Below, piece by piece: positions 1 through 64,000 of a stretch of DNA of 64,000 bases. The notes under the pieces were generated by a model. The model had not been told where the DNA came from. It searched no databases and saw only the letters and a program-made list of their open reading frames with translations. Position 1 is the first letter of the stretch. Every line of letters starts with the position of its first letter. A program made the position numbers and the translations under genes. This DNA is from Dicyema japonicum (Eukaryota > Animalia > Dicyemida). Where the stretch lies: assembly GCA_011109175.1 (NCBI GenBank), contig RDEW01000013.1, positions 1,184,767-1,248,766 on the forward strand, read 5' to 3'.

Positions 1-1005
1 TTACATTTGTGTTTTGCGTTACTATGGTTCAAATACATAATTTTTTGGTCGATGATCCTCAGTAATCATAAATAGCCATGATAAACTAACATTACAAATC
101 ATCTAGCTTTGAGAAAACGAAATAAAAAAAGAATTTACGGAGAGTCAAATTAGGATGTTTAAAGACTTAGACATATTATGGATCTTTTATCCATATGGTT
201 TACTTTCCCTAACAATTTCCTAGGAACAAAATCGTCATTCGCTTAGCAAACTCTTCAGCTTTATCATACGAACCAACAGCCGAATATTAGCATTTTCTGA
301 GCTCATTTATTTGGATCCAAATTTATTTATTTTAATGCCTCAGGATTAACAACTCCGAATGCTTCCATGGCGAAAGAAACAAACGTTACATCCCTGGGAG
401 TTCAAAGTATTCTCGATGCATTAATATAACAGACTACCAAGAGAATAATTGTAATAAAGACCCATTCATGTAGAAAATCAATATTTTCCAATTAAATCAA
501 TTTATTGGAATGACTACAAAATTCAATTATTATAGGGAGATTTTTTTGAATTGCAAAGATCGGTCGCTTTCTACTTGTAAACTAGATAAAAATTAACATT
601 TTATTTGCTTTAACGATAACTTATTGAATTATCTTTATACCAGGATGGCCCAGTGTTATAAATCCATATGGTTCCAGATTTGAAACTTGCTGCTGTACAT
701 TCCAAAAAAAGTTTCACGCATCTACAATGCTTAGGGTTTGACGGGTGACATTGTTCACGGTGATTTCTCAAACGACAGGGTTAAAATATCTCAATATCAC
801 CTAGTAAAGAGGTTTTAAATGAAGGTTTTTGATTCTCTACAGATTGTAGTCTTAGTCTAATCAACTTGATTTGCGATAATAATCATGTTGTCTACATCAG
901 TAAAATATATTCTTTTGCCTGTTAGTCGCGTGAGAGCAAAATACATTTTTAAAATATGCATGCACATCTCGTTCAATATATAAGAACACATAAGTCAGCT
1001 AATTA

Positions 1006-1446
1006 ATGTTACCTTTACTGATAACATTTGTTTCTTTAGTAATGCACAGAGGACCATTCGACCAATCTCAAAATTTAGATGGTGAATTAATTATAGTTGA
1101 TTTAACCGAAGAACATTGTAAAAGAAGGTTTCAATCGCTTCGTAGTCAAATAAACGCTTTCAATGAAAGTCACTTTTATTTAAATAGTCATGTTAATGGC
1201 ATCCGAAACAAGAACAAAGATATTTGTAATGATGAATTTAATAATATAATGTATTATGCAACATTAGGACATCTTCGCGAAAATAATGAAAAATATAAGA
1301 GTGCTGACCCACAGACATTTTGCGAGAAAATTTCTTTTGTTAGAAAAGCACTGACAATACTTTCTGAAAGCCAGAATGCTACAACTAATAGATTAGAACT
1401 GTACTTGACTTGTGTGAAGAGCATGTCGTCTAATCGTGAGAATTAG
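1006..1446 (+). CDS. Small secreted Cys-containing protein, family copy 1. Two exons with a probable 30-nt in-frame intron at 1082-1111; about 136 aa spliced
   Basis: Hydrophobic N-terminus MLPLLITFVSLV. Exon 1 is 76 nt, as in copies 2-4. GT..AG intron at the position homologous to the 28-nt introns of the paralogs. Shared motifs CNxEyNNiMYyxTlGhLR, YC/FC and TCV. No domain recognised. Confidence 0.8.
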   Translation: MLPLLITFVSLVMHRGPFDQSQNLDGELIIVDLTEEHCKRRFQSLRSQINAFNESHFYLNSHVNGIRNKNKDICNDEFNNIMYYATLGHLRENNEKYKSADPQTFCEKISFVRKALTILSESQNATTNRLELYLTCVKSMSSNREN

Positions 1447-2249
1447 TCAGCTAATGGATAATTTTACTTTCTCAGTTAAAATCGTTATCAATAAATTTTC
1501 TTTATTCATTAAAATATAGAATGAAAATAATTAGTGTAATTGGGAACGAATTAGGCTAGTGCAGGTCAAAGGAAATAATCATCCCTTGGACATCGTTTGC
1601 TACGTCTAATTGTCTTCGATCTGATTTGTTCTAATTCTTTTGTTCTAACAAGTAAAACAAGCCAAATAAAGTATCTTGTCCAATTTACTAAACTGATCCG
1701 TTGATAGTTAAATTAATCCAAAATTATCATTACATCAGGTATAATTTTAAATTATAGACTTTTTGTTCATTATAAAGTTTTCTTTGTTGTTTTGTATTGT
1801 CGTGAAGTACTAAAATTGCATAAAATAACTTTATCATTTAGGATAGATGTGACCTCCAGTTCTATTCGTGTTAAGTCAACAATATTATTCACTCTTAGAT
1901 TTCGTTTGTGTTCAATATGCTCGAGTCAGAAGGTATTCTTTTCTGTTTATCGAGTTTTATGAATTATTATGGTTTTCGGAAACTCTAAAAATAACATTTT
2001 TAGGATTTTTAGAATTCCTGATATTCATAATCTGATATCACAATCATCATATATACAGTAAGATAGCTACTAGTTCTCTTTCCTTTTTTTACTGTAGTGG
2101 TATGTCATATGATCCACATGTTTCATGTTGTGTCCAGTTCAAAGGTGGCTCGAAAAAGGATCATTTATCTCCCACTGAGGTATCACGCAGTCATCACTAT
2201 TCTGGTTCTAATTGTTGAATGTTCCGCACATTTATGATGATTTGGTATT

Positions 2250-2445
2250 ACGATTGACGCTGTCATCAATAAATGCTTCACTGCAGAACCAGATTGTTCG
2301 AATAAGACACACATAGGAAAAAAAAAAAAAAAAAGTTAAAGGACATTACTTGGTTCCTCTCTCCCTTAATACGGTTCGTTACTCAAAGTGTGTCCTGTTT
2401 ATGCGGAACTATAAATAATAAGACTTTCGCGAAAAGGTTGTTAAT
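2250..2445 (+). mobile_element. Degenerate copy of SINE family A (body and RTE-type tail, no tRNA head)
   Basis: Aligns by eye to the 31265-31590 element (gacgctgtcatca..cactgcagaacc..gtgtgtcctgtttatgcggaactataaat..ctttcgcgaaaa). Confidence 0.6.
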
Positions 2446-3337
2446 ATTAATTTTTATTATATCGATAAAAATATAATTGAGTCGATTCTAACTTAATTTA
2501 ACATTTCTAATCTCAAAGTGAATTAATGATTTGAATGTTACGATGGTGACTTATCCATATTCTCTATTGCAATAAATTTCTGGTCAGCTTCTAAATGGCT
2601 AAACCTTTTCTTTATCGTAACGTGAGTTTGGACAAGGTAAAGTACTCAAAAACATCGGAAACCAGAGGTTCTAAACGAAGCACTGTCTTATGCTCGTAAT
2701 ATCTGAATTAAATCCCGTAAGCCAAAAAAATTAAAAATCTTTGAAGAAGTGTCATAATCGTGGAATGGTAGCTAAAATTCTCAACTAACGTCTATTCTGT
2801 AGACATAGTCCTTTTCTCAGTGGAATAAAAATTCGAAATTTCTTTGCTTTAAAAAATACTTGAAAGTTGAATATATCTCTAAGCAACCTTCTCGGAGGCG
2901 TGCAAAGAGCTGTCATTAGCTTCTACACGTAAACGAAACAGGGTTCTAAAATTTATTTAACTCAACAATAATTATTGAATAATCACATTAGCAAGATGTT
3001 CCAATGTTATAAATGATATAGTTCCAGGTTCGAATTTTGCTGATGTACATTCCAAAAGAAGGTTTCTCGCATCTGCGATGCTTATGGTTTGACGGGTGAT
3101 TTCTTGAAAGAGAGGGTCAAAAATATCTCAATGCCCCCTAGTTAAAAGGTTTTAATGGAAGTTGGGGATTATCACATATTGGAGTCTTAGTTTAAGCAAC
3201 TTGTGAGTGATACTAATCATGTTGTCGACATCAGGTAAAATATATTCTCAGCTGTTAGTCGTGTGAAAGCAAAATAAATTTATAAATATGCATTCACATC
3301 TTATTTTATATAAAAGAACATTTACGTTAGCCAAGTA

Positions 3338-3779
3338 ATGCTACCTTTTATGATAAGATTGATTTCTTTACTAATACAGAAAAGACTACTGGACCCAGCT
3401 CAAATATTACCAAGTAATTAAATTATAGGTAATTTTAATAGTTCAACAATGTGAAAGAAGGGCTATTTTTATTCTGGTGCAATTTTACAAATGGATACTA
3501 AGTCACTCTCAATTAAAAAATCACATTAATGGTATTCGAAATGAAAACAGGGATATTTGTAATGAAGAATATAATAATATAATGTATTATGCAACATTAG
3601 GGCATCTTCGCGAACTTAATGAAGAATTTAGAAGGGATAACCCAAAAACTTATTGCCAGAAAATTCCTTATATTCTTGAAGCACTGTCAATATTTACAGA
3701 TAACCAGAATGCGACAAATAATGGATTTGAACTTTACTGGGCGTGTGTGGAAAGTACATCGTCTAATGTTGAGAATTAG
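3338..3779 (+). CDS. Secreted family copy 2, intact. Exons 3338-3413 and 3442-3779, 28-nt intron, about 137 aa
   Basis: Splicing gtaattaaattataggtaattttaatag joins MLPFMIRLISLLIQ... in frame to ORF 3477-3779. Clear paralog of copy 1. Confidence 0.8.
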
Positions 3780-3916
3780 TTAACTAGTTGATAATTTTAC
3801 TTTCTCGGTTAAAACGTTATCAATAAATTTTCTATATTCATTAAAATATCAGGTTTATAATAGTTAGAAGGTATAAGCAACAAATCAGGCTACAGCTGGC
3901 AAGCGGAAGATCGTTA

Positions 3917-4104
3917 TAAAAAATTAAAATAATTCCAATGACCAAGAGTAACCAAACTAACTAACTCATTGATCCTGACTTGTTCCAGCGTTCCAGAAGT
4001 TGTCTCCAAGAAACAGATAGTCCCCGGGGAAGAATAGTTGGATCCTCTTGATGCCGGACAGGCATTATGCATCTCCTCAGTAAAGTGATCCATTGATGCC
4101 ATCG
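3917..4104 (-). mobile_element. SINE-like family C copy (pseudoknot core plus LINE-derived tail, head absent)
   Basis: Reverse complement aligns to 38063-38290 and 43757-43970. Confidence 0.75.
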
Positions 4105-5503
4105 ACTCCATGAATTTTTTTGGGATTCCATGAATTTTTTCTTGTTTTTCTGCACCTCTCCTTGGCAAATCATATCATAGCGTTTACTGCACTGAACAGA
4201 GACTTAATCGCTAGTGATGTGTCAGATCTAATTAAAATAGATTTCCTAAGAAAAATCTGTTGATGCAATCAACAAATTTGTCCTTGAGTCTCTTGTACCT
4301 ATTAGTCTATTGGGAGTTCCCTTTTAACAATTTCTTAAGGGAAATGTCATCAGTCGGTTAGCAAACTCTTCAGCTTTATCATGCGGACTGAATGCCGAAT
4401 TTTTAGCATTTTGCTGATTTCATTTATTTGGCTCCGAATTTTTTTTAATTTTATTGCCCAAGGATCAATGTGTTAAAAGAGAAAAAATGTCCTCTGCTGA
4501 CTAAGTGATCTCAAATCATTAAGAGATCGCAGATTTGAATGCATAGCTAATCTATTTGCAGGGGGAACATGCTAGAATTATCAACTGCGTTTACTGTCCT
4601 CCCCTTATCAACAACGATTAATTGGTGAGAAGATTATTTCAGTACGTCTACTTTAAGTAATTAAGTTATGTGCGAAAATAATAATATGAACGGTAGGGTT
4701 TGTCAACAGACTTCTACACAGACAGCCTCACAAGAAATCAACAAAATCATGGTTATATTTGAAACTCATGGTTAAGTCTCAAATACTTTAGTTCGGTCTT
4801 TGTAACCTCGAATAAGATTTTCGATAGTTCCACCAACCTTGCAAATTTTTCCTTCCACCACAGAAAAAGGGTACACGAAAATTTACCTCGTAAGCATGCT
4901 TCAGAGCAAATTGCGAGTTTTCTCAGATTTTTTAAAAATTAACTGTCTCCTTTTCGGTTCGTACCGTTGTTCTTAACCGTTGAACATTCAAGGAAATATT
5001 GGGAAGTAGATGATATTAAAAATGGTCTCCTACTCGATTTTAACTTTCTAACTCATAACAGAGCGTTTGTAGCTTTTTTTTTCGTATTTCGGAATGATTC
5101 ATGAAAATACCTCCCTGGTCAATTGAGAGGGCAAGGTATTTCAAAGCCTTCTTCTGAGATATGTTTTGTAACGTGTCTTTATTTAATTAGCCTCCTGCTT
5201 CCATTTATCCTCACCACACTACGCTTCTCATCTGCGACTAAAAGAAAGTTTTCATTACACAAATCTTCGATCAGTTCCATATATTTCTTAAACCGTTGGG
5301 TTTAAAGAGACATGATAAGTTATGACGTCATCAGCGTACATCAAGATTTCTGTACGTGGGTTTTCTTGGGAAGGCAATTTACTCATTACAATGTTAATAG
5401 AAGAGGACTGAGAACTGAATTCCTATCGACACCTCTGTTCAGTCAAATTTCACGAGAATCATATTTTAAAAATTAAAAATTGATTTATTATCCTTATTTT
5501 TTA

Positions 5504-5660
5504 CCACATGGTGCAATGTGGTGTTATAAGGCTAGTTTGTTACATAATATTTTCCTTCCTTTCGATGGCGTCCTTGGAATCATTTTACTGATGAGACGCT
5601 CAATGCCTGGCCGACATCAAGAGGATCCAATTCTTCTTTTCCGGGGAGACAAGTTCTGGA
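5504..5660 (+). mobile_element. SINE-like family C copy, 3' truncated
   Basis: Palindromic head at 5504-5521 and core at 5567-5628, homologous to the other C copies. Confidence 0.7.
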
Positions 5661-5674
5661 ATTAAATTAAATTA

Positions 5675-5988
5675 ATTAACCCCGGATACACCGAGAAAAA
5701 AGTTAAAGTAAACAACTAATTAAGTGTATCCAGTTTCCATTTATACAGAAACAGACTCCATTGGAAATCAGCATAAAACGAATAAGACGTCCATCCTTGC
5801 AGTTGTGGAAACCCCTCAAGTGGAGTGGGGGAGAGCAAATGATCCTTTTTTGTGCCGGCCAGGCACTGGGCGCCACCTGGACAGGTGGATCACATGACGC
5901 CACTCTAATAGAAAGAGAGATGAGAAACAGACAAACAAACATAAAATTTAATCCATTAGGCATGCAGCACCACATGGCGCCACGCGAC
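5675..5988 (-). mobile_element. SINE-like family B copy (~310 bp)
   Basis: High similarity to 41602-41915 and 51945-52260. Ends in gtgtatccgggg followed by (ttaat)-like repeats. Confidence 0.8.
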
Positions 5989-6159
5989 AAAATTTTTTTT
6001 TTCTGGAATAATGGAATGAGTCAGGATAAAGGAGTTAGTTTGTTTGGTCCCTTGATCTTTGAAATAATTTTTATTCAATTAATTTAATTATTCAAAAATA
6101 AAATTTCTTTTCAACAACATTCATTTTTTTAAATAGTTATCCGAAAATTAAATCTCCAA

Positions 6160-7190
6160 ATCAGCCACCTCTCGAATCCGCCGCATATTTTCGAAAATAC
6201 AAAATTTCTTATGAGAAATCCTCGAATCCGCCAATTTCTCGAATCCGCCCATTTTTAAAAATATTTATTTTTTATTTTTTTAATTCAAAAATACTTCTAA
6301 ATGAGACATTATCATTTTTGTCTTGTTGGTCTTAATGAAACGTAATTGACAAGATTAAAAAATTCTGAAAAACTCCAAATTATAAAATTTATCGATCAAA
6401 ATCCAGGGATTTCGCTTACAAGAGTGTTCAAAATCTTTCAGACAGATTCAGACGTGTTATTTAAATGACCTGAGGAGCAAAAGGAATGTTTCCACCTTGT
6501 TTTTTCAGAATTATCTCGGAATCCATATTTGAAATTCAATGAAATCGATGAGGATATCATGTCATGGATTAAACTTATGGAAACCAAAGGAGCAATTCTT
6601 AATGACGCGATTACAAAGGCGGAGGGTTTATAAAGAAACACCAAATAGCTGATTTTAAAGCCAGTAGTGGATGGCTAGAGAATTTAAAGGACGAAATGGG
6701 TTGAAATTGATAAAAACTTTATGGAGAATCATTTTCAGAGAATTTCTCAAATTCCGAAGTTAATGATTTTTTCAATAATATAAAACCAAAAATAAAATAA
6801 ATGGTCGAGATAATGTCTATAATGCAAATGAGACTAGATTATTTAAAAAACTCTTATATGCAAAAGCATTTGCAAGATAAAGAGATTCTGGCATAAATTA
6901 TTGAAGGATAGAACATCGATAATGCTTTGTTAAAATTGGTACTAATAAACTAACACCATTCATAATTGGAAAATTCAAAAACCCTAGGTGCTTTAAAAAT
7001 TTTAGCTAGCAAAGTTTTATAACCCATAATAATTCCAGAAGATGAGTTTTTCTCTATTAGTATACAGAGAATAAAGAGATCCTTGAAAATTTGGATAAAA
7101 TTGATGAAGACAGAATGCATTAATGGTGGAGGACAATAGAATGAACAAGTTGTTTTAGACTGCAATGCAGTGAATGCTGTCTATACACTG
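6160..7190 (+). mobile_element. Decayed pogo/Tigger (CENP-B-like HTH + DDE) transposon
   Basis: Broken translation includes KLQIIKFIDQNPGIS, DEDIMSWIKLMETKGAILND, DNVYNANET and IGKFKNPRCFKN. Three ctcgaatccgcc subterminal repeats at 6170-6250. Confidence 0.7.
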
Positions 7191-7735
7191 AGGAAATACT
7201 TCAAACAGAAGAATGAAGTTGAACTAAACTTATGGTTCTATGTTCGACTCTTGCTGCTGTATATTCAAACTGATGGTTTCACACATCTATGAATCTAAGG
7301 GTTTGACTTGCATTTACTCGTAAACGAAGCAGGGGTTAAAATTATTTACTTCAGCAATAACTTATTTAATAACCTAAAACGGGATGACACATGTTATTAA
7401 TTCATATGGGACTGAATCGAATCTTGCTGCTGTACATTCAAAGGGTTCGACTTCTACGATTCTAAGGTTTCGACGGGTGACGTCGTCATCAGTGAATTGA
7501 TCGAATTAGAGGGTTAAAAAATCTCAATACTCATAGTAAAAAGGTTTTAAACAGCAAACAAAATTTTCATTATTGGATTATTGGTTTTAGAATCAGGATT
7601 GGTAATTATATTAATGTTCTCGATATCAGATAGAGTATATTCTCTAGGCTGTTTGCTGTATGAAGGCAAAATACATTTTTTAAATTTGCATGCACATCGC
7701 GTTAAATATAAAAGAACACATACGTTAGCAAATTA

Positions 7736-8176
7736 ATGTTAACTTTACTGATGACATTGGTTTCTTTAGTAATTAACAGCGTACCAATAAATTCAACTCA
7801 AAGATTACAAGGTAATTTTATAATAGTTGATTTTACTAGATCAACAATGTGAAAGAAAGGCTATTAGGCTTGCAGTGCGAATTGACGAATGTAGGGGATA
7901 ATCTTGGAATTAAAATCCAGCGTTGATGCTATCCGAAATGAGAATGAAGATAATTCTAACGAAGAATATAATAATTTAATGTATTATTGCACATTAGGGT
8001 ATCTTCGGGAACATTATGAACATTTAAAAAGGGATAACCCAACGACTTATTGTGGCCAAATTCCCTATCTAAAGATAGCACTGTTAATGATTTACGATAA
8101 CGTGAAAGCCACAAATACAAGATTAAGTGAGTACACTACATGTGTAAATAGTACACCGTCTAATCATGATAATTAG
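7736..8176 (+). CDS. Secreted family copy 3. Intron 7812-7839; one -1 frameshift at the GGGG run near 7873 (pseudogene or assembly error)
   Basis: Same exon structure as the other copies. Reading frame shifts between DEC and LELKSSVDAIRN. Confidence 0.7.
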
Positions 8177-9049
8177 TTAACTAATGGATAATTTCACTTT
8201 TCCGATTAAATAGTTCTTTATTCATTAAACAATTAGAGTGGCATTAGCAATAATTCAGGCTATAGCTGGCCGGACATAGGAAACTAATGAAATACTCATC
8301 CTTTAAAGATCGTTCCGTTTTGTCTAATTGTCTCTATTATATCTGGACTGAAAGAATTGGGAAACGAGTTTTAATGAAATTGGTTATTCGATTTAGAAAT
8401 TTTAAAGTTCCTCGGATTTGGCGTAGTTTGTTGCTATCACAATGTCTCTTGAAAACAGAGTCTGATTTGTTGCTAACTTATTTTTCTTTGAATTATTAAA
8501 AGAGCACAAAATAAATTTTCATGCTAAATTTAACAAAATTAGATATTAATAGTTAAATGAATCCAAAATTATCTTTACATCAGATTTTTAAGGAGAAAAC
8601 GATTTATCATGAAACAAGACAATCAAAATTATCCAGCTGATCAAATGGAATGGCTGTTTATTAGGACAACTGCCAGAGAAATCTATTGGAACAACCATTC
8701 AGTTTCCAGATGCTCATTATAGAGCATAAACTTTTTTTTGCTTTAACTCAAAAAACAACATTTTTAGGATTTTTAGAATTGCTATTTTTATAATCTGATA
8801 TGAAAATAATAATATATTCACCATTATAGCTGTTCTTTCTCTTATCATGTTCTACTAGAGTGGTGTGTTATGATATACCTGTTTCCTGCTGCGGCCAGTG
8901 CTAGAGTATCATGATAAAGGATTATCTGTTTTCTCACACTCCTTGTGAGTGCTTCCAAAAGCAAGGATGAAAAGTCTTATTCATTTTTCATCGTTTCTAG
9001 ATTCACTTAAGTGGAATATTGGTACGTCTGTGTTTCATCGCTGCGGAAT

Positions 9050-9690
9050 CGGATTTTTCCGCATTTTCCGCCCTTTATGAAAAAGTTTCCTAACTCCTTA
9101 CAGATACGTTGGGACCCCTGGCGATTTATCAACGTTTCCGTTTCTGAAAAAAGACTGGGATGGATATGGTGTCTGATTGCATTTGCTACATGATCATCCG
9201 CAAGAGCGTTCACACTTGCTAGACCTACAAGGGGGAAGAGTGAATCTCTAAGTAGAACATGCATATTCAATCGTCGTTAGTATAACTTGGAGATATAGTT
9301 TGCAGATACAAGCAGTAGCTGGAAAGGCATCTTCTTATGTAACTTTTAAGACGCTCCATTTTCGAAGACCCTTTGTTAACAGTTCTTCCTTGTTTTTTAA
9401 AACGTCATAAGAAAGTCAAATGTCACTCCAAAGATCTACTGGATTCGCGTATAAGGAATCGGAATGTTTTATGAGGAATATCTCAAGTCCACCCTTAAAT
9501 CTCCTGTCTTTAGTAAATAGGCAGAACTGAGACATTGATGCAGACACAAACAACAAATTAACGGATAGCCAGTCACACACCTGGTTGAGGTGTGATTGAA
9601 CCACCACCGCATCCCTGGAAAGAAATTCCTCCCTTGCAGCAATAATCAGGTCGTCCGCGTAGGATAAACACATAGTGTCTTGATCTTTGG
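9050..9690 (-). mobile_element. Decayed I/Jockey-like non-LTR RT fragment, duplicated at 18030-18640 and partly at 24480-24720
   Basis: YADDLIIAA, then LNQVCDWLSVN, then LGVTFD- and IEYACS-like thumb motifs in broken frames. Confidence 0.7.
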
Positions 9691-10665
9691 ACCTCTATTA
9701 ATTTCAAATGGGAAGGAATATGCTCCAACCTGATACAGCAAGTATAAAGACATCTTAGATATTCATAGAGTGCCGGGGTGCATCATTGAAAAACTCATAG
9801 CGATCAGGAAAGAGACTATTAGCAAAGCTATCGTCCCTTCCCACCCTTGTTTTTGGAACCACTATCGTTTTCATTAGTCTCATTTTGCTATGAGGGCCGC
9901 ATTTTGTAATAATTTATATAAACTTTCTAACAATAGCCAGTGTCAATATTGAGTACGAGCTTACCCAGGATTACCCTCGGAAACGGCTGAGACTATAAAG
10001 AAAAAGAAATACAAATGTATCGCTGGGCAGTTCATTTATGAACAAGTCGTCGTCAAATATTTGTACTCATTGGAAACAGATACTGACCCTGCTGAACCTT
10101 AATGGATCGTTTATCATGAGGAGGAAAAAATAAGAGAGAAAGGAGCTGGCTTATTAAACTCATTTCTTTCACGAATTAAAATAAATAAAAAACAAGTATT
10201 AGTGATAAATTTATGTGAAAACACAAGTAAAAAAGTTTGAAGAATTGCAGATATTAATCAAATTATTTTTATTTTTTGTTAGATTTTTGCTTTAGGTTTG
10301 TAAAAGTATACAACTTTCGGAAGTGATTGAATGTTTAGAAGAAAGCCTGCATCTTCCACTTACCATGAAAATGAAAGAGGTGTGAGGCTCGGTAGATATA
10401 AGAAACTCTAAATTTAAGATCGAATGGAGATACGGGTTCGAATATCGGAAAACAAAAAAAAACTTGGAAGATAAATATCAGAAACAGCATGTTTAGAATG
10501 ATTCTAAGTATGTTGTTGATCATAATAAAAATAACAAAATTACGTGTTGGAATAAAGTATAACAATGAAGGACAAGTAAAGTTTATAAAAATGTAGGAAT
10601 AAGCCATAATAGTCTTATTATTATTATTATTATTTATTAAAGCACTTTCACGAAAGCCACAATGA

Positions 10666-12315
10666 TTATAGCCCCGCATGTGCAACACTCAAAGAAACAA
10701 TATTTATAGTTAGTCTTTTCCATCTTCCTCTGTCGAATGCGAGTGATCTCAATTCGTCCAGGTCGTCTCCCGTCTTTAGATTTTTTCTCACACGATTTAA
10801 GTCTTTGTTTAGGGCTGTCGGAAGTGTCGATCTAGGTCGTCCGCGGAAGGGTTTTTCGCATCTGTCAAAGTAATCTTCCATCGCTTTGTTAGCGGGTGCG
10901 TCCGGGTTCATTCTTAGTACATGCCCAAATAGCCTCCACCGGGCATCTATCACATCCTTGCTGATGTAAGAACACATACACTTGTTGTAGATACCAGTGG
11001 TTGATATTCTACGTGGCCACTCCATTCCGAGTAAGCTTCTTAGTTGCCTTCTATGGAACGAATCCAGTTTCAATAGTTCTTTGTTGAAGGAACTTCCCCA
11101 TGTCCCAGCGTTATACAGTAGGATCGGTTTCACAAACGCGTTGTAAAGCCTGCATCTGATGTCAATTCCAAGTCCTTTGGCCCTTAGCCATCCTTTCTTC
11201 AGTTTAGCCATTGCCGCATTTGCCAGTGTTTTCCTCCTTAGTACATCTTCAGCGTCTCCTAGTAGAGAGCCGAGCTTATTAGTACGTCTCCATCTTTCAT
11301 GAGTAATATCGTCTTCTCTTTTGATTTCCGTAATTTCAGTTTTGTTAACATTTACGCTGAGAAACCATTTCTCAAGCTCCGCAGGTGCATTTTCTAGCAG
11401 GTGTTGGAGTGCGGTCACATCCCGTGATACAAAATCCACATCATCCGCATAAGATGTCTCTTCTATGTCTCCTATATAGCATTTACGGAGGTCGCGGAGT
11501 GCAGATTCAAGGTATATGGTGAATAGTAAAGGGGAGAGGGAATCACCCTGGGGTGTCCCAATCGTTGTTTTGAAACTGCGGGAAGTTGCTCCTTCTGTCC
11601 TCACAGATAGTCTTGTGTTCGCAAGTAGTAGTCTGATTATCCTAACCGACGATTCATCCAATATTTGCTCAAGCACATTCATCAGTTTCTGTCTGTTTAT
11701 TGAGTCGAAAGCTCTGGAGAGATCTATTCCCAACACGGTTGTTGCGCTCTTGAATCTTTGGTGCGTTGCGCAGCGCCATCTGTGGCTCCATACAATGTCT
11801 GCCGTAGACCTCCCTTCTCGGAACCCACTTTGACTTGCTGGTAGGTATAGATCCGCCACACCCTTTATCCGGCTTAGTGCAATGTTTGCCAGCACCTTGC
11901 GTATCGAATTCAGAAGTATTATCGGGCGGAGATTTTCTACTGGTCCTTTTGATTTGTTCGGTTTTTGTATGGGTATTAATAATCCATTTCCAAGTCCTAG
12001 ATCGGTATTAGTTTCAAAGACGTCATTTAGGGTTTTTGCAATTGTGTCGCTAAGTTTTTTTGGCCCATATTTTAGGAGCTCAGGGCTTATGTTGTCCGGC
12101 CCAGCACTCTTGTTGTTCTTCAGTTTATTTATCGCTAATTCCACCTCTTCCACTGTGATTGGGATTTTTAGCGCCTTTGCTTCTCCCTGGAAAGGGGGAA
12201 AGTCATTATTTTCTTTATTCAACAGTGTTTCGAAGTGTCGTGCAATCAATTCTGCTTTTTCTTCCGGGTTACCCACTTTGTCCTTTCTTTGTCCGCAGCA
12301 GCCGCAAAGCCGCAT
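10666..12315 (-). CDS. RTE reverse transcriptase (RT and thumb region of the single ORF)
   Basis: Motifs KSAGPDNI, RPIILL, QSGFREGRST, IDLSRAFDS, QGDSLSPLLF, YADD, RWRLFGHVLR, RGRP. Confidence 0.93.
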   Translation of the reverse strand: MRLCGCCGQRKDKVGNPEEKAELIARHFETLLNKENNDFPPFQGEAKALKIPITVEEVELAINKLKNNKSAGPDNISPELLKYGPKKLSDTIAKTLNDVFETNTDLGLGNGLLIPIQKPNKSKGPVENLRPIILLNSIRKVLANIALSRIKGVADLYLPASQSGFREGRSTADIVWSHRWRCATHQRFKSATTVLGIDLSRAFDSINRQKLMNVLEQILDESSVRIIRLLLANTRLSVRTEGATSRSFKTTIGTPQGDSLSPLLFTIYLESALRDLRKCYIGDIEETSYADDVDFVSRDVTALQHLLENAPAELEKWFLSVNVNKTEITEIKREDDITHERWRRTNKLGSLLGDAEDVLRRKTLANAAMAKLKKGWLRAKGLGIDIRCRLYNAFVKPILLYNAGTWGSSFNKELLKLDSFHRRQLRSLLGMEWPRRISTTGIYNKCMCSYISKDVIDARWRLFGHVLRMNPDAPANKAMEDYFDRCEKPFRGRPRSTLPTALNKDLNRVRKNLKTGDDLDELRSLAFDRGRWKRLTINIVSLSVAHAGL

Positions 12316-12411
12316 ACATCCTTGAATTGTCTTTTAGGCATTCCACATCTTTTAATAGGGATGTAATAATTTCCCGTGAGTGTTTTCTGTTCATCTTTTT
12401 GATTTTCCACT

Positions 12412-13190
12412 TTAGTTCCCTTTGTTGGATATTAAGCTCTTTTTTTTACTCTCGTCTGACGTGTTTGCCGCTTTTAGTCGTAGCTCTCTGCAATGCTTTG
12501 CCATATTTGGCACGTTCGGGTGGTGATCCAATTTTAGGGCGTGATGATTTCGAACTCCAAGGCATATTTTGGCCGACTTGGAGATTGCCTGTTTTGTTTG
12601 ATCCCACATAGTTCGTACTGATGATTCCGGTGCGGTTTTCACCATAAGAGTCTCGATTTGTTCGTGATATTTAGCTCTACAAGTTTGCTCTAACCACAAT
12701 TTTTCTGTCTGAAAGTATATATTGGGTCTTTGTCTCGCCTTCTTCGCGTTTTCAATGTATTTTTTACCAGTCAGGTGCTTTTTTACACAAAGTTTTGCAA
12801 TGACGATCCTGTGGTCGCTGTCGGTTGTTGTTCCCTGGTAGGAACGTGCATCATTTATCAGGTGTTTATCAGACTTTAGGCAGATAATGTAGTCGATTTG
12901 ATTATATATATTCACGGTCTCTCCGACAGAGTTTTTTCTTTGTCCGTGCCACGTCGTCTTGTGGCAAGCTGAGTGCGTAAATGCCGTGTTGCACAGGAAA
13001 AGGCTATTTGCCTCACAGAAGTTTACCAGAGAGGCTCCAGATGCATTTCTCCTTCCGCGTCCGTGTCTTCCAATAGAGGATTCTTCGGGCCCCATTCGCA
13101 TTCCGGCCTTTGCATTCATATCTCCCGCAACAAAGACAAGAGGCGAGGAAGCATTGTTAGAGTATGTGCTTGATAGTTCTGAGTAGAATT
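12412..13190 (-). CDS. RTE AP-endonuclease region, separated from the RT by frameshifts
   Basis: Motifs EEFYSEL..VAGDMNAK, LCNTAF, IYNQIDYII, DSDHRIV. Frameshifts near 13190, at the A8 run near 12442, and near 12285. Confidence 0.85.
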
Positions 13191-13351
13191 CCTCAGTTCA
13201 CCGGGGTTCTTGATTACTCGTCTTTCAGTTATTATACCAAAGCATGAACATTTCTAGTTTCCAGTTATTATACCATAGCATGAACATTTCTAGTTTCATA
13301 GAAACGGACTAGCCTGGATATTTCTTAGGAATAACGTGAACGACATTGAAT

Positions 13352-14183
13352 CATTATTATTAAAAGCACTTTCACAGAGCCAAAGAACATTATATAAACA
13401 AAGGTTCCGTTTTTACCTCACATTTCGCTATTTGCTTCACTAGGCATCTCCATCGCCCTATGTTTTGAGAATCTGTCTGTAGATCCTCTAGTTTTGTTCC
13501 AATTCCATTAAGTTCCTTGTTTAGAGCCACAGGGAGGGTGAATCTGGGCCTTCCTCTGAAAGATGGTATGTTCTCATTGTCAAAGTAATTATCCATTAAT
13601 ATATTTGCAGGGACGTTTATGTAGCATGTGCCAAAACAGTCTCTATCTTGATTAAATAATGTCGATGCTAATTGTACTCGATTTTGCCAGAGAGTAGAAT
13701 TTCTTATTTGAAATCTTCTTGGTCAACCTATGCCCATTAAATTGCGTAATTGTTTTCAATGAAATACATCTATTTTCTTGAGCTAGCTCTTTTTCCTCCA
13801 ACTTTCGTCAATATATTTTAATAGCCCTGTGATTCTTATCTGTTCAGCCTTTTCCTGATTAACTCGCAGAGACCAATTCTTTAATTATCACAAAGATTTT
13901 ATCTAGAGCAAGTCCAAGATCATTTTCTTACATAAAATCTATGTCATCTGCATGTATAATCTCCATCGGCATGCATCCTTTATATTATGTTCTACAAGAC
14001 TCAATGGCGCTTCGAGGTATACGGCGAATAGAACCGGAGATAGAGAGTCCCCCTGAGGTATTTAAACTTTTATCCCAAAAGGCTTCGTGTTCCCAACTCG
14101 TACAATTAATTCAGTATTAGATAATATGAAACGGACAAGTCTTGTGATATCCTCATCAAGGAAACTCCCAGCAACGCACAGAA
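13352..14183 (-). mobile_element. Older 5'-truncated RTE insertion with 9-bp TSD ACATTGAAT
   Basis: TSD at 13343-51 and 14184-92. PQGDSLSP and RGRPRFTLPVALNKEL motifs. Empty site with a single ACATTGAAT at 33091. Confidence 0.85.
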
Positions 14184-16712
14184 ACATTGAATAACGTGAT
14201 TAACATTTTTTTTAAATAAAATAATTTTAATTTTCGAATAATATTAAATTTTATATAAATGATAGAGACTTTTCTTCCTAACTCCGTTTATTATCCGATA
14301 GGTTACGGGTGCCCCCAAATGGTAAGGAAAAGTTGATGGCTCTTTTCGTTTTTTTCCTGGATGCGTGACACCTTTTGGGAGAGCCCAAAAAATCACGTTA
14401 AGCACGTGTTAATTAGATGTAATTTTTTTTCATTTCAAACCGTCGTTCGAAAGAAAATCAAAAATTTTCATTGATCCTGTCTAGATACTAGTAACAAGGT
14501 CTCCCTCAATTCTTGGTTTGATGTTCGACAGGCTGTTGAATTTCAACTCCCGTGTAAGATAGTCCTTATTAAAGACCTGCAGAAGTTGAACGTTGTATGC
14601 GTGCTTGTCTGAAGGACTTCTTTGAAATTAGATGCTTCTGTTACAACAATCTACCTGCAAACTATCGCCCCGGCTGTGGAGTACGCCGCTGTTGCGTGGA
14701 GATTCGCGTTGTAAAATACTACGCTACACAGACTCAATTAAATCTGGAAAACTATTCGTATGATTGGCCGTCATTCTGATCAATATTTACTCCTTACTCA
14801 CGTATCCAGATTCCTTTGGGTCGGCATGGAGGATGGAACCCACTTAGCTTGTCCTTATCCAAGGCAAAAGAGATTGGATTGATTGGGAAGTTTCTTTCCC
14901 CAATCGGATCCTTTGCAGGAATGAACAAAGGCTCTCTCGCACAGTAGTGGAACAATGGTAAACCACAGACATAGGATGACTCGTATGATTGCGGAAACTG
15001 GGATTACCTAACTGTCTGACGTTTTTTATGTCTTTCTAGTTGATCCGGTTATCCTCTTTTAGGTAGCATTTTTTCTCTCAGATTTTTATAGATCTGATCA
15101 ATTCTTTGTTCAATTCTCAATCATCTATGGTCATTAAGAGATTTAGTCTCACTTTTCCAATGGTTTGTGCTATCACTCGCGTCGCATTTAGCTGATGGTT
15201 CTATTCTCAGATCGATACTTACTTGGTCCAAGAATTTATTATGCTTGTTGCATTTTTCAATTCCTAGGGACGTCATTAAATCCGCCAAAATTAAATGCCT
15301 AATGTCATGGCGTCCAAAAAGAATCTTTCTCTTCTCTATTGCAGTGGAGGGTTCCCATAATAGTGGATCTTGCAAAAACGTGATGCTGGAAAAGGATAAG
15401 TCTGACCGAAGAACTGTATAAAACTTTTTTTACGTATATCTGGGGTAATTAAAAATTAAAAAAATATAAATAATTTTTTTAAATAATTACCAGTATAAAT
15501 TTGGTATGAAAGTAACCTATTTCTTCTAGATTTTCTTATTTTAATTCATAACGCAAAATTTCTCAAAATATCATTTTAGAAATAATGAGTGCTACTCTTT
15601 TTAAATTTCATTTCAGTTTATTGAGATATAAAAATTATTTTTTGCTGAATTTTTCATATTTGACCCATTTCCTAAAATAACTAACTCGTAAATCAAAATG
15701 AAAAATTAGAATATGTACGGAAATACAGTCTGCTCTTATAAATATGCATTTATTTGTGAGAAATATGGAATCTCTTAAGCAAGTCCGACTGAATAGAGAA
15801 GAAATCCTATGTGCATTCTGTTCTCTGTTAAATTTGGTAAATTAAAACTTATTGCTTGAAAATTAAATTCTTAATTTGATATTGCTTTTAAAAAAACCTT
15901 AGAAGTTTAACTTTATGACTTGCATCGATCTGGAGAGACCTCACGTGTAGTAAAAAGAAGAAAACAAGAAATTATTGGCGAGGTGTTTTCTAGTGCGGCA
16001 CAGTAGTTGAAAGGGATCTTTCTACTTTCTCCATGACCAAATCCACTAATGAAGATTACCTTTATGAAAACTCTCCTCCGAAGATTGAAGAGATTCAGCG
16101 ACGGTAGGAAGTGTGATGAAAATGTAAGAGAGTGAACCAACTCGCTATATTGTAAGCCTGGGGAAAATAAATAAAACATATAGATGCTTCTGTTACAACA
16201 ATCTATTTATTTTCTTGATGAAAAAAATCAATAGTATATATAGACTAGGTGTAACCTGTTTGGATGTGTGCAAAAAGCTGTCATTAGCTTTCTACCTTTA
16301 AAAACGCAGGGGTAACAATTATTTACTTTAGCAATACCTTATTGAATAATCCCAAAACAGGATAGCCCAGTGTTATCAATACATATAGTTCTAATTTCGA
16401 ATCTTGCTGCTTTTTATTCCAACTGAAGGTTTAACACATCTAAAATGTTGAAGGTTTGACGAATGACGTTTTCATTAGTGAATGGCTTTAATAAAAGGGT
16501 TAAAAATCTCAATAGTACCAGTTTAAAGGTTTAAAGGTCAAACGGAATTTTCATTAATGGATTGTTAGTTTTAGAATTAGGATTTGTAATTATATCAATG
16601 TTCTCTATATCAGATTGGATATATTTTCCTGGCTGTATGAAAGCAAAATACATTTTTTAAATATGCATGCACATCGCGTTCAATATAATAGAACACATAC
16701 GTTAGCAAATTA

Positions 16713-17157
16713 ATGTTAACTTTACTGATGACATTGGTTTCTTTAGTAATTAACAGCGTACCAATAAATTCAACTCAAAAACTTCAAGGTAATTTTATTA
16801 AAGTTAATTTTACTAGATAAACAATGAGAAAGAGAGGATATTATGCTTGCAGTACAATTTGACGAATGTAAAAGAAAAATCATAGAATTAAAAACTCTCG
16901 CTGATGTTATCCGATTCGAGAACAAAGATAATTGTAATGAAGAATATAATAATATAATGTATTTTCGCACATTTGGGCATCTTCGCAAACTTTATGAAGA
17001 ATTTAGTTGGAACAGCACAAATGCTTATTGTGTGCAAATGCCTCATCTAAGGTTGGCACTGCTAATTATTTGCGATAACGTGAAAGTCACAAATACAAAA
17101 TTAAGACTGTACACTACATGTGTAAATAGCACATCGTCTAATCATGAGAATAGTTAA
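16713..17157 (+). pseudogene. Secreted family copy 4, with nonsense TGA at 16825-27 replacing a conserved Cys codon
   Basis: Intron 16789-16816. TGT in copies 1, 2, 3 and 5 is TGA here. Confidence 0.75.
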
Positions 17158-19682
17158 CTAATGGATAATTTCAATATTTCTGTTAAATAGATCTTTATTC
17201 ATTAAATAATTAGAGTGACATTAGCAACAAATCAGGCTATAGCTGGCCGGACTTAGGAAACTAATGAAATACTCATCCTTTAAAGATTGTTCCGTTTTGT
17301 CTAATTGTCTCAATATATCTGGAGTGACTGGAAGAATTGGGAAACGAGTTTTAATGAAATTAGTTATTCGATTTAGAAATTTCAAAGTTCCTCAGATTTG
17401 GCGTATATTCTTGCAATTACGATATCTCTTGGGAACAGAGTCTAATTTGTTTCTATTTTTTTATTCTTTGATTTATTAAAAGAGCAAAAAATAAATTTTC
17501 ATGCTAAATTTAACAAAAAATAGGTTAATAAATGAATCCACAATTATCTTTACATCAGATTTTTTATGAGAAAACGATTTATTACGAAACAAGACAATCA
17601 AAATAATTCAGCTGATTTAATGGAATAGCTGTTTACCCTGACAACTGCCAGAGAAATCTTTTGGAACAGCCATTCGGTTTACCGATGCTCATTACAGATT
17701 ATAAAATTTTTTTGTTTTAACTCAAAAAACAACATTTTAGGATTTTTAGAATTGTCGATATTTATAATCTGATTTGAAAAATTTTAAATATTAACCATTA
17801 TAGCTGTTCCTTCTCTTATCATGTTCTACTATAGTGGATGTCATGATATACATGTTTCCAGCTGCGATAAAGGATCATTTGTTTTCTCACACTATTTGTG
17901 AGTGCTTCCAAAAGCAAGGATGGGAAGTCTTATTCATTTTTCATTGTTTCTAGATTCACTTAAGTGGAATATTGGTACGTCTGTGTTTCATCGCTGCGGA
18001 ATCGGAATTTTCCGCCCTTTATGAAAAAGTTTCCTAACTCCTTACAGATACGTTGGGACCCCTGGCGATTTATCAACGTTTCCGCCTCTGAAAAAAGACT
18101 GGGGATGGATATGGTGTCTGATTGCATTTGCTACATGATCATCCGCCAGAGCGTTCACACGCTAGACCTACAAGGGGGAAGAGTGAATCTCTAAGTAAAA
18201 CATGCATATTCAATCGTCGTAGTATAACTTGGAGATATAGTTTGCAGATACAAGCAGTAGGTGACAGGGCATCTTCTTATGTAACTTTTAAACGCTCTAT
18301 TTTTCGAAGACCCTTTGTTAACACTTCCTTTGTGTTTTTTAGAAACATCATAAGAAAATCAAATGTCACTCCAAAGATGTACTGGATTCGCGTATAAGGA
18401 ATCGGAATGTTTTATGAGGAATATCTCAAGTCCACCCTTAAATCTCCTGTCTTAGTAAATAGGCAGAACTGAGACATTGATGCAGACATAAACAACAAAT
18501 TAACGGATAGCCAGTCACACACCTGGTTGAGGTGTGACTGAACCACCACCTCAGCCCTGGAAGGAAATTCCTCCCTTGCAGCAATAATCAGGTCATCCGC
18601 GTAGGATAAACACATAGTGTGTTGATCTTTGGACCTCTATTAATTTCAAATGGGGAAGGAATATGCTTCAACCTGATACAGCAAGTATAAAGACATCTTA
18701 CATATTCATAGAGTGCCGGGGTGCATCATTGAAAAAACTCATAGCGATCAGGAAAGTGACTATTAGCAAAGCTATCGTCCCTTCCCACCCTTGTTTTTGG
18801 AAGTACTCACATGGAGTAGGAGAGACAAATGATTCTTTATCATGCCACTCTGGCTCTGGACGCAGCAGGAAACTGGTATATCATGACATTGCTTCGAAGC
18901 CGTATTTTTTAATAATTTATATAAACTTTCTAACAATAGCTAGTGTCAATATTGAGTACGAGCTTACCCAGGATTACCCTCGGAAAGGCTGAGACTATAA
19001 AGAAAAATAAATACAATATATCGTTGGGCAGTTTACTTTTTGAACAAGTTGTCGTCAAATATTTGTACTCATTGGAAACTGATACTGACTTCGCTGAACC
19101 TTAATGGATCGTTTATCATGAGGAGGAAAAAATAAGAGAGAAAGGAGCTGTCTTATTTAACTCATTTTTTTCACAAAGTAAAATAAATAAAAAAAAAGTT
19201 TTGGTGATAAATTTATGTGAAAACACAAGTAAAATAGTTTGAAGAATTGCAGATATTAATCAAATTATTTTTATTTGTAAAAGTATACAACTTTCGGAAG
19301 TGATTGAATGTTTAGAAGAAAGCCTGCATCTTCCACTTACCATGAAAATGAAAGAGGTGTGAGGCTCGGTAGATATAAGAAACTCTAAATTTAAGATCGA
19401 ATGGAGATACGGGTTCGAATATCGGAAAACAAAAAAAAACTTGGAAGATAAATATCAGAAACAGCATGTTTAGAATGATTCTAAGTATGTTGATGATCAT
19501 AATAAAATAACCAAGTAACGTGTTAGAATAAAGTATAACAATGAAAGACAAGTAAAGTTTATAAAATGTAGAAATAAGCCATAATAGTCTTCCAGTTAAT
19601 ATACCAAAGCATGAACATTTCTAGTTTCATAGAAACGGACTAGCCTGGATATTTCTTAGGAATAACGTGAACGACATTGAAT

Positions 19683-20486
19683 CATTATTATTAAAAGCAC
19701 TTTCACAGAGCCAAAGAACGTTATATTAACTAAGATCCCGTTTTTACCTCACATTTCGCAATTTGCTTCACTAGACATCTCCATCGCTCTCTGTTTTGAG
19801 CATCTGTCTGTAGATCTTCTAGTTTTGTTTCAATTCCATTAAGTTCCTTGTTTAGAGCCACAGGGAGGGTGAATCTGGGCCTTCCTCTGAAAGATGGTAT
19901 GTTCTCATTGTCAAAGTAATTATCCATTAATATATTTGCAGGTAAGTTTATGTCGCATGTGCCAAAACAGTCTCTATCTTGATTAAATAATGTCGATGCT
20001 AATTGTACTCGATTTTGCCAGAGAGTAGAATTTCTTATTTGAAATCTTCTTGGGTCAACCTATGCCCATTAAATTGCGTAATTGTTCTCTTTTTCCTCCA
20101 ACTTTCGTCAATATATTTTAATAGCCCTGTGATTCTTATGTGTTCAGTCTTTTCCTGATTAACTCGCAGAGACCAATTCTTTAATTCTCACAAAGATTTT
20201 CTCTAGAGCAAGTCCAAAATTATTTTCTGACATAAAATCTATGTCATCTGAATGTATAATCTCCATCGGCATGCATCCTTTATATTAAGTTCTAAGAACA
20301 CTCAATGGCGCTTCGAGGTATACGGCGAATAGAACCGGAGATAAAGAGTCCCCCTGAGGTATTTCAACTGTTGTCCCTAAACGCTTCGTGTTGCCAACTC
20401 GTACTTTGAATTCAGTATTAGATAATATGAAATGGACAAGTCTTGTGTTATCCTCATCAAGTAAACTCCCAGCAATGTACATTACA
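19683..20486 (-). mobile_element. Unit-B duplicate of the older RTE insertion
   Basis: TSD ACATTGAAT at 19674-82 and 20487-95. EIPQGDSLSPVLFAVYLE motif. Confidence 0.85.
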
Positions 20487-20619
20487 ACATTGAATAAACG
20501 TGTTAACATTATTTATTTTAAATTAAATATTTTTAATTTTAGAATAATATTAAATTTTATATAAATGATAGAGACTTTTTTTTCCTAACTCCGTTTATTA
20601 TCTGATAAATCCTTTAATG

Positions 20620-20825
20620 CTCTAATGGATTGGGTCTTACTAAAAGACTTTACATCACCCCTCTTGTATTTCTTTCAAAACCCTCCCGTCCACAGAGAAG
20701 CTGTGTTGGATCTCGGAAGGTCCACCGGAAAAAGATGAGAGACCTGATGGAGGAGGCCGGGATCACCTAATTAGTTTAATACAATTAAATTAACTATTGG
20801 TGTTCTTGGGTTAAATAAATAATAG
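20620..20825 (+). mobile_element. 3' end of an I-like LINE
   Basis: aaaagatgagagacctgatggaggaggccgggatcacctaa..ggttaaataaataat matches the 3' end of the 27630-28445 element. Confidence 0.55.
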
Positions 20826-23191
20826 CTTACGGGAGGTAGGGAAAAGTTATGGGAGGTAGGAAAAGGGAAAAGTTGATGGCTCTTTTCGTTCTTTTCCTGG
20901 ATGTGTGACACATTTCGGGAGAGCCAAAGACATCACGTTAACACATGTTAATTAGATGTTAATTCCTTTTACCTCAAACCGTCGTTCATAAGAAGATCCA
21001 AAATTTTCATTGATCCTGTTCAGATACTAGTAACAAGGTCTCCCTCAATTTTTGGTTTGATGTTCGACAGGCTGTTGAATTTCAACTCCCGTGAAGAAAG
21101 TCCTTATTAAAGACCTGCAGAAGTTGAACGTTGTATGCGTGCTTGTCTGAAGGATTTCTTTGAAATTAGATGCTTCTGTTACAACAATCTATCTGCAAAC
21201 TTTCGCCCCGGCTGTAAAGTACGCCGCTGTTGCGTGGAGATTTGCGTTGTCAAAGACTACGCTACACAGACTCAATTAAATCTGGAAAACTATTGGTATG
21301 ATTGGCCGTCATTCTGATCAATGGTTACTCCTTATTTACGGATCCAGATTCCTTCGGGTCGGCATGGAGGATGGAACCCACTTAGCTTTTCCTTATCCAA
21401 GGCAAAAGAGATTGGATTGATTGGGAAGTTTCTCTCCCAATCGGATTCGTTTGCAGGAATGAGAAAAGGCTCTCTCGCACAGTAGTGGAACAATGGAGAC
21501 CACAGACGTTGGATGACTCGTATGATTGGGGAACTGGGATTACCTAACTGTCTGACGTTTATGTCTTTCTAGTGATCCGGTTATCCTCTTCCAGGTAGCT
21601 TTTTTCCCTCAGATTTTTATAGATCTGATTAATTCTTCGTTCAATTCTAAATCATCTATAGTCATTGGGAGATTCAGACTCACTTACTTTTTCAATGGTT
21701 AGTGCTATCACTCGCGTCGCATTTAGCTGAGGGTTCTATTCTCAGATCGATACTTGCTTGGTCCAAAAATTTATTATGCTGTTTGCATTTTTCAATTCCT
21801 AGGGACGTCATTAAATCCGCCAAAATTAAATGCCTAATTTCATGGCGTCAAAAAGAATCTTTCTCTTCTCTATTGCAGTGGAGGGTTCCCATAATAGTGG
21901 ATTCAAAAAAGATGATGCTGAGAAAGGATATTTCCGACGGAAAGGTATATCTGGGATAATTAAAATAATATAAATAAAATTTTAAAATAATTACCAGTAT
22001 GAATTTGGTATGAAAGTAACCTATTTCTTATTTTCATTCATAACGCAAAATAATTCTCAAAATATCATTTTAGAAATTATGAGTGCAAGGAATTTTGTGA
22101 TCTCTACTCGTTTTAAATTTCATTTCACTTTATTGAGATATAAAAATTATTTTTTGCTGAATTTTTCATATTTGACCCATTTTCTAAAATAACTAACTCG
22201 TAAATCAAAATGAAAAATTAGAATATGTACGGAAATACAGTCTGCTCTGTAGAAATATGCATTTTTTGTGAGAAATATGGAATCTCTTAAGCAAGTCCGA
22301 CTGAATAAAGAAGAAATCCTATGTGCATTCTGTTCTCTGTCAAATTTGGTAAATTAAAACTTATTGCTTGAAAATTAAATTCTTAATCTGATATTGCTTT
22401 TGAAAAAACCTTAGAAGTTTAACTTTATGACTTGCATCGATCTGGAGAAACCTCACGTGTTGTAAAAAGAAAACAAGAAATTATTGGGGAGGTGTTTTCT
22501 AGTGCGGCACAGTAGTTGAAAGATCTTTCTACTATCTCCATGACCATTTCCACAAATGAAGATTACCTTTATGAAAACTCTTCGCCTAAAATTGAAGTGA
22601 TGTCGCGACGGTAGGAAGTGTGATGAAAATGTAAGAGAGTAAACCAACTCGCTATATTGTAAGCCTGGGTAAAATAAATAAAACAATTTATTTTCTTGAT
22701 GAAAAAAATCAATAGTATATATAGACGAGGTGCAACCTGTTTGGATGTGTGCAAAAAGCTGTCATTAGCTTTCTACCATTAAAAACGCAGGGGTTAATAA
22801 TTATTTACTTCAGCAATACCTTATTGAATAATCCCAAAACAGGATAGCCCAGTAATCAATACATATGGTTCCAATTTCGAATCTTGCTGCTTTTTATTCC
22901 AACTGAAGGTTTAACACATCTAAAAGTTGAGAGTTTGACGGGTGACGTTTTCATTAGTGAATGGCTTTAATAAAAGGGTTAAAAATCTCAATAGTACCAG
23001 TTAAAAGGTTTAAAGGTCAGACGGAATTTTCATTAATGGATTGTTAGTTTTAGAATTAGGATTTGTAATTATATCAATGTTCTCTATATCAGATTGGATA
23101 TATTTTCTCGGCTGTATGAAAGCAAAATACATTTTTTAAATATGCATGCACATCGCGTTCAATATAATAGAACACATACGTTAGCAAATTA

Positions 23192-23635
23192 ATGTTAACT
23201 TTACTGATGACATTGGTTTCTTTAGTATTAACAGCGTACCAATAAATTCAACTCAAAAACTACAAGGTAATTTTATTAAAGTTGATTTTACTAGATAAAC
23301 AATGTGAAAGAGAGGCTATTAGGCTTGCAGTGGAATTTGACGAATGTAAAAAAAAAATCTTAGATATAAAGACTCTCGTTGATGCTATCCGAATTAAGAA
23401 CAAAGATAATTGTAATGAAGAATATAATGATATAATGTATTATTGCACATTTGGGAATCTTCGCAAACTTTATGAAGAATATAGTTGGAACAGCACAAAT
23501 GCTTATTGTGTGCAAATGCCCCATCTAAAGTTAGCACTGTTAACTATTTGCAATAACGTGAAAGCCACAAATACAAGATTAAGACTGTACGCTACATGTG
23601 TAAATAGTACACCGTCTAATTATGAGAATAGTTAA
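23192..23635 (+). CDS. Secreted family copy 5. Intron 23267-23294; exon 1 is 1 nt short (frameshift, real or assembly error)
   Basis: gtaatt reads gtatt in exon 1. Exon 2 is open to the stop codon. Confidence 0.7.
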
Positions 23636-24741
23636 CTAATGGATAATTTCAATATTTCTGTTTAATAGATCTTTATTCATTAAATAATTAGAGTGACATT
23701 AGCAACAAATCAGGCTATAGCTGGCCGGACTTAGGAAACTAATGAAATACTCATCCATTAAAGATTGTTCCGTTTTGTCTAATTGTCTCAATATATCTGG
23801 AGTGACTGGAAGAATTGGGAAACGAGTTTTAATGAAATTGGTTATTCGATTTAGAAATTTCAAAGTTCCTCAGATTTGGCGTAGTTTGTTCCAATTACAA
23901 TATCTCTTGGGAACAGAGTCTAATTTGTTGCTATTTTTTTTTCTTTGATTTATTAAAAGAGCACAAAATAAATTTTCATGCTAAATTTAACAAAAATATA
24001 GGTTAATAAATGAATCCACAATTATCTTTACATCAGATTTTTTTATGAGAAAACGATTTATTACGAAACAAGACAATCAAAATAATTCAGCTGATTTAAT
24101 GGAATAGCTGTTTACCCTGACAACTGCCAAAGAAATCTTTTGGAACAGCCATTCGGTTTACCGATGCTCATTACAGATTATAAAATTTTTTTGTTTTAAC
24201 TCAAAAAACAACATTTTAGGATTTTTAGAATTGTCGATATTTATAATCTGATTTGAAAAATTTTAAATATTAACCATTATAGCTGTTCCTTCTCTTATCA
24301 TGTTCTACTATAGTGGATGTCATGATATACATGTTTCCAGCTGCGATAAAGGATCATCTGTTTTCTCCACTATTGTGAGTTCTTCCAAAAGCAAGGATGG
24401 GAAGTCTTATTCATTTTTCATTGTTTCTAGATTCACTTAAGTGGAATATTGGTACGTCTGTGTTTCATCGCTGCGGAATCGGAATTTTCCGCCCTTTATG
24501 AAAAAGTTTCCTAACCCCTTGCAGATACTTTGGGACCCTTGGCGATTTATCAACGTTTCCGCCTCTGATAAAGACTGGGGATGGATATGGTGTCTGATTG
24601 CATTTGCTACATGATCATCCGCCTGAGAGTTCATACGCTCGACCCACAAGGGAGAAGAGCGAATTTCTAAGTAGAACATGCATATTCAATCGTCGGTAGT
24701 ATAACTTGGAGATATAGTTTGCTGATACAAGCAGTAAATGG

Positions 24742-24823
24742 GTCTGGAAGCGAGAATGTCACAAATACTATATTTTACCAGTACAAGATGTGTGTGGACA
24801 GTACATAATCACCGTGAGAATTA
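24742..24823 (+). pseudogene. 3' fragment of a sixth family copy, plus its downstream flank
   Basis: SGSENVTNT..YKMCVDST resembles SESQNATTN..YLTCVKSM. The flank matches the sequence downstream of copy 1. Confidence 0.55.
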
Positions 24824-25599
24824 GTTAGCTAATAGATATTTTTACTTTCTTTGTTAAAATCGTTATTTATAAATTTTTTTATTCATTAAAATAATTTAAT
24901 GGCATTATCAAAAATTTAGGCTACAGCTAGCCGAACGGAGGAACCAAAGAAATAATCATAAATTGGAGATCGTTTCGATTCGTCTAAATTATCCTCGACA
25001 TTACTTAAGTGACTGAAAGACTGGGCAAACGAGTTATCAATAAAATTTTAATGCGATTAAAAATTCACAGTTGCTAGGATTTGGCGTGTTGGTGGCAATA
25101 TCTAAAGTCTCTTGCGAGCTTGAAGGTATTCTCTTCACTTTATCAGCTTTTTATGTTTTTTGGCAAAATTTTGTATGCTTTTGACAACTCAAATAATATT
25201 TTCAGGATTTTTAGAATTCCTGATATTTATAATGTCCTTTCAACCTCAAAGCCGGAAAATTTTACTCCAATTCAGGATCTGACTGTATAAGGACTCCCGG
25301 GAAGTAAAAAAGGTAAATTAAGCCTCCCTTGTGCCACGTTCATAAAAATTTCGTTAATTATTTTTTTTCAAGTACATTAATCTGAACCAAAAATTTCGAT
25401 GTCTTTCGTATTGTGAAGGTAATAAATATACTAATTTAAAAAAATCTAATGTTATGCTTTATTTAATGAAGTCATAAATCGTTGTCTGTTTTTTATTCCT
25501 TTGAATTAACACTTCTAACTTCTTTATTGTATTTAAATTTTTCAATGCCCCAGATTCTATCATTTTGAAAAGTCATTGATTTTTGTACTTTCTTCTATA

Positions 25600-27329
25600 A
25601 CGTTAATTACATTTAATAATTCAATTGGCGAAAATTCTCCATTGTTCTCTCCATTTTCAGCATCAATATGTATTCGTCGACATTATAATCTACACAAAAA
25701 GGGTGACGATTTCGTTCTCGTCGAGGGTTTCTGTATGAGTTATTTTTTCCTCATTAGCAAGTTCTTCCAGTTCTTTTTGTACACATCCAAAACAGGATCT
25801 TGCATTATATCTTCATTACCTATAATTCAAGACATTTTATTGTCCCTGTCTTTTTGAAACAATTTTTTATTGTGCCTTTTTTTACTTCATTCCATGCGTG
25901 AGATATCGTGAGCCTTCCGTAAATTAACAAAAAATTTTTTTTCCAAATCAAGGCTTCCATATAATCCAAAATAAGCCTTTTTCTATGATAATCTTAAAGT
26001 TCTTGATTATTCCTACATCCATTGGTTAAAAATGAGCAGTTGTGTTTTTTGAAAGAAATACAAATTCAATGTTTTCAAAAAAATTCGTCAATTATCAATC
26101 AGTAAAAAAACTTTTTTCCGTAACATTTTAAGTCATCACTAAGATGACTGGCCATTCTGGCTGAATGTAACGTCTGATGACGCCCTCTAATGAAGATCGC
26201 ATTATGAAAACTATTCCGCTAAAGAATGAAGTGATGTCCGCGACGGTAGGACGTGGGACAAAAATGGAAGAAGGCGGACCTATTTCTCCACCTCTCTTCT
26301 GAAGCGGAAGCCTGTAATGAAATATTGAAAGATGGATTTGGTCAGCACAAGCAGATGTTTTCCCTTTGGTTCCTTCCTTGGATTAGTTATGACTGTTTGT
26401 ACTGGGCTTACAATAATAAGCCTGTCTTGGTCTTTTACTATGCCCAATAACAAAAGGTTAATTTTTATTGTTCCAGTTGCATTAGCACAAAGAGCTATAG
26501 TGATCCTCACTTCTGATTGTTTAATGCCTTTTCTATCTTTATATAAAATTGTTCTCGAAGGGAAAGATTGAAAAAAGAGTCAACTTTCATCCATGTTTAG
26601 CAATACTTCAGGGTCAACTTCTTTTAACTTATCAATTATATTTTGTCTATTGAAATTAATTTCATCTTGTGTTAAGCTGTTAGCTTCTATGAATAACTAT
26701 TAGTTTAAGATTAAATCTTGCTTCAAATCTGTTTAGCCTTTACTAAATTCAAGATCGTTGATTCCTAGCTTTTCACCAATTATTTTAGCTTGAAATGATG
26801 ATATCTTCAGTAATAAAGCAATTGATTGCATCCATTCTTGAAATCCATTCAACAAGGGAATTATCAAGTTGATGATGTTTATCAGCTGGCTGTCTTAACT
26901 TGTTAATCATAGTTTCACAGTATTCCCATTTATCACGATTTTTAAGAATTTATGAAAGTGTTGAAATTCCCAAATAAAGGTTCATTTTTATTTCACAGAT
27001 ATGGGATAATTCTCTGAGAGTCATTTTTGATGTATTTTTTATTTCACAAATCTTTCTTTTCTGAGCAATAGAAATTTCAGTCTTCTTTCTAACCATGTGG
27101 TACTGTTAAATTTTAAATTTTAATTTTAAATTAATTTAAATATACAATAAAAACAAAATAAATTAATCCGAATTTTTTAATAAATGTCTTTCGGATTGCG
27201 GATAATGAAGTTTTGTATTATTGAAGCCTGTTTGTAAGGAATCTTCGTAAAATTTTGCTGGCTCATCAAAAAAATTCGGATTATTGAAGTTTTAGGATCA
27301 TTGAAGTTCGGATTAATGAGGGTTTACTG
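25600..27329 (-). mobile_element. Decayed pogo/Tigger transposon
   Basis: Broken translation includes MVRKKTEISIAQKRKIC, LDNSLVEWI, RITIALCANATG and NTTAH.QPMDVGIIKNFK. One TIR end CAGTAAACCCTC.. flanked by TA at 27330-31; the other TIR was not found. Confidence 0.8.
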
Positions 27330-27339
27330 TATTTCTGTT

Positions 27340-27600
27340 TTTTGCTTTTCTCTTAAATAGTATTCGTCTTCTTCATTTAAAGTTTCTTTCAGATATTTTC
27401 AGTTTCTGGTTCAAAATAGATGGTAGTCTAGTTCTTGGCCTTCATTGAATCTCCTCCGCAAAGCGTAAAAAATGTTTCCAATGCAATAATTGCAGGAGTG
27501 TCTATTTCCATTAGTAGGATATGTCCAAAGAGCCTTCATCTTGATTTCAAGATATTTATCGATAGATCGTGAGATTTGTTACGGATATATAAATCTTAGT
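27340..27600 (-). mobile_element. RTE C-terminal fragment
   Basis: RLFGHILLMEIDTPA is homologous to RWRLFGHVLRMNPDAPA. Confidence 0.6.
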
Positions 27601-27629
27601 TTGAGATTTTCATCGGGTATCGTTTATTT

Positions 27630-28445
27630 TTTATAAATTTATTTTATTGAACCAAAACCATTGTCATACCCAAAATAACAAAATTCAGGTGATCCTAGCC
27701 TCCCTCAACAGTCTCCACATCTTTTCTCGATGTTCCGACTGCGTTCCTGCGCATTTCCGATATGGACGGGGTCCGCTTACTTGACTCCTTTGCAGGGCCA
27801 CTGTTCCAATTGCCTCTATCATATTTTCTAGGTTTCTTGGCAGGATTTCCACTCGGGAATATTTTCTTAGAAGGTTTGCAGCCTTCGGTTGAATGTTGCA
27901 TATCTTGTCCAAATTCGTAGCAGAAAAGTTAGATTAGTATCCCCAGATATTACATGCGTATCCTATTGTAGCCTCGATGAACTGTTTGTATATGACCACT
28001 CAGATTTTTTTTGTCTCTTAGGTTTCCCAAGATCGCCTTCAGGAAGTTGATTTTCCTCGTACAAGTCAATAACATATTTTCGACATATTTTGTAAAGGTT
28101 AAGAAGGTGTCAAAGGTAACTCCCAGGATTTTTAGGTATTTGTTTTGCGGATAATTTTCCTATCCAGTGTAACGTCAATTGATACTTTCCCTAGTCTTCT
28201 GTTTGTCGTAAATAGGATCAACACCGACTTCTTCGGGCTAGCAGTCAATTGATTTTCCCAAAGCCATAAACTTAATGTTTCAGATTGTCCTGCATTCTTT
28301 TCGTTGCTTCCACAATACTCACATCTCTCGAGGCAATCACAATATCATCAGCATACGTTAATAATATGTCATCCCCCTGAGGGAGTGGCAAGTAATTCAT
28401 CATAACGTTAAACAAGAGGGGAGATAATGGCGTGCTTTCCGTAGA
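27630..28445 (-). mobile_element. 5'-truncated I/Jockey-group LINE (RT to 3' end)
   Basis: PLSPLLFNVMM, TYADDIVIAS and ILGVTFD motifs; ORF end EKMWRLLREARIT*. Confidence 0.75.
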
Positions 28446-30515
28446 AACAGGACGAAACACTAAAAATTGAAACTAAAAAATGTTATATTTTATAAATAAA
28501 AAAATATACCAATGACAAAAAATGGAAAGACTTAAAAGGCTAGGCAATGTATATAAATAGAGAAGTGGTATACGGACAGAAATAACATTATGCCGACACC
28601 CTTGGAGATCCTAATCTACAAAATAACAGAGGAGAACGTGATCAGGATAACCCGCCCTAAACGAGCTTGCGTAAGATCAAGTAAGGACTATGAACCAACC
28701 TGAGAGCCTGGATTACATTTATCGGATCATTAATTTTGTTTATTCGGTTTAACAGTGGTATGTCGTTTGAACAACCCAAAATTAAAAAACATGGAGGATC
28801 AGTATCAGAAGCAGCACAATTAGTATGATTCCATGTATGTTGATAATATAATATAGATAATCAAGTCTTATGTTAGAATAAAGAATAACAATGAGGTAAA
28901 GTTTATAAAATGTAGGAATAAGCCAGAATAGCCATCCAGATAATATACCAAAGCATGAACATTTCTATTTTCATAGAAACGGACTAGCCTGGAAGGATAA
29001 CGAGAGCAACATAAAATAGCATGCTTAACAAAATTTTATTTAAATTAAATATTTTTTTAAATTTAGAATAATATTAAATTTTATAAAAAATCAAATATTA
29101 TGACTTTGTAATTTTTAAATATTTCAAAGATGTTCTGAGAATCCACATGAATTTTTTTGTGCTTTTTACAAAGCAATTTTCTGAGCAAACATAATAACCT
29201 TCAATGTCTAACTCATTAATCATATTAAAGTAAACTTATCAGATTAATTCTAATGAGTAAAATTCAAGGACATTGTAATGGCATGGTTATATATTGGTTT
29301 AATTGTTTATCATAAAATACTATATTTTATTAACTGACAAAATCATGAGAGCTACATAGCTATTAAGACTGCGAGGGAGATACGCTTATACAGCCATCGG
29401 CTTTTAGGAAATTACCGGACCGAGCTGAGATTATACTTTCGATACTTCCAAAAAATGCGCGGGACGAAGATTTTCACAGCGAGTGGACAGAACGTCACAT
29501 CATGTGGAAGTCACATATTTCAGCCGCTTTAGGTTCTCGCCTTATTTCCAAAGCAGAACAGGCTTCGCTCGTGCTCACCTAAATATTGTTTGTCAAAAAT
29601 AATCTAATTTTATATATTAATAAAATTCTATATTAATAAAAATTCTTAATTAACATAACCAGTTTTTCCTTGAATTAATTTATCATCAAAGAACAAACTT
29701 TAAGACCGCCCTCCTCGTCTTTTCCAGCATCAAGATTATTCCCCCTTCTCTGAGAGAAAAAACTACCTTTCGCAGATACAATAGTTTTAGAGTTCATTTT
29801 AATACTGTTGCATTTCCCCACATTTCTAGGATTAAATACATTCACGTGTCCATCTAGCACAAATACCTTTGAAAACAAAGATGACTGGCTATAAAAAGTT
29901 GGTCATATCAAACATTTCTGATTTAATGGAACCTTAGTGTAAGTATCAAACAGCCATGTTTTAACACAAGAGATTATGCTATTTCACAATTATGTAGATG
30001 TGTTGGAAAGTAGGAATTCACACAAAAAGTACTTGTAGTCATCATTTCTACAAATAATTGTATTGACAGTTATTGAGATACTAAATTTACTTAGTGTAGT
30101 CAGACGTCGAGGTTCTTGAGGAAAAACAAGGACTTTCTACTTATCTTTCCATTTGTCGCAACAGAAATCGCATGAAACATGAGCTGTAGAGACCCTCGAT
30201 ACTTTTTCCCTTTAGTCTTTTCCGGAGTGAATAGCGCCTTCACTGTACTCCCATAATATTAGTTGCAGATAAAGTGTCTAAATGGCCCAGATTACAGAAA
30301 AATTATTGGGCCAAATCTTTTTGTGTTCATAGAAGTGGCTATTAGACGGTTGTGAATTTACTAGAGAATTGATAAGAGCTACTCGAACTAAGCTAAGAAG
30401 TTTAGGAAAATCTATTTTAACCCAATAAAATGCCCCAATTTTAACTATGACTAATTAGCAGTCGTCACTGAATAGCTTTTGCTGATCCAAGGATATCTAT
30501 AAGTAAATAAACTGA

Positions 30516-30907
30516 TCAAACATTGTCGTCCAAGTTGGTCCTCTTTGATTTCATCTAAAATTTTCAGCAGAATCACTAACCTTATAATAAATTTTAATAG
30601 AAATCATCACAATCGATATAAAACACAGAATTGCGAAAATTACATAAAGAGACATATTTAAAGATTCAATATTTCGTACAATCTATTTATAAGCAACATT
30701 CATTACCCAGTCATATATCCTATCAACAAAAGATTCTAAAATCAGTCGAAAACCCAAACCTTTCTGATGAAAATGATGATTTTTACTTTTTTTCTCTTAT
30801 AAAAGTTAAAAAATAATAATACTGTGTAGAGAGTTTAGGGTATTTTGAGCGAGCAACAGTAGAGAAATGATTATCACCTACAAAGTATACTTAATCCTAC
30901 AAACCAT
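30516..30907 (-). CDS. Intact 87-aa small type I membrane protein. Six exons: 30907-05, 30877-23, 30795-60, 30735-07, 30682-581, 30554-16
   Basis: Five GT-AG introns of 27, 27, 24, 24 and 26 nt give an open frame: MVIIISLLLLAQNTLNSLHKKKSKNHHFHQKESFVDRIYDWIVRNIESLNMSLYVIFAILCFISIVMISIKIYYKMKSKRTNLDDNV*. The same exon pattern occurs in the paralog at 59586-60710. Confidence 0.8.
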
Positions 30908-31264
30908 ATCTGTGTCTCATTAAAACAATACGCAATATCTATTGTGAATTTGGTTATCCGCTTCAAAATTATAAATTATTTTATTTAAATTAAAAAAATA
31001 ATATATTTAATCGTTGTCTAATTTCAATCATTATAAAAATAATAATTTCATTTTAACTCGAGGAAACTTTGCAGATCGTCCTACAATTTATGTAATAACT
31101 CAAAAAAAACACCAAGAAAGGACTTGAAAACTCTGAAAAAATTGAAATCCGCGAACGATCTGAACATTAAGATCCCTAGCGAACAATGAATGTATGTGGA
31201 AAATTTTTAATTTCCAAATTGTTTCTTTTGCTACACATACGACTATAAGTATTATGGTTCACTA

Positions 31265-31590
31265 ATAATAATAATAAAAAAAGCTTTTTCACGAGAGCCA
31301 TAGTATTTATAGCTCCGCATAGGCAGGACACACACAATAATTAAATAAAGAACAGTTAATTTTTAACTAATCGTAGAACCAAAGAATGATCTTCATTTCT
31401 TTTTTCTCTTTCTTGTGTGTGAGTCCTTTCTAGACAATCCAGTTCCGCAGTGAGTATCCACTGATGACGGCGTCACTCGTCAAACCCTTTTTGCATCGTG
31501 GATGCGTGGAACCTTCCACCAGGTGAACAGCAGCGAGAATCGAACCCGTAACCTAGGTTACTTTAGCTCGACACCTAACCACTACGCCAC
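31265..31590 (-). mobile_element. Full-length tRNA-derived SINE (family A) with 11-bp TSD ATGGTTCACTA
   Basis: A box TGGCGTAGTGG, B box GGTTCGATTCT, (ATT)n tail. TSD at 31254-64 and 31591-601. Confidence 0.9.
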
Positions 31591-32399
31591 ATGGTTCACT
31601 AGAAAGTGCTTAATAATAATTTTAACTCAAAGATGTTATCCACAGCGTTTGGGAATCGCCATCGTCCGTAGCAACATCTACTATTTTCTGGAAGCTGTAT
31701 TATGATTTGTTGCAATTTTTTTAAAATTAATTAGAAACTCGAAGATTCATCTTTGTCATACAAGATTTTTTATTGTCACGCGAATTTTTAAGAATAACCA
31801 TCTCAGGCAACAAAATTCTTAACGTAGTTTTGTTACCTCCACTCATAATCAACGACTGTCTCTTTAATCCGAATAATTGTTGCCGTTTTCAATAATTTAT
31901 CTTCCATTAAATTAACGGGGTTAATAAAATATTTAGGTTTTTTTGATTAAGTTTTTTTAGTCAAAATTGAATTTAATACAGATTGGAAAGGCAATCACTT
32001 CAAGGCTATGAGATGATGAGCGGTGTAGATCCTCGAACGCTTCGGAATTGTTACCATTCATGGCAATGCTCACTGTCTCTGGCAGCAAATGTCTGATTTT
32101 TTTGTCTAGTAAATTTGATAATTCAATTATTTTTGTTAAATCTTCAAAAAGTAAATCATTAATTTCTCTAACTTCTGGAGATTAATGATCTCAAGATACT
32201 GCACTTTTACGCAGAGTCACATCACTTAGCTCCACCAAGACAAGACTCACAGTTATTGTAACTAACCGTAGAGGAATAACCAAAGAATTATCTTCACTTT
32301 TTTGTACTTTCTGTGCCTGTGAGTCCATCTGGAGATTAATAATGTCAAGATAGTCTAGAAATAAAAATTATCATCACATTATTATCAAAGAAATTCAGA

Positions 32400-32800
32400 T
32401 CATCGAGAAAAATGCTAAACAACTAATTAAGTGACCCCAGCTTCTAATAGTCTCCAAACTCTCCTCGAATGTTCCTCAATTCTTAAACTGAAGATTTTCT
32501 TGGAATACCCATCGTTCCTGAAAATGACACACAGATCGAGATTCTCTGTTAACAAGAATACACGGAGAAAGAAGTTAATAGTTCACGACTAATTAAATTT
32601 TGCTTTTTATATCACACAAGTTCACCCAGAACCAGCGGAAATGTAAGGAAAGATCCAGATTTGTAGCTACGAGAATCCATCCAGCATCGTAGGGCAAATC
32701 AAAAATTCCCTTTCGCGTCACCTGAGACAGTGGTCCACATGAAGACACTCTATTAAACAAAGGAGGATAAACGGAGAAAAGGAGAGAAATATATCAAATA
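32400..32800 (-). mobile_element. Diverged family-B-like SINE (32540-32800) next to an I-like LINE 3' end (32400-32520)
   Basis: taatagagtgtcttcatgtggaccactgtctcaggtgacgc resembles the B core. RRVWRLLEAGVT* followed by ttagttgttt. Confidence 0.55.
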
Positions 32801-35800
32801 GCTGTAGCGAATAGAACAGACAGAGACTTGTTAGTGAAATAAAATTCGAAGCACTACCTGATTAAAAGACAGGAAACAGGCCATGGTATCTTGTTGATTT
32901 CTCCTACCGGAATCAAGCAGATTATTGATTTTATAGTCATTATTTTATCAATAATAATAAATCTAAGTAAAGTTTATGAAAATGTAGGAATAGCCATAAT
33001 AGCCATCCAGTTAATTTACCAAAGCATGAACATTTCTATTTTCATAGAAACGGACTAGCCTGGATTTTTCATGTAAGGATAACGTGAACAACATTGAATA
33101 AACGTGGTTATCACTATTTTATTTTAAATTAAATATTTTTAATTTTAAATAATATTAAGTTTTATAAAAGTAAATGAGATTTTTTTTATTTTTGTTGACT
33201 CCGTTTATTATCTGATAGGTTACGAAAACCCCAAATGATGGGAGAAGTTATGGCTTTTTTGTTCCTTCCGGAATGGATGACACTTTTTCGGGTTAACCAC
33301 AATCCACTCGCTGTTATTGGCTAATATTTCAAACCACGGTCATACAACTTTTCTTATACGTAAAAAATTCATTGCTATATAACAATCTCGTCATTTACAA
33401 AGGTTTAAATCGAATAAACCATGAAACTGAGTCAATTAACTTTTTTTAATATGATAATTTTACCGTAGTTTTCTTAAAACTTCATTCAAACTAATGAAAA
33501 ATAATGGCCTGATTTTAATTGTATCCTGATGATGATATTTTTTGAAAAAACTGATTTTTTATTAAAAAATTTTTAACTAAAGAAAACTACGACCTTTTAA
33601 CTGATTATTATGCAAAGTCAGTGGCGCTACGTCCATTATGTCAGCTGGGACCAATTGACTGGTAATCGAAGCTTAAAGTGTTGTTTCAAATAAAAGGTTT
33701 TGAGAAAAAAACTAAATTATTTATTTTAAAAATAAAATTATTATCTAACACATTCATTATCATTTTCTAATTTTTCTGACTTATAAATATCTCCAGATTT
33801 CAGCATGGACAGTATTTTCGTGACACAGTGTACTTGATGATCAAGATCATTATCCTTCAAAGTTTTTTTAGATGAACTAACTCTCTGCAAAACAAATAAA
33901 ATCTTCAAATTTATATAAACATAAAATAAACCCAAAAAGACTAACATCATCTTCCATGATCGAAGCAGTTCATTATATATTTTTAAATATTAAATTTCTA
34001 ATAATTTTCAACTTGAATTTCTAATTTTTTGGTAACGTACCTTGACCGCACAGAATGTCTAATATCCACATAACTGATGAATGCCATTGTCTTCCTCTTT
34101 TTCATGAGGTTGGATGAATTAACGAAGCCAGAAGAAATTGAAAACCTAATGTGTTGAATTAAGGAAGTGTCGGAAACATCGATTATTTGAATTTAAATTC
34201 GATCGGGGCTATATTCAAGGCACTTGTATGATAGTTAATCTGTAATTGAACATAGTTATTCTGTCATTGATCCCACTGAAAGGATATAGTCAAGCGAGTA
34301 ATTTAGAATTTTGATCAATAGCTGGATACTAAGGAAGTATGTTAATCACAAATGGACGTGGAATCTGAGAATGGACTAAAGACACCACCAAATGTTATCA
34401 CGGGAGACTACTTAGCGGCATCTTGGAACGAATTCAGTGGCTTCTTGAAATTTTTAATGCTGATCAGAGGCTGGTAAAGCAAGCAGTGAAAGACAATTGA
34501 GACGCAAAGACAGCAAAGACCTCGATTAATTGAAACGTTTTGTTGCTAATAATAATTAAAAAATCGATAATTTTATATAAAAATTATTTATTTTCCCCAA
34601 AGCTGTAAATTACTGTACAAGGGATATTTATGTAAGGTTAAATATTAAGAAACTGGCATTTTAAGTACTCATTCATTTCCCTGAGCATTTTACAGGACGT
34701 TTATTCTGATATTTGTTTATTTTGATCGCCATTGCTAAGATTTTCATTCTAACTTACGTTTTCAGTAAAGTTCAACAGTGCAAAATTGGTTCAGAATTGA
34801 AAAATAAAAAATCTGGTTGGATATCTATTGAAACCTCTCTAATAATATCTATTTTTTATCGTACTCTTAGTCTTCTATTTTACCCCGTTTACAATTGATC
34901 CATCTTTAGATTCCAAGTGTCCGAGAATCCATAATGTTGCTATCATATGATTGGAAGTCATAGTTTAACGATTATTGATCAAAAGTTAATGACTACTAAT
35001 ATTCTACGAGATTTTTGATTCAATCAAGATCGAAGAATCCTTTTTTATTAGTTATTTTAAAAATGGGACAATTTATTAAGAGGAGAAATCATCAAATCTT
35101 ATTGTAGATCACAGCAAAGGTTAATCTACAAAGTAAATATCCTTCAACCATCCGAAGATTTGACTAATCGGTTTAATCGATGTACTTGTGACAAAGCTCT
35201 ACTGAAATCGGCTTATTACACCTAATTCTTCACATTTTCAAGGTGGATGTAACGTCTCGCCCCTATTCTTGATAACTCAGAATCATCGGATGCATATAAA
35301 TGAGGAAGCATCAATGAGCCAATGTCTGGGTAAGCCTGACCGAAATTCGTGGAAAATAGGACAAGAACTCATTAGGAGTAACATAGAATTATTATTCGTT
35401 AATTCTTGAATTTTTAATACTAGTTGCTTATATTTCGATTTTATTTTTACCAAAACAAAAATGGCAAATTAACTGTCAATCAAAATTAACTAAGACTTTC
35501 GTGGATGGCGGAGAACTACGCTTAATCTCTGTCCGGTGAGTATAACTTAAGCAATTCATGGAATGAGAGATTTGCGCATTATAGCAGTTTAACTTAAGAC
35601 AGAGTCAATATATTCAATTATTATAAGCTATGGAGTATATCCTCTCTGAGTGGAATAGAAATCCTGTCAAATTGCCAGCAGCGTTCGTAGAGTTCGTCTG
35701 AACAGAGTAAGATAAGATTTACAAGTTTTTTTAAAGCATAAGAAAACAGTTTGAGAGTTATGAATGTTTCCACTGCAAACGGAACAAAAGTTAAATCAAC

Positions 35801-36097
35801 AGAAAGCTCATCAACTTCCAATACTTAGATGGAACGATCGAAGAAAAACTGTCGAGTAAAGTGCGCATCTCATGGTGCCACATCAATATGCGACTAACCG
35901 CTTGGCGTGAATTAATAGAAAAATTTGCCGCTCAATTTTCGACAGTTTAATATTTTAATAAAAAATTATGTTATTTATTAGAATGTTTCGGAATTTTAAT
36001 TAAACTAAATAATAAAAAATAAAATTTAAATTATATTTAACTATTGTCTTTCGTGGTTGGTTTTTTGTAAATTATAAAACTAGTTATTTTCAAATAT

Positions 36098-39000
36098 ATG
36101 ACCGAAACAGCAAATGAGAAACTCCAACTATGCTTAACTACAGATGAGTACAATTGTCTTTCTCATTCTATTAAAAAGCAAGCTTACTAATCTAGTGGAT
36201 TCTAAACTACAAGAAATAGGAAAATTTAGGAACACGTTCCTTAAGAAATTCATTGAACAAAAGGTAAATTCAACTTAACATGAAAGAACAAAATTCTTTA
36301 GAGGAGGATTTCACAACACTTGAGCAGAGATTTGACTCAGGATTCTATAAGACTTGGAAAGTCAACAATTTTAGTTAATTTTCAGAGGAGGTTAAGGAAA
36401 TCTGCAAAAACGCAAAAATTGACCTTGGAAAAGTATGAGTTGCTAGGAAAACTGGAAATAGCTGAAAGTGAGGGAATATCTTCAAAGTTAGTAATTTTAC
36501 TCATAAAGTACCTATTTGAACGGTACGAGACTGAGACGACAAGCCTTAGAAGTCAAGTTGAATATCTGCAGACTGAATTGCATAAAATGAACAGTGAGGT
36601 GTTGTCCTCTAGGCAGCAGTACGTAGTTCTTTGTATTACTGTAGAATGTCAACTCCATGCACGTGAAGATTGAACTGGACGAACAGAAAAACCTTAGTCA
36701 TTAGTTTTTGTTTTAATAATTTGGTTAGCATTGTTAGAGTCATGTTTGTAAGAGTTTTGACTATTTCTTCCAAGAATCTGACTGAGGTGGGTTTACCTAT
36801 GACTGTAGATTTACGATGAATATTTTAATATTAATGAAGCTTTAATGAGAGAAAGAAGTGAGAATATTTGCATGACAGAGTCTGTGTTGATACTTAGCAG
36901 GTTTGTGCTTTAATTCCCTCTTTTACCGAGCTGTTAATTAACCCTTTAGTCTTGTTATTGACACAAATAATCATAGTAACTCAATCTTGCAGGGCTACTG
37001 TAAGGTTGGAGGACGCTTTTCCCTTTTGATTTGTAAGAAATTCCTCAATGAGCCACCTCCTTTATCGCTCATACCCATTCCCTTACCTTTTATTAGCCCA
37101 AATTTTTTGTCACTTTGTTGTTAATTTTTTATATCATTTTGATGAATTGCACTTCGTATTTCTTTTTCTTATATAAGCTTATTCTGCTTTTACTTGATTT
37201 CCTTAGTTTTATAAATTTAAATCTGTTGATAGTTTACTTATGTCTCCCATTGAAGTACTCATCTTCTAATTTCTTAGCGATTTTTTATACTAACTTCTTA
37301 GTCTTACTTTAGTTTTATGTGCTTTATTGCTTATTGAATTCTTTTCCACCTCAAAGTTAATTTGTAGGAAGCTGAGGACAAGGCACTGAGTATTATGAAA
37401 TTAAAGAGCATAATTAAAGACTACTGCAATCCATGAATGAGACTCAAAGAATATGGAATGTTACTTCAAGATATTCTTCTCCAATTCCATCAATTATAGC
37501 GAGTAAAGGCTAATGCTGATAAAGTGACTCAAAAGATCGACAAACTGAAGGCTGAACGTTGACAACTTAAATATCAAAGCAACAATTTGTCACTCCAAGT
37601 GCAAATTCTTTTCAAACAAATTCACGAATTACGTGGAGGGGAAGTCGTTGAGACATTGACCATTCGGAACTGGTCATAGATTATGTGGAACATTGGTCAA
37701 ATTAATGTTTGAATGATTTTTATTCAAGAATGATCGAGGAATTACAAACCTGAAATCTTCAGTTGCTGTTTACTGTGAGAAGGTATATGAGTGAGGAACA
37801 GGGGGGAAACCGAGAAATATGAAGAAATGCTAAACGAGAGCAGACTGAGGATTGAAGACCTAACCAAATCTAATGAGGAGTTATCCTCACTTAGAGTCCG
37901 GGACTCTGACTTGGTATTTCAGTGATTTTTACTTAAGTTTGATGTGATTTCTTAACAACTTGATCTCTTCCACTCAATGCTTTCAAAATCTAAAAGTGTT
38001 CAAAATATGGACTTTTCCGTTCACTCAGTGAACGAGATTGTTAAAAACACGTTCCTTTCAATTCGGCGCCATGTGGCTAGTTGGTCATAAATTATTTTGT
38101 TTCCGATGGCGTCATTGGATATACCTTGCTGAGGAGACGCCCAATGCCTGGCCGGCATCAAGATAAGCGAATTATTCTCCCCCGGTGGACAATGTCGTTA
38201 TCTGGAGACAAGTTCTGGAACCCTGGAGCGAGTCAGAATCTAAGAGTTAGTTTGGCTACCATTGGTCTTTGGAATAATTTTAATTTTTTTTAATTTTACA
38301 AGAAAAAGTTGACAGATTGCGAAGTATAAACATGGATTTTACGCAAAGTAACGGAGATCTGTCCTCTTGAGTATTATTCTACTATTAAAATAACTTGAAT
38401 TTTACATTGAGATTAGCCACTATAGAAAACGACATAAACTTGTACCAGGCCAATATCGAAGTACTAAGGAGACAATGAAGACAAACGAACACAGAATGTA
38501 TTGCTAAAAGAAAAAATAGGAAATTGTACCGGGTTTTTTTGCTTTATTAATATTGAAAGACATTGGTGATGTAAGAAAGCAGTTTTATGAAAGCAAATTG
38601 TCGGTAATTTCTGTCAAAATCGAAAAAGACGGCCTTATCAGTGAAAATAATAGACTTTTGTCGAAAAATTGTGCTCTCAGATCAAAACAGAGGGTCTTTA
38701 GTTCCATTGCCAACGATATTCTGGCTAGTCCGCTGTGGAAAAGTAACTGTTATAAACAAGCAGAATTGATTCTGATGATCGTATGTTTGTAGAAAAGCGA
38801 GTCCAAGACCTTTCCTTTGCCTTGATTGAATCGAAGAATCTCCTATCTAAAATTGACCGGGAAAACACAAAAGGCCATGGTGGTGTTTGGTCTTTATTCC
38901 ATACAAGGACAGAGGAGCTTGAAAATCAACTAGCAGGGGTAGGAAAGTATTTTAAAGAAACAAGTCAACTATGATTTCCTACCAGAGTGAAGTTTCTGTT

Positions 39001-39150
39001 AATAAGTGAATCAAACTCCACCCTCTTGCGAAACTTACATCTCACGCCATCTTTCAAGAACGATGTAGATCGTTTTATGAACATGGACCTTGAAGACCAT
39101 CGAAGGAGAGCTGAGGTCATCTAATGAGGATATATTGAATATATTTTTGA
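36098..39150 (+). pseudogene. TPR: Unprocessed, partial pseudogene of nucleoporin TPR/Megator
   Basis: Segments match TPR as I recall it: LQLCLTTDEYNCLSHSIKSKL, SLRSQVEYLQTELHK, KNLTE/IYDEY, LSLQVQILF..ELRG, IEELQ..NLQLL. Micro-introns retained. In-frame stops at 37497, 37560 and 37751. Internal deletions and a SINE insertion. Confidence 0.7.
38063..38290 (+). mobile_element. SINE-like family C copy inserted in the TPR pseudogene
   Basis: Half palindrome head, core at 38108-38163, LINE-like tail. Confidence 0.75.
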
Positions 39151-39397
39151 CAATAATGGCAACTACAGGTCATTTTGTAGGAATTGGTATTTCTACTTTA
39201 CGTTCTTAGCTACATAATAGATGAAAACCCTTTTCTTTTTCCCTTGATATGGACGAGATGACGGAAATCTGAAATTTTGGACAAATTCAGGTGCACGATA
39301 ATATGGGTACAAATCTTGTTCACCCAAAATTGAAAGAACTTAGGGAACCACCAAGAAAAAAAATTTAAATAAACTAATTAGATGATTATTCGATCAA

Positions 39398-39500
39398 CCA
39401 CGTGGTGCCGTGTGGCTACTTGATTAAAGATTTTTGTTTCTTTTGTTCCTTCAGTTTTAGTAGAGTCATGTGATTTACCAGTCATAGGTGTCGCCCAGTA
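39398..39500 (+). mobile_element. Degenerate 5' part of family B
   Basis: Palindrome ccacgtggtgccgtgtgg and a decayed core (gagtcatgtgatttacc..gtcgcccagt). Confidence 0.45.
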
Positions 39501-40090
39501 AACTTCCAATATTTCAAATGGAGTACAATTGGACTCTTCTAAGTATTCAAAATATCTCATTGATGAGTACCAATAGAACTCCTTTTTTTGTCCAGACAGA
39601 AAATTCAATTATAAATTGAGAAATCTTTCTTAGATTTTTTTAAACTGATTGGTTATAAAATTTTAACAAAATCTGTGACAAAAAATCTTTAATAATTATA
39701 ACGCTAAATATTAATGCTCCGAATATATTCCTAAAATAATATCCTTGCGCAGTGACGGTACCATAGTCAATGATAGTTTACTGAGGCGTGGTTAAAGATA
39801 AATGAAAACTGCAACCAATTACCGCATGTTTTTGCTTTGCTGGACAATCCAATTTCTGTAAAATAAAAAAAAAACATACTTCATATTTCATTAACATATA
39901 TTACGATTAAAGGAAATCATTGTATAGCAATCCCTAATTGTCCTTAGCCTAATCTTTGGTCAAATTGATTATCAAAAAGTTCGACGGGAGCATCAATCGA
40001 CCATTATTATATTGGTGTAGACCGATGATATACGTCATAAAAGTTACCGGCATGAATCTAATCTGTAAACTCAGAAAATATAGCAACAAC

Positions 40091-41247
40091 GTGTCCATTC
40101 AAAATGGCCTCCAATAATTTTTTCAGGTTTTGGATAAGTTCATCAATAAACATCACGAGATTTTAGCGAAACGACATCTTTAGGTAAAAAGTCATCTTTT
40201 TTAAATCTTATAAAAATTGATTTTACCAAGGTCCTCGACATCTTTAGGTAAAAAATCATCTTTTTTAAATCTTATAAAAATTGATTTTGCCAAGGTCCTC
40301 GACATCTTTAGGTAAAAAAGTCATCTTTTTTAAATCTTATAAAAATTGATTTTACCAAGGTCCTCGACATCTTTAGGTAAAAAATCATCTTTTTTAAATC
40401 TTATAAAAATTGATTTTGCAAGGTCCTCGACATCTTTAGGTAAAAAAAGTCATCTTTTTTTAAATCTTATAAAAATTGATTTTAACGGGTCCTATGGGTA
40501 AGTGGAACATTTTACCAAGGACCATATCTCAATTGGAGGCTGGCACAACGTTTTTAGAAGTACATTTGGACACTAAACAAGATTCCAAGAAATTTTGTTA
40601 AGAAATTGATAAAAGAAGAAAGCATAATGATAAACTTCTTAAGATTACGAAATGGAGAAAAAATTCTTAGAAAAACTAAATATATCGCTTTATCTGAGAA
40701 TACATTGAGATTTGTTTAAGAACAAATGTTACTTAACTTGGATCCGATAGAATATATATCAACTAAAATATATTCTATTACATTTATAATTATTTTCTAT
40801 TTTTCCTTTTGAAAATAAATCTTTCATTTTAAATTTAAATAAAAATATTTAAAAAAATAAATGTTACCTAAAATGTCGAGGACCTTTAAATGTTCCACTT
40901 ACCCATAGGACCTTAAAATCAATTTTTATAAGATTTCAAAAAGATGACTTTTTTACCTAAAGATGTCGAGGACCTTGGTAAATTGTTCCACTTACCCATA
41001 GGACCTGTTAAAATCAATTTTTATAAGATTTAAAAAAATGACTTTTTTACCTAAAGATGTCGAGGACCTTGGTAAATTGTTCCACTTACCATAGGACCTT
41101 TCTTTTTATAAGATTTAAAAAAGATGACTTTTTACCTAAAGATGTCGAGGACCTTGGTAAAATATCTCGTGATGTCTATTGATGAACGTATTCAAAACCT
41201 GAGAAATTTTATTGGAGGCCATGAATGGACCGTTTTGAATGGGAACC
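40091..41247. mobile_element. Foldback-type MULE deletion derivative. TIRs of ~400 bp built from ~63-bp tandem repeats; TSD AGCAACAA(C/T)
   Basis: Inverted arms at 40091-40525 and 40860-41247. The spacer encodes MULE C-terminal remnants (GWHNVFRSTFG, KLIKEES). TSD at 40082-90 and 41248-56. Confidence 0.85.
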
Positions 41248-41601
41248 AGCAACAATCTTTTCAGACAAACTTTGATCGTTCGAAGCTTCAATAGAATCAA
41301 TCATTAAGTTGCACAAAGCATTGCAGATGGTATTATAGATAGTGACAATAATCTGGATAAATGTTTTCCCTTTCAAAATTACTCAAAAAATACATTAAAT
41401 AATTAACCAACCTAGTATTCTAAACAAGAGGTCGAATTTTCTTGAATTTTGTTAGATTTCCAATAACATTAAAAACTGGTAATAAAATACAATTATTTCC
41501 TTAAATTTTTCAAAAAAAATCTTGAATCAATCAATCCCGTAAAATTCGACAAAGTAACACTTTTGAGGTTAATTATCTATCACAAAGAAGAAATCAATTA
41601 A

Positions 41602-41915
41602 GCCGCGCGGCGTCATGTGGTGCTGCGTGGTTAATTGGTTGAAGTTTTTTTGCTTGCTTGTCTGTTTCTCCTCTCTCTTCCTATTAGAGTGGCGTCATGT
41701 AATCCACCTGTCTATGTGACGCCCAGTGCCAGGCCGGCACGAAAAAGGATCATTTGCTCTTCCCCACTCAACTGGAGGGTTTCCACAACTGCATGTAATG
41801 GACGTCTTACCTTTTGTGCTGATTCCACATGGACTCTGTTTCTGTAGAAGTGGAAACTGGATACACTTAATTAGTTGTCTACTTTAACTTCTTTCTCGGT
41901 GTATCCGGGGTTATT
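41602..41915 (+). mobile_element. SINE-like family B copy
   Basis: Palindromic head at 41603-20, core at 41691-41751, LINE-like tail. Confidence 0.8.
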
Positions 41916-42349
41916 AAATTAAATCACAAAAATAAAACAAAGTTATAAGAAGATACCACATAATTCTCCAAGAAAAATTACAAAATGAATCATATATCGA
42001 TTCTGTTGGCTTTTTAGGCAATTTTTTTCCTTCGTAAGTTAATTGGATGCGTTGGAAGGCTTATTCGTATACTCGTTCCTGTTGCACGAAATGTCTACTT
42101 AGGTGAACCCCTTTGATGAAACTCCTTGTTTTTCGTCTCGGAAGCATGGATGAGGTGATGGACCAATTAGTCATTGGTGACCAGCAGTTCTGAACAAATG
42201 AAGTGTAGGTATTGAAGTTCAAATTCCCCTGCACAAAACTGAAAGATCTCAGAAGATCATCTGTCAAATTCTGCACGTGTATGCTAGTTAATACGACTCT
42301 AATAAAGAACTTTTTATTCTCAACGATCATTTAACTAATTATTTCTTAC

Positions 42350-43379
42350 TTATCGCCCATACCTTTTCGGTACATCGTCTTCAGTCTCCTCTTCAGTCTC
42401 ATAAGAATAGTCATCATCGTCCTCATTGTCAACATTAGAAGTATATTTGACTTTGTTGGAATAGAAGAGGTCATGGTTTTGTCCGCCACTTCACTCCGTT
42501 TATCAAATGGGGAATTACGAGCGGATCCACTATTTCCATAAAGCGCATTTTCAAAAATCTAAATTTGAGAACGAAAAAACTCTGAAATCATGTTTTGGAT
42601 CGACAATCTTTAAATTATTGTAGCAGTTCGACAAATAATCCAAAATGCTAGTGCTGTGAGCCAATTCTATCATTATAAAGTTTTTTCAAAATTTCCTAAA
42701 ATAGTAAATTCTAAGGCCAACCTGCAAGTCGCCAATTTTCTTTTTCCTCAAAGTCCAGCAATGTTCGATGAATTTTCGCGGAGGAACTTGAAGATTTCAT
42801 CTTTACTTCTCGCAGCTTTCGTTCGTACTAAAATAAAGTCGATCAATACTTTGTCTGTGTCTCCGTATTGAATCGTATTTTCAGTCACCTGATCGGCGAG
42901 TTTTCGTTCTTTATTTTTGTTTTTCAAATCTTTGTTGATTTGCGACTAAAATCTTTATAAAGCTTGATTACCTTCACTACACTCAAAATCCCCTTATATT
43001 TCTGTAACGGATCCACTACCTTTGACTGCATTCTCTCTGCCTATGGATTAGATCCTTCAATGAACCTGAGTTGTTCTGTAATCTTGAATTGAAGCTAAGT
43101 TTTCGGCGAATTTTTCATAGGCAGCTTTTTCGGAGGGATTGGAAGCTTCTCCGTTCGAATAGGCGATTAGCTCGCTTACAATTTCGTCACCTTAAAGATA
43201 ATTTTTATTATTGCCTCGATTCCTTAATTTCGTTAGCTTTTCAGTGTAAACACTAAGAGAAGTACATAATCTCCCAAAATGATTTTCTATTGCAGTGATT
43301 CGTCTCTTGGCGAATTTATTTAATATTTCTCTGCGAACGTTTACATCTAATTTAACCCTTCAATAGTATCTCTGTCCAT
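42350..43379 (-). CDS. CIBAR1: FAM92/CIBAR BAR-domain ciliary protein; 8 exons with 22-26-nt introns; three single-base homopolymer indels
   Basis: Spliced product includes IENHFGRLCTSLSVYTEKLTKLRNRGDEIV, FAENLASIQDYR, KVVDPLQKY, FEEKKIGDLQ, FIMIEL and IFENALY, with an acidic C-terminus, matching FAM92A. Introns: 43356-31, 43214-191 (GC-AG), 43065-41, 42971-46, 42849-28, 42721-696, 42580-59. Confidence 0.88.
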
Positions 43380-43479
43380 CTCTAAGACCGTTACTTGGAA
43401 ACAAAATTTATCATTTATTTTAATAATTTATTTATTTAAATATCATTTATTTTAATTATCATTTATTTTATTTTCAGAT

Positions 43480-43755
43480 CGCGTCATGTGTTGTTATGTC
43501 CTTATCTTTCCATATCTTGGACAAATATGAGGAAAATTGAGGAAATGCAAAAGAGGGCTTACAGAGTAACCCCTTATGAGATTTGACTCCAGATCACGGG
43601 AAATTGGCCCTGAAAATTCAGGCAGCCGTCCTGTACGTTCATGCGTGGGCACGAAGGAAAAACGACGGGCAAAGATGAGGTCTTTGTTAAAATGCATCGG
43701 GATCACGTGATAATTAGTTTTGTTTTACCGTGGTCTTGGGTTAAATAAAAAAATA
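43480..43755 (+). mobile_element. Element with a B/C-like head remnant, a different middle and an I-like LINE 3' end
   Basis: Starts gcgtcatgtgttgttatg and ends gggatcacgtgataattagttttg..gggttaaataaa. Confidence 0.5.
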
Positions 43756-43756
43756 A

Positions 43757-43970
43757 ATGTGGCTAGTAGGTCATAAATTATTTTCCTTCTGATGGCGTCA
43801 TTGGATCCACCTTACTGAGGAGACCCTAATGCCTGGTCGGCATCAAGAGGATCCAACAATTCTTCCCCGGGGACAACGTCGTTACCTGGTGACAAATTTT
43901 GAAATGCTGGAACGGTCAGGATCGAGGAGTTAGATAGTTTGGTTACCTTTGGTATTTGAAAATAATTTAA
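43757..43970 (+). mobile_element. SINE-like family C copy
   Basis: Core at 43794-43854; tail homologous to the other C copies. Confidence 0.78.
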
Positions 43971-44089
43971 TTTTAGTACTATTCAGGTGGAAAACAATTA
44001 ATCTTTTAATCTGCCACAAAATAAATAAGAAGCTATTAATTTTTACTAGAATAGGAGATTTTTTCCCTGGAAAGATATTTAAAAAAGGA

Positions 44090-44830
44090 TATTCTATGGA
44101 ACCTTAGAGCAGCAAATTGGTCTTGTTTGAAGAGAACATGTAGGACAAATATCAAAATACAATCTGGTATCATTCATGGTCAATATCATAGGTATATGTT
44201 TAGAGAAGTCAAGAGAAATTTTGAAGATGATATTCGTCTTATTTTAATGTGGAGTTCTTAGATTGTGACGCTGAGAATTGTCAAAAACAATTTTGCCTGG
44301 TGTTTGACGACAACAACAGACTGGCAAATGTTTATGAGAGCGGTCTGTACACGAATTAACTACCCGTTAAAATCGAAAATCGGTATTATCTGTTTAATTA
44401 ACAACAGGTTGTAAAGGAATGATAGAATTAGACGATAATTTATTTTCTAATTCTGGACGAGTAATGGATTTTTGGAGGAATTTGAAGGGAAACTAAAGAT
44501 TGTTTTCTCATTGAAATAACGGATCGAACGATAGAAACTCTGACAAAAGCGATAATCGGGAATGTGGCAGTTGGTACAACACTCATATCATACGGTTGGC
44601 GAGGTTATTTGACCAGCAGTTTCCAAGATATAGGTTTCGTACATATGACGGTCAATCGTCGTTATAACTCTATTACTAGCTCCCTTACAGAACCTATAGA
44701 AAGGTTTAATCTCTCTAAAATTATTGCAGAATATGGGGTAACCGCACGACACAACTTGAACGCTATTTTCCAGAATTCATGTTGAGACAGAGACATTAGA
44801 ACACCGATTACGAAGCTATATTGCCAGCAA
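44090..44830 (+). mobile_element. Decayed Merlin (ISXO2/IS1016-like) transposase
   Basis: WIFGG..CFLIEITDRTIETL..IIGNVAVGTTLISYGWRGY..HMTVN is the Merlin catalytic-region pattern. Confidence 0.75.
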
Positions 44831-45559
44831 TAGGGAATTTTAGACCTTAAACAGCCAATTACTGATAAATAAAAATTTTAAATTTTTATCATTTAAATTT
44901 AACTAAAAAAATTATCATTTTGTTCAGGAAAGTGACGGTCATATACCAAAAATCGTATAGATTAATTTTAGGCTAAGCATAATTTAAATCATTTTGAGCG
45001 TATTTTCTCAAAATTAAAAACCAAATTATATTGTGCAACGAACTCTGAAATCGCTGAAATAATACGAAGGTGTGCTTGCTAATCAAAACATCTTTTTTCA
45101 GCAAATTCCCGAATACTCCCATAATCGTGTGTAGGGTTAGGGTTTAATCCATATTATCAAAAACACAAAAATCAATCAAAGTTGTTGAAATAATAAAGAT
45201 GGAGATCTAACGCAACAAATTTATCTTCTTGATTACTGATTCTGATTTATGACTAGTGGTATATGACAATTTAATTTTTAGTCGGAAATTCAATTAAATT
45301 GTTTTTTGAACTGCATTTTCTGCCTCCGTTAAAAAACCATCACAAATTTCGAAGATTCTCACAAAAGTTCGAAATTTTAAAACCGAGATTAGATTATAAG
45401 TTTTGTTTTCCGTGTACACAAAGTCGACCTACGAGTATTACTATAAAGTCTTCGATTTCACCTTCTACGATATTCTAACAACCAAACTTTATATATTTTT
45501 AATCCTTAATATTTGGAGTCGTGGCTGCTCTGCTTTGCCTATTTTCGAAAATTCCCTCT

Positions 45560-46225
45560 AGGTTCCACGCATCTAAGATGCTTTGTCTTGACGAGTGATG
45601 CCGTCATCAGTGAATATTACACTGCAGAACTGGCTCGTCTATAAAAGACTCACATCGATAAAACGAAAGAAAAAAGTGAAAAGCATTCCTTGGTTCTCCC
45701 TCATCGATTAGTTATGATAATTATTCTTTACTTAAATAAAGTGTGTGTCCTGCCTGAGAAGAGCTATAGCTAATATCGCTCTGCGTGAAGTGCATTATAA
45801 AGTGAATTAAATTAATGAAGGTGAAGCGACATTCTTTGATTCCGTAAATGACCAAAAACCAGCCGATCTCCTTGACGGGGATCTCGCATGGGAGGCGTGC
45901 TAAGGTTCCGTTTTTGGGTCGTGTCTCAGAGAGATGACTTGATGGACTACGCACGGGAGGCGTATTAAGGTTCCGTTTTACAATTCTAGTATTTAATATA
46001 CAAGATAAACTTTGGCTTGACGAGTGACGCCGTCATCAGTGAACACTTCACTGCGGGCCAGATCGTCTATATAGGACATACTCTCAAGAAAAAAAACAAA
46101 AAATGAAGAGCATTCTTTGATTCTCCCTCATCGATTAGCTATGATAACTGTTCTTTGCTTAAAATGAAGTGTGTCTGCACTTGCATGACTATAAATATTG
46201 TGGCTCTCGTGAAAGTGTTAAAAAA
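45560..46225 (+). mobile_element. Two headless family A SINE copies (45560-45770 and 46014-46225)
   Basis: ttgacgagtgaygccgtcatcagtg body; tail gtggctctcgtgaaagtg. Confidence 0.75.
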
Positions 46226-47139
46226 GATAAACTCTCTATTCAACTTATTTTGCATATTTCCAAGAAGAAACCAATATTCCAAAATGTTTGTATTTAACGG
46301 AGATCTTCATGAGCGCCGCTGACTATTTGAACGAATCTTGCTCGCCATCATGAACGAAAATAACCACGCATTCTAGGTTTCTACTGTATGATCCTCGGTT
46401 GTTTTTTCTTTTAAAATAAATTTAATTGCATTTGAACGTTAAAAGAAAATCTTATGAGAGTTACAGAATAAATCAATGCAGAAAAAATAATTCTGACGCA
46501 AGTAAGGTCTACAGACAAAAAAATCTACTGCTTCTAACTAAAAGCGTTATTTAAGATTTGTCAGAAAAATCGCTCCGTTTGCATTGCTGTCTAAATGATA
46601 GTAATAATGCTTTATTAGGTTTCGATACTTAACGGCTCAGATTTAACCGTCTAAATCGGTTAGCGTTAACTTTCGGTCATACGTTCAACGGCTTTTGAGG
46701 ATAAATCGATTTTACGCCTTTTTCTCAGCCTAAACTCATTTAGAACCGGTCACATTAATTATTATTTATTATTATCCTTTTCTTCTTTTACGACCTTGTG
46801 TGGACTCATATGAGGAACACCAAGATGAGTTGAGGACATATTTGAAACGTGTCGGAATCACATAGTTATCTAGTTTAGGTTTTTACTTGTAGTCTTAAAA
46901 TAAATTCATTCTTAAGCCCGTCATCAGATCCGGATGAGTGAAACTCCTTAATCGTCTACATGCATTCCAGATTCAGAGCATATTCAACATATTTTATCGA
47001 TCTTCCATGTTTTTTTGTGTTTTTGAAAAAAAGAAAGCTACGATAGTGGTCGTATGATTTTTCTTTGACATAATAACTATAGTCCTTCCAATGTCATGCA
47101 AGTTTATCAAGAAGCAGCATAAAAGGTAGAAGAGTTCCA

Positions 47140-47235
47140 TTCCTTACAGTTGTGGGAGCTCCTCCAGTTAAGTGGGGAGAGCAAATGATCCTTTTTGCGA
47201 GCCATGACACCTAAGACAGGAGGATCAGATGACAC
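47140..47235 (-). mobile_element. Partial family B copy
   Basis: ccagttaagtggggagagcaaatgatccttttt matches the B middle and core. Confidence 0.6.
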
Positions 47236-49394
47236 TATTATATAAGAAAAGGGAAATGAAAATTATTTACGTTAAATATCTATTTTCACACTTTATTTTT
47301 AAAGAAGCAACATTAAAAATATTATATTTAATATTAATTTTGACATTTTTGAAAATTTCTAAGTATAGACCGTCAGTGCTTTATCGAATTACACAAAGTG
47401 GTGCTACAATCAATCCTATGTCGTCTTTGACTTAAAGTTTTACATCATTGTGAGAATATAATTGTAATGATTCTCTGATATTTTAGTTTAACGTCTCTTA
47501 ATTTCAGTATTTGGACTCATTATATCCGTACGGCAGCATTTTATAGCGCTGTTAGGGTATTGGCGATTTTTGATATTTCAGCTTGACAATGTCGTGGAAA
47601 GATATTTTGTGAGGAAAATTAAGAATTACAAGACAAATCCCACGCAACTTTTTTATGTCTTCTTCGTTTTAGCTTAAGGTGGTAATTTCTCTAGAGATTA
47701 TAAATACAAATTTAGAACGCAGCAAACGAAGAGGCTTTAAATTTATTCTCTTCACCTAACTTTACACTTTGGAAATTTAATAACTCCCGATTCCTGACGT
47801 CTTCTGAGTCTGTCACCCTTCCTATGAAAGGGTTTTCGCCATAAGTGTAAATTTTGTACAATTGAGAGATTTTTATCGCAGATTGTGTATCGATGGGCCA
47901 TACCAAATTTTTCTGAAATTCGCGTATGCGTCAGCATAGTCGATATTTCGTGGCATCTTCGACATTACTAAGACTTTTGACATCTATAAAAATTCTTAGC
48001 GGTAGAGAAGTTACTAAAAATTTTGGCTCTGATTTTAATTCCCCACTCTTCACAAAGGGCGTTTCGCCGCATAATCAATCCACCTTGTCGTATTAAAATT
48101 GGAAGGAGTTTGAAAGCATCAAATTAATTCACTATTCAGAAAGTTCATGAAAAATTATCAGCCCAAGAATTTCATAGCCCCAATGCCAAGTGGAGAGATT
48201 AAACCAAAGGTTTTTCGAGATGGAGGTTAGAGGTATTTAATTTTTAGGATTAAGGGCAAAGAACAGAAATTAGCATAATATTAGAAGAGTTTGCCATTAT
48301 GTGATCATCCCCATAGCTTTTTCTTCCAGAACCCTACGTGGTCTCTCTATATTCTTATATTACAGACAAATGCTCTTGTAGACAAAATGAATCCACGTTT
48401 TCCTAAAAAGTTCTCGAAGGTTGTTGAATCCGTCACCGATCAGAAAACCTCCGTAGAAATTTAGTGGTTGTGCGTTGAAAGTCTTTGACTTTCTTTAGAT
48501 TCATTTTTACCTGTCGGTTGCTTCAATCTATTGGTCGTATAAATATAGCATGAGTCTGAATAATTTCTTGTATTTTTCAAGGTCTTAAGTTCATTTTTTG
48601 TCGTGACTCTGCTGGCTACTCGAGCGAGAGGGAATAGCCATACGGTTTGATCTTCCTAACTTAATTAATCGGATAGGCCATTTTGTTTCGCTGTAATCGA
48701 GGCTTCTTAGCGAGGCCATACGAGAAAGATCAGTTACTTGCTGCTTATTGCTCCGGTCGTCTCAGCAGGAATCGTGCGGAAGGTATATCGGTCTAAGAGT
48801 CATCTGTATATCTTTTCTTTATCTCTTTCTGCTTTCTCTGTAGCGGAAAGTGACAGAGTCAATAGTGATGTGCTTTATCATCCCACGGTATGATGTTTGA
48901 TTTGTTCCGCGTTTCTTAAAAGGTATATTTGTTTAAATAAAACGTAGATTTCATGAACTACTCCTTCAAATAAAAGAGTTTGTTAAAGACCACAAAAATC
49001 ATGCTTTGTTGAACAGTAAAGAGTGGATTACCGATTTAGTTTTTTGGATCGATCTATCCTCTCAATTATCCTCGTTAACACACTCTTAACACACTTTCAA
49101 TGATCTTGGTGGAGGAGATGGAATCGACACATTGCATCTCAAAATAACCATTACCCTTCCTCGAACAGAAAGATTGTTGGGTAGGACCGCGTATTTTTTC
49201 CGTTTCATCTTCTCGGCCTTCTCAGCGGCAAAACAGGCTCCACTCTGTAGTAGGTTGCAAGAGGCAAACGTGTCGGTGCAGGCAACGTCCCAGACAAGAG
49301 GTTTCCTGCTTCAAAAAAGAAGATTTTCATCCCATCTGGTCGTTTCCCGTCCCGCCTAAAGAGAGTGTAGAATCCTTTTTGACATAGGAGTTAC

Positions 49395-51488
49395 GGTTGT
49401 AGGAAAAAAAGTCAAGTGGAAAAAAGGTCAAGCGGAAAAAAAGTCAAGTCCGTAAGCGGAAAAAAGGTCAAGTTGTCTTTTTTAGTTTATATCGCATTTT
49501 TGTGATACTACTAGCATCTTTTAATTTTTAAAAATTTTTTCAATACTTGACTTTTTTTTTCCATTTTTGAAAATTTTTCCCTTATAAATTTTCGAAATTT
49601 AGCGCAAAACGGAAAAAAAGTCAAGTCCGTTAACGAAATTACGGACTTGACTTTTTTTCCGTTTATAAATTAAGATTTTTATTCATGATCGTTTCATTTT
49701 AAAGTAAGCGAGTTTAGAATAACAAATTATTTAAATAGTTAATTTTGGCTAATGTTAATGAATTAAAATGTCCCGCCACAACTAAAACTACACGTGGTGG
49801 AAATAAATTCTAAAAATAAAACAGATTTTTTCTACTTTTAAAATTTTTTAAAATGTTATAAACATATGATTTTTATTTAACGTGAATCAAGGGATTATTT
49901 AATGTGAATCAAAAGAATATTTAATATTCCATGCAATTGCTTTTAGGGCTTCTCCTACTGTTTTTTTCCGTCCTGGCGATCCAGACATATATTTAAAAGT
50001 TTTTTTGTCCATCAATCGTTTTTTTATTTGTTCTTGTTGAAATTCTTTTTCCAAAGGAATCCTGGTCAATAATAGTTTTCGTCATTTTTTCTTCTTTTTG
50101 GAATGACGATATAATATTCCATATCGATGGATGACGATATCCCGTCAAATTGTATAATTTATTGTTCCACCCTTCACAATAGTTATTTGTTCTTTGTTTA
50201 TTATTGAGTGTAGCTTCATACACATTCCATAAATTTGGAGGAAACAATGGAGCAATGTGCTGTATTCTATCAGCTAAGGGGTTTTCTTGATCATTTAAGC
50301 AACGATAATAACCGCGAACATATGTTCTATCAAAATAATCTAATATATATTTTGGATCTGGAATATTTTCTGGCATATTATTCATTAGGAATTCTATTCC
50401 TTCTTCCATATCTTGAATGGGTAAAAACGCAAGAGCGTCTATCATTGCGCAAAAAATGTTAAAATTAATATTTTCTTTATATTGTTTTACTAGATGCAAT
50501 TCTTGAATTTTTCTCCAGGTTGACTGTCTTAGATGATAATAACATCCTCTAATATGTATTCGTCTCCCAAATACTGCAAGGACAGCTCGAAATATCGAAT
50601 CTTCAAAGTCTGCCATAATAGTTTCAAGACGAAATGGAATATCTCAGAGATCGAAAATATTTTTTGGAATATGTAGAGACAAGCGTTGATTCCTTAGTGT
50701 TCGCTTGAAAGAATCTGCAGAAGGGAGAATAATTCTGGTTGCTGTTTCACATTGAGACACAACCTTTGAATAGATTTGTAAGGGATTTTTTTGACTCGTT
50801 TTAGCAATAAGTTTTGCTTCGTTGCACAATTTCATCAGTTTTATTTGACTTTCGTCAAATTCGTGATTGTGAGAAATTCCTTCTTTGGGAAATTCAACTT
50901 AAAATCCGTATATTGATTAAGTCAAAAAGATTAAACCAAAGCGAAAAAAGTCAAGGTCAAAAAGATTAAACCAAAGCGAAAAAAGTCAAGTCAATTTTAT
51001 TATATTAGGAATCCTTGGCCCCCAAGCAGATGAGTTGGTTCGTAAGATCGGCTCCATGATTCAAGCTGTGACCAAGATCTGCGAGAGACTAGTTGGTTCC
51101 GAGAACGTATCTCGTTGGCTATTGTTAGGGGAAATAGCATGGCCATTCAGATGCCTTAATTTAATTTTTATTCATTTGATAATTAAAAAAAATTTTATTA
51201 TTACCTTGAAATTCTTAAATTGATTTAGTCAAAGCGATTATACCAAAGCGGAAAAAAAGTCAAGTCCGTGATTTCGTTAGCGGACTTGACTTTTTTTCCA
51301 TTTTGCGCTAAATTTCGAAAATTTATAAGGGAAAAATTTTCAAAAATAGAAAAAAAGTCAAGCGGAAAAAAGTCAAGTATTGAAAAAATTTTTAAAAATT
51401 AAAAGATGCTAGTAGTATCAAAAAAATGCGATATAAACTAAAAAAAGACGACTTGACCTTTTTTCCGCTTGACTTTTTTCCGCACTCC
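49395..51488 (-). mobile_element. MULE/Mutator element with ~250-bp TIRs and 9-bp TSD AGGAGTTAC
   Basis: TSD at 49386-94 and 51489-97. TIRs start with GG and contain cggaaaaaaagtcaag repeats. Confidence 0.92.
49993..50835 (-). pseudogene. MULE transposase with an internal deletion
   Basis: ADFE, GCYYH (CxxH), LFPPNLWN and RTNNYCEGWNNK motifs. The region carrying the first catalytic Asp is missing between the two ORFs. Confidence 0.85.
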
Positions 51489-51944
51489 AGGAGTTACAGG
51501 CCACTAGCGATGATTGGTATGAAGGGAAAGAAACGTCCACAAAAATCCGAACTCCAATTCCTCCGAGTCTCACTGGCAGCGTGGCTTGATTCCATGAGTA
51601 ATCCTCGAACCGGACGTTAAAGATACGTTTTGCTGTTGTACGGAAGATCTCGTTAATCTGTGCGAGTTGGTCACACTAGGTGAAATGAAACATGACAAAG
51701 CTTTTGAATACTTCTATTCTGAAAGTCATCAATTGTAGATTTTGCATTTAGTGTAATTTATTTCCAGTCCAGCATCCAACAGTGCAAGAATTATCATTTC
51801 CAAATTCCGGAAAATAGTATCCGGGGGTCCTCCGAGGACCGCATCATCCAGATAAATTGAGGGGCAAGCGCGTAAGTTTGCTGATTTTTTCTATTGCAAG
51901 ACATTTTCTAATTGTTTTTATTTTTTGACAATTTATTTTTAATG

Positions 51945-52260
51945 TTAACCCCGGATACACCGAAAAAGAAGTTAAAGTAAACAACTAATTAAGTGTATCC
52001 AGTTTCCACTTCTACAGAAACAGACTCTATCCGGAATCAGCACAAAAGGTAAGACGTCCATTACATGCAGTTGTGGAAACCCCTCCAGTGGAGTGGGGAA
52101 GAGCAAATGATCCTTTTTCGTGCCGGCCTGGCACTGGGCATCACCTAGACAAATGGATCACATGACGCCACTCTATTAGGAAGAGAAAGGATGGAACAGA
52201 CAAGCAAGCAAAAAACTTCAACCAATTAACCACGCAGCACCACATGGCGCCACGCGGCCA
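51945..52260 (-). mobile_element. SINE-like family B copy
   Basis: Near full-length match to 41602-41915. Confidence 0.8.
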
Positions 52261-53293
52261 CAACACTTTTAGGATTAATAGTAAAGAACAGAAATTAGCA
52301 TAATATTAGGAGATTTAATAATAAAACATATTCTGCATTTCTGATATGCACATTGGTCTCCTACAAGTTAGTGAGGCTGGGGTACTTAACTAACATTAAA
52401 CAGATAATTTAAATGTCAAAAATTGACATTTAAAAGTCGAGAGGTAACACTTATGTTACAATGACGGGACTATGTCGACAAACTTTTTCATCTCAATATC
52501 ATTCAACCACAAGTCGATATATAACATTAATCTTCCTTAATCTCATTAATGCCACAGTAATGACTATAAATGTCGCAACCTAGGTCAATGTTATGAATGA
52601 TCTCGTCTTTGATACTATTCTTGAAATGTAATAATAATCGAATTGATCGACAAATTTTTTTGAATAAAAGAAATCAAGAGCCATCGTGTCATTTTAGGTT
52701 CGCCTACACAGTCTCGTTCCGTTCAATTAACCTGATAAACTCTGATATGATCTGTTAATTAAAAGGAAAATCAATAAAGTCAAATTAACAAATCGTTCAA
52801 ACAGCCAAGAGACAATGACCCACTCAATGGGCTGTCGAAACCACAACGACTAAGATAGTCGTCTAACCATACCATGATAGCGTTTTTGACCCTGACAGTA
52901 ACACTTTATTATATTGCCTAAACTACAACAGTAATTATCGTTACTATGGAAACACAGTCATTAAATAAAAGGATTTAAAACGGAATTTTAAACGGAATTA
53001 TAAAAGGATTTTAAACGGAAAATGGAATTATAATTAAATTAGTCATTCATTAAAGGACGAATAACGTATCTAGTTGTGACTCGATTTATTTATCTAAGAT
53101 CACCTAGGGAGAAAGGTATCTAAGCCAATTAGATAAGTGATCCCAGTTTCTACTAACTCAAGACTCAATCAATATATTTTTGAAAACAAGATTTCAACCA
53201 ATTTATTTATTTAACAAAAAATATTTATGTAAAATAATTTAAATTTATTTAATATTTTTACAAATATAATTTGAATAAAATAAATTTAGTGCT

Positions 53294-55002
53294 ATGCGAT
53301 GTTTTTTCCGTTTTCTATTTCTATTTCTCCTCCCAATTGCAAAAACCGGTACGAGTCATTTTTTCTAAGATTTATCATTCATTCTTTATTTTCTAGATTC
53401 TGTCGGCATATTCTCAAATGAGATAACCCCCCAGTCTAGACACGAAGACTCACAGAAACCACAAAACAAGACTTCTACAATAATTTTCTCAAAATTTACT
53501 ACAAATTCAAATACCACGTTTTCGGCTTATCAGAGTCACGCTACATTAAATTTGAGTCACGTTTCGACAAATAGGGTCTCAATTCAACGCAGTCCGGCTC
53601 AGTTATCAACTCTAAGAAACTCTACGCTTAGTACTTCCGAACATGAAAACTCCCCTAAACCAGCTGTGAGCAGTCTGAATAGGCACACTGAGTCATCTAC
53701 TGTGGGTGTCTCTTCTGTGAAGTATTTGAATATGCCCAATGGTGGATTATCAGACATAGCCAATACATCCACTAGGAAAATCAATAACAATCGATATCCA
53801 ACTGTGAATATTTCTACTAGAACTGAGAATATGGCTGATCACATTGTCAGTGAAACCATTACTAAGGCCACAACGATGACGCCTGAAATGATCATCAGAG
53901 ATCCCACTGAGAGGATCACTAATAAATATTCAGCGAATATTACATCCCCCAAGGATAGCGAAACCATGGATTTGTCTAGTACAGTAACACGTCAACCGAA
54001 AACCACTCAATCGTCATCCAAGAAGATCTCTTATGCTAAATCCGAAATTACTAAGGAACATACGACCCACACATTTCAACCAAATACAGAAGAGCCAAAT
54101 GAAAGGATCCCCGACAGGAATTCTGAGTATTCTATAAGCCCTGATAGGACAACGAATAAATCTACTAAGGTCGTTCTTCTACCGAAAACCAGAGATTCAA
54201 GTGAGGGGATTTTTATTAAAGGCCCAGGTGAAAGAAGAGGTAAAGCTACTGCAGTCACATCTCGACCAAAGAACAGACACCCAACTGAAAAGATCTCTGA
54301 TAGGACTCTTGAAAATTCTAAAACCATCGGTAGGACAACAGCTGTATCCACAACGCTGACTCATCTACCTAACACAGGTAATTTCTCAACGGAGAGGATT
54401 ACTCAATCTAATTCGGACTTTAGTAAAGATTTTGATGATACTACAAATAAATCTACTGCGACTGGTCATCGATCCACTATTCCACATATTCATAACAAGA
54501 ATACGAAATATATTGCTGATACGACAAACAGGACAATTCCACATGCAAAAAATACTACATCCTCTAAATCACCAGTTGAACAGATTTCTTCTACTACAAA
54601 GAAGCTGATAAATCAAGGAAATGAGAGTACTCATAATAAAATCATTGGAATGAGCACCACAGGTAGTCTCAAGAATATCGAAAAATGGTCACAAAATTCA
54701 AACTCCACAACAGATGGCAGAATTTTGCCGCCAAAAGATTTAAAATTTAAATATGAACACGAGCTTTTTAGTGTGTCTAGTAAATACGTAATAATTGGTG
54801 CGTTTACATCAGTTTTAGTCGCCGTAGGTTTTCAGTTTTTTGATTTTTAGTAATGTTGTTTCTCTGCACATCCTTGTGGCGCAAAATATCAATAATTAGT
54901 CGTAAAGGACACTATAATCCTCGACAGGCTGAGTATGAAGCATCTGCTTTTGTGGATATTTGCACTACTACCATGCTTGCCAGACGAGAGCGACTTGTTT
55001 GA
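53294..55002 (+). CDS. crb: Crumbs-like type I membrane protein with a Ser/Thr-rich mucin-like ectodomain. Exons 53294-348, 53397-54827, 54851-55002; 545 aa
   Basis: Signal peptide MRCFFRFLFLFLLPIAKT; ~460-aa S/T-rich region; TM YVIIGAFTSVLVAVVMLFLCTSLW after removing a 23-nt intron; tail RKISIISRKGHYNPRQAEYEASAFVDICTTTMLARRERLV*. An alternative in-frame acceptor exists at 53369. Confidence 0.8.
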
Positions 55003-56839
55003 GTTTTATAGACAATCATTTTTTAAAAATTATGCATTTTTTGATTTGTAACCCACGTGGTTATTATCCATTAGGATCTTACTAGTGATTGTCTTTGATT
55101 GAACTAACTCGTTTGTTTTTTCTTTTTTAAACAGATTAATTGACTATCATGACAACTACTGAAGTCTAGACGGACTCTATGTGATCGATAGTTTTCAGTG
55201 AAATACCTCAATTGCTGAATCTCTACTAAGATATATTAGTGCAATGTTAAGTATACTTAACGCTACAAAGATGTACCTGATTACGCCTAAGTGTAATTCG
55301 AAGGTATATATTTGACGATGATGATCCTCACGACGCAGATTTTGGAATTGAACTGCTTTGAAATTATAATTTTAATAAGTGATCTTGTAGAATCTATTCT
55401 GTCAACAGGTTATATTGTCCACTTATTAACAACTTTCACTCCTTTTATATGGAGATATTTTCATTGACAGTAAAAAGACGCAGTCGAATTATATGATCGA
55501 TAATCTCTAATGAAATTTTTTAGTCGATAAATTTCTTGAATTTCTAGCCAACTTTTTTGACGGCAAATGGAAGTATTTGAAGTAATATATTTCACGATAT
55601 TAATCATTACAACTACTTTATGTGAAGACTTAACAAATCGATTTCGGAATTCAAAGTCATAACCGTGAAGAGTCCCTGTCAAGAGACAATCAACTACTTA
55701 TCAACGACTCATTTAATATACGTTACATGGAGATTTCACTTTTTTTCTTTAACGAGAGTGAGGCAGACCAATAGGGCTGTCCAGGAAGGATAATCTTCAT
55801 GGATTGGAAAGAATAGTGAGTCCTCATTGATTGTGAGGTAGAATCCACAACTAACCCCTATCTACTAGAAGTGGTATTTGCTATTAAAGAGTAAATCATA
55901 ACAGGTCAAAACTGGTACTTTTCTGTCATCCGCCAATATGAAAGTCAATATTCAACGAGTTTTTCTGCGAACAAAAGTGGATACATTTTGTAGACAACGG
56001 AGTCCCCCTAAGAGAAATTGAAAAATTTCGTACCATGGTATCGAGAGTAGAAGCAATTTCATGATCGGATTCAACAAGTTCATTAGTCATGTCGAGATTT
56101 TCATGTGTGTTTCCTGCAAAGAGAAAACTGATTATGACTATAATTGACAGACTAATTCTCTCTCCTTACTGAGTCATGCCGGCGCTTGTTGGCTGGCTGT
56201 TAAGTCAACTCATAAGTTGGGAAGACTCGTGTTGGATTGGGAGGACTCCATTAAATTTGACAACTTTTTAAACTACCGTTGAATAATTAGTCAAATGAAT
56301 CCCACTAGTCCGCTGTTAATATAAACAGTCGTCTTTTGGTAATGTGGTTACGTGCCTAGTTTCTGATTAGCCAACAATCAGTGAAGATGCCTAAAATAAA
56401 TAGTTACAAGAGGATGCTGACATCTAAAATTGGCTCTTACTGCAAATGCGGGGATATAAGTATTAGGCTGACGTGAAACTGGTTTTTGGAATCATAGTGT
56501 AGTGAATGAAATAAAAAATTCCAAAGACCACGGTAACACGGAACTATCAACGTGACCTCGCACGATCCAACTTGACACAATGTTTTTCCCTCGATCCCAC
56601 GCAAGTGCGTATCGGCCATATAACTGGATACTCGTAGTCACAACGACACGTTCCTCAGTTCTTACGTATAGGGACTACAGAGGCATTGAAGACTTGGACT
56701 TTCCAGAAGTTTATCTTTTCGTATTTTAAAATTTATATTAAATATATAAATTTATTTATTAAATAAATAAATGAATAAACGACATAATCATGTTGTTTTG
56801 CTTATCTTATTGTTTATGAATTAACAGAAATTGCTAGAA

Positions 56840-57470
56840 GGGACAATGACTATGAAGTCGCCCCTCAAATGTTCCAAAGAATGCTCAATTCCTTAATCTA
56901 CTGGTTAGAAGGACTACGCAAGAAGATGTCACCCATAAAATCAATTGTCGCCTCTTCATCACGTACAGACAACATTACTCATGGAGGCCTAAGACCACGA
57001 TTAACGATGTTACAATCTCTTTTACGGCCGCTTTAATCATCCTGGGAATGAAGTTTGATCAATAACTTAGATTCGCATGACATATTGAGATTCGCATGAC
57101 TGTTGATCTTGAAATGATCTCAAAACCCATCAGAAGGAACGCTGAGTTCCCTTTCCGCTGTGTATCAATAATTTGTACAAGCAGCTTAACCTACGCAAGT
57201 GAATCGTGGTCGATGGTCATTTTCCACTCCTCTCTTCTGAAACTGTCCGCAATCCTGAAATCCGTCAAAAGATTTTTCGGTTGAAGCTTTTTGTCTTCTC
57301 TATAAACAATTTTTAGTGGACTACTTCGCAAGTTTGTAATGGGGATCTACTCTGCCTAGAAGCTCCCTCATGAAGCAATGAGCAAATACCTAAAAAACCG
57401 TCCTAGATACGAGATAATCATATATATTTTCTGGAGAGCAGCTCGTCCACATCAGATAGGACCTCTCCTG
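56840..57470 (+). mobile_element. Highly decayed LINE thumb-region remnant
   Basis: ILGMKFDQ.LRF..HI and SLTYASESW motifs. Confidence 0.5.
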
Positions 57471-58599
57471 TGTCGGTGTGAGTTGAGTTAGTTAGGAACT
57501 TTTTCTTTTCTTTTAACCCGGTGCCCTCGGGTAATAATAATAACAGAAAGAAATAATTTATTCATTATTGATTTAAATTTAATGCTGTCAGTTGTAAACT
57601 ACATAAAACCGTCCTACTCTTTTGCTTAAGAATGAAATAAAAGGAGGGTTTTCCGAATCATTCAATGATTTAGCTGAAGCGAAAAATCTTCAAACGGACG
57701 ACTATTTCAGTGTAAACTGATCAACAAAACAAAAAATTCTTAATCCTTTTTCAAGAAGGTAAACTGCAAATATTTGGAAATAAAATCCTAACCCGTATTA
57801 GAAGACAAACTGGTAGGCTAACACAAGTTGGAAATATAAAAACTTCAACCCACGTGATAACTCAAATACCAGATTCTCAAAACTTAGAACAACTTCAATA
57901 TCAAAGAGTCTATAAAACGCGTTTAACGTATTTTATATTACAAGTATCATCTTTTATTCACAAGCCAAAATCACGGTGCATTATCCAGCACTTAACACAG
58001 AGTCTTGAGTGTTCGGTAATTTTAGAACATTACTAAGGTTTCCCCTAAACCGATTGGCAAGGACAATGATATCAGTCACTCAAAAAACTTGGATCAGTCA
58101 GAATGGAAGCCAGATATTTGGCCTTCTAATGACAAGGTTACCAAGCTACCTGGTTTTGGTTCTCATGGTCTGACTGAACTGTATTATATCGATCAAAGAT
58201 TAAGTTCCTAATGGGTAAATCTAGCAAAAAAGTTGATTAGAATTAAAATGGAATAAATATAAATAAGGTCAATAAAGTCAATTTTTAGGAAAAGTCTCAA
58301 TTATGGATAAAAGCATTAACACCTAAAGAGTACCCCTCATGACAGCGAGACCAATGTTCTAGAAAATCCACCGTGTCATTCTAAGCTCTCTCTTCCTACA
58401 ATCCACGGCTTCCGAAAATAAATAACTAGACTCATTAATTATTTTAAACAGAAAAAACTAATAACTTGTTATTTTAAATAAAATCAGATTAAAAGACGGA
58501 AAATATATTTAAAAAATGTGGTGATTCAAGTTTACTAGTAAAAACGAATCAGAAGGTTGAAAATCTAAATCAAGTCAACCGTAGCATTATCTACTAAGG

Positions 58600-59330
58600 T
58601 TTAGCAAATTTTATTTTTACTGCTTGTCTCAAATAATAATCAACTTTTCTTAATTATTGAGGAATTCTTAAATCAATTGATTTAGGATAAAATATAGAAA
58701 ATGGGTCAAATATGCAATTTAAGTAAAAAATAATTTTATTTCTAAATAAACTGAAATGAAAAGATAGAAAAAAGTAGAAATCAACATGAAATTTCGTTGC
58801 AATCATAATTTTAAAATAATTCAGGTGATAGGATATTTTAAGAAGGATTTTGCATAATGAATGAAAATAAATAAGAATTCATAAGAAAAATATCAATTTA
58901 ATTCCAAATTTATACTGGTAATTTTTTTATAATTTTTTTCTTATATTTTTTAACTATACCAGATATATCTGAAAATGTTATATCCAATTCTCAGATCGGT
59001 GTGAGACGTATCTTTTCTTAGCATCACGTTTTTGAGTATCCGCCATTGAGAACCTTTTACTGAATTAAGGAAGAGGAGGATTATTTTTGACGCCAGCAAG
59101 ACATTAGAAATATCCTAAGTTTGAAAATTTAATTACTTTCATAGGAATACAATAAAGCAAGAAGTATGAAAGAAATTCTTCGAACAAGTAGGTACCGATA
59201 TGAGAATCGAGACCTCAGCTAAATGCGACTGAAAAAGCTCGTGAGACTGAAACTTTCAATGACTATAGATGATTGAGAATTAAACGAACAATTGATAAGA
59301 TCTATAAAAATCTGAGAGAACGAAATTAAG
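58600..59330 (-). repeat. Diverged inverted copy of the unclassified repeat at 15060-15720 and 21600-22210
   Basis: Reverse complement matches catatttgacccattt, gtataaatttgg, catcacgtttttg and gatctataaaaatctgagag. Confidence 0.6.
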
Positions 59331-59585
59331 ACTAAATAATAATACTGCACTTTACGAAGAGCCATATTATGTATATCTCCTTCCAGGCAAGGCACACACT
59401 TTATTTTAAGTAAATAATTGTTATCATAACTAATCGATGCGAGTAAGACTAAAAAAAAGAGTAGGACTAAACAATTCCCATTAACCCAATAAATAGTCCA
59501 ATTGTAACTAATGACTATCTAGATGTCCTGGTAATCGTTGAGTAGCTTTTTCTGATCCATAAATTCCTATAAATAAATAATTTGA

Positions 59586-60710
59586 TCAAACATTGTCGTA
59601 TAATTCGGTATTTCTCGATTTATCTAAAACTTTTACCAAAGCAATTAACCCTTCTAAGAAATTTAACCGAAAAAATCACAGTCGATATTACGATCAAGAA
59701 TGAGAAAATCGAAATGGATGCAACAATTATAGCCATTCTTTTATTATCAATCTACTAATGAGTAGCATTTATTACCCAGTTATGAACTTTATCAGCAAAG
59801 TAGACTAAATCTCACAAAACTAGAAACCTTTCTGATGATGAATCGAATTAGCTTTCTGCTTTGCTTTATCCACATAGATGTGGTAAAGAATCTTGTTGTA
59901 TTTTCGTAATGAATCTTTTATAATATTAATGAATCTTTATACTAGGATGATCATTTTTATTTAGGTCACTGTGCTCATTTCTTTCATGATAGTTAATATT
60001 TTCGGACAACTGATGTTTTTGATCTGAGTCTTCGTTTCTATGATAATTCCTGTGATTTTCACGGGGATAAAATGCTTTATAATCTTCTTCTTATTGTATT
60101 CTTGGGGATAAAAAATCATTTTTAGTACGTTTGGCCTCATGGTTTTCATGAGGATGAATGTGATCTATATTGTGGTTTTTCTCATGGCTGTTGCGAGAAT
60201 AAAAACGATTTATAAATTTATCTATACTACGAATTTCTTCACTAGTAGAATCTAGAATTAGATTGAACTTCAACCCATAGATAATTCATTTTCATAATCT
60301 GACGGTTTCACAATGCTTTTCGAAATTTTCTCTGAGTTCTGGGATACTTTAGTCGCTTCTTCGTTCGATTGATCCTGACTTTTTGCTGATGTTGTTGTTT
60401 TTTCTTCAGTCGATTCTTCGTTCGATTGATCCTGACTTTTCGCTTGTGTTGTTGTTTTTTTTTCAGTTGCTACTACTCTGATTGGGGCCGTTGTGGTTTT
60501 TTCTAATAGTTTGTATAGAATTAAGAATATTTGTTGAATTAAAATAATCTAACCTTTCCGATGAAATCCAAACTTACTAAATATTTTCGCTTAAATAAAT
60601 TTTAAAAAATAATACAAATTAGATCTTTAATTTTGAAACTTTGACTATTCTGAAAGAGTAGTAATAGACTCAATATTATCATCTAAAAAGTTGACTTAAC
60701 AGTAAACCAT
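59586..60710 (-). CDS. Longer paralog of the 87-aa membrane protein, with added Thr/Ser- and His-rich ectodomain exons; several small indels
   Basis: Same ATG-only first exon, signal exon, FHxK exon, 9-aa W exon and 34-aa TM exon. Ends ELYDNV* after a 1-nt correction. 57-bp tandem repeat at 60357-60470. Confidence 0.6.
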
Positions 60711-60869
60711 TCTATCTGTGTCTCTTTAAATAATATGCTTTATTTATTAAAATATTGGTTCTCCACTGTAAAATTTATCATTATTCATTAAATAATTCAA
60801 ATAATAATAAAATACCTTTTTAGATTAGTTTTCGTAAATAAAAAAAAAGTTTTCGTTATATTATTTTAA

Positions 60870-61040
60870 ATGCAAACGATGTCATCATTCCTTTAGGAAC
60901 AGTTCCCTCTATGGCGACTACACTAGTTCAGACATACCTTGATCGTATGATGAATTGGCTAAAATTCAATAAACTGTCTGTGTCATCATTAAAATCTAGT
61001 TTCACCTGTTCACGTCTTATAGTCGGTACAAAAAGTACCT
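60870..61040 (+). mobile_element. Small non-LTR RT remnant
   Basis: LVQTYLDRMMNWLKFNKLSVS resembles the post-YADD segment at 9500. Confidence 0.45.
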
Positions 61041-61948
61041 GAAGTCTTGTCAATTAGTTCAGCATGCTGCCAGACGCAAAACCACATGGGCTTGCTACAG
61101 AAACAAAAAAATAAAATAAATATTTTAAACTAATCGATTACATACTGTGTAATTGGACACTCAAATGACGACTAGTGGACACCCATCTCATGGAGTTACA
61201 TACGCAAACAACAGTGAATAGATCATAGTCACCTAGCTAAGACTCCGAAAGGTTTATAAAATAACTTATGTGAACTGTGATAAACTCGGGAAAAAACATT
61301 ATATTACTGCAAAAATCTCTGCAATTTCTGCAGAGTCCGGGATTTTTAAAATAATCCGAAGGGCACAAAGTACGGGTGACAATACTCCAATCTTTTCGAC
61401 ATGTTCTTAAGGTGTTTTCAAATGTTCAGTCTGATATGGTTTACCATTTTAGACATCATTTACCATTTATTACGCCTCTCACTGTTTTGGATCACGAGAC
61501 CTTTTTAATCTCTCGATGGAGTGTATTTATTCTGCATTTGAGGAGACCTCAGCTCGCCTTAATTCATAGCCTTAATTAAGTTCCAAATTGAGAGATATTA
61601 AATAAAAAAGTTCCAATCACCACTGTAAAACCAAGTAGAATTTTCTCCTGGTGGAGTCCTGATCTTTTTCAAGTAAACTACATGCCTTTGTCACCGTCCA
61701 ACGTGGAACTCCGTCAATTTTTTTGGCATTTTTATAACATTTTTCCTGACTCTAATTATTTGATTTAGTCAAATATACCAATTTTTTTAAATCCATTTGA
61801 TGTCTGGTCATAATTAATCCGGAAAAATATTATATAACGATTAAATTTTACTGTTCTATTCAAAGGTAAGATGGCTTTCGAAAGGAAAAGCTCTAACAAG
61901 AGTTGTGGAGTTGTATGCAGCTATAATATGTATTTTAATGACCATGGA

Positions 61949-62270
61949 AATAATAATAATAATAACAGCCTTTTCACGAGAGCAATAATATTTATAGCTC
62001 CGCATAGGCAGGACACACACTTTATTCAAGTAAAGAACAGTTAATTTTAACTAACCGTGGAACCAAGGAATGCTTTTTACTTCTTTTTTCTTTTTCTTGT
62101 GTGTGGGCCCTTTCTAGACAATCCAGTTCGCAGTGAGGATCCATGATGACGGCGTCACTCGTCAAACCCTTTTAGCATCGTAGATTCGTGGAACCTTCCA
62201 CCAGGTGAACAGCAGCGAGAATCGAACCCGTAACCTAAGTCATTTTAGCTCGACACCTAACCACTATGCC
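61949..62270 (-). mobile_element. Full-length family A tRNA-SINE with 12-bp TSD AATGACCATGGA
   Basis: TSD at 61937-48 and 62271-82; A and B boxes; (ATT)n tail. Confidence 0.9.
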
Positions 62271-62291
62271 AATGACCATGGATATCAAAAT

Positions 62292-62890
62292 TTATCCAAA
62301 TTGCTCGAATCCCCTGATAACCATCTTGTGGTCGCTGACAGTCGTCGAGCCTTCATATGAACGTGCGTTTACTAGAAGGTGTTTGTCTTTAGCCCGGCAT
62401 ATGACATAATCTATTTGGTTGTATATTGGGACCAGCTTTCCCTCTGAGTTCCTTCGCTTCCCATCCACGTAGTTTTGTGGCAGGCAGGATGCGTAGATGC
62501 AGTATTGCATAGGAAAAGGTTGTTTGCCATACAAAAGTGACCAAGTATTGTCCCGGGTAGGTTTCTTATTCCACGTCCATGTTCTCCCAAGAAAACGTCA
62601 TCCGGGTTATTCTTCATCCCGATTTTTGCATTCAAATCCCCAGCAATGAGTATTAGTGATGACGACTCATATTCGTTGTACGTTTGTAACAGTGTTGAAT
62701 AGAAGTCGTCTAGTTCTGTCGGATCTTTCGCTACTCTCCCGCAGTGTGGCGCATAAACATTTACAATTGTCAGAAAGCTCTTCGAAGGAGGTAAGTCGTT
62801 TAGCCGGATTTGTATAACACAGATCCTGTCATTCACACTCCATATACGGTGGACTGCACTTGTCAACTTTGAGTATATGGCAAATCCAAT
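62292..62890 (-). mobile_element. RTE AP-endonuclease fragment, a different subfamily from the 12.4-13.2 kb copy
   Basis: NVYAPH, DDFY, IAGDLNAKIG, IYNQIDYV and SDH motifs. Confidence 0.85.
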
Positions 62891-63249
62891 TTTTTGAAAT
62901 AATTAATAAAATAAAGTTAAAAATAATTAACCTTACGATTTATTTTTTATCTTTTTAACTTGATAATTTTTTCTTAAATATAGAACGTTTAAAAATAATG
63001 AAAAAAACAGAATTTGTTAAATTTTAATGTAAAATATGAAAATTTAACTTTATTAACTTTATCACCCCTAGCTATAACTTATACTCAAACATAAAACTTA
63101 AACCCTAACCATAAACCTTAGTCCTAACTTTAAACCTTCACTGTTGGATTGTGACGGGAATAAATATACTAAATTCATTTTAATTAATATTTATGTTTTC
63201 ACATTTAATAATAATTTCTTCATTTTCAGCATCGATAGATCCCTCGTCG

Positions 63250-63960
63250 ACATTATAATCTTCACAAAAAAGATTTCGTTCTCGTCGAGCATTTATGTTT
63301 GAATCTTTTTACTGAAAATTGATTCACATAAATATTTAGATCCGAACATTGAAGCGTTTTTATAAGCATTTGTAAGTATATTCGAATATTTTTCTTTGAT
63401 AAGTAAACGTAAGTCAATTTATTAAGAAGAGAGCAATTTGTCATATAGCGGCTGACTGACTGCGTGGCTATTCCCTTTCAGGATGGCAAGCGAGATTCGC
63501 TTAAATAACCTATGAGATGAACTATAAAATTGCATTAAATTTGCAATCTTGAGATCTGAGGTAAATTCCATATCTGATTGAAGGTCTATCAATTCCAATT
63601 GGAGTGATGGTGGAGCATTCTTAGGATTTATAAAAATTTTCATTAATGGCAATATTTCATCAAAATTCTTAAAATAAACTTAATTTAAATAAACCTTAGA
63701 GCGTTTTTCGAATTCTACAATAAGGTGACTGATAAAAGAAGTATAATTTTTAAAATGAACCGCTGGCTTTATTTACTCTCAAAAAGTGAAATGGGTCGTA
63801 TCTTTGACTGCTATTTGATCTCTCAGAAAATTTAATTTCGATATAAAAGAAGCAATTGATCCATAGTTGATGAAAAAATTTGGATTGCCGTTGTAATTCA
63901 CAATTCAACGAGGATAAATGAGAGGATAGATCGATCCAAAAAACTAAACAGGTAATCCAC
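63250..63960 (-). mobile_element. Decayed hAT-like transposase C-terminal region
   Basis: LQLELIDLQSD motif typical of Charlie/SPIN-type hAT proteins. Confidence 0.55.
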
Positions 63961-64000
63961 TCCTAACTGTTCAACAAAGCATGATGTTTGTAGTCTTTAA

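Follow-up and report, generated by a model that had tools for sequence, protein, structure and literature searches.

Conotoxin superfamilies combine a conserved signal with a hypervariable mature peptide in a conserved cysteine frame, and in parasitic flatworms, lineage-specific families of secreted proteins such as the Schistosoma micro-exon genes are orphan, signal-bearing, tandemly clustered and fast-evolving, with a presumed role at the host interface. Islands of divergence amid concerted evolution are described by the gene-conversion models of Innan and Teshima and by cases of the RHD/RHCE type. For the crotaline venom phospholipase A2 genes, the corresponding pattern was named 'accelerated evolution' (Ogawa 1992; Nakashima 1993/1995; summarised in PMC7285919).

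The gene family studied here, from Dicyema japonicum, a parasite of octopus kidneys, shares features with all of these systems. Like the phospholipase A2 genes, it forms a tandem array encoding probably secreted proteins, with UTRs, introns and signal region more conserved than the mature coding sequence and with KA about equal to or above KS. Unlike them, it is predicted to adopt an orphan helical bundle without an enzyme motif, its genes consist of two exons and a 28-nt intron, many of its copies are broken, and the contrast between its copies 4 and 5 would stem from mosaic history, without KA > KS. As in conotoxins, a conserved signal and regulatory context lie beside a fast-diversifying, cysteine-framed domain, but this domain is much larger, helical and without a pro-region, and its bearer is a parasite, not a venomous predator. 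The likeness to the Schistosoma micro-exon genes (orphan, signal-like, tandem, fast-evolving, presumed host-interface) does not extend to the source of variation, which is one large variable exon and not micro-exon skipping, nor to sequence or fold, which are unrelated.

A tandem family of two-exon genes

The sequence-only reading had proposed five two-exon copies in the window (the whole stretch of 64,000 nt analysed), and gene models and repeats confirmed all five (c1–c5), together with one 3′ relic of the same orphan family, all on the forward strand. The predicted cassette typically starts with a conserved upstream block of ∼50 nt and a TATA-like box ∼30 nt before the ATG, followed by an exon 1 of 76 nt coding for a signal-like hydrophobic N-terminus, a phase 1 intron of 28–30 nt, a single exon 2 of ∼111 codons with four conserved cysteines and usually one N-glycosylation sequon, and a conserved 3′UTR of ∼65 nt up to the poly(A) signal. 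All copies keep the short intron and the upstream block; we therefore rejected a reading as retrocopies, processed pseudogenes or transposon cargo.

Copies 1 and 2 are intact. Copy 1 (956–1495) has a 12-nt motif at 956, a TATA-like box at 977, exon 1 at 1006–1081, an in-frame 30-nt intron at 1082–1111, exon 2 at 1112–1446 and AATAAA at 1490. In copy 2 (3288–3827), the upstream motif lies at 3288, the TATA-like box at 3307, exon 1 at 3338–3413, a 28-nt intron at 3414–3441, exon 2 at 3442–3779 and AATAAA at 3822. The other three copies carry disabling lesions as assembled. Copy 3 (7686–8230; exon 1 7736–7811, intron 7812–7839, exon 2 7840–8176) is interrupted by a 1-nt deletion that leads to a stop at 7899–7901. 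Copy 4 (16663–17206; exon 1 16713–16788, intron 16789–16816, exon 2 16817–17157) has a TGA in place of the first cysteine codon (16825–16827); an AG at 16851–16852 would allow an in-frame 64-nt intron that bypasses it. Copy 5 (23142–23684; exon 1 23192–23266, intron 23267–23294, exon 2 23295–23635) lacks one nucleotide after 23227, leaving an exon 1 of 75 nt, as assembled, with a stop at 23243–23245, and its exon 2 is open in the family frame. The relic (24741–24900) has kept no more than the end portion of exon 2 plus the 3′UTR. The four cysteines, earlier described as near-invariant, are so family-wide, but copies 3 and 4 each miss one (the second cysteine codon of copy 3 is TCT, 7955–7957).

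Copies 4 and 5 belong to larger tandem units. The 6.4-kb unit of copy 4 (U4, 13255–19591) consists of old LINE debris, the gene and downstream DNA, and the unit of copy 5 (U5) spans 19585–24736, the homology to U4 stopping near its end. A young LINE on the reverse strand (10616–13255; reverse transcriptase ORF 10666–12315, endonuclease-like ORF 12412–13119) separates units 3 and 4. Only two of the seven array members on scaffold C35 are intact, and the description of the family as 'expanding' therefore gave way to birth-and-death. The whole assembly contains ∼28 matching sites, or ∼20 with probable haplotigs discounted, about half of them with an open exon 2.

For homology and fold searches, exon 2 alone or the uninterrupted reading frame of copy 1 served as query, and broken copies entered alignments as open pieces only, unrepaired. 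Pfam returned nothing beyond sub-threshold noise, in line with the sequence-only reading, which had recognised no domain. A profile of 12 members, run against 1.84 billion representative proteins, had no match at E ≤ 0.001, searches of PDB sequences and of a word-indexed protein set gave none either, and the best score in the ESM Atlas (0.84) was under the lead threshold. Neither the family nor secreted orphan families are mentioned in the two papers on the D. japonicum genome and transcriptome. Judged by its sequence, this is thus a lineage-restricted, orphan multigene family of D. japonicum.

An AlphaFold2 model of copy 2 exon 2 (pLDDT 94, pTM 0.81, five helices) predicts a disulfide-braced helical bundle, with a putative pairing of C1 with C4 (outer) and C2 with C3 (inner). 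The structural comparison proposed by the sequence-only reading thus yielded a confident fold but no informative match: the best Foldseek hit in the PDB had E = 2.3, and VIA-align (wide search and second look) reached at best Z = 9.2 with a bacterial PorM chain and ≤7.5 otherwise, a range common for helical bundles. Saposin-like, four-helix cytokine and chemosensory/odorant-binding folds were absent among the structural matches listed.

Support for diversifying selection across the family

Paralogs are 78–80% identical in the core promoter, 75–82% in the intron and 70–85% in the 3′UTR, compared with 53–65% in exon 2 outside its central motif; distal flanks are similar to the latter (46–65%). 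Pairwise omega ranges from 0.33 to 1.6, and the M0 estimate for the family is 0.88 (mean ∼0.9). Site models run on set A in our own implementation, with relative branch lengths fixed and an M0 likelihood identical to that of IQ-TREE, gave likelihood-ratio statistics (LRTs) of 13.4 (M1a/M2a), 17.9 (M7/M8) and 16.5 (M8a/M8), which recombination among paralogs can still inflate. The proposed comparison of M7 with M8 hence favoured M8. The signal persisted when broken copies were removed (LRT 14.3 with open-frame copies only) and when three partitions were given their own trees (p = 0.004–0.009), and the maximum LRT in null simulations was 5.1 (n = 26). The positively selected class comprises ∼25% of codons with omega ∼3 (p 0.001–0.01); for the LRTs of 13–18, p runs from ∼1e-3 to 2e-5.

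These results support diversifying selection across the family. The combination that defines 'accelerated evolution' is present: the mature coding sequence is less conserved than UTRs, intron and signal exon, and a dN/dS of ∼1 is accompanied by selected sites.

Probable mosaic ancestry of copies 4 and 5

The sequence-only reading had emphasised the contrast between the coding exon and its flanks in copies 4 and 5, and its hand count (22 amino-acid-changing and 6 synonymous differences, ∼9%) was close. Over a slightly longer span, exon 2 (16817–17157 versus 23295–23635) differs at 32 of 341 nt (9.4%), with 24 nonsynonymous and 7 synonymous differences by the Nei–Gojobori method. The downstream flank (17158–17985), previously put at ∼13 differences or ∼2%, differs at 13 of 828 positions (1.6%; Fisher p = 1e-8 against exon 2), exon 1 plus intron at 2 of 104 and the upstream region 16306–16712 at 13 of 396. 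Indeed, the zone of high divergence (16784–17143) coincides nearly exactly with exon 2. It lies between two low-divergence tracts, one with promoter, 5′UTR and exon 1 (16464–16783; 4 differences in 320 nt) and one downstream (17144–17985; ∼1.6%, with identity runs of 160–230 nt).

This excess could be the work of pure diversifying selection on the protein after a young (∼1.6%) duplication. The match between divergent zone and exon 2, the codons with omega ∼3 in the family site models and an excess of nonsynonymous differences over the near flank (p = 1e-7) all fit such a history. However, omega for this pair is 0.81 (dS 0.119, dN 0.097), and the synonymous sites (7 of ∼64 changed) are ∼7-fold more divergent than the near flanks (p = 2e-4), so that dS in exon 2 exceeds adjacent noncoding DNA, as assembled, to a degree beyond the reach of protein selection. 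Since synonymous sites are as elevated as nonsynonymous ones, protein-level selection alone is insufficient, and with a stop at the first cysteine codon of copy 4 and a frameshift in exon 1 of copy 5 we consider it very unlikely. The diversifying selection proposed earlier is therefore supported family-wide (LRTs 13–18) but not for this pair, in which silent sites are equally raised and both copies disabled as assembled; their contrast reflects a patchwork history of two apparently broken copies, without an excess of amino-acid changes.

Divergence in the wider repeat unit is uneven. Between U4 and U5 it varies locally from 0.5 to 13% (heterogeneity of noncoding bins, p = 3e-18), and noncoding DNA at 14326–15500 is 7.7% divergent, comparable to exon 2 (p = 0.37), although this spacer may date another event, the phase of the tandem duplication not being fixed. 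A version of the claim in which the exon evolves faster than all noncoding DNA was dropped on this comparison. Beyond ∼17916 the topology flips: copies 3 and 4 differ by 1–4%, and copy 5 is the outlier. Together, the uneven noncoding divergence and the topology flip indicate gene conversion or unequal crossing-over. Within exon 2, the PHI test detected recombination (p = 0.01–0.04) and partition trees conflict. Mosaic divergence and discordant trees between tandem copies are the marks of concerted evolution, and both are seen here. The silent sites and the wider unit thus imply that what is unusual is the similarity of the flanks, and not the pace of the exon.

As a family rule, faster evolution of the exon also failed for the intact copies. 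Contigs C10 and C80 carry near-identical versions of copies 1 and 2, from which these differ by 1.2–1.8% in exon 2 and by 3.6–3.9% in the far flanks. These values likewise speak against hypermutation targeted to the mature-peptide exon, which would raise silent and replacement changes alike. It would account for the elevation of both dS and dN over adjacent DNA and for the 12 transitions without a transversion in the 3′ half of exon 2. Yet exon 2 is not above the distal noncoding DNA of the unit, nor above distal flanks family-wide, and a directional mutation signature is missing: the transitions occur in both directions and on both strands, and therefore do not form a deaminase-like pattern. 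We regard this explanation as highly improbable.

Exon-limited gene conversion, in which an unsampled donor (another array member or a divergent allele of another haplotype) overwrote exon 2 of copy 4 or 5 and left the young flanks untouched, was the second process originally suggested. Distant paralogs have only a gene body of ∼700 bp in common, so ectopic tracts would stay within it; the recombination signal inside exon 2 and the divergent alternative array versions on C10 and C80 also agree with such an event. Against it, a whole-genome DNA search with both genes showed each exon to be the other's closest match (copy 3 is next, at 85–86%), derived changes are interleaved on both copies (19 on copy 4, 12 on copy 5), and promoter and exon 1, also common to paralogs, are unconverted. 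An import confined to the exon is thus rather unlikely, while the involvement of conversion itself is retained; the findings argue for flanks homogenised on either side of an exon 2 island of greater age.

The D. japonicum assembly was built from Illumina reads with PacBio gap filling and HaploMerger, and heterozygosity is high (PMC6736024). In such an assembly, a shared flank consensus or chimeric haplotype joins could have given rise to the mosaic and to the single-base lesions alike. The region is present in three versions (C35, C10 and C80), the extra ones suggesting several haplotypes in the sample, and the runs of 160–230 identical bases would also be accounted for. However, the window contains no N, the stop in copy 4 is a substitution without an indel, and the arrangement of conserved promoter, exon 1 and 3′UTR around a divergent exon 2 recurs in the independent pairs c3/c4 and C2c/C2d. 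An artefact behind the whole pattern is quite unlikely in our estimate; individual single-base lesions and near-identical tracts could be assembly errors in a short-read, PacBio-filled assembly.

We therefore favour, with a probability of roughly 0.6, a Dicyema orphan family with selected sites, maintained in a birth-and-death array, in which the contrast between copies 4 and 5 arises from mosaic ancestry because the flanks (∼1.6%) share a much younger ancestor than exon 2 (dS ∼12%). The parts of the cassette that would serve expression, secretion and processing may be kept constant, while most of exon 2 would drift at a near-neutral rate (mean omega ∼0.9). Within this exon, positive selection would act on roughly one codon in four, and purifying selection on a conserved core formed by the cysteines and a central Asn/Tyr-rich helix. 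Unequal crossing-over and gene conversion would drive the turnover of the array, and exon 2 of copies 4 and 5 would be an old island spared homogenisation, either because selection opposed the loss of differences as long as the copies still worked or because heteroduplexes were rejected at diverged sequence. As in cases of the RHD/RHCE type, the flanks appear homogenised around a short coding segment that is divergent at silent and replacement sites; unlike there, both copies are disabled as assembled, which makes present-day selection guarding the island doubtful. Had the copies been dead for long, selection could not have shielded the exon at all. The tight fit of the divergent zone to exon 2 is not explained by random conversion tracts.

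Implications for dicyemids and their hosts

Dicyemids are extremely reduced parasites of the cephalopod kidney with ∼5,000 annotated genes, and their interaction with the host is, to our knowledge, almost wholly unexplored. The family would be a further example of the fast-evolving secreted gene families already known from parasites. For methods, it carries a warning: a higher divergence in an exon than beside it is not, on its own, proof of positive selection. D. japonicum may even possess a general process that homogenises the cassettes of secreted genes (promoter, signal exon, micro-intron and 3′UTR) and excludes or preferentially mutates the payload exon, silent sites included; this is a long shot, and were it true, the array would exemplify a mechanism of diversification at the host interface that operates throughout the genome. 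With ∼20 loci, probable secretion, a confidently predicted fold, selected sites and rapid birth-and-death, this orphan family, for which a host-interface role seems plausible, is a specific candidate for a factor that acts there.

Gene models, array and predicted protein

Repeat finding and self-BLAST located a unit of ~0.6 kb five times in the window, at about 925, 3257, 7655, 16632 and 23111, all on the + strand. Upstream, every gene model carries a 12-nt motif and a TATA-like box ~30 nt 5′ of the ATG (conserved blocks at 956–1006, 3288–3338, 7686–7736, 16663–16713 and 23142–23192). Exon 1 (76 nt) encodes Met and then ~12 hydrophobic residues and is followed by a phase 1 GT..AG intron of 28 nt (30 nt in copy 1, in frame), an exon 2 of 335–341 nt across the five copies and a 3′UTR of ~65 nt terminating at AATAAA or ATTAAA. 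By these models the spliced length would be 136–137 residues, in line with the paralogs of ~136 aa described by an earlier sequence-only reading. The TATA-like box lies ~30 nt from the ATG in every family member, implying an extremely short 5′UTR or a different start mechanism. Its sequence is TATAAT in copies 4 and 5, not TATAAAA.

Copies 1 and 2 are intact. In copy 3 the loss of 1 nt leads to a stop at 7899–7901, and the second Cys codon is TCT (7955–7957). In copy 4 the first Cys codon is replaced by TGA (16825–16827), which a downstream AG (16851–16852) might conceivably bypass by making an in-frame 64-nt intron. In copy 5 a deletion after 23227 shortens exon 1 to 75 nt and leads to a stop at 23243–23245. 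A 3′ relic of a sixth copy lies at about 24741–24900. Breaks were left unrepaired, and analyses took open pieces only.

Three tandem units, each of ~6.4 kb and made up mostly of old LINE debris (reverse-transcriptase fragments), carry copies 3, 4 and 5. A young LINE is inserted in the array at 10616–13255 (− strand); one of its ORFs, of 549 aa, matches a reverse transcriptase (Pfam RVT_1, E = 7e-33), and another, of 235 aa, weakly resembles an endonuclease. The interval between copies 2 and 3 contains SINE-like repeats (3914–4104 and 5667–6004), with further copies at 38104–38293, 43791–43974, 41586–41922 and 51945–52256. About 100–300 nt 3′ of copies 3–5 there is also a conserved block (8287–8499, 17264–17479 and 23742–23948, + strand) with an open frame of 68–71 codons, for which a Pfam match was not found. 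This block, also recognisable 3′ of copy 1 and of the family member on contig C348, may represent another small gene, a regulatory sequence or an old repeat.

The putative signal peptide was judged from the exon 1 translations; searches and the fold used exon 2 or the uninterrupted copy 1 frame. Folded with a 12-member alignment, exon 2 of copy 2 gave a confident model of five helices (2–35, 40–50, 53–65, 70–86 and 88–110) with a pLDDT of 94 and a pTM of 0.81. From the positions of Cys 3, 39, 71 and 101 we infer that they would form a nested disulfide pair. Foldseek against the PDB found no match to this model (best E = 2.3), and VIA-align found only generic helical-bundle likeness (best Z = 9.2). 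No relatives emerged from Pfam, the Atlas, PDB sequences or a profile search covering 1.84 billion representatives. The family is an orphan.

Divergence between copies 4 and 5

Divergence between these copies was taken from a three-way alignment of copies 3, 4 and 5 and a two-way alignment of the tandem units holding copy 4 (13255–19591) and copy 5 (19585–24736). Exon 2 differed at 32 of 341 positions (9.4%), exon 1 plus intron at 2 of 104 (1.9%), the downstream stretch 17158–17985 at 13 of 828 (1.6%) and the upstream stretch 15501–16712 at 43 of 1212 (3.5%). The excess of exon over flank differences counted by hand in the sequence-only reading was thus confirmed (exon 2 versus downstream flank, Fisher p = 1e-8), and the divergent zone, 16784–17143, is a near-exact match to exon 2.

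By Nei–Gojobori counting, exon 2 of the pair had 24 nonsynonymous differences over 264 sites and 7 synonymous differences over 64 sites (dN 0.097, dS 0.119, omega 0.81). Its synonymous sites alone were more diverged than the near flanks (p = 2e-4). Protein-level selection cannot drive up divergence at silent sites, so the whole of exon 2 has an older history than its neighbours, or has had a higher mutation input. Noncoding divergence inside the repeat unit ranged from 0.5 to 13% (7.7% at 14326–15500 and 5.2% at 13255–14200) and was heterogeneous among 200-nt bins (p = 3e-18). Exon 2 did not differ from the noncoding stretch 14326–15500 (p = 0.37), a spacer that, depending on the phase of the tandem duplication, may date the copy 3/4 event and not the copy 4/5 event. 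The topology changes beyond about 17916, where copy 4 lies 1–4% from copy 3 and copy 5 is 4–17% away. Given this uneven noncoding divergence and the topology flip, the units are a mosaic in which the anomaly is the unusual similarity of the flanks. This mosaic indicates gene conversion or unequal crossing-over.

The spectrum of changes was also uneven along the exon. All 12 differences in its 3′ half (17011–17157) were transitions, compared with 9 transitions and 11 transversions in the 5′ half (16817–17010; Fisher p = 0.0016 between halves) and 118 transitions and 113 transversions in noncoding DNA of the unit. A simple deamination signature was rejected for the 3′ half, as both directions were present.

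In a genome-wide DNA search, the closest sequence to each of the copy 4 and copy 5 genes was the other of the pair (94% over 701 nt), followed by copy 3 at 85–86%. With copy 3 used to polarise them, 19 changes are assigned to copy 4 and 12 to copy 5, intermingled through the exon. Both observations fit an older split from which two exon-2 lineages would have diverged, with the flanks homogenised later. Exon 2 could instead have been imported from an unsampled donor, for example a divergent allele, but such an import sits poorly with the partner being the closest sequence in the assembly to either copy, and with changes spread over both. For the older split, the close fit of the island boundaries to the exon suggests either that coding differences once mattered, convertants having been selected against, or that conversion tracts cannot extend through diverged sequence; both copies now appear disabled. 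Elsewhere in the family, loci L024 and L025 (G000:C2:1053710 and 1058633) are 91–98% identical over the ~700-bp gene body only, with unalignable flanks and a dS of 0.10, which suggests conversion tracts or duplication units the size of a single gene.

The family across the genome and tests for selection on exon 2

A six-frame search of the assembly (67,542,437 bases, 377 contigs) with exon 2 of copy 2 matched 31 times, at about 28 sites spread over 12 contigs. For Dicyema japonicum, the published assembly (67.5 Mb in 377 scaffolds, with a mean intron of 38 bp and a heterozygosity of 1.24%) was built from Illumina data with PacBio gap filling, and HaploMerger was applied (PMC6736024). The window, G000:C35:1184767–1248766, has a G+C content of 30–40% and contains no N. 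Two short contigs, C10 (78.6 kb) and C80 (26.2 kb), run collinear with the window array at 95–96% identity, its counterparts (loci L031–L040) lying at G000:C10:19269-34355 and G000:C80:16339-26204. Probably these are unmerged haplotypes, of which the sample may hold more than two, or else very recent segmental duplicates. Which members are broken or rearranged varies between the window contig (C35), C10 and C80; copy 0, for example, which lies just 5′ of the window, has a break on C35 and is open on C80. The C10 and C80 versions thus probably inflate the family counts, and null alleles are probably segregating. Without these two contigs ~20 loci remain, about half with an open exon 2.

An alignment of 15 genes revealed that the upstream block, 5′UTR, intron and 3′UTR are kept across the whole set, the most distant pairs included. 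Mean pairwise identity among family members was 78–80% in the core promoter, 68–81% in the 5′UTR, 75–82% in the intron and 70–85% in the 3′UTR, compared with 53–61% in the first third of exon 2, 69–81% in its central motif, 58–65% in its last third and 46–65% in the distal flanks. Exon 2 therefore outpaces its immediate functional flanks, but not unconstrained DNA. An excess of exon over flank divergence is seen between copies 4 and 5 but not in intact copies 1 and 2, which differ from their C80 and C10 counterparts by 1.8% and 1.2% in exon 2 and by 3.6% and 3.9% in the far flanks.

Pairwise omega (dN/dS) between members ranged from 0.33 to 1.6. We fitted Goldman–Yang site models in our own implementation, with F3x4 frequencies and IQ-TREE branch lengths rescaled by one factor; its M0 likelihood equals that of IQ-TREE exactly (−2012.945). 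For ten close sequences, the comparison of M7 with M8 proposed in the sequence-only reading favoured M8 (likelihood-ratio test (LRT) 17.9, p = 1.3e-4), as did M8a/M8 (LRT 16.5, p = 2.5e-5), and M1a/M2a was also significant (LRT 13.4, p = 0.0012), with an omega of about 2.6–2.9 at 22–26% of codons. Seven open-frame sequences gave an omega of 3.7 at 24% of codons (M1a/M2a, LRT 14.3, p = 8e-4), and the signal was retained in twelve open-frame sequences including distant ones (M1a/M2a, LRT 7.4, p = 0.025; M8a/M8, LRT 6.4, p = 0.006). PHI indicated some recombination inside exon 2 (p = 0.01–0.04); the site test stayed significant with three partitions on their own trees (p = 0.004 and 0.009). In 26 null simulations under M1a with the identical pipeline, the largest LRT was 5.1. 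Conserved exon 2 sites include the four Cys and a central Asn/Glu/Tyr-rich helix, and candidate selected sites fall in helix 1, the helix 4/5 junction and the C-terminal tail.

These results support the diversifying selection suggested earlier for the family as a whole, but not for the copy 4/5 pair, where omega is below one and silent sites are raised too; the contrast within that pair is better read as the mosaic history of two apparently disabled copies.

Relation to known gene families

Among described patterns, the nearest is the 'accelerated evolution' of venom phospholipase A2 genes in crotaline snakes. As summarised in PMC7285919, their UTRs, introns and signal region are better conserved than the sequence coding for the mature protein, and KA about equals or exceeds KS. 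The Dicyema family similarly shows a conserved UTR, intron and signal region alongside a faster coding exon, although it is unrelated to phospholipase A2 in sequence and fold. Neither of the two D. japonicum papers, on genome and transcriptome, describes the family. It belongs to a known type, that of fast-evolving, tandemly arrayed, predicted secreted gene families, and is a candidate for a factor acting at the host interface of this enigmatic parasite.

What the first reader, a model, noticed from the sequence alone, without database searches (positions are those of the whole stretch)
4040..4100. Candidate HDV/CPEB3-like ribozyme as the core of SINE family C
Seen in 4 copies: 4100-4040 (minus), 5567-5628, 38108-38163 and 43794-43854. 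Consensus: GGCGUC-auu-GGAUCC-ACC-UURCUGA-GGA-GACGCC-YA-AUGCC-UGGCC-GGCAU-CAAGA-GGAUCC. The helix order P1, P2, P3, L3, P1', P4, J4/2, P2' is that of HDV-like ribozymes. L3 is 7 nt with U at position 1 and G at position 6, as in CPEB3, and a C directly follows P4 (catalytic C75 position). A P1.1-like pairing appears to covary: L3 UG with CA in 38108, and L3 UA with UA in 4100 and probably 43794. P1 shows G-C to A-U compensation in the 4100 copy, which begins only ~4 nt upstream of the predicted cleavage site. Deviations: 6-bp P1, A.A at the base of P3, non C-G P1.1, 5-nt J4/2. Known: HDV-like ribozymes occur at the 5' ends of R2, RTE and ingi/L1Tc elements. Activity here is inference.
Basis: partly seen in the sequence, partly recalled or inferred. 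Interest (0 to 1): 0.85.

Follow-up and report, generated by a model that had tools for sequence, protein, structure and literature searches.

The report
HDV-ribozyme-shaped pseudoknot inside abundant SINEs
A 62-nt RNA module shared by very abundant short retroposons folds in the same helix order as hepatitis-delta-type self-cleaving ribozymes, and the fold is real, but nothing here shows that it cuts itself, and sister families lack the would-be catalytic bases.

Summary
The four family-C copies are at the stated coordinates. A sister family D (3 full copies) and 3 decayed relatives in the window share the same core. Read/contig depth suggests hundreds (C) to thousands (D) of genomic copies.

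The fold is supported. The C and D consensus differ at 7 of 42 helix positions and no pair breaks (p about 2e-4). This includes double changes in the P2 pseudoknot helix and in P4.

Family C also shows several HDV-type hallmarks: U at -1, G1 paired to C, L3 with U1 and G6, and a C right after P4.

Evidence against an active ribozyme:
- L3 and J4/2, the would-be active site, are the most divergent segments between families. The base after P4 is C in C, G or A in D, and U in a third family.
- All four C copies in the window carry at least one helix defect.
- No Rfam ribozyme model matches, even at E<=10.
- Two D insertions bounded by target-site duplications include about 100 nt upstream of the predicted cut site, so their template RNAs were uncut.
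- No RNA-end data were available.

Verdict: this is a real HDV-topology structured module, probably related to retrotransposon HDV-like ribozymes. I put catalysis in family C at about 0.3.

At least seven first-reader notes report the same motif on other pieces of this genome. None had been followed up.

The parts
4039..4100 (-). Family C core copy, in an element truncated about 5 nt upstream of G1 (element about 3914-4105)
   Evidence: P1 has a G1.A mismatch plus one G-C to A-U double change. The P2 5' strand has a 1-nt deletion. P4 is intact.
5567..5629 (+). Family C core copy. The element is 5530-5661 plus 6001-6075, split by a family D insertion.
   Evidence: P1 starts with G1.U. There are mismatches in P2, P3, P4 and P1.1.
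38108..38170 (+). Family C core copy (element about 38071-38290)
   Evidence: P1, P4 and P1.1 (UG/CA) are intact. The P2 3' strand is destroyed (4 of 7 pairs lost).
43794..43855 (+). Family C core copy (element about 43757-43975)
   Evidence: P2, P4 and P1.1 are intact. P1' has a 1-nt deletion, and the pile-up restores the G after 43824.
41691..41753 (+). Family D core copy (element about 41602-41922, candidate TSD ATCACAAA at 41579-41586 and 41923-41930)
   Evidence: The pile-up consensus (41701 A>G, 41715 T>G) restores P2 and P3.
5839..5901 (-). Family D core copy. This is a full-length D element (5662-5988) inserted into the C copy, with TSD ATTCCAGAA.
   Evidence: All helices are paired. 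It was the best descriptor score in the window (48).
52107..52169 (-). Family D core copy (element about 51938-52262)
   Evidence: Its helix changes are all wobble-preserving (G.U in P1, two U.G in P3).
52225..52260 (-). Family D head: a stable hairpin of about 15 bp, roughly 55 nt upstream of the core
   Evidence: present in both the MFE and the centroid structure. The same head is at 41602-41640(+) and 5988-5950(-).
2096..2166 (+). Decayed relative of the core (P2 and P3 kept, P4 broken)
47183..47240 (-). Decayed relative with an internal deletion of P1' and P4
39398..39500 (+). Head plus the 5' half of a core, truncated inside P4

Best explanation
The 62-63-nt core is a conserved, structured RNA module with the nested double-pseudoknot architecture of HDV-like ribozymes: P1 of 6 bp, P2 of 6-7 bp, P3 of 3 bp, P1.1 of 2 bp and a P4 hairpin. 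It sits inside at least three very abundant LINE-dependent SINE families, about 45-100 nt downstream of a conserved 5' head. It most likely descends from, or is a sister of, the HDV-like ribozyme modules that non-LTR retrotransposons carry near their 5' ends. Inferred: what selection keeps across these SINE families is the fold, for example as a 5' RNA module recognised by the partner LINE machinery or stabilising the RNA. It is not self-cleavage, because helices covary while the would-be active-site loops drift, and because the retroposed RNAs were uncut. Family C alone keeps a near-canonical set of catalytic-type bases and may still cleave slowly 5' of G1. That is unproven.
For: - Copies and families.
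- Abundance: summed contig depth over the D core is about 2.9 million and over the C core about 0.38 million, against 696 in the unique flank.
- Fold: per-copy helix status.
- C versus D consensus: 7 substitutions in 42 helix columns with zero broken pairs, p=2.4e-4. This includes U-A to G.U and G-C to U-A in P2, A-U to G-C in P4, and A.A to A-U in P3.
- Tool count on P1/P3/P1.1/P4: 91.9% of cells paired against 31-48% when partners are slid, and covariation score 0.247 against 0.173 (0 of 500 shuffles reach it).
- P1 and P2 are each worth about -8 kcal/mol. The two nested alternatives are isoenergetic (-14.5 and -14.4), as expected if both helices form as a pseudoknot.
- Wobble pairs fit the sense strand only.
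- Loops drift: L3 is UUACUGA in C and UGUCUA in D; J4/2 is CAAGA in C and GAAAAA in D. A third family has U after P4 (loose-end consensus).
- Uncut templates: TSDs lie about 100 nt upstream of G1 in two D insertions.
Against: - Only 7 full and 3 partial copies could be read. The covariation rests essentially on one split between two families.
- A strict helix-order descriptor gives about 1 chance hit per simulated 64-kb window (maximum score 45, against 48 real and about 47 for the consensus). Topology alone is therefore only modestly beyond chance.
- A non-catalytic role has no direct evidence.
- The LINE partner's 5' UTR was not in the window, so descent from a LINE ribozyme is inferred from first-reader notes and from known biology.
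- Family C matches so many HDV hallmarks that real catalysis remains a serious alternative.
Confidence: 0.5

Rival explanations
1. One reading: the family C consensus is a working HDV-like self-cleaving ribozyme. It cuts 5' of G1 of GGCGUC and uses the C directly after P4 as general acid. The sister families would be degenerate or variant versions.
For: - All helices have family-typical lengths (P1 6 bp, P2 6-7 bp, J1/2 2-3 nt; compare PMC4908430).
- U is at -1 in all copies, the preferred base per PMC1874588.
- G1 pairs with a pyrimidine. L3 has U1 and G6 (the reverse-wobble positions). C plus purines start J4/2 (descriptor in PMC6326823).
- Weak U:A-type P1.1 helices occur in fast natural ribozymes (PMC13635239).
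- 11 of 12 RNAs designed only to fit the HDV descriptor were active (PMC6326823).
- Retrotransposon 5' regions and their short derivatives often carry such ribozymes (PMC3185411, PMC4035085, PMC3414825).
Against: - No Rfam HDV/CPEB3/drz model matches at E<=10.
- The consensus P3 has an A.A mismatch. L3 position 5 is U, not C. J4/2 is 5 nt with G at the fourth place instead of CRRA.
- The majority P1.1 is probably U-A plus A.C.
- The catalytic-type bases are not shared by families D and X.
- The module is internal. Copies keep upstream sequence, and the 4100 copy still has 5 nt of it.
- No loose-end cluster at G1 appears among the best-supported ones.
- Well-folding SIDER1 candidates were inactive in trypanosomes (PMC4035085).
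Confidence: 0.3
2. The conserved core acts at the DNA level, for example as part of an internal promoter (a B-box-like GGATCCAA paired with the A-box-like TGGCTAGTTGG in the head). The RNA pairings would then be incidental.
For: The family C head contains an A-box-like motif and the core ends in a weak B-box-like motif (read). Pr77 of L1Tc is both a promoter and a ribozyme (PMC3383444).
Against: - The B-box-like motif is not kept in family D.
- ARAGORN finds no tRNA-like gene.
- A DNA-binding site does not predict compensatory double changes 47 nt apart, or changes that preserve G.U pairs on one strand only.
Confidence: 0.1
3. Chance: two GC-rich hairpins (P1, P4) plus a repeated GGATCC happen to fall in HDV order in an abundant repeat.
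For: Loose HDV-order descriptors hit 274 times in this window. Strict ones hit about once per simulated window.
Against: Helix preservation across families with p about 2e-4. The real scores lie above all 60 simulations. Hallmark bases co-occur in family C.
Confidence: 0.05

Closest known systems
L1Tc/NARTc/ingi/SIDER Pr77 HDV-like ribozymes of trypanosomatids (PMC3185411, PMC4035085, PMC3383444)
   Same: An HDV-type double pseudoknot shared by a LINE clade and its short non-autonomous derivatives. It has weak 1-2 bp P1.1 helices. Some copies fold well yet are inactive. Duplicated 5' signatures exist (SIDER2).
   Different: There, G1 is nucleotide +1 of the element and cleavage was shown in vitro. 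Here the module lies 45-100 nt inside the element, behind a head, and cleavage is untested. There is no sequence similarity.
R2 and R2-SIDE 5' HDV-like ribozymes of insects (PMC3414825)
   Same: A non-autonomous element that keeps both the LINE 5' structured RNA and the 3' end. From my own knowledge, not checked here: the R2 5' pseudoknot also serves as a protein-binding RNA.
   Different: R2 ribozymes define the exact 5' end from a 28S co-transcript. The elements here are dispersed, have TSDs far upstream of the module, and number in the thousands.
CPEB3 ribozyme, and the C. briggsae / Ackermannviridae HDV ribozymes (PMC4836649, PMC13635239)
   Same: Compact size of about 60-70 nt. L3 is 7 nt with U1 and G6. 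P1.1 is non-G:C or incomplete. A C follows P4.
   Different: These have an intact 3-bp P3, C at L3 position 5 and a 4-nt CNRA-type J4/2, and cleavage is demonstrated. No Rfam model of this group matches the core.
Twister-variant ribozymes at the 5' end of Perere-3 in Schistosoma mansoni (PMC8501958)
   Same: A self-cleaving-ribozyme-type fold associated with non-LTR retroposition in a parasitic spiralian.
   Different: It is a different ribozyme class. There, TSDs abut the cleavage site, which is the genomic footprint of cleavage before retroposition. That footprint is absent here.

Membership tests
HDV-like self-cleaving ribozymes | Nested double-pseudoknot helix order P1, P2, P3, P3', P1', P4, P4', P2' with coaxial-stack-compatible junctions | tested here: met
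   Segmentation of 7 copies. Helices are kept between the C and D consensus, p=2.4e-4. Pair counts. There are no bases between P3' and P1'.
HDV-like self-cleaving ribozymes | P1 of 6-7 bp starting with G1 paired to a pyrimidine, a short J1/2, and P2 of about 7 bp (PMC4908430, PMC6326823) | tested here: met
   In both consensus sequences P1 is 6 bp (G1-C), J1/2 is 2-3 nt and P2 is 6-7 bp. Among the four C copies, P1 is intact in two only.
HDV-like self-cleaving ribozymes | P3 of 3 bp closing L3, with conserved U(1), C(5), G(6) in L3; U1.G6 is a reverse wobble (PMC6326823, PMC13635239) | tested here: inconclusive
   Family C has P3 as A.A plus two C-G pairs, and L3 UUACUGA: U1 yes, position 5 is U not C, G6 yes. 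Family D has a full 3-bp P3, but its L3 is 6 nt and lacks both the leading unpaired U and the G.
HDV-like self-cleaving ribozymes | P1.1: two pairs between L3 positions 2-3 and the two bases after P1' | tested here: inconclusive
   U-A is invariant in 7 of 7 copies. The second pair is G-C in 4, A-U in 2 and a mismatch in 1. The family C pile-up has C at 74-92%, with A apparently dominant opposite it. Non-canonical second pairs are tolerated in natural ribozymes (PMC13635239).
HDV-like self-cleaving ribozymes | Catalytic cytosine opening J4/2 (a CRRA-type junction) | tested here: inconclusive
   Family C has C directly after P4, but the junction is CAAGA (5 nt, G at the fourth place). Family D has G or A after P4, and its nearest C is in the covarying closing pair of P4. 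A third family has U. The feature is met only in family C.
HDV-like self-cleaving ribozymes | Site-specific self-scission 5' of G1, giving 2',3'-cyclic phosphate and 5'-OH ends | not testable with these tools
   Only assembled contigs of public runs were available. No read ends were reported (table 6: none).
HDV-like self-cleaving ribozymes | Match to a curated family model (Rfam HDV, CPEB3, drz and related models) | tested here: not met
   cmscan at E<=10 on four regions covering C and D copies gave no ribozyme family. The whole window at gathering threshold gave only U4. These models are sequence-specific, so this is weak evidence.
Retrotransposon 5'-processing ribozymes (R2, RTE, L1Tc, Perere-3 type) | The cleavage site coincides with the 5' end of inserted copies, with TSDs next to it | tested here: not met
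   The D insertion at 5662-5988 has TSD ATTCCAGAA lying 99 nt upstream of G1. D at 41691 has a candidate TSD 104 nt upstream. Three of four C copies carry a conserved head of 37 nt or more, and the fourth keeps 5 nt upstream.
SINE / LINE-dependent non-autonomous retroposon | Short, non-coding, very high copy number, TSDs, a LINE-type A/T-rich repeat tail | tested here: met
   Elements of 230-330 nt. Depth is 500-4000 times the unique flank. TSDs. Tails are of TTAAA/ATTTA type. An internal Pol III promoter is not established: there is only an A-box-like motif, and ARAGORN finds nothing.
Hammerhead ribozyme | CUGANGA and GAAA boxes around three helices | tested here: not met
   CUGAGGA lies in L3/P3' (CUGAUGA in the 5567 copy only). 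There is no stem II hairpin followed by GAAA, and no Rfam hammerhead hit.

The most novel reading that the evidence does not exclude
An HDV-type double pseudoknot has been co-opted as a non-catalytic 5' RNA module, or as a ribozyme variant that works without the canonical cytosine (G, A or U at that place). It is kept by selection in thousands of copies across a SINE superfamily and its LINE partner in a highly reduced parasite genome. Family C would be the last member that still has the catalytic bases.
Probability: 0.15. Interest if true: 0.8.

Novelty: new variant of a known kind. Interest (0 to 1): 0.5.

Why it matters
HDV-like ribozymes are known at the 5' ends of several LINE clades and their short derivatives. 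No paper found in the searches run here describes one embedded behind a 5' head in a SINE superfamily, and none has been reported for this kind of genome (tiny introns, about half repeats). If family C cleaves, it adds a compact new natural HDV-like ribozyme with an A.A-containing P3 and a weak P1.1. If the fold is conserved without catalysis, it would be a natural case of a ribozyme scaffold kept for another job. That bears on how LINE proteins recognise the 5' ends of their RNAs, and on how often 'ribozyme-shaped' motifs found by structure searches are really enzymes.

Tried and rejected
- **Rfam.** cmscan at the gathering threshold on the whole window found only U4. Scans at E<=10 on four sub-regions gave no ribozyme, SRP, tRNA or snRNA match to core or head.
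- **Metagenome scan.** A 23-nt degenerate core pattern gave 34 hits. All but a few lie in one conserved bacterial protein-coding gene, and none carries the rest of the core. Dead end.
- **More of the genome via proteins.** Homologs of the LINE RT ORF reach only 48-56% identity and none comes from this genome. No further loci could be fetched, so no large alignment or R-scape-type test was possible.
- **RNA-end evidence.** No RNA read run was served, only assembled contigs. One run (X5) is spliced RNA but has no ends.
- **Hammerhead reading of CUGAGGAG/CUGAUGAG.** Rejected, because there is no GAAA box or stem II/III arrangement.
- **tRNA-like head.** ARAGORN finds nothing.
- **Loose topology descriptor.** It gives 274 hits per window and is uninformative.
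- **CpG-decay explanation of the P1 double change.** CpG o/e is 0.91, so CpG is not hypermutable here. The double change sits in one decayed copy and is not significant either way.
- **Distal head GGCGCC acting as P1.** This would put the cut near the element's 5' end. It is unlikely because in family D the head is locked in its own 15-bp hairpin and starts 7-9 nt inside the element.
- **The count of structure pairs for P2.** MAFFT did not place the 1-nt J4/2 length difference, so P2 could not be counted with that tool. It was counted by script instead.

Full report
**Observation**

- A 21-nt core pattern with up to 3 mismatches hits exactly these four sites, against 0.00 expected. A 16-nt P1/P2 pattern also hits exactly these four, against 0.43 expected.
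- They belong to a SINE-like element of about 230 nt that ends in an A/T-rich repeat tail.
- An nhmmer profile of the core found more. A second family, here called D (about 325 nt), has full copies with G1 at 41691(+), 5901(-) and 52169(-).
- Decayed or truncated relatives lie at 2096-2166(+), 47183-47240(-) and 39398-39500(+).
- The window is eukaryotic: a U4 snRNA gene lies at 39741-39870.

**Abundance and consensus**

I laid assembled contigs of four public runs on 41500-44000.
- Summed depth was about 2.9 million over the D core and about 0.38 million over the C core, against 696 in the unique flank (run X4). The tool warns that this is not a copy number. The order of magnitude is hundreds of copies for C and thousands for D.
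- The pile-up corrects private mutations of the window copies towards better pairing. In D, 41701 A>G restores a P2 pair and 41715 T>G restores P3. In C, a G inserted after 43824 restores GACGCC, and 43837 T>C restores the P4 loop.
- The first base of J1/4 (43827) is C in 74-92% of the depth that covers it.
- Contigs whose alignment stops at 43824 continue with a consensus in which P4 (AUGCC...GGCAU) is followed by U and then A-rich sequence. This points to a third family, here called X, with U rather than C after P4.
- Run X5 lacks a 22-nt stretch at about 42559, so it is spliced RNA. It is contigs only, so no molecule ends are available (table 6: none).

**Is the fold real?**

I cut each copy into the HDV-type segments. 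All four family C copies have at least one helix defect, as expected for old, neutrally decaying retroposon copies:

| Copy | Defects |
|---|---|
| 4100 | G1.A mismatch and a deletion in P2 |
| 5567 | Mismatches in P2, P3, P4 and P1.1 |
| 38108 | P2 3' strand destroyed |
| 43794 | Deletion in P1' |

The D copies are nearly intact.

The informative comparison is between the two family consensus sequences, built from the window copies plus the corrections.
- They differ at 7 of 42 helix positions, yet no pair is broken in D.
- P2 changes U-A to G.U and G-C to U-A. These are two double changes about 47 nt apart, across the P1 strand.
- P4 changes A-U to G-C, and the A.A at the base of P3 becomes A-U.
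- Random placement of 7 substitutions gives as few broken pairs in only 2.4e-4 of 200,000 trials. One caveat: the seventh P2 pair was added by me after seeing both families.

The pair-count tool on P1, P3, P1.1 and P4 gives 91.9% paired cells, against 31-48% when partners are slid. Its covariation score is 0.247 against 0.173, reached by 0 of 500 shuffles.

Energetically, P1 and P2 are each worth about -8 kcal/mol. The two mutually exclusive nested folds of the C consensus are isoenergetic at -14.5 and -14.4 kcal/mol. That is what one expects if both helices form together as a pseudoknot.

Wobble pairs in the D copies fit the sense strand only.

I conclude that the structured RNA, including the P1/P2 pseudoknot, is supported. 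The data set is small and rests mostly on one family split.

**How special is the topology?**

- A loose HDV-order descriptor hits 274 places in the window and is meaningless.
- A strict one requires perfect P1 (6 bp), P2 (5 bp) and P4 (4 bp) with GC-weighted minimum scores, and P3 with at most one mismatch. It hits only D copies in the real window, best score 48.
- Sixty Markov-simulated windows gave 0.98 hits on average and a maximum score of 45.
- The C consensus would score about 47.

The helix order alone is therefore only modestly beyond chance at genome scale. The argument rests on conservation and compensation.

**Is it an HDV-like ribozyme?**

I compared the motif with published family features: PMC6326823 (descriptor: G1-Y, P1.1, L3 U..CG, J4/2 CRRA), PMC4908430 (P1 of 6-7 bp, P2 of about 7 bp, short J1/2) and PMC13635239 (weak P1.1 tolerated, L3 G important).

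Features the family C consensus meets:
- the helix order;
- P1 of 6 bp with G1-C;
- U at -1, the preferred base per PMC1874588;
- J1/2 of 2-3 nt and P2 of 6-7 bp;
- L3 of 7 nt with U1 and G6;
- P1.1 formed with L3 positions 2-3;
- a C directly after P4.

Where it deviates:
- P3 contains an A.A mismatch.
- L3 position 5 is U, not C.
- J4/2 is CAAGA (5 nt, G at the fourth place) instead of CRRA.
- The majority P1.1 is probably U-A plus A.C.

Family D deviates at the catalytic core. Its L3 is 6 nt and lacks both the leading unpaired U and the G. The base after P4 is G or A. The nearest C is the 3' member of the P4 closing pair, which covaries (G-C in D, A-U in C and X) and therefore looks paired rather than free. 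Family X has U after P4.

Between families the helices are conserved or compensated, while L3 and J4/2 are the most divergent segments. A conserved enzyme would show the opposite pattern.

No Rfam ribozyme model matches any copy at E<=10. This is weak evidence, since those models are sequence-specific.

**Position in the element**

In known retrotransposon ribozymes the cut site is the 5' end of the element, and TSDs can abut it (PMC3185411, PMC8501958). Here the module is internal.
- Three of the four C copies carry a conserved head (GGCGCCATGTGGCTA...) of 37 nt or more upstream. The fourth keeps 5 nt of upstream homology, so it was not cut at G1 either.
- In family D the head is a stable 15-bp hairpin followed by a U-rich linker.
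- The D element at 5662-5988(-) is inserted into the C copy at 5567. The C element resumes at 6001-6075. The 9-bp TSD ATTCCAGAA lies 99 nt upstream of G1.
- The D copy at 41691 has a candidate 8-bp TSD 104 nt upstream of G1.
- The RNAs that were retroposed were therefore uncut.
- No loose-end cluster at G1 is among the best-supported ones in the pile-up. This is weak evidence, because the list is truncated.

**Interpretation**

- Most likely (about 0.5): a conserved HDV-topology RNA module, probably descended from LINE 5' HDV-like ribozymes, whose conserved role in these SINEs is structural. As an inference, it could be a 5' module recognised by the partner LINE machinery, as is known for the R2 5' RNA. 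That last point is from my own knowledge and was not checked here.
Fold plus hallmark bases is often sufficient: 11 of 12 designed RNAs were active in PMC6326823. Against that, well-folding SIDER1 candidates were inactive (PMC4035085).
- A DNA-level promoter reading (about 0.1) and chance (about 0.05) are disfavoured by the compensatory and strand-specific changes.

**Context**

- GC is 33.9% and CpG o/e is 0.91.
- A 22-nt intron, heavy repeat load, and public runs from 2017 and 2019 are compatible with the dicyemid genome described in PMC6736024. This identification is an inference and was not verified. That paper does not describe SINE families or ribozymes.
- At least seven unchecked first-reader notes report the same HDV-like pseudoknot in SINEs and a LINE 5' UTR on other pieces of this genome. 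I could not test the LINE claim, because no LINE 5' UTR with the core lies in this window.

Noticed in passing
window 5654-6009: Nested retroposition: a full-length family D element (5662-5988, minus strand) sits inside the family C copy, which resumes at 6001-6075. The TSD is ATTCCAGAA. Thirteen extra bases (A9T4) lie between the TSD and the conserved element start. The D copy at 41602 likewise has 15 extra bases after its candidate TSD. Source transcripts may therefore start about 13-15 nt upstream of the conserved element.
   Followed up: partly
window 52225-52260 (-), 41602-41640 (+), 5950-5988 (-): The family D head folds into a very stable hairpin of about 15 bp (GGCCGCGUGGCGCC / GGUGCUGCGUGGUU). 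Its first half resembles the P1-J1/2 part of the core (GGCGCCAUGUGG versus GGCGUCAUGUGA). There is no Rfam match.
   Followed up: partly
window 39741-39870 (+): U4 spliceosomal snRNA gene (Rfam 59.7 bits, E 8.6e-11). A head plus half-core SINE fragment lies about 240 nt upstream of it.
   Followed up: no
window 43516-43767: Another very high-copy repeat with an A-rich tail lies directly upstream of the C copy at 43794. Summed contig depth is 0.5-1.2 million against 696 in the unique flank.
   Followed up: no
window 42424-43431: An expressed gene. The RNA contig of run X5 covers it and lacks a 22-nt stretch at about 42559, which is a micro-intron.
   Followed up: no
window 10666-13119 (-): A LINE reverse-transcriptase ORF (RVT_1, E 7e-33). 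Its best database relatives are only 48-56% identical (Octopus sinensis, Elysia, oomycetes). No protein from this genome itself is in the searched collection.
   Followed up: partly
window 4105-4150 (-): A tandem duplication of about 19 nt (AAAAAATTCATGGA...) immediately upstream of the 5'-truncated C copy.
   Followed up: no
whole window: GC is 33.9% and CpG observed/expected is 0.91 (GpC 0.95). There is no CpG depletion, which suggests little or no CpG methylation-driven decay in this genome.
   Followed up: yes

Follow-up and report, generated by a model that had tools for sequence, protein, structure and literature searches.

A candidate Crumbs-type protein with a long, domain-free ectodomain in the dicyemid Dicyema japonicum

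A three-exon gene of Dicyema japonicum is predicted to encode a type I membrane protein in which a transmembrane and tail exon, probably derived from Crumbs, carries a replaced, repeat-built glycoprotein stalk, making it a long variant of the CRB3 type. The gene lies at positions 53294 to 55002 of the window, the whole stretch of 64,000 nucleotides of contig RDEW01000013.1 that we analysed, and its spliced coding sequence of 1638 nt gives 545 amino acids. We directly observed tail motifs that are improbable by chance, an ectodomain with no fold or domain, and an intron position in common with a mollusc crumbs gene.

Results

Gene structure

The predicted parts of the gene and of its membrane helix are as follows.

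53294 to 53348, forward strand: exon 1, with the ATG at 53294 and the signal peptide; 18 codons plus 1 nt, ending in phase 1
53349 to 53396, forward strand: intron 1, 48 nt, GTACGA...TTCTAG, phase 1
53397 to 54827, forward strand: exon 2, 1431 nt, symmetric phase 1-1, with the entire ectodomain and the first 14 transmembrane residues
54785 to 54879, forward strand: transmembrane helix, 24 residues (482-505), split by intron 2
54828 to 54850, forward strand: putative intron 2, 23 nt, GTTTTC...TTTTAG, phase 1, within the transmembrane helix
54851 to 55002, forward strand: exon 3, with the last 10 transmembrane residues, the 40-residue cytoplasmic tail and a TGA stop

The signal peptide has a basic n-region (R2, R6) followed in the translation by the hydrophobic run FLFLFLLPIA. 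If intron 1 is retained the frame stops after 24 residues, and if it is removed the signal peptide joins the long ORF. The first-pass annotation had proposed this gene model and had stated that, with the 23 nt retained, the protein ends at FQFFDF and a stop. Translation bears this out, the junction itself being predicted from the genomic sequence. The spliced protein has a single strongly hydrophobic 19-residue window (Kyte-Doolittle maximum 2.79 at residue 483), and R-K comes next after the helix. The spliced model would therefore have the topology of Crumbs, with a signal peptide, a single transmembrane helix and a tail of 40 residues or less. Two GT..AG introns would in this way give a coherent gene: signal peptide, ectodomain, transmembrane helix, R-K stop-transfer and tail.

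Coverage of this DNA is flat in four public sequencing runs, all from one sample; the reads show no joints and have Nextera adaptor ends, which indicates that the runs are genomic DNA. All three forward frames are open over 54844-55082, and an open frame by itself therefore says little for the coding status of exon 3. The surrounding sequence has a GC content of 34% and is LINE-rich, and the window is gene-poor and transposon-rich. GC content, LINE load and the library pattern (several runs with Nextera adaptors, from 2019) agree with the D. japonicum genome project (PMC6736024).

Motifs in the cytoplasmic tail

The 40-residue tail contains KGHYNPRQAEY and terminates in RRERLV. Two elements in it resemble the binding motifs of Crumbs.

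54907 to 54936, forward strand: FERM-binding-motif-like block G-H-Y-N-P-R-Q-A-E-Y, that is G-x-Y-x-P plus E at Y+6
54988 to 54999, forward strand: PDZ-binding-motif-like end E-R-L-V, three of four residues as in ERLI, with a conservative change of I to V

The published FERM-binding signature of Crumbs is RxxxGxYxPS (PMC5968619). The tail has three of its five residues (G, Y and P), lacking the R at G-4 and the S after P, and has basic residues at G-1 and G-2; three of five is the level reported for demosponges (PMC5968619). The Y10/E16 pair, which is essential in Drosophila Crumbs (PMC4359734), corresponds to the tail's Y and the E at Y+6. At the C-terminus the published pattern is [ED][RK][LI][IL] (PMC5968619), and a final V falls outside it. 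All 50 of the unique retrieved Crumbs tails that reach the C-terminus end in ERLI and none ends in V.

From the G of the first block to the C-terminus is a distance of 31 residues; the Drosophila tail (PDB 4WSI/4YL8) and the complete family tails that we retrieved have 30. The earlier claim that blocks resembling the FERM- and PDZ-binding motifs occur together at nearly the Crumbs spacing is real at the level of motifs. The retrieved protostome tails are extremely conserved, reading KRATRGTYSPSxQE...PPEERLI, and about 9 of 31 positions are common to them and the tail described here. Among the differences, the Thr at G+1 and the Ser at Y+1 of Crumbs, which we take to be the aPKC phosphorylation sites of the Drosophila protein, are replaced by H and N.

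Significance of the match

Only this tail, out of 1084 six-frame ORFs in the window, ends in [ED][RK][LI][ILV] with G-x-Y-x-P near the end. We scored it with an anchored two-block PSSM, covering the FERM-binding and PDZ-binding blocks and built from real Crumbs tails. It reached 17.5 bits (10.3 from the FERM-binding block and 7.2 from the PDZ-binding block), a score attained by 3 of 200,000 composition-preserving shuffles and by none of 1,000,000 random tails; the runner-up ORF end in the window scored 7.6 bits. Calculated analytically, the joint chance of G-x-Y-x-P and the PDZ motif is 3e-7, falling to 4e-10 when E-Y at Y+6/Y+7 is also required. At the level of sequence, the tail motifs are more than a chance resemblance.

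The first-pass annotation had also looked to a match with Crumbs profiles, and here the expectation failed. Searches with hmmsearch, using profiles of 39 and 50 unique real Crumbs tails, gave 3.3 and 4.8 bits, neither of them significant (E = 18 and 5.5 at Z = 5012, a proteome of 5012 proteins), and between 98 and 254 of 20,000 shuffles reached these scores. The match to Crumbs is significant only in the motif-anchored test and not in an ordinary profile search.

The putative intron in the transmembrane helix

Putative intron 2 is in phase 1, and the codon that it splits is followed by nine full codons and then by the first cytoplasmic Arg. The NCBI-annotated 'protein crumbs' gene of Biomphalaria glabrata has a transmembrane intron with the identical phase and the identical nine-codon layout. 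Three contigs with Crumbs tails (L001, L004 and L006) have a phase-1 transmembrane intron eight full codons before the Arg, that is one codon off, and in L004 the split codon, G|TA (Val), is the same as in this gene. The intron is absent from five other crumbs loci (L003, L005, L007, L009 and L010), making it patchy among canonical crumbs genes. If the predicted splice is correct, the position and phase in common with the mollusc gene support descent from Crumbs.

Among GT..AG pairs of at least 16 nt, 54828-54850 is the only one shorter than 50 nt that joins exon 2 to the frame of the tail. Introns of less than 30 nt are known from only two animal lineages, in a range of 20-27 nt that covers the 23 nt predicted here (PMC13644364). 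A count of all the ORF-joining GT..AG pairs in the window was too noisy to give an intron-length signal. A check of conserved neighbours for micro-introns found TPR-like and UCR-hinge-like ORFs with weak Pfam matches only.

The ectodomain

The first-pass annotation had described an ectodomain of about 460 residues that was S/T-rich, Cys-free and dotted with N-x-S/T sites, and the translation agrees. Its 463 residues include no Cys, 30.2% S+T, 8.4% N and 5.4% P, with 14 N-x-S/T sequons. S+T content runs between 20 and 40% per 50-residue block and the whole is net basic, with 62 K+R against 44 D+E. The absence of EGF and laminin-G domains likewise held: Pfam at E<=10 gave no domain in either piece of the protein, SEA and EGF included, and an EGF-like Cys pattern, sought in all six frames of the whole window, was not found. 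An AlphaFold2 single-sequence model of the ectodomain had a mean pLDDT of 37 and contained no secondary structure. The ectodomain is thus predicted to be intrinsically disordered, with no fold in the model.

Within it lies a stretch of degenerate repeats.

53849 to 54535, forward strand: degenerate internal repeats of about 63 residues, at about residues 170-398, each with [PS]xE[RK]I[STP]

Copies of this motif lie at residues 188, 252, 314 and 349, and another at 411, just past the repeat stretch. Alignment of segment A with B, B with C and B with D gave z = 5.3-7.2 relative to shuffles, and Tandem Repeats Finder detected no tandem repeat at the DNA level in the region coding for the ectodomain.

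Transmembrane mucins have a PTS domain that is rich in Pro, built of tandem repeats and with an S+T content that commonly exceeds about 40%, often accompanied by a juxtamembrane SEA or EGF module. The stalk described here departs from this on each count, with 30% S+T, 5.4% P, a basic charge, degenerate repeats and no SEA or EGF match. The earlier term 'mucin-like' is generous for a sequence so poor in Pro, net basic and free of DNA-level tandem repeats; it is no more than a loose description. We also considered that EGF and laminin-G exons of the same gene might lie upstream. We rejected this, as the window has no EGF pattern and the first ATG, which follows AT-rich non-coding sequence, opens directly into the signal peptide.

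Homologue and literature searches

The ectodomain had no homologue among 5.8 billion proteins. The protein itself was missing from the same collection, which implies that the gene models and transcripts of this organism lie outside it. No orthologue in another species was found among the 5.8 billion proteins or among 1.84 billion representatives. The tail gave no match in Pfam, PDB or the ESM Atlas, and its sole phmmer match among the 1.84 billion representative proteins (P0001) was a translated tandem repeat with a spurious summed match, which we discarded. The supplementary data published with the D. japonicum genome gave no match for Crumbs, PALS1, Par6 or tight junctions, and a literature search returned no paper linking Crumbs to dicyemids, orthonectids or myxozoans.

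Discussion

Comparison with Crumbs proteins

Canonical Crumbs proteins (Drosophila Crb, vertebrate CRB1 and CRB2, and mollusc 'protein crumbs') have in common with the predicted protein a type I topology, a tail of about 37-40 residues and, within it, G-x-Y-x-P with E at Y+6; this block stands 30 residues from an E-R-L-I end in the retrieved Crumbs tails and 31 from E-R-L-V in the protein described here. They differ in the ectodomain, which has EGF and laminin-G domains where the protein described here has neither and contains no Cys. They differ too in the conservation of the tail: the retrieved protostome tails are 58-100% identical to the query tails, whereas this one agrees at about 9 of 31 positions and ends in V rather than I.

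The closest precedent in architecture is CRB3 of vertebrates and CRB-3 of C. elegans, which keep the transmembrane helix and tail on an ectodomain without recognisable domains (PMC4359734, PMC5312091). Their ectodomain is very short, the whole protein being about 100-120 residues, in contrast to the 463 residues and degenerate repeats of about 63 residues found here. The C. elegans protein has no signal peptide and ends in EGLI (PMC4359734). A mucin-type segment on a Crumbs protein also has a precedent, the T/P-rich insert of Drosophila Crb_C (PMC5312091). That insert is short and flanked by EGF repeats 7 and 7a, in an ectodomain that is canonical in other respects, while here the S/T-rich region is the entire ectodomain. 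The first-pass annotation had called the architecture unusual. With domain-free Crumbs proteins (PMC4359734) and the Crb_C insert (PMC5312091) already known, the idea is less new than it was made out to be.

Descent or convergence of the tail

The gene and its splicing might be real and the tail still not descend from Crumbs, being instead a lineage-specific ligand for FERM and PDZ domains on a sialomucin-like protein, analogous perhaps to podocalyxin or to the tails of glycophorin C, neurexin IV and syndecan. Several unrelated membrane proteins of type I combine a juxtamembrane G-[ST]-Y motif with a C-terminal hydrophobic PDZ ligand. Glycophorin C, neurexin IV/Caspr and the syndecans have such tails, in which a G-[ST]-Y motif for 4.1/FERM proteins is combined with a hydrophobic PDZ ligand for MAGUKs of the p55/CASK type, and the syndecan ectodomain is also Cys-free and S/T-rich. 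Sialomucins of the podocalyxin/CD34 type have an unrelated tail sequence with a DTHL-type PDZ ligand that binds NHERF; to our knowledge they are specific to vertebrates, and we imply no homology between them and the protein described here. The failure of the Crumbs-tail profile HMMs, the agreement at only about 9 of 31 positions, the absence of a final V from every retrieved family member and the lack of an ectodomain homologue all fit convergence.

The details of the tail do not. The Crumbs-specific P at Y+2, the E at Y+6, the terminal E-R-L and a spacing of 31 against 30 residues are all present, and the tails of glycophorin C, neurexin IV/Caspr and the syndecans are not known to have the P at Y+2, the E at Y+6 or a terminal E-R-L-[IV]. 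The putative transmembrane intron, moreover, equals that of the mollusc crumbs gene in phase and position, a match for which convergence of protein motifs would not account. We therefore consider convergence rather unlikely. A reading as a syndecan was rejected, as the protein, unlike those of the syndecan type, has no S-G glycosaminoglycan sites, no GxxxG in the transmembrane helix and no EFYA-type end. A LAMP-like reading was rejected on the Cys-free ectodomain and on a tail without a G-Y-x-x-hydrophobic end.

Alternatives to the predicted splice

It is very unlikely, in our estimation, that the 23 nt are retained, with the FQFFDF end serving as a GPI signal or a bare anchor of a tail-less mucin and the downstream ORF a coincidence. 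The unspliced product does terminate in a 19-residue hydrophobic run, the intron 2 junction is predicted from genomic sequence, its 5' splice site reads GTT where the weak consensus has GTa, and all three frames downstream are open. Coincidence, however, would have to account for tail motifs whose probability by chance the anchored test puts below 1e-6, for a spliced frame that extends the transmembrane helix by ten residues to an R-K stop-transfer, and for an intron position that coincides with real crumbs genes. By inspection, only about 2 residues separate the nearest Ser from the hydrophobic run, a poor spacer for GPI attachment.

We give little credence to a different junction in the same gene, used instead or alternatively, since although introns of 50 nt (54850-54899, GTAATG...AATTAG) and 65 nt (54835-54899) both preserve the frame of the tail, and the former, similar in length to intron 1, has GTA as a better 5' site and is A-rich towards its 3' end, either would remove the ten hydrophobic residues and R-K read in the tail frame, leave the G-H-Y-N-P block just 3 residues from the membrane, far nearer than in Crumbs (G at 3 against 8-10), and lose the match to the mollusc intron.

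A probable Crumbs-derived exon on a replaced stalk

Descent of the transmembrane and tail exon from Crumbs, with a replaced stalk, seems to us the best explanation. The last exon, encoding the C-terminal third of the transmembrane helix and the tail, would derive from its counterpart in a Crumbs gene. The stalk, Cys-free, disordered, rich in S, T and N and with its degenerate repeats of about 63 residues, would be encoded by a single symmetric phase 1-1 exon and stand in place of the array of EGF and laminin-G domains. The signal peptide would direct the protein into the secretory pathway, where the stalk would be heavily N-glycosylated and probably O-glycosylated.

Inside the cell, the juxtamembrane G-H-Y-N-P...E block may dock a FERM protein of the moesin, Yurt or Expanded class, and the free C-terminal ERLV a PDZ domain of a MAGUK of the Stardust/PALS1 type or of Par6. 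It is on this predicted docking, and on the predicted glycosylation of the stalk, that we propose a role as organiser of the apical domain: the protein would mark and organise the apical, or free, membrane domain as CRB3 does, under a bulky glycan coat. Every binding partner named here, like the glycosylation, the localisation and the splicing, is a prediction.

A stronger version of this proposal is that the gene is the only Crumbs gene of the dicyemid, a parasite of roughly 30 cells with no true tissues, and that it kept the ancestral transmembrane and tail exon and the intron position while the whole EGF/laminin-G ectodomain was swapped for the repeat-built glycoprotein stalk. We hold this version only tentatively and think it doubtful as it stands.

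Implications

The transmembrane helix and tail of Drosophila Crumbs rescue most crumbs phenotypes (PMC4359734). That the ectodomain is dispensable is already shown by CRB3. Should both the splice and the Crumbs ancestry be true, the architectures known in the family would reach beyond the giants with EGF and laminin-G domains and the tiny CRB3 to a repeat-built glycoprotein that is long and free of domains. Gene structure, it appears, can back homology where the signal of a 40-residue tail is too weak for profile searches.

It would also mean that a Crumbs-type module for apical polarity persists in one of the most reduced of animal body plans, and would offer one small gene for the study of polarity there. 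If this is in addition the sole Crumbs gene, it would be a natural 'domain swap' in which the polarity function resides in the tail, and a glycocalyx-forming module could take the place of the ectodomain on the ciliated surface exposed to the renal fluid of the host.

Gene model

Translation of the forward strand at 53294-55002 bore out the first-pass annotation's reading of the sequence, including the terminus FQFFDF* that results if the frame of exon 2 is read on without a second splice. The parts of the model, a Crumbs-like gene of three exons, are as follows.

53294, forward strand: ATG start and signal peptide, 18 codons, with two Arg and then the hydrophobic run FLFLFLLPIA
53349-53396 (48 nt), forward strand: intron 1, GT..AG, which removes an in-frame stop
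53397-54827, forward strand: exon 2, symmetric phase 1-1, encoding the 463-aa ectodomain (the stalk) plus 14 residues that begin a hydrophobic helix
54828-54850 (23 nt), forward strand: putative intron 2, GT..AG, phase 1

Splicing of intron 1 would join the signal peptide to the single long ORF of the region. Excision of 54828-54850 adds 10 residues to the helix, followed by an R-K stop-transfer, the remainder of a 40-aa cytoplasmic tail ending in ERLV, and TGA at 55000-55002, giving a predicted product of 545 aa. All three forward frames are open across 54844-55082, as overlapping stop-to-stop ORFs of 52, 51 and 48 aa. This is unusual at 34% GC and makes an open frame weaker evidence for a coding exon 3.

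Four public sequencing runs from one 2019 sample contain DNA of this gene. They comprise one large run and several small ones, and are genomic, with flat depth, no joints and, in three of the four, Nextera adaptor ends. A further search confined to RNA libraries listed no run. All four have A rather than T at 53860, the synonymous third position of an exon 2 Ile codon, and show a 1-nt deletion at 53115, in non-coding DNA upstream. Two of them also carry G>A changes, at 53059 and at 53066. All of these differences are either assembly errors or alleles.

Resemblance of the tail to Crumbs

We took as reference the Drosophila Crumbs tail, whose sequence was verified in PDB 4WSI and 4YL8. Padded with X and used as bait, it retrieved 39 ORFs, each the last exon of a real crumbs gene, and a second search seeded from one such locus brought the set to 159 proteins with 57 distinct 38-residue C-terminal stretches. 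The canonical protostome tails were strikingly uniform (KRATRGTYSPSxQE...PPEERLI), and all 50 unique retrieved tails that reached the C-terminus ended in ERLI. The published Crumbs signature is RxxxGxYxPS plus [ED][RK][LI][IL] (PMC5968619), and flies cannot do without its Tyr or the Glu at Y+6 (PMC4359734). The tail of the window gene retains the G, Y and P and the E at Y+6, and ends E-R-L-V. Its glycine lies 31 residues from the C-terminus, compared with 30 in the Crumbs family.

In ordinary profile search, the check named in the first-pass annotation, the tail did not match Crumbs: HMMs built from real Crumbs tails scored it at 3.3 and 4.8 bits (with a proteome of 5012 proteins, E = 18 and 5.5), and 98-254 of 20,000 shuffles scored as high. 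There was no match in PDB or Atlas, and phmmer against 1.84 billion proteins returned P0001 alone, a junk repeat ORF. We rejected P0001 as a spurious match, as it is a 1321-aa translated tandem repeat in which eight weak matches add up to the score; the case illustrates how repeats inflate the E-values of short queries (here 49 aa).

We then scored the two motifs together, fixing one block at the free C-terminus and allowing the other to lie 27-33 residues upstream. In this anchored test true Crumbs members scored 45-51 bits. The window tail scored 17.5 bits, a value that 3 of 200,000 tail shuffles reached; among 1,000,000 random tails not one did. The runner-up ORF end in the window reached 7.6 bits, and among 1084 six-frame window ORFs the tail was the only one with both Crumbs motifs. 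The proposed likeness to the Crumbs FERM and PDZ motifs, with similar spacing, is supported. Judged by sequence, the resemblance is real but limited to functional residues, and this tail has diverged much further than every canonical protostome Crumbs retrieved.

Position of the putative second intron

Only the reading frame was used to place intron 2. Two animal groups alone, Dicyema japonicum and myxobolid myxozoans, are documented to have introns as short as 20-27 nt, with scant consensus beyond GT(a)..AG (PMC13644364). When all GT..AG pairs of at least 16 nt were enumerated, the 23-nt intron was the sole one under 50 nt to reach the tail frame. Introns of 50 nt (54850-54899) and 65 nt (54835-54899) also reach it, and would leave the G-H-Y-N-P block just 3 residues from the membrane.

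We examined the loci behind ten real Crumbs tails; that of P0017 is present on both L002 and L003. A phase-1 intron of the NCBI-annotated "protein crumbs" gene of Biomphalaria glabrata (L008:6001-6931) splits the transmembrane helix (TM), the split codon being followed by nine full codons and the first cytoplasmic Arg. The layout of the window gene is identical: G/gt...ag/TA, nine codons, then CGC. Dicyemids are spiralians, as is the snail that shares this intron. Three further invertebrate contigs, L001 (3643-4180), L004 (527-3180) and L006 (1035-1217), have a phase-1 intron eight full codons before the Arg; the upstream half-TM exon was located for L001 and L004, and the split codon of L004, G/TA, is that of the window gene. 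The TM is uninterrupted in five crumbs loci (L003, L005, L007, L009 and L010), and the TM intron is thus patchy among canonical crumbs genes.

The coincidence with a real crumbs intron favours a Crumbs gene as the source of the TM/tail exon over convergence of short motifs. A FERM/PDZ tail that arose convergently on a lineage-specific sialomucin would fit the failed profile search, but given the shared intron position and the presence of Crumbs-specific positions we consider it unlikely. We think it decidedly improbable that 54828-54850 stays unspliced and the product is a tail-less or GPI-anchored mucin. The empty search for RNA libraries and the GTT at the 5' site suit such a product; the tail motif statistics, the continuation of the helix after the splice into an R-K stop-transfer and the intron match with a real crumbs gene all speak against it. 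Least probable is the same tail reached through the 50- or 65-nt intron, as either loses the coincidence that favours the 23-nt splice.

The ectodomain

The stalk contains no Cys, 30.2% S+T, 8.4% N, 5.4% P and 14 N-x-S/T sequons, and its net charge is basic. It had no Pfam match even at E<=10, and no EGF-like Cys pattern was found in any frame of the whole 64-kb window, making hidden upstream EGF exons unlikely; the ectodomain lacks EGF domains, as had been proposed. No relative was found among 5.8 billion proteins, a set from which its own protein is likewise absent. A single-sequence AlphaFold2 model, which is weak evidence, was unstructured throughout (mean pLDDT 37) and is consistent with disorder.

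Five copies of the motif [PS]xE[RK]I[STP], spaced 35-64 residues apart, and segment pairs that align at z = 5-7 against shuffles indicate that the stalk arose as a ~63-aa unit was duplicated in tandem long ago. Tandem Repeats Finder detected no DNA-level tandem repeat in the stalk, which rules out a simple-sequence mucin. With so little P and no DNA repeat, the term "mucin-like" can stand only as a loose label, and "disordered, heavily glycosylatable stalk" is safer.

Surrounding DNA

The GC content of the window (34%) compares with 36.7% for the D. japonicum genome (PMC6736024) and 29% for that of Henneguya (PMC13644364). The D. japonicum genome is 49% repeats, with many LINE copies (PMC6736024), and the gene is isolated amid transposon-rich, gene-poor DNA. 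The D. japonicum project drew on one paired-end and four Nextera mate-pair libraries (PMC6736024), a design that the pattern of the four runs resembles. Together with the ultra-short introns, these traits make D. japonicum or a close relative the probable source of the DNA, a myxobolid being the less likely alternative. Other features in the window are these.

10666-12315, reverse strand: LINE debris, 549-aa ORF with reverse-transcriptase domain RVT_1 (E = 7e-33)
23282-23635, forward strand: 117-aa ORF, sub-threshold Pfam match to a UCR hinge (E = 1.5e-3)
36320-36673, forward strand: 117-aa ORF, sub-threshold Pfam match to a nucleoprotein TPR-like domain (E = 5e-4)
49993-50616, reverse strand: ATG-initiated 207-aa ORF, 2.7 kb upstream of the gene on the opposite strand, no convincing Pfam match
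62411-62866, reverse strand: LINE debris, 151-aa ORF with a weak match to an endonuclease-reverse-transcriptase family

The two 117-aa ORFs may be exons of real genes; no linkage of the ORF pieces at 38553-39124 to them was established.

Discussion

If the tail works as those of Crumbs and CRB3 do, its free ERLV terminus would dock on a PDZ domain, either that of Par6 or that of a Stardust/PALS1-type MAGUK, and a FERM protein would attach at the juxtamembrane G-H-Y-N-P...E block. We infer the binding, glycosylation, localisation and "host-facing" role of the protein. In flies the TM and tail alone rescue most crumbs phenotypes (PMC4359734), so an exchanged ectodomain is compatible with function. 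The canonical Thr at G+1 and Ser at Y+1 are H and N in the window tail. We take aPKC to phosphorylate Drosophila Crumbs at these two positions, among others, in which case the window tail would no longer have its FERM binding regulated by phosphorylation. Such a loss has been reported for sponges and placozoans (PMC5968619).

Domain-free Crumbs proteins are already known, CRB3 and C. elegans CRB-3 (PMC4359734, PMC5312091), as is a mucin-type insert on a Crumbs protein, Drosophila Crb_C (PMC5312091). Our literature search found no paper linking Crumbs with dicyemids, orthonectids or myxozoans. Apical membranes also carry podocalyxin-type sialomucins, in which an ERM-binding site and a PDZ ligand go with a mucin ectodomain, and by analogy their architecture would be functionally parallel to that of the window protein. 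Against this background the new element would be the stalk, which is long, built of repeats and free of domains, and is set on a Crumbs-type TM/tail exon. The picture is coherent, gene structure now lends it independent support, and the presence or absence of the TM intron could mark the history of Crumbs genes.
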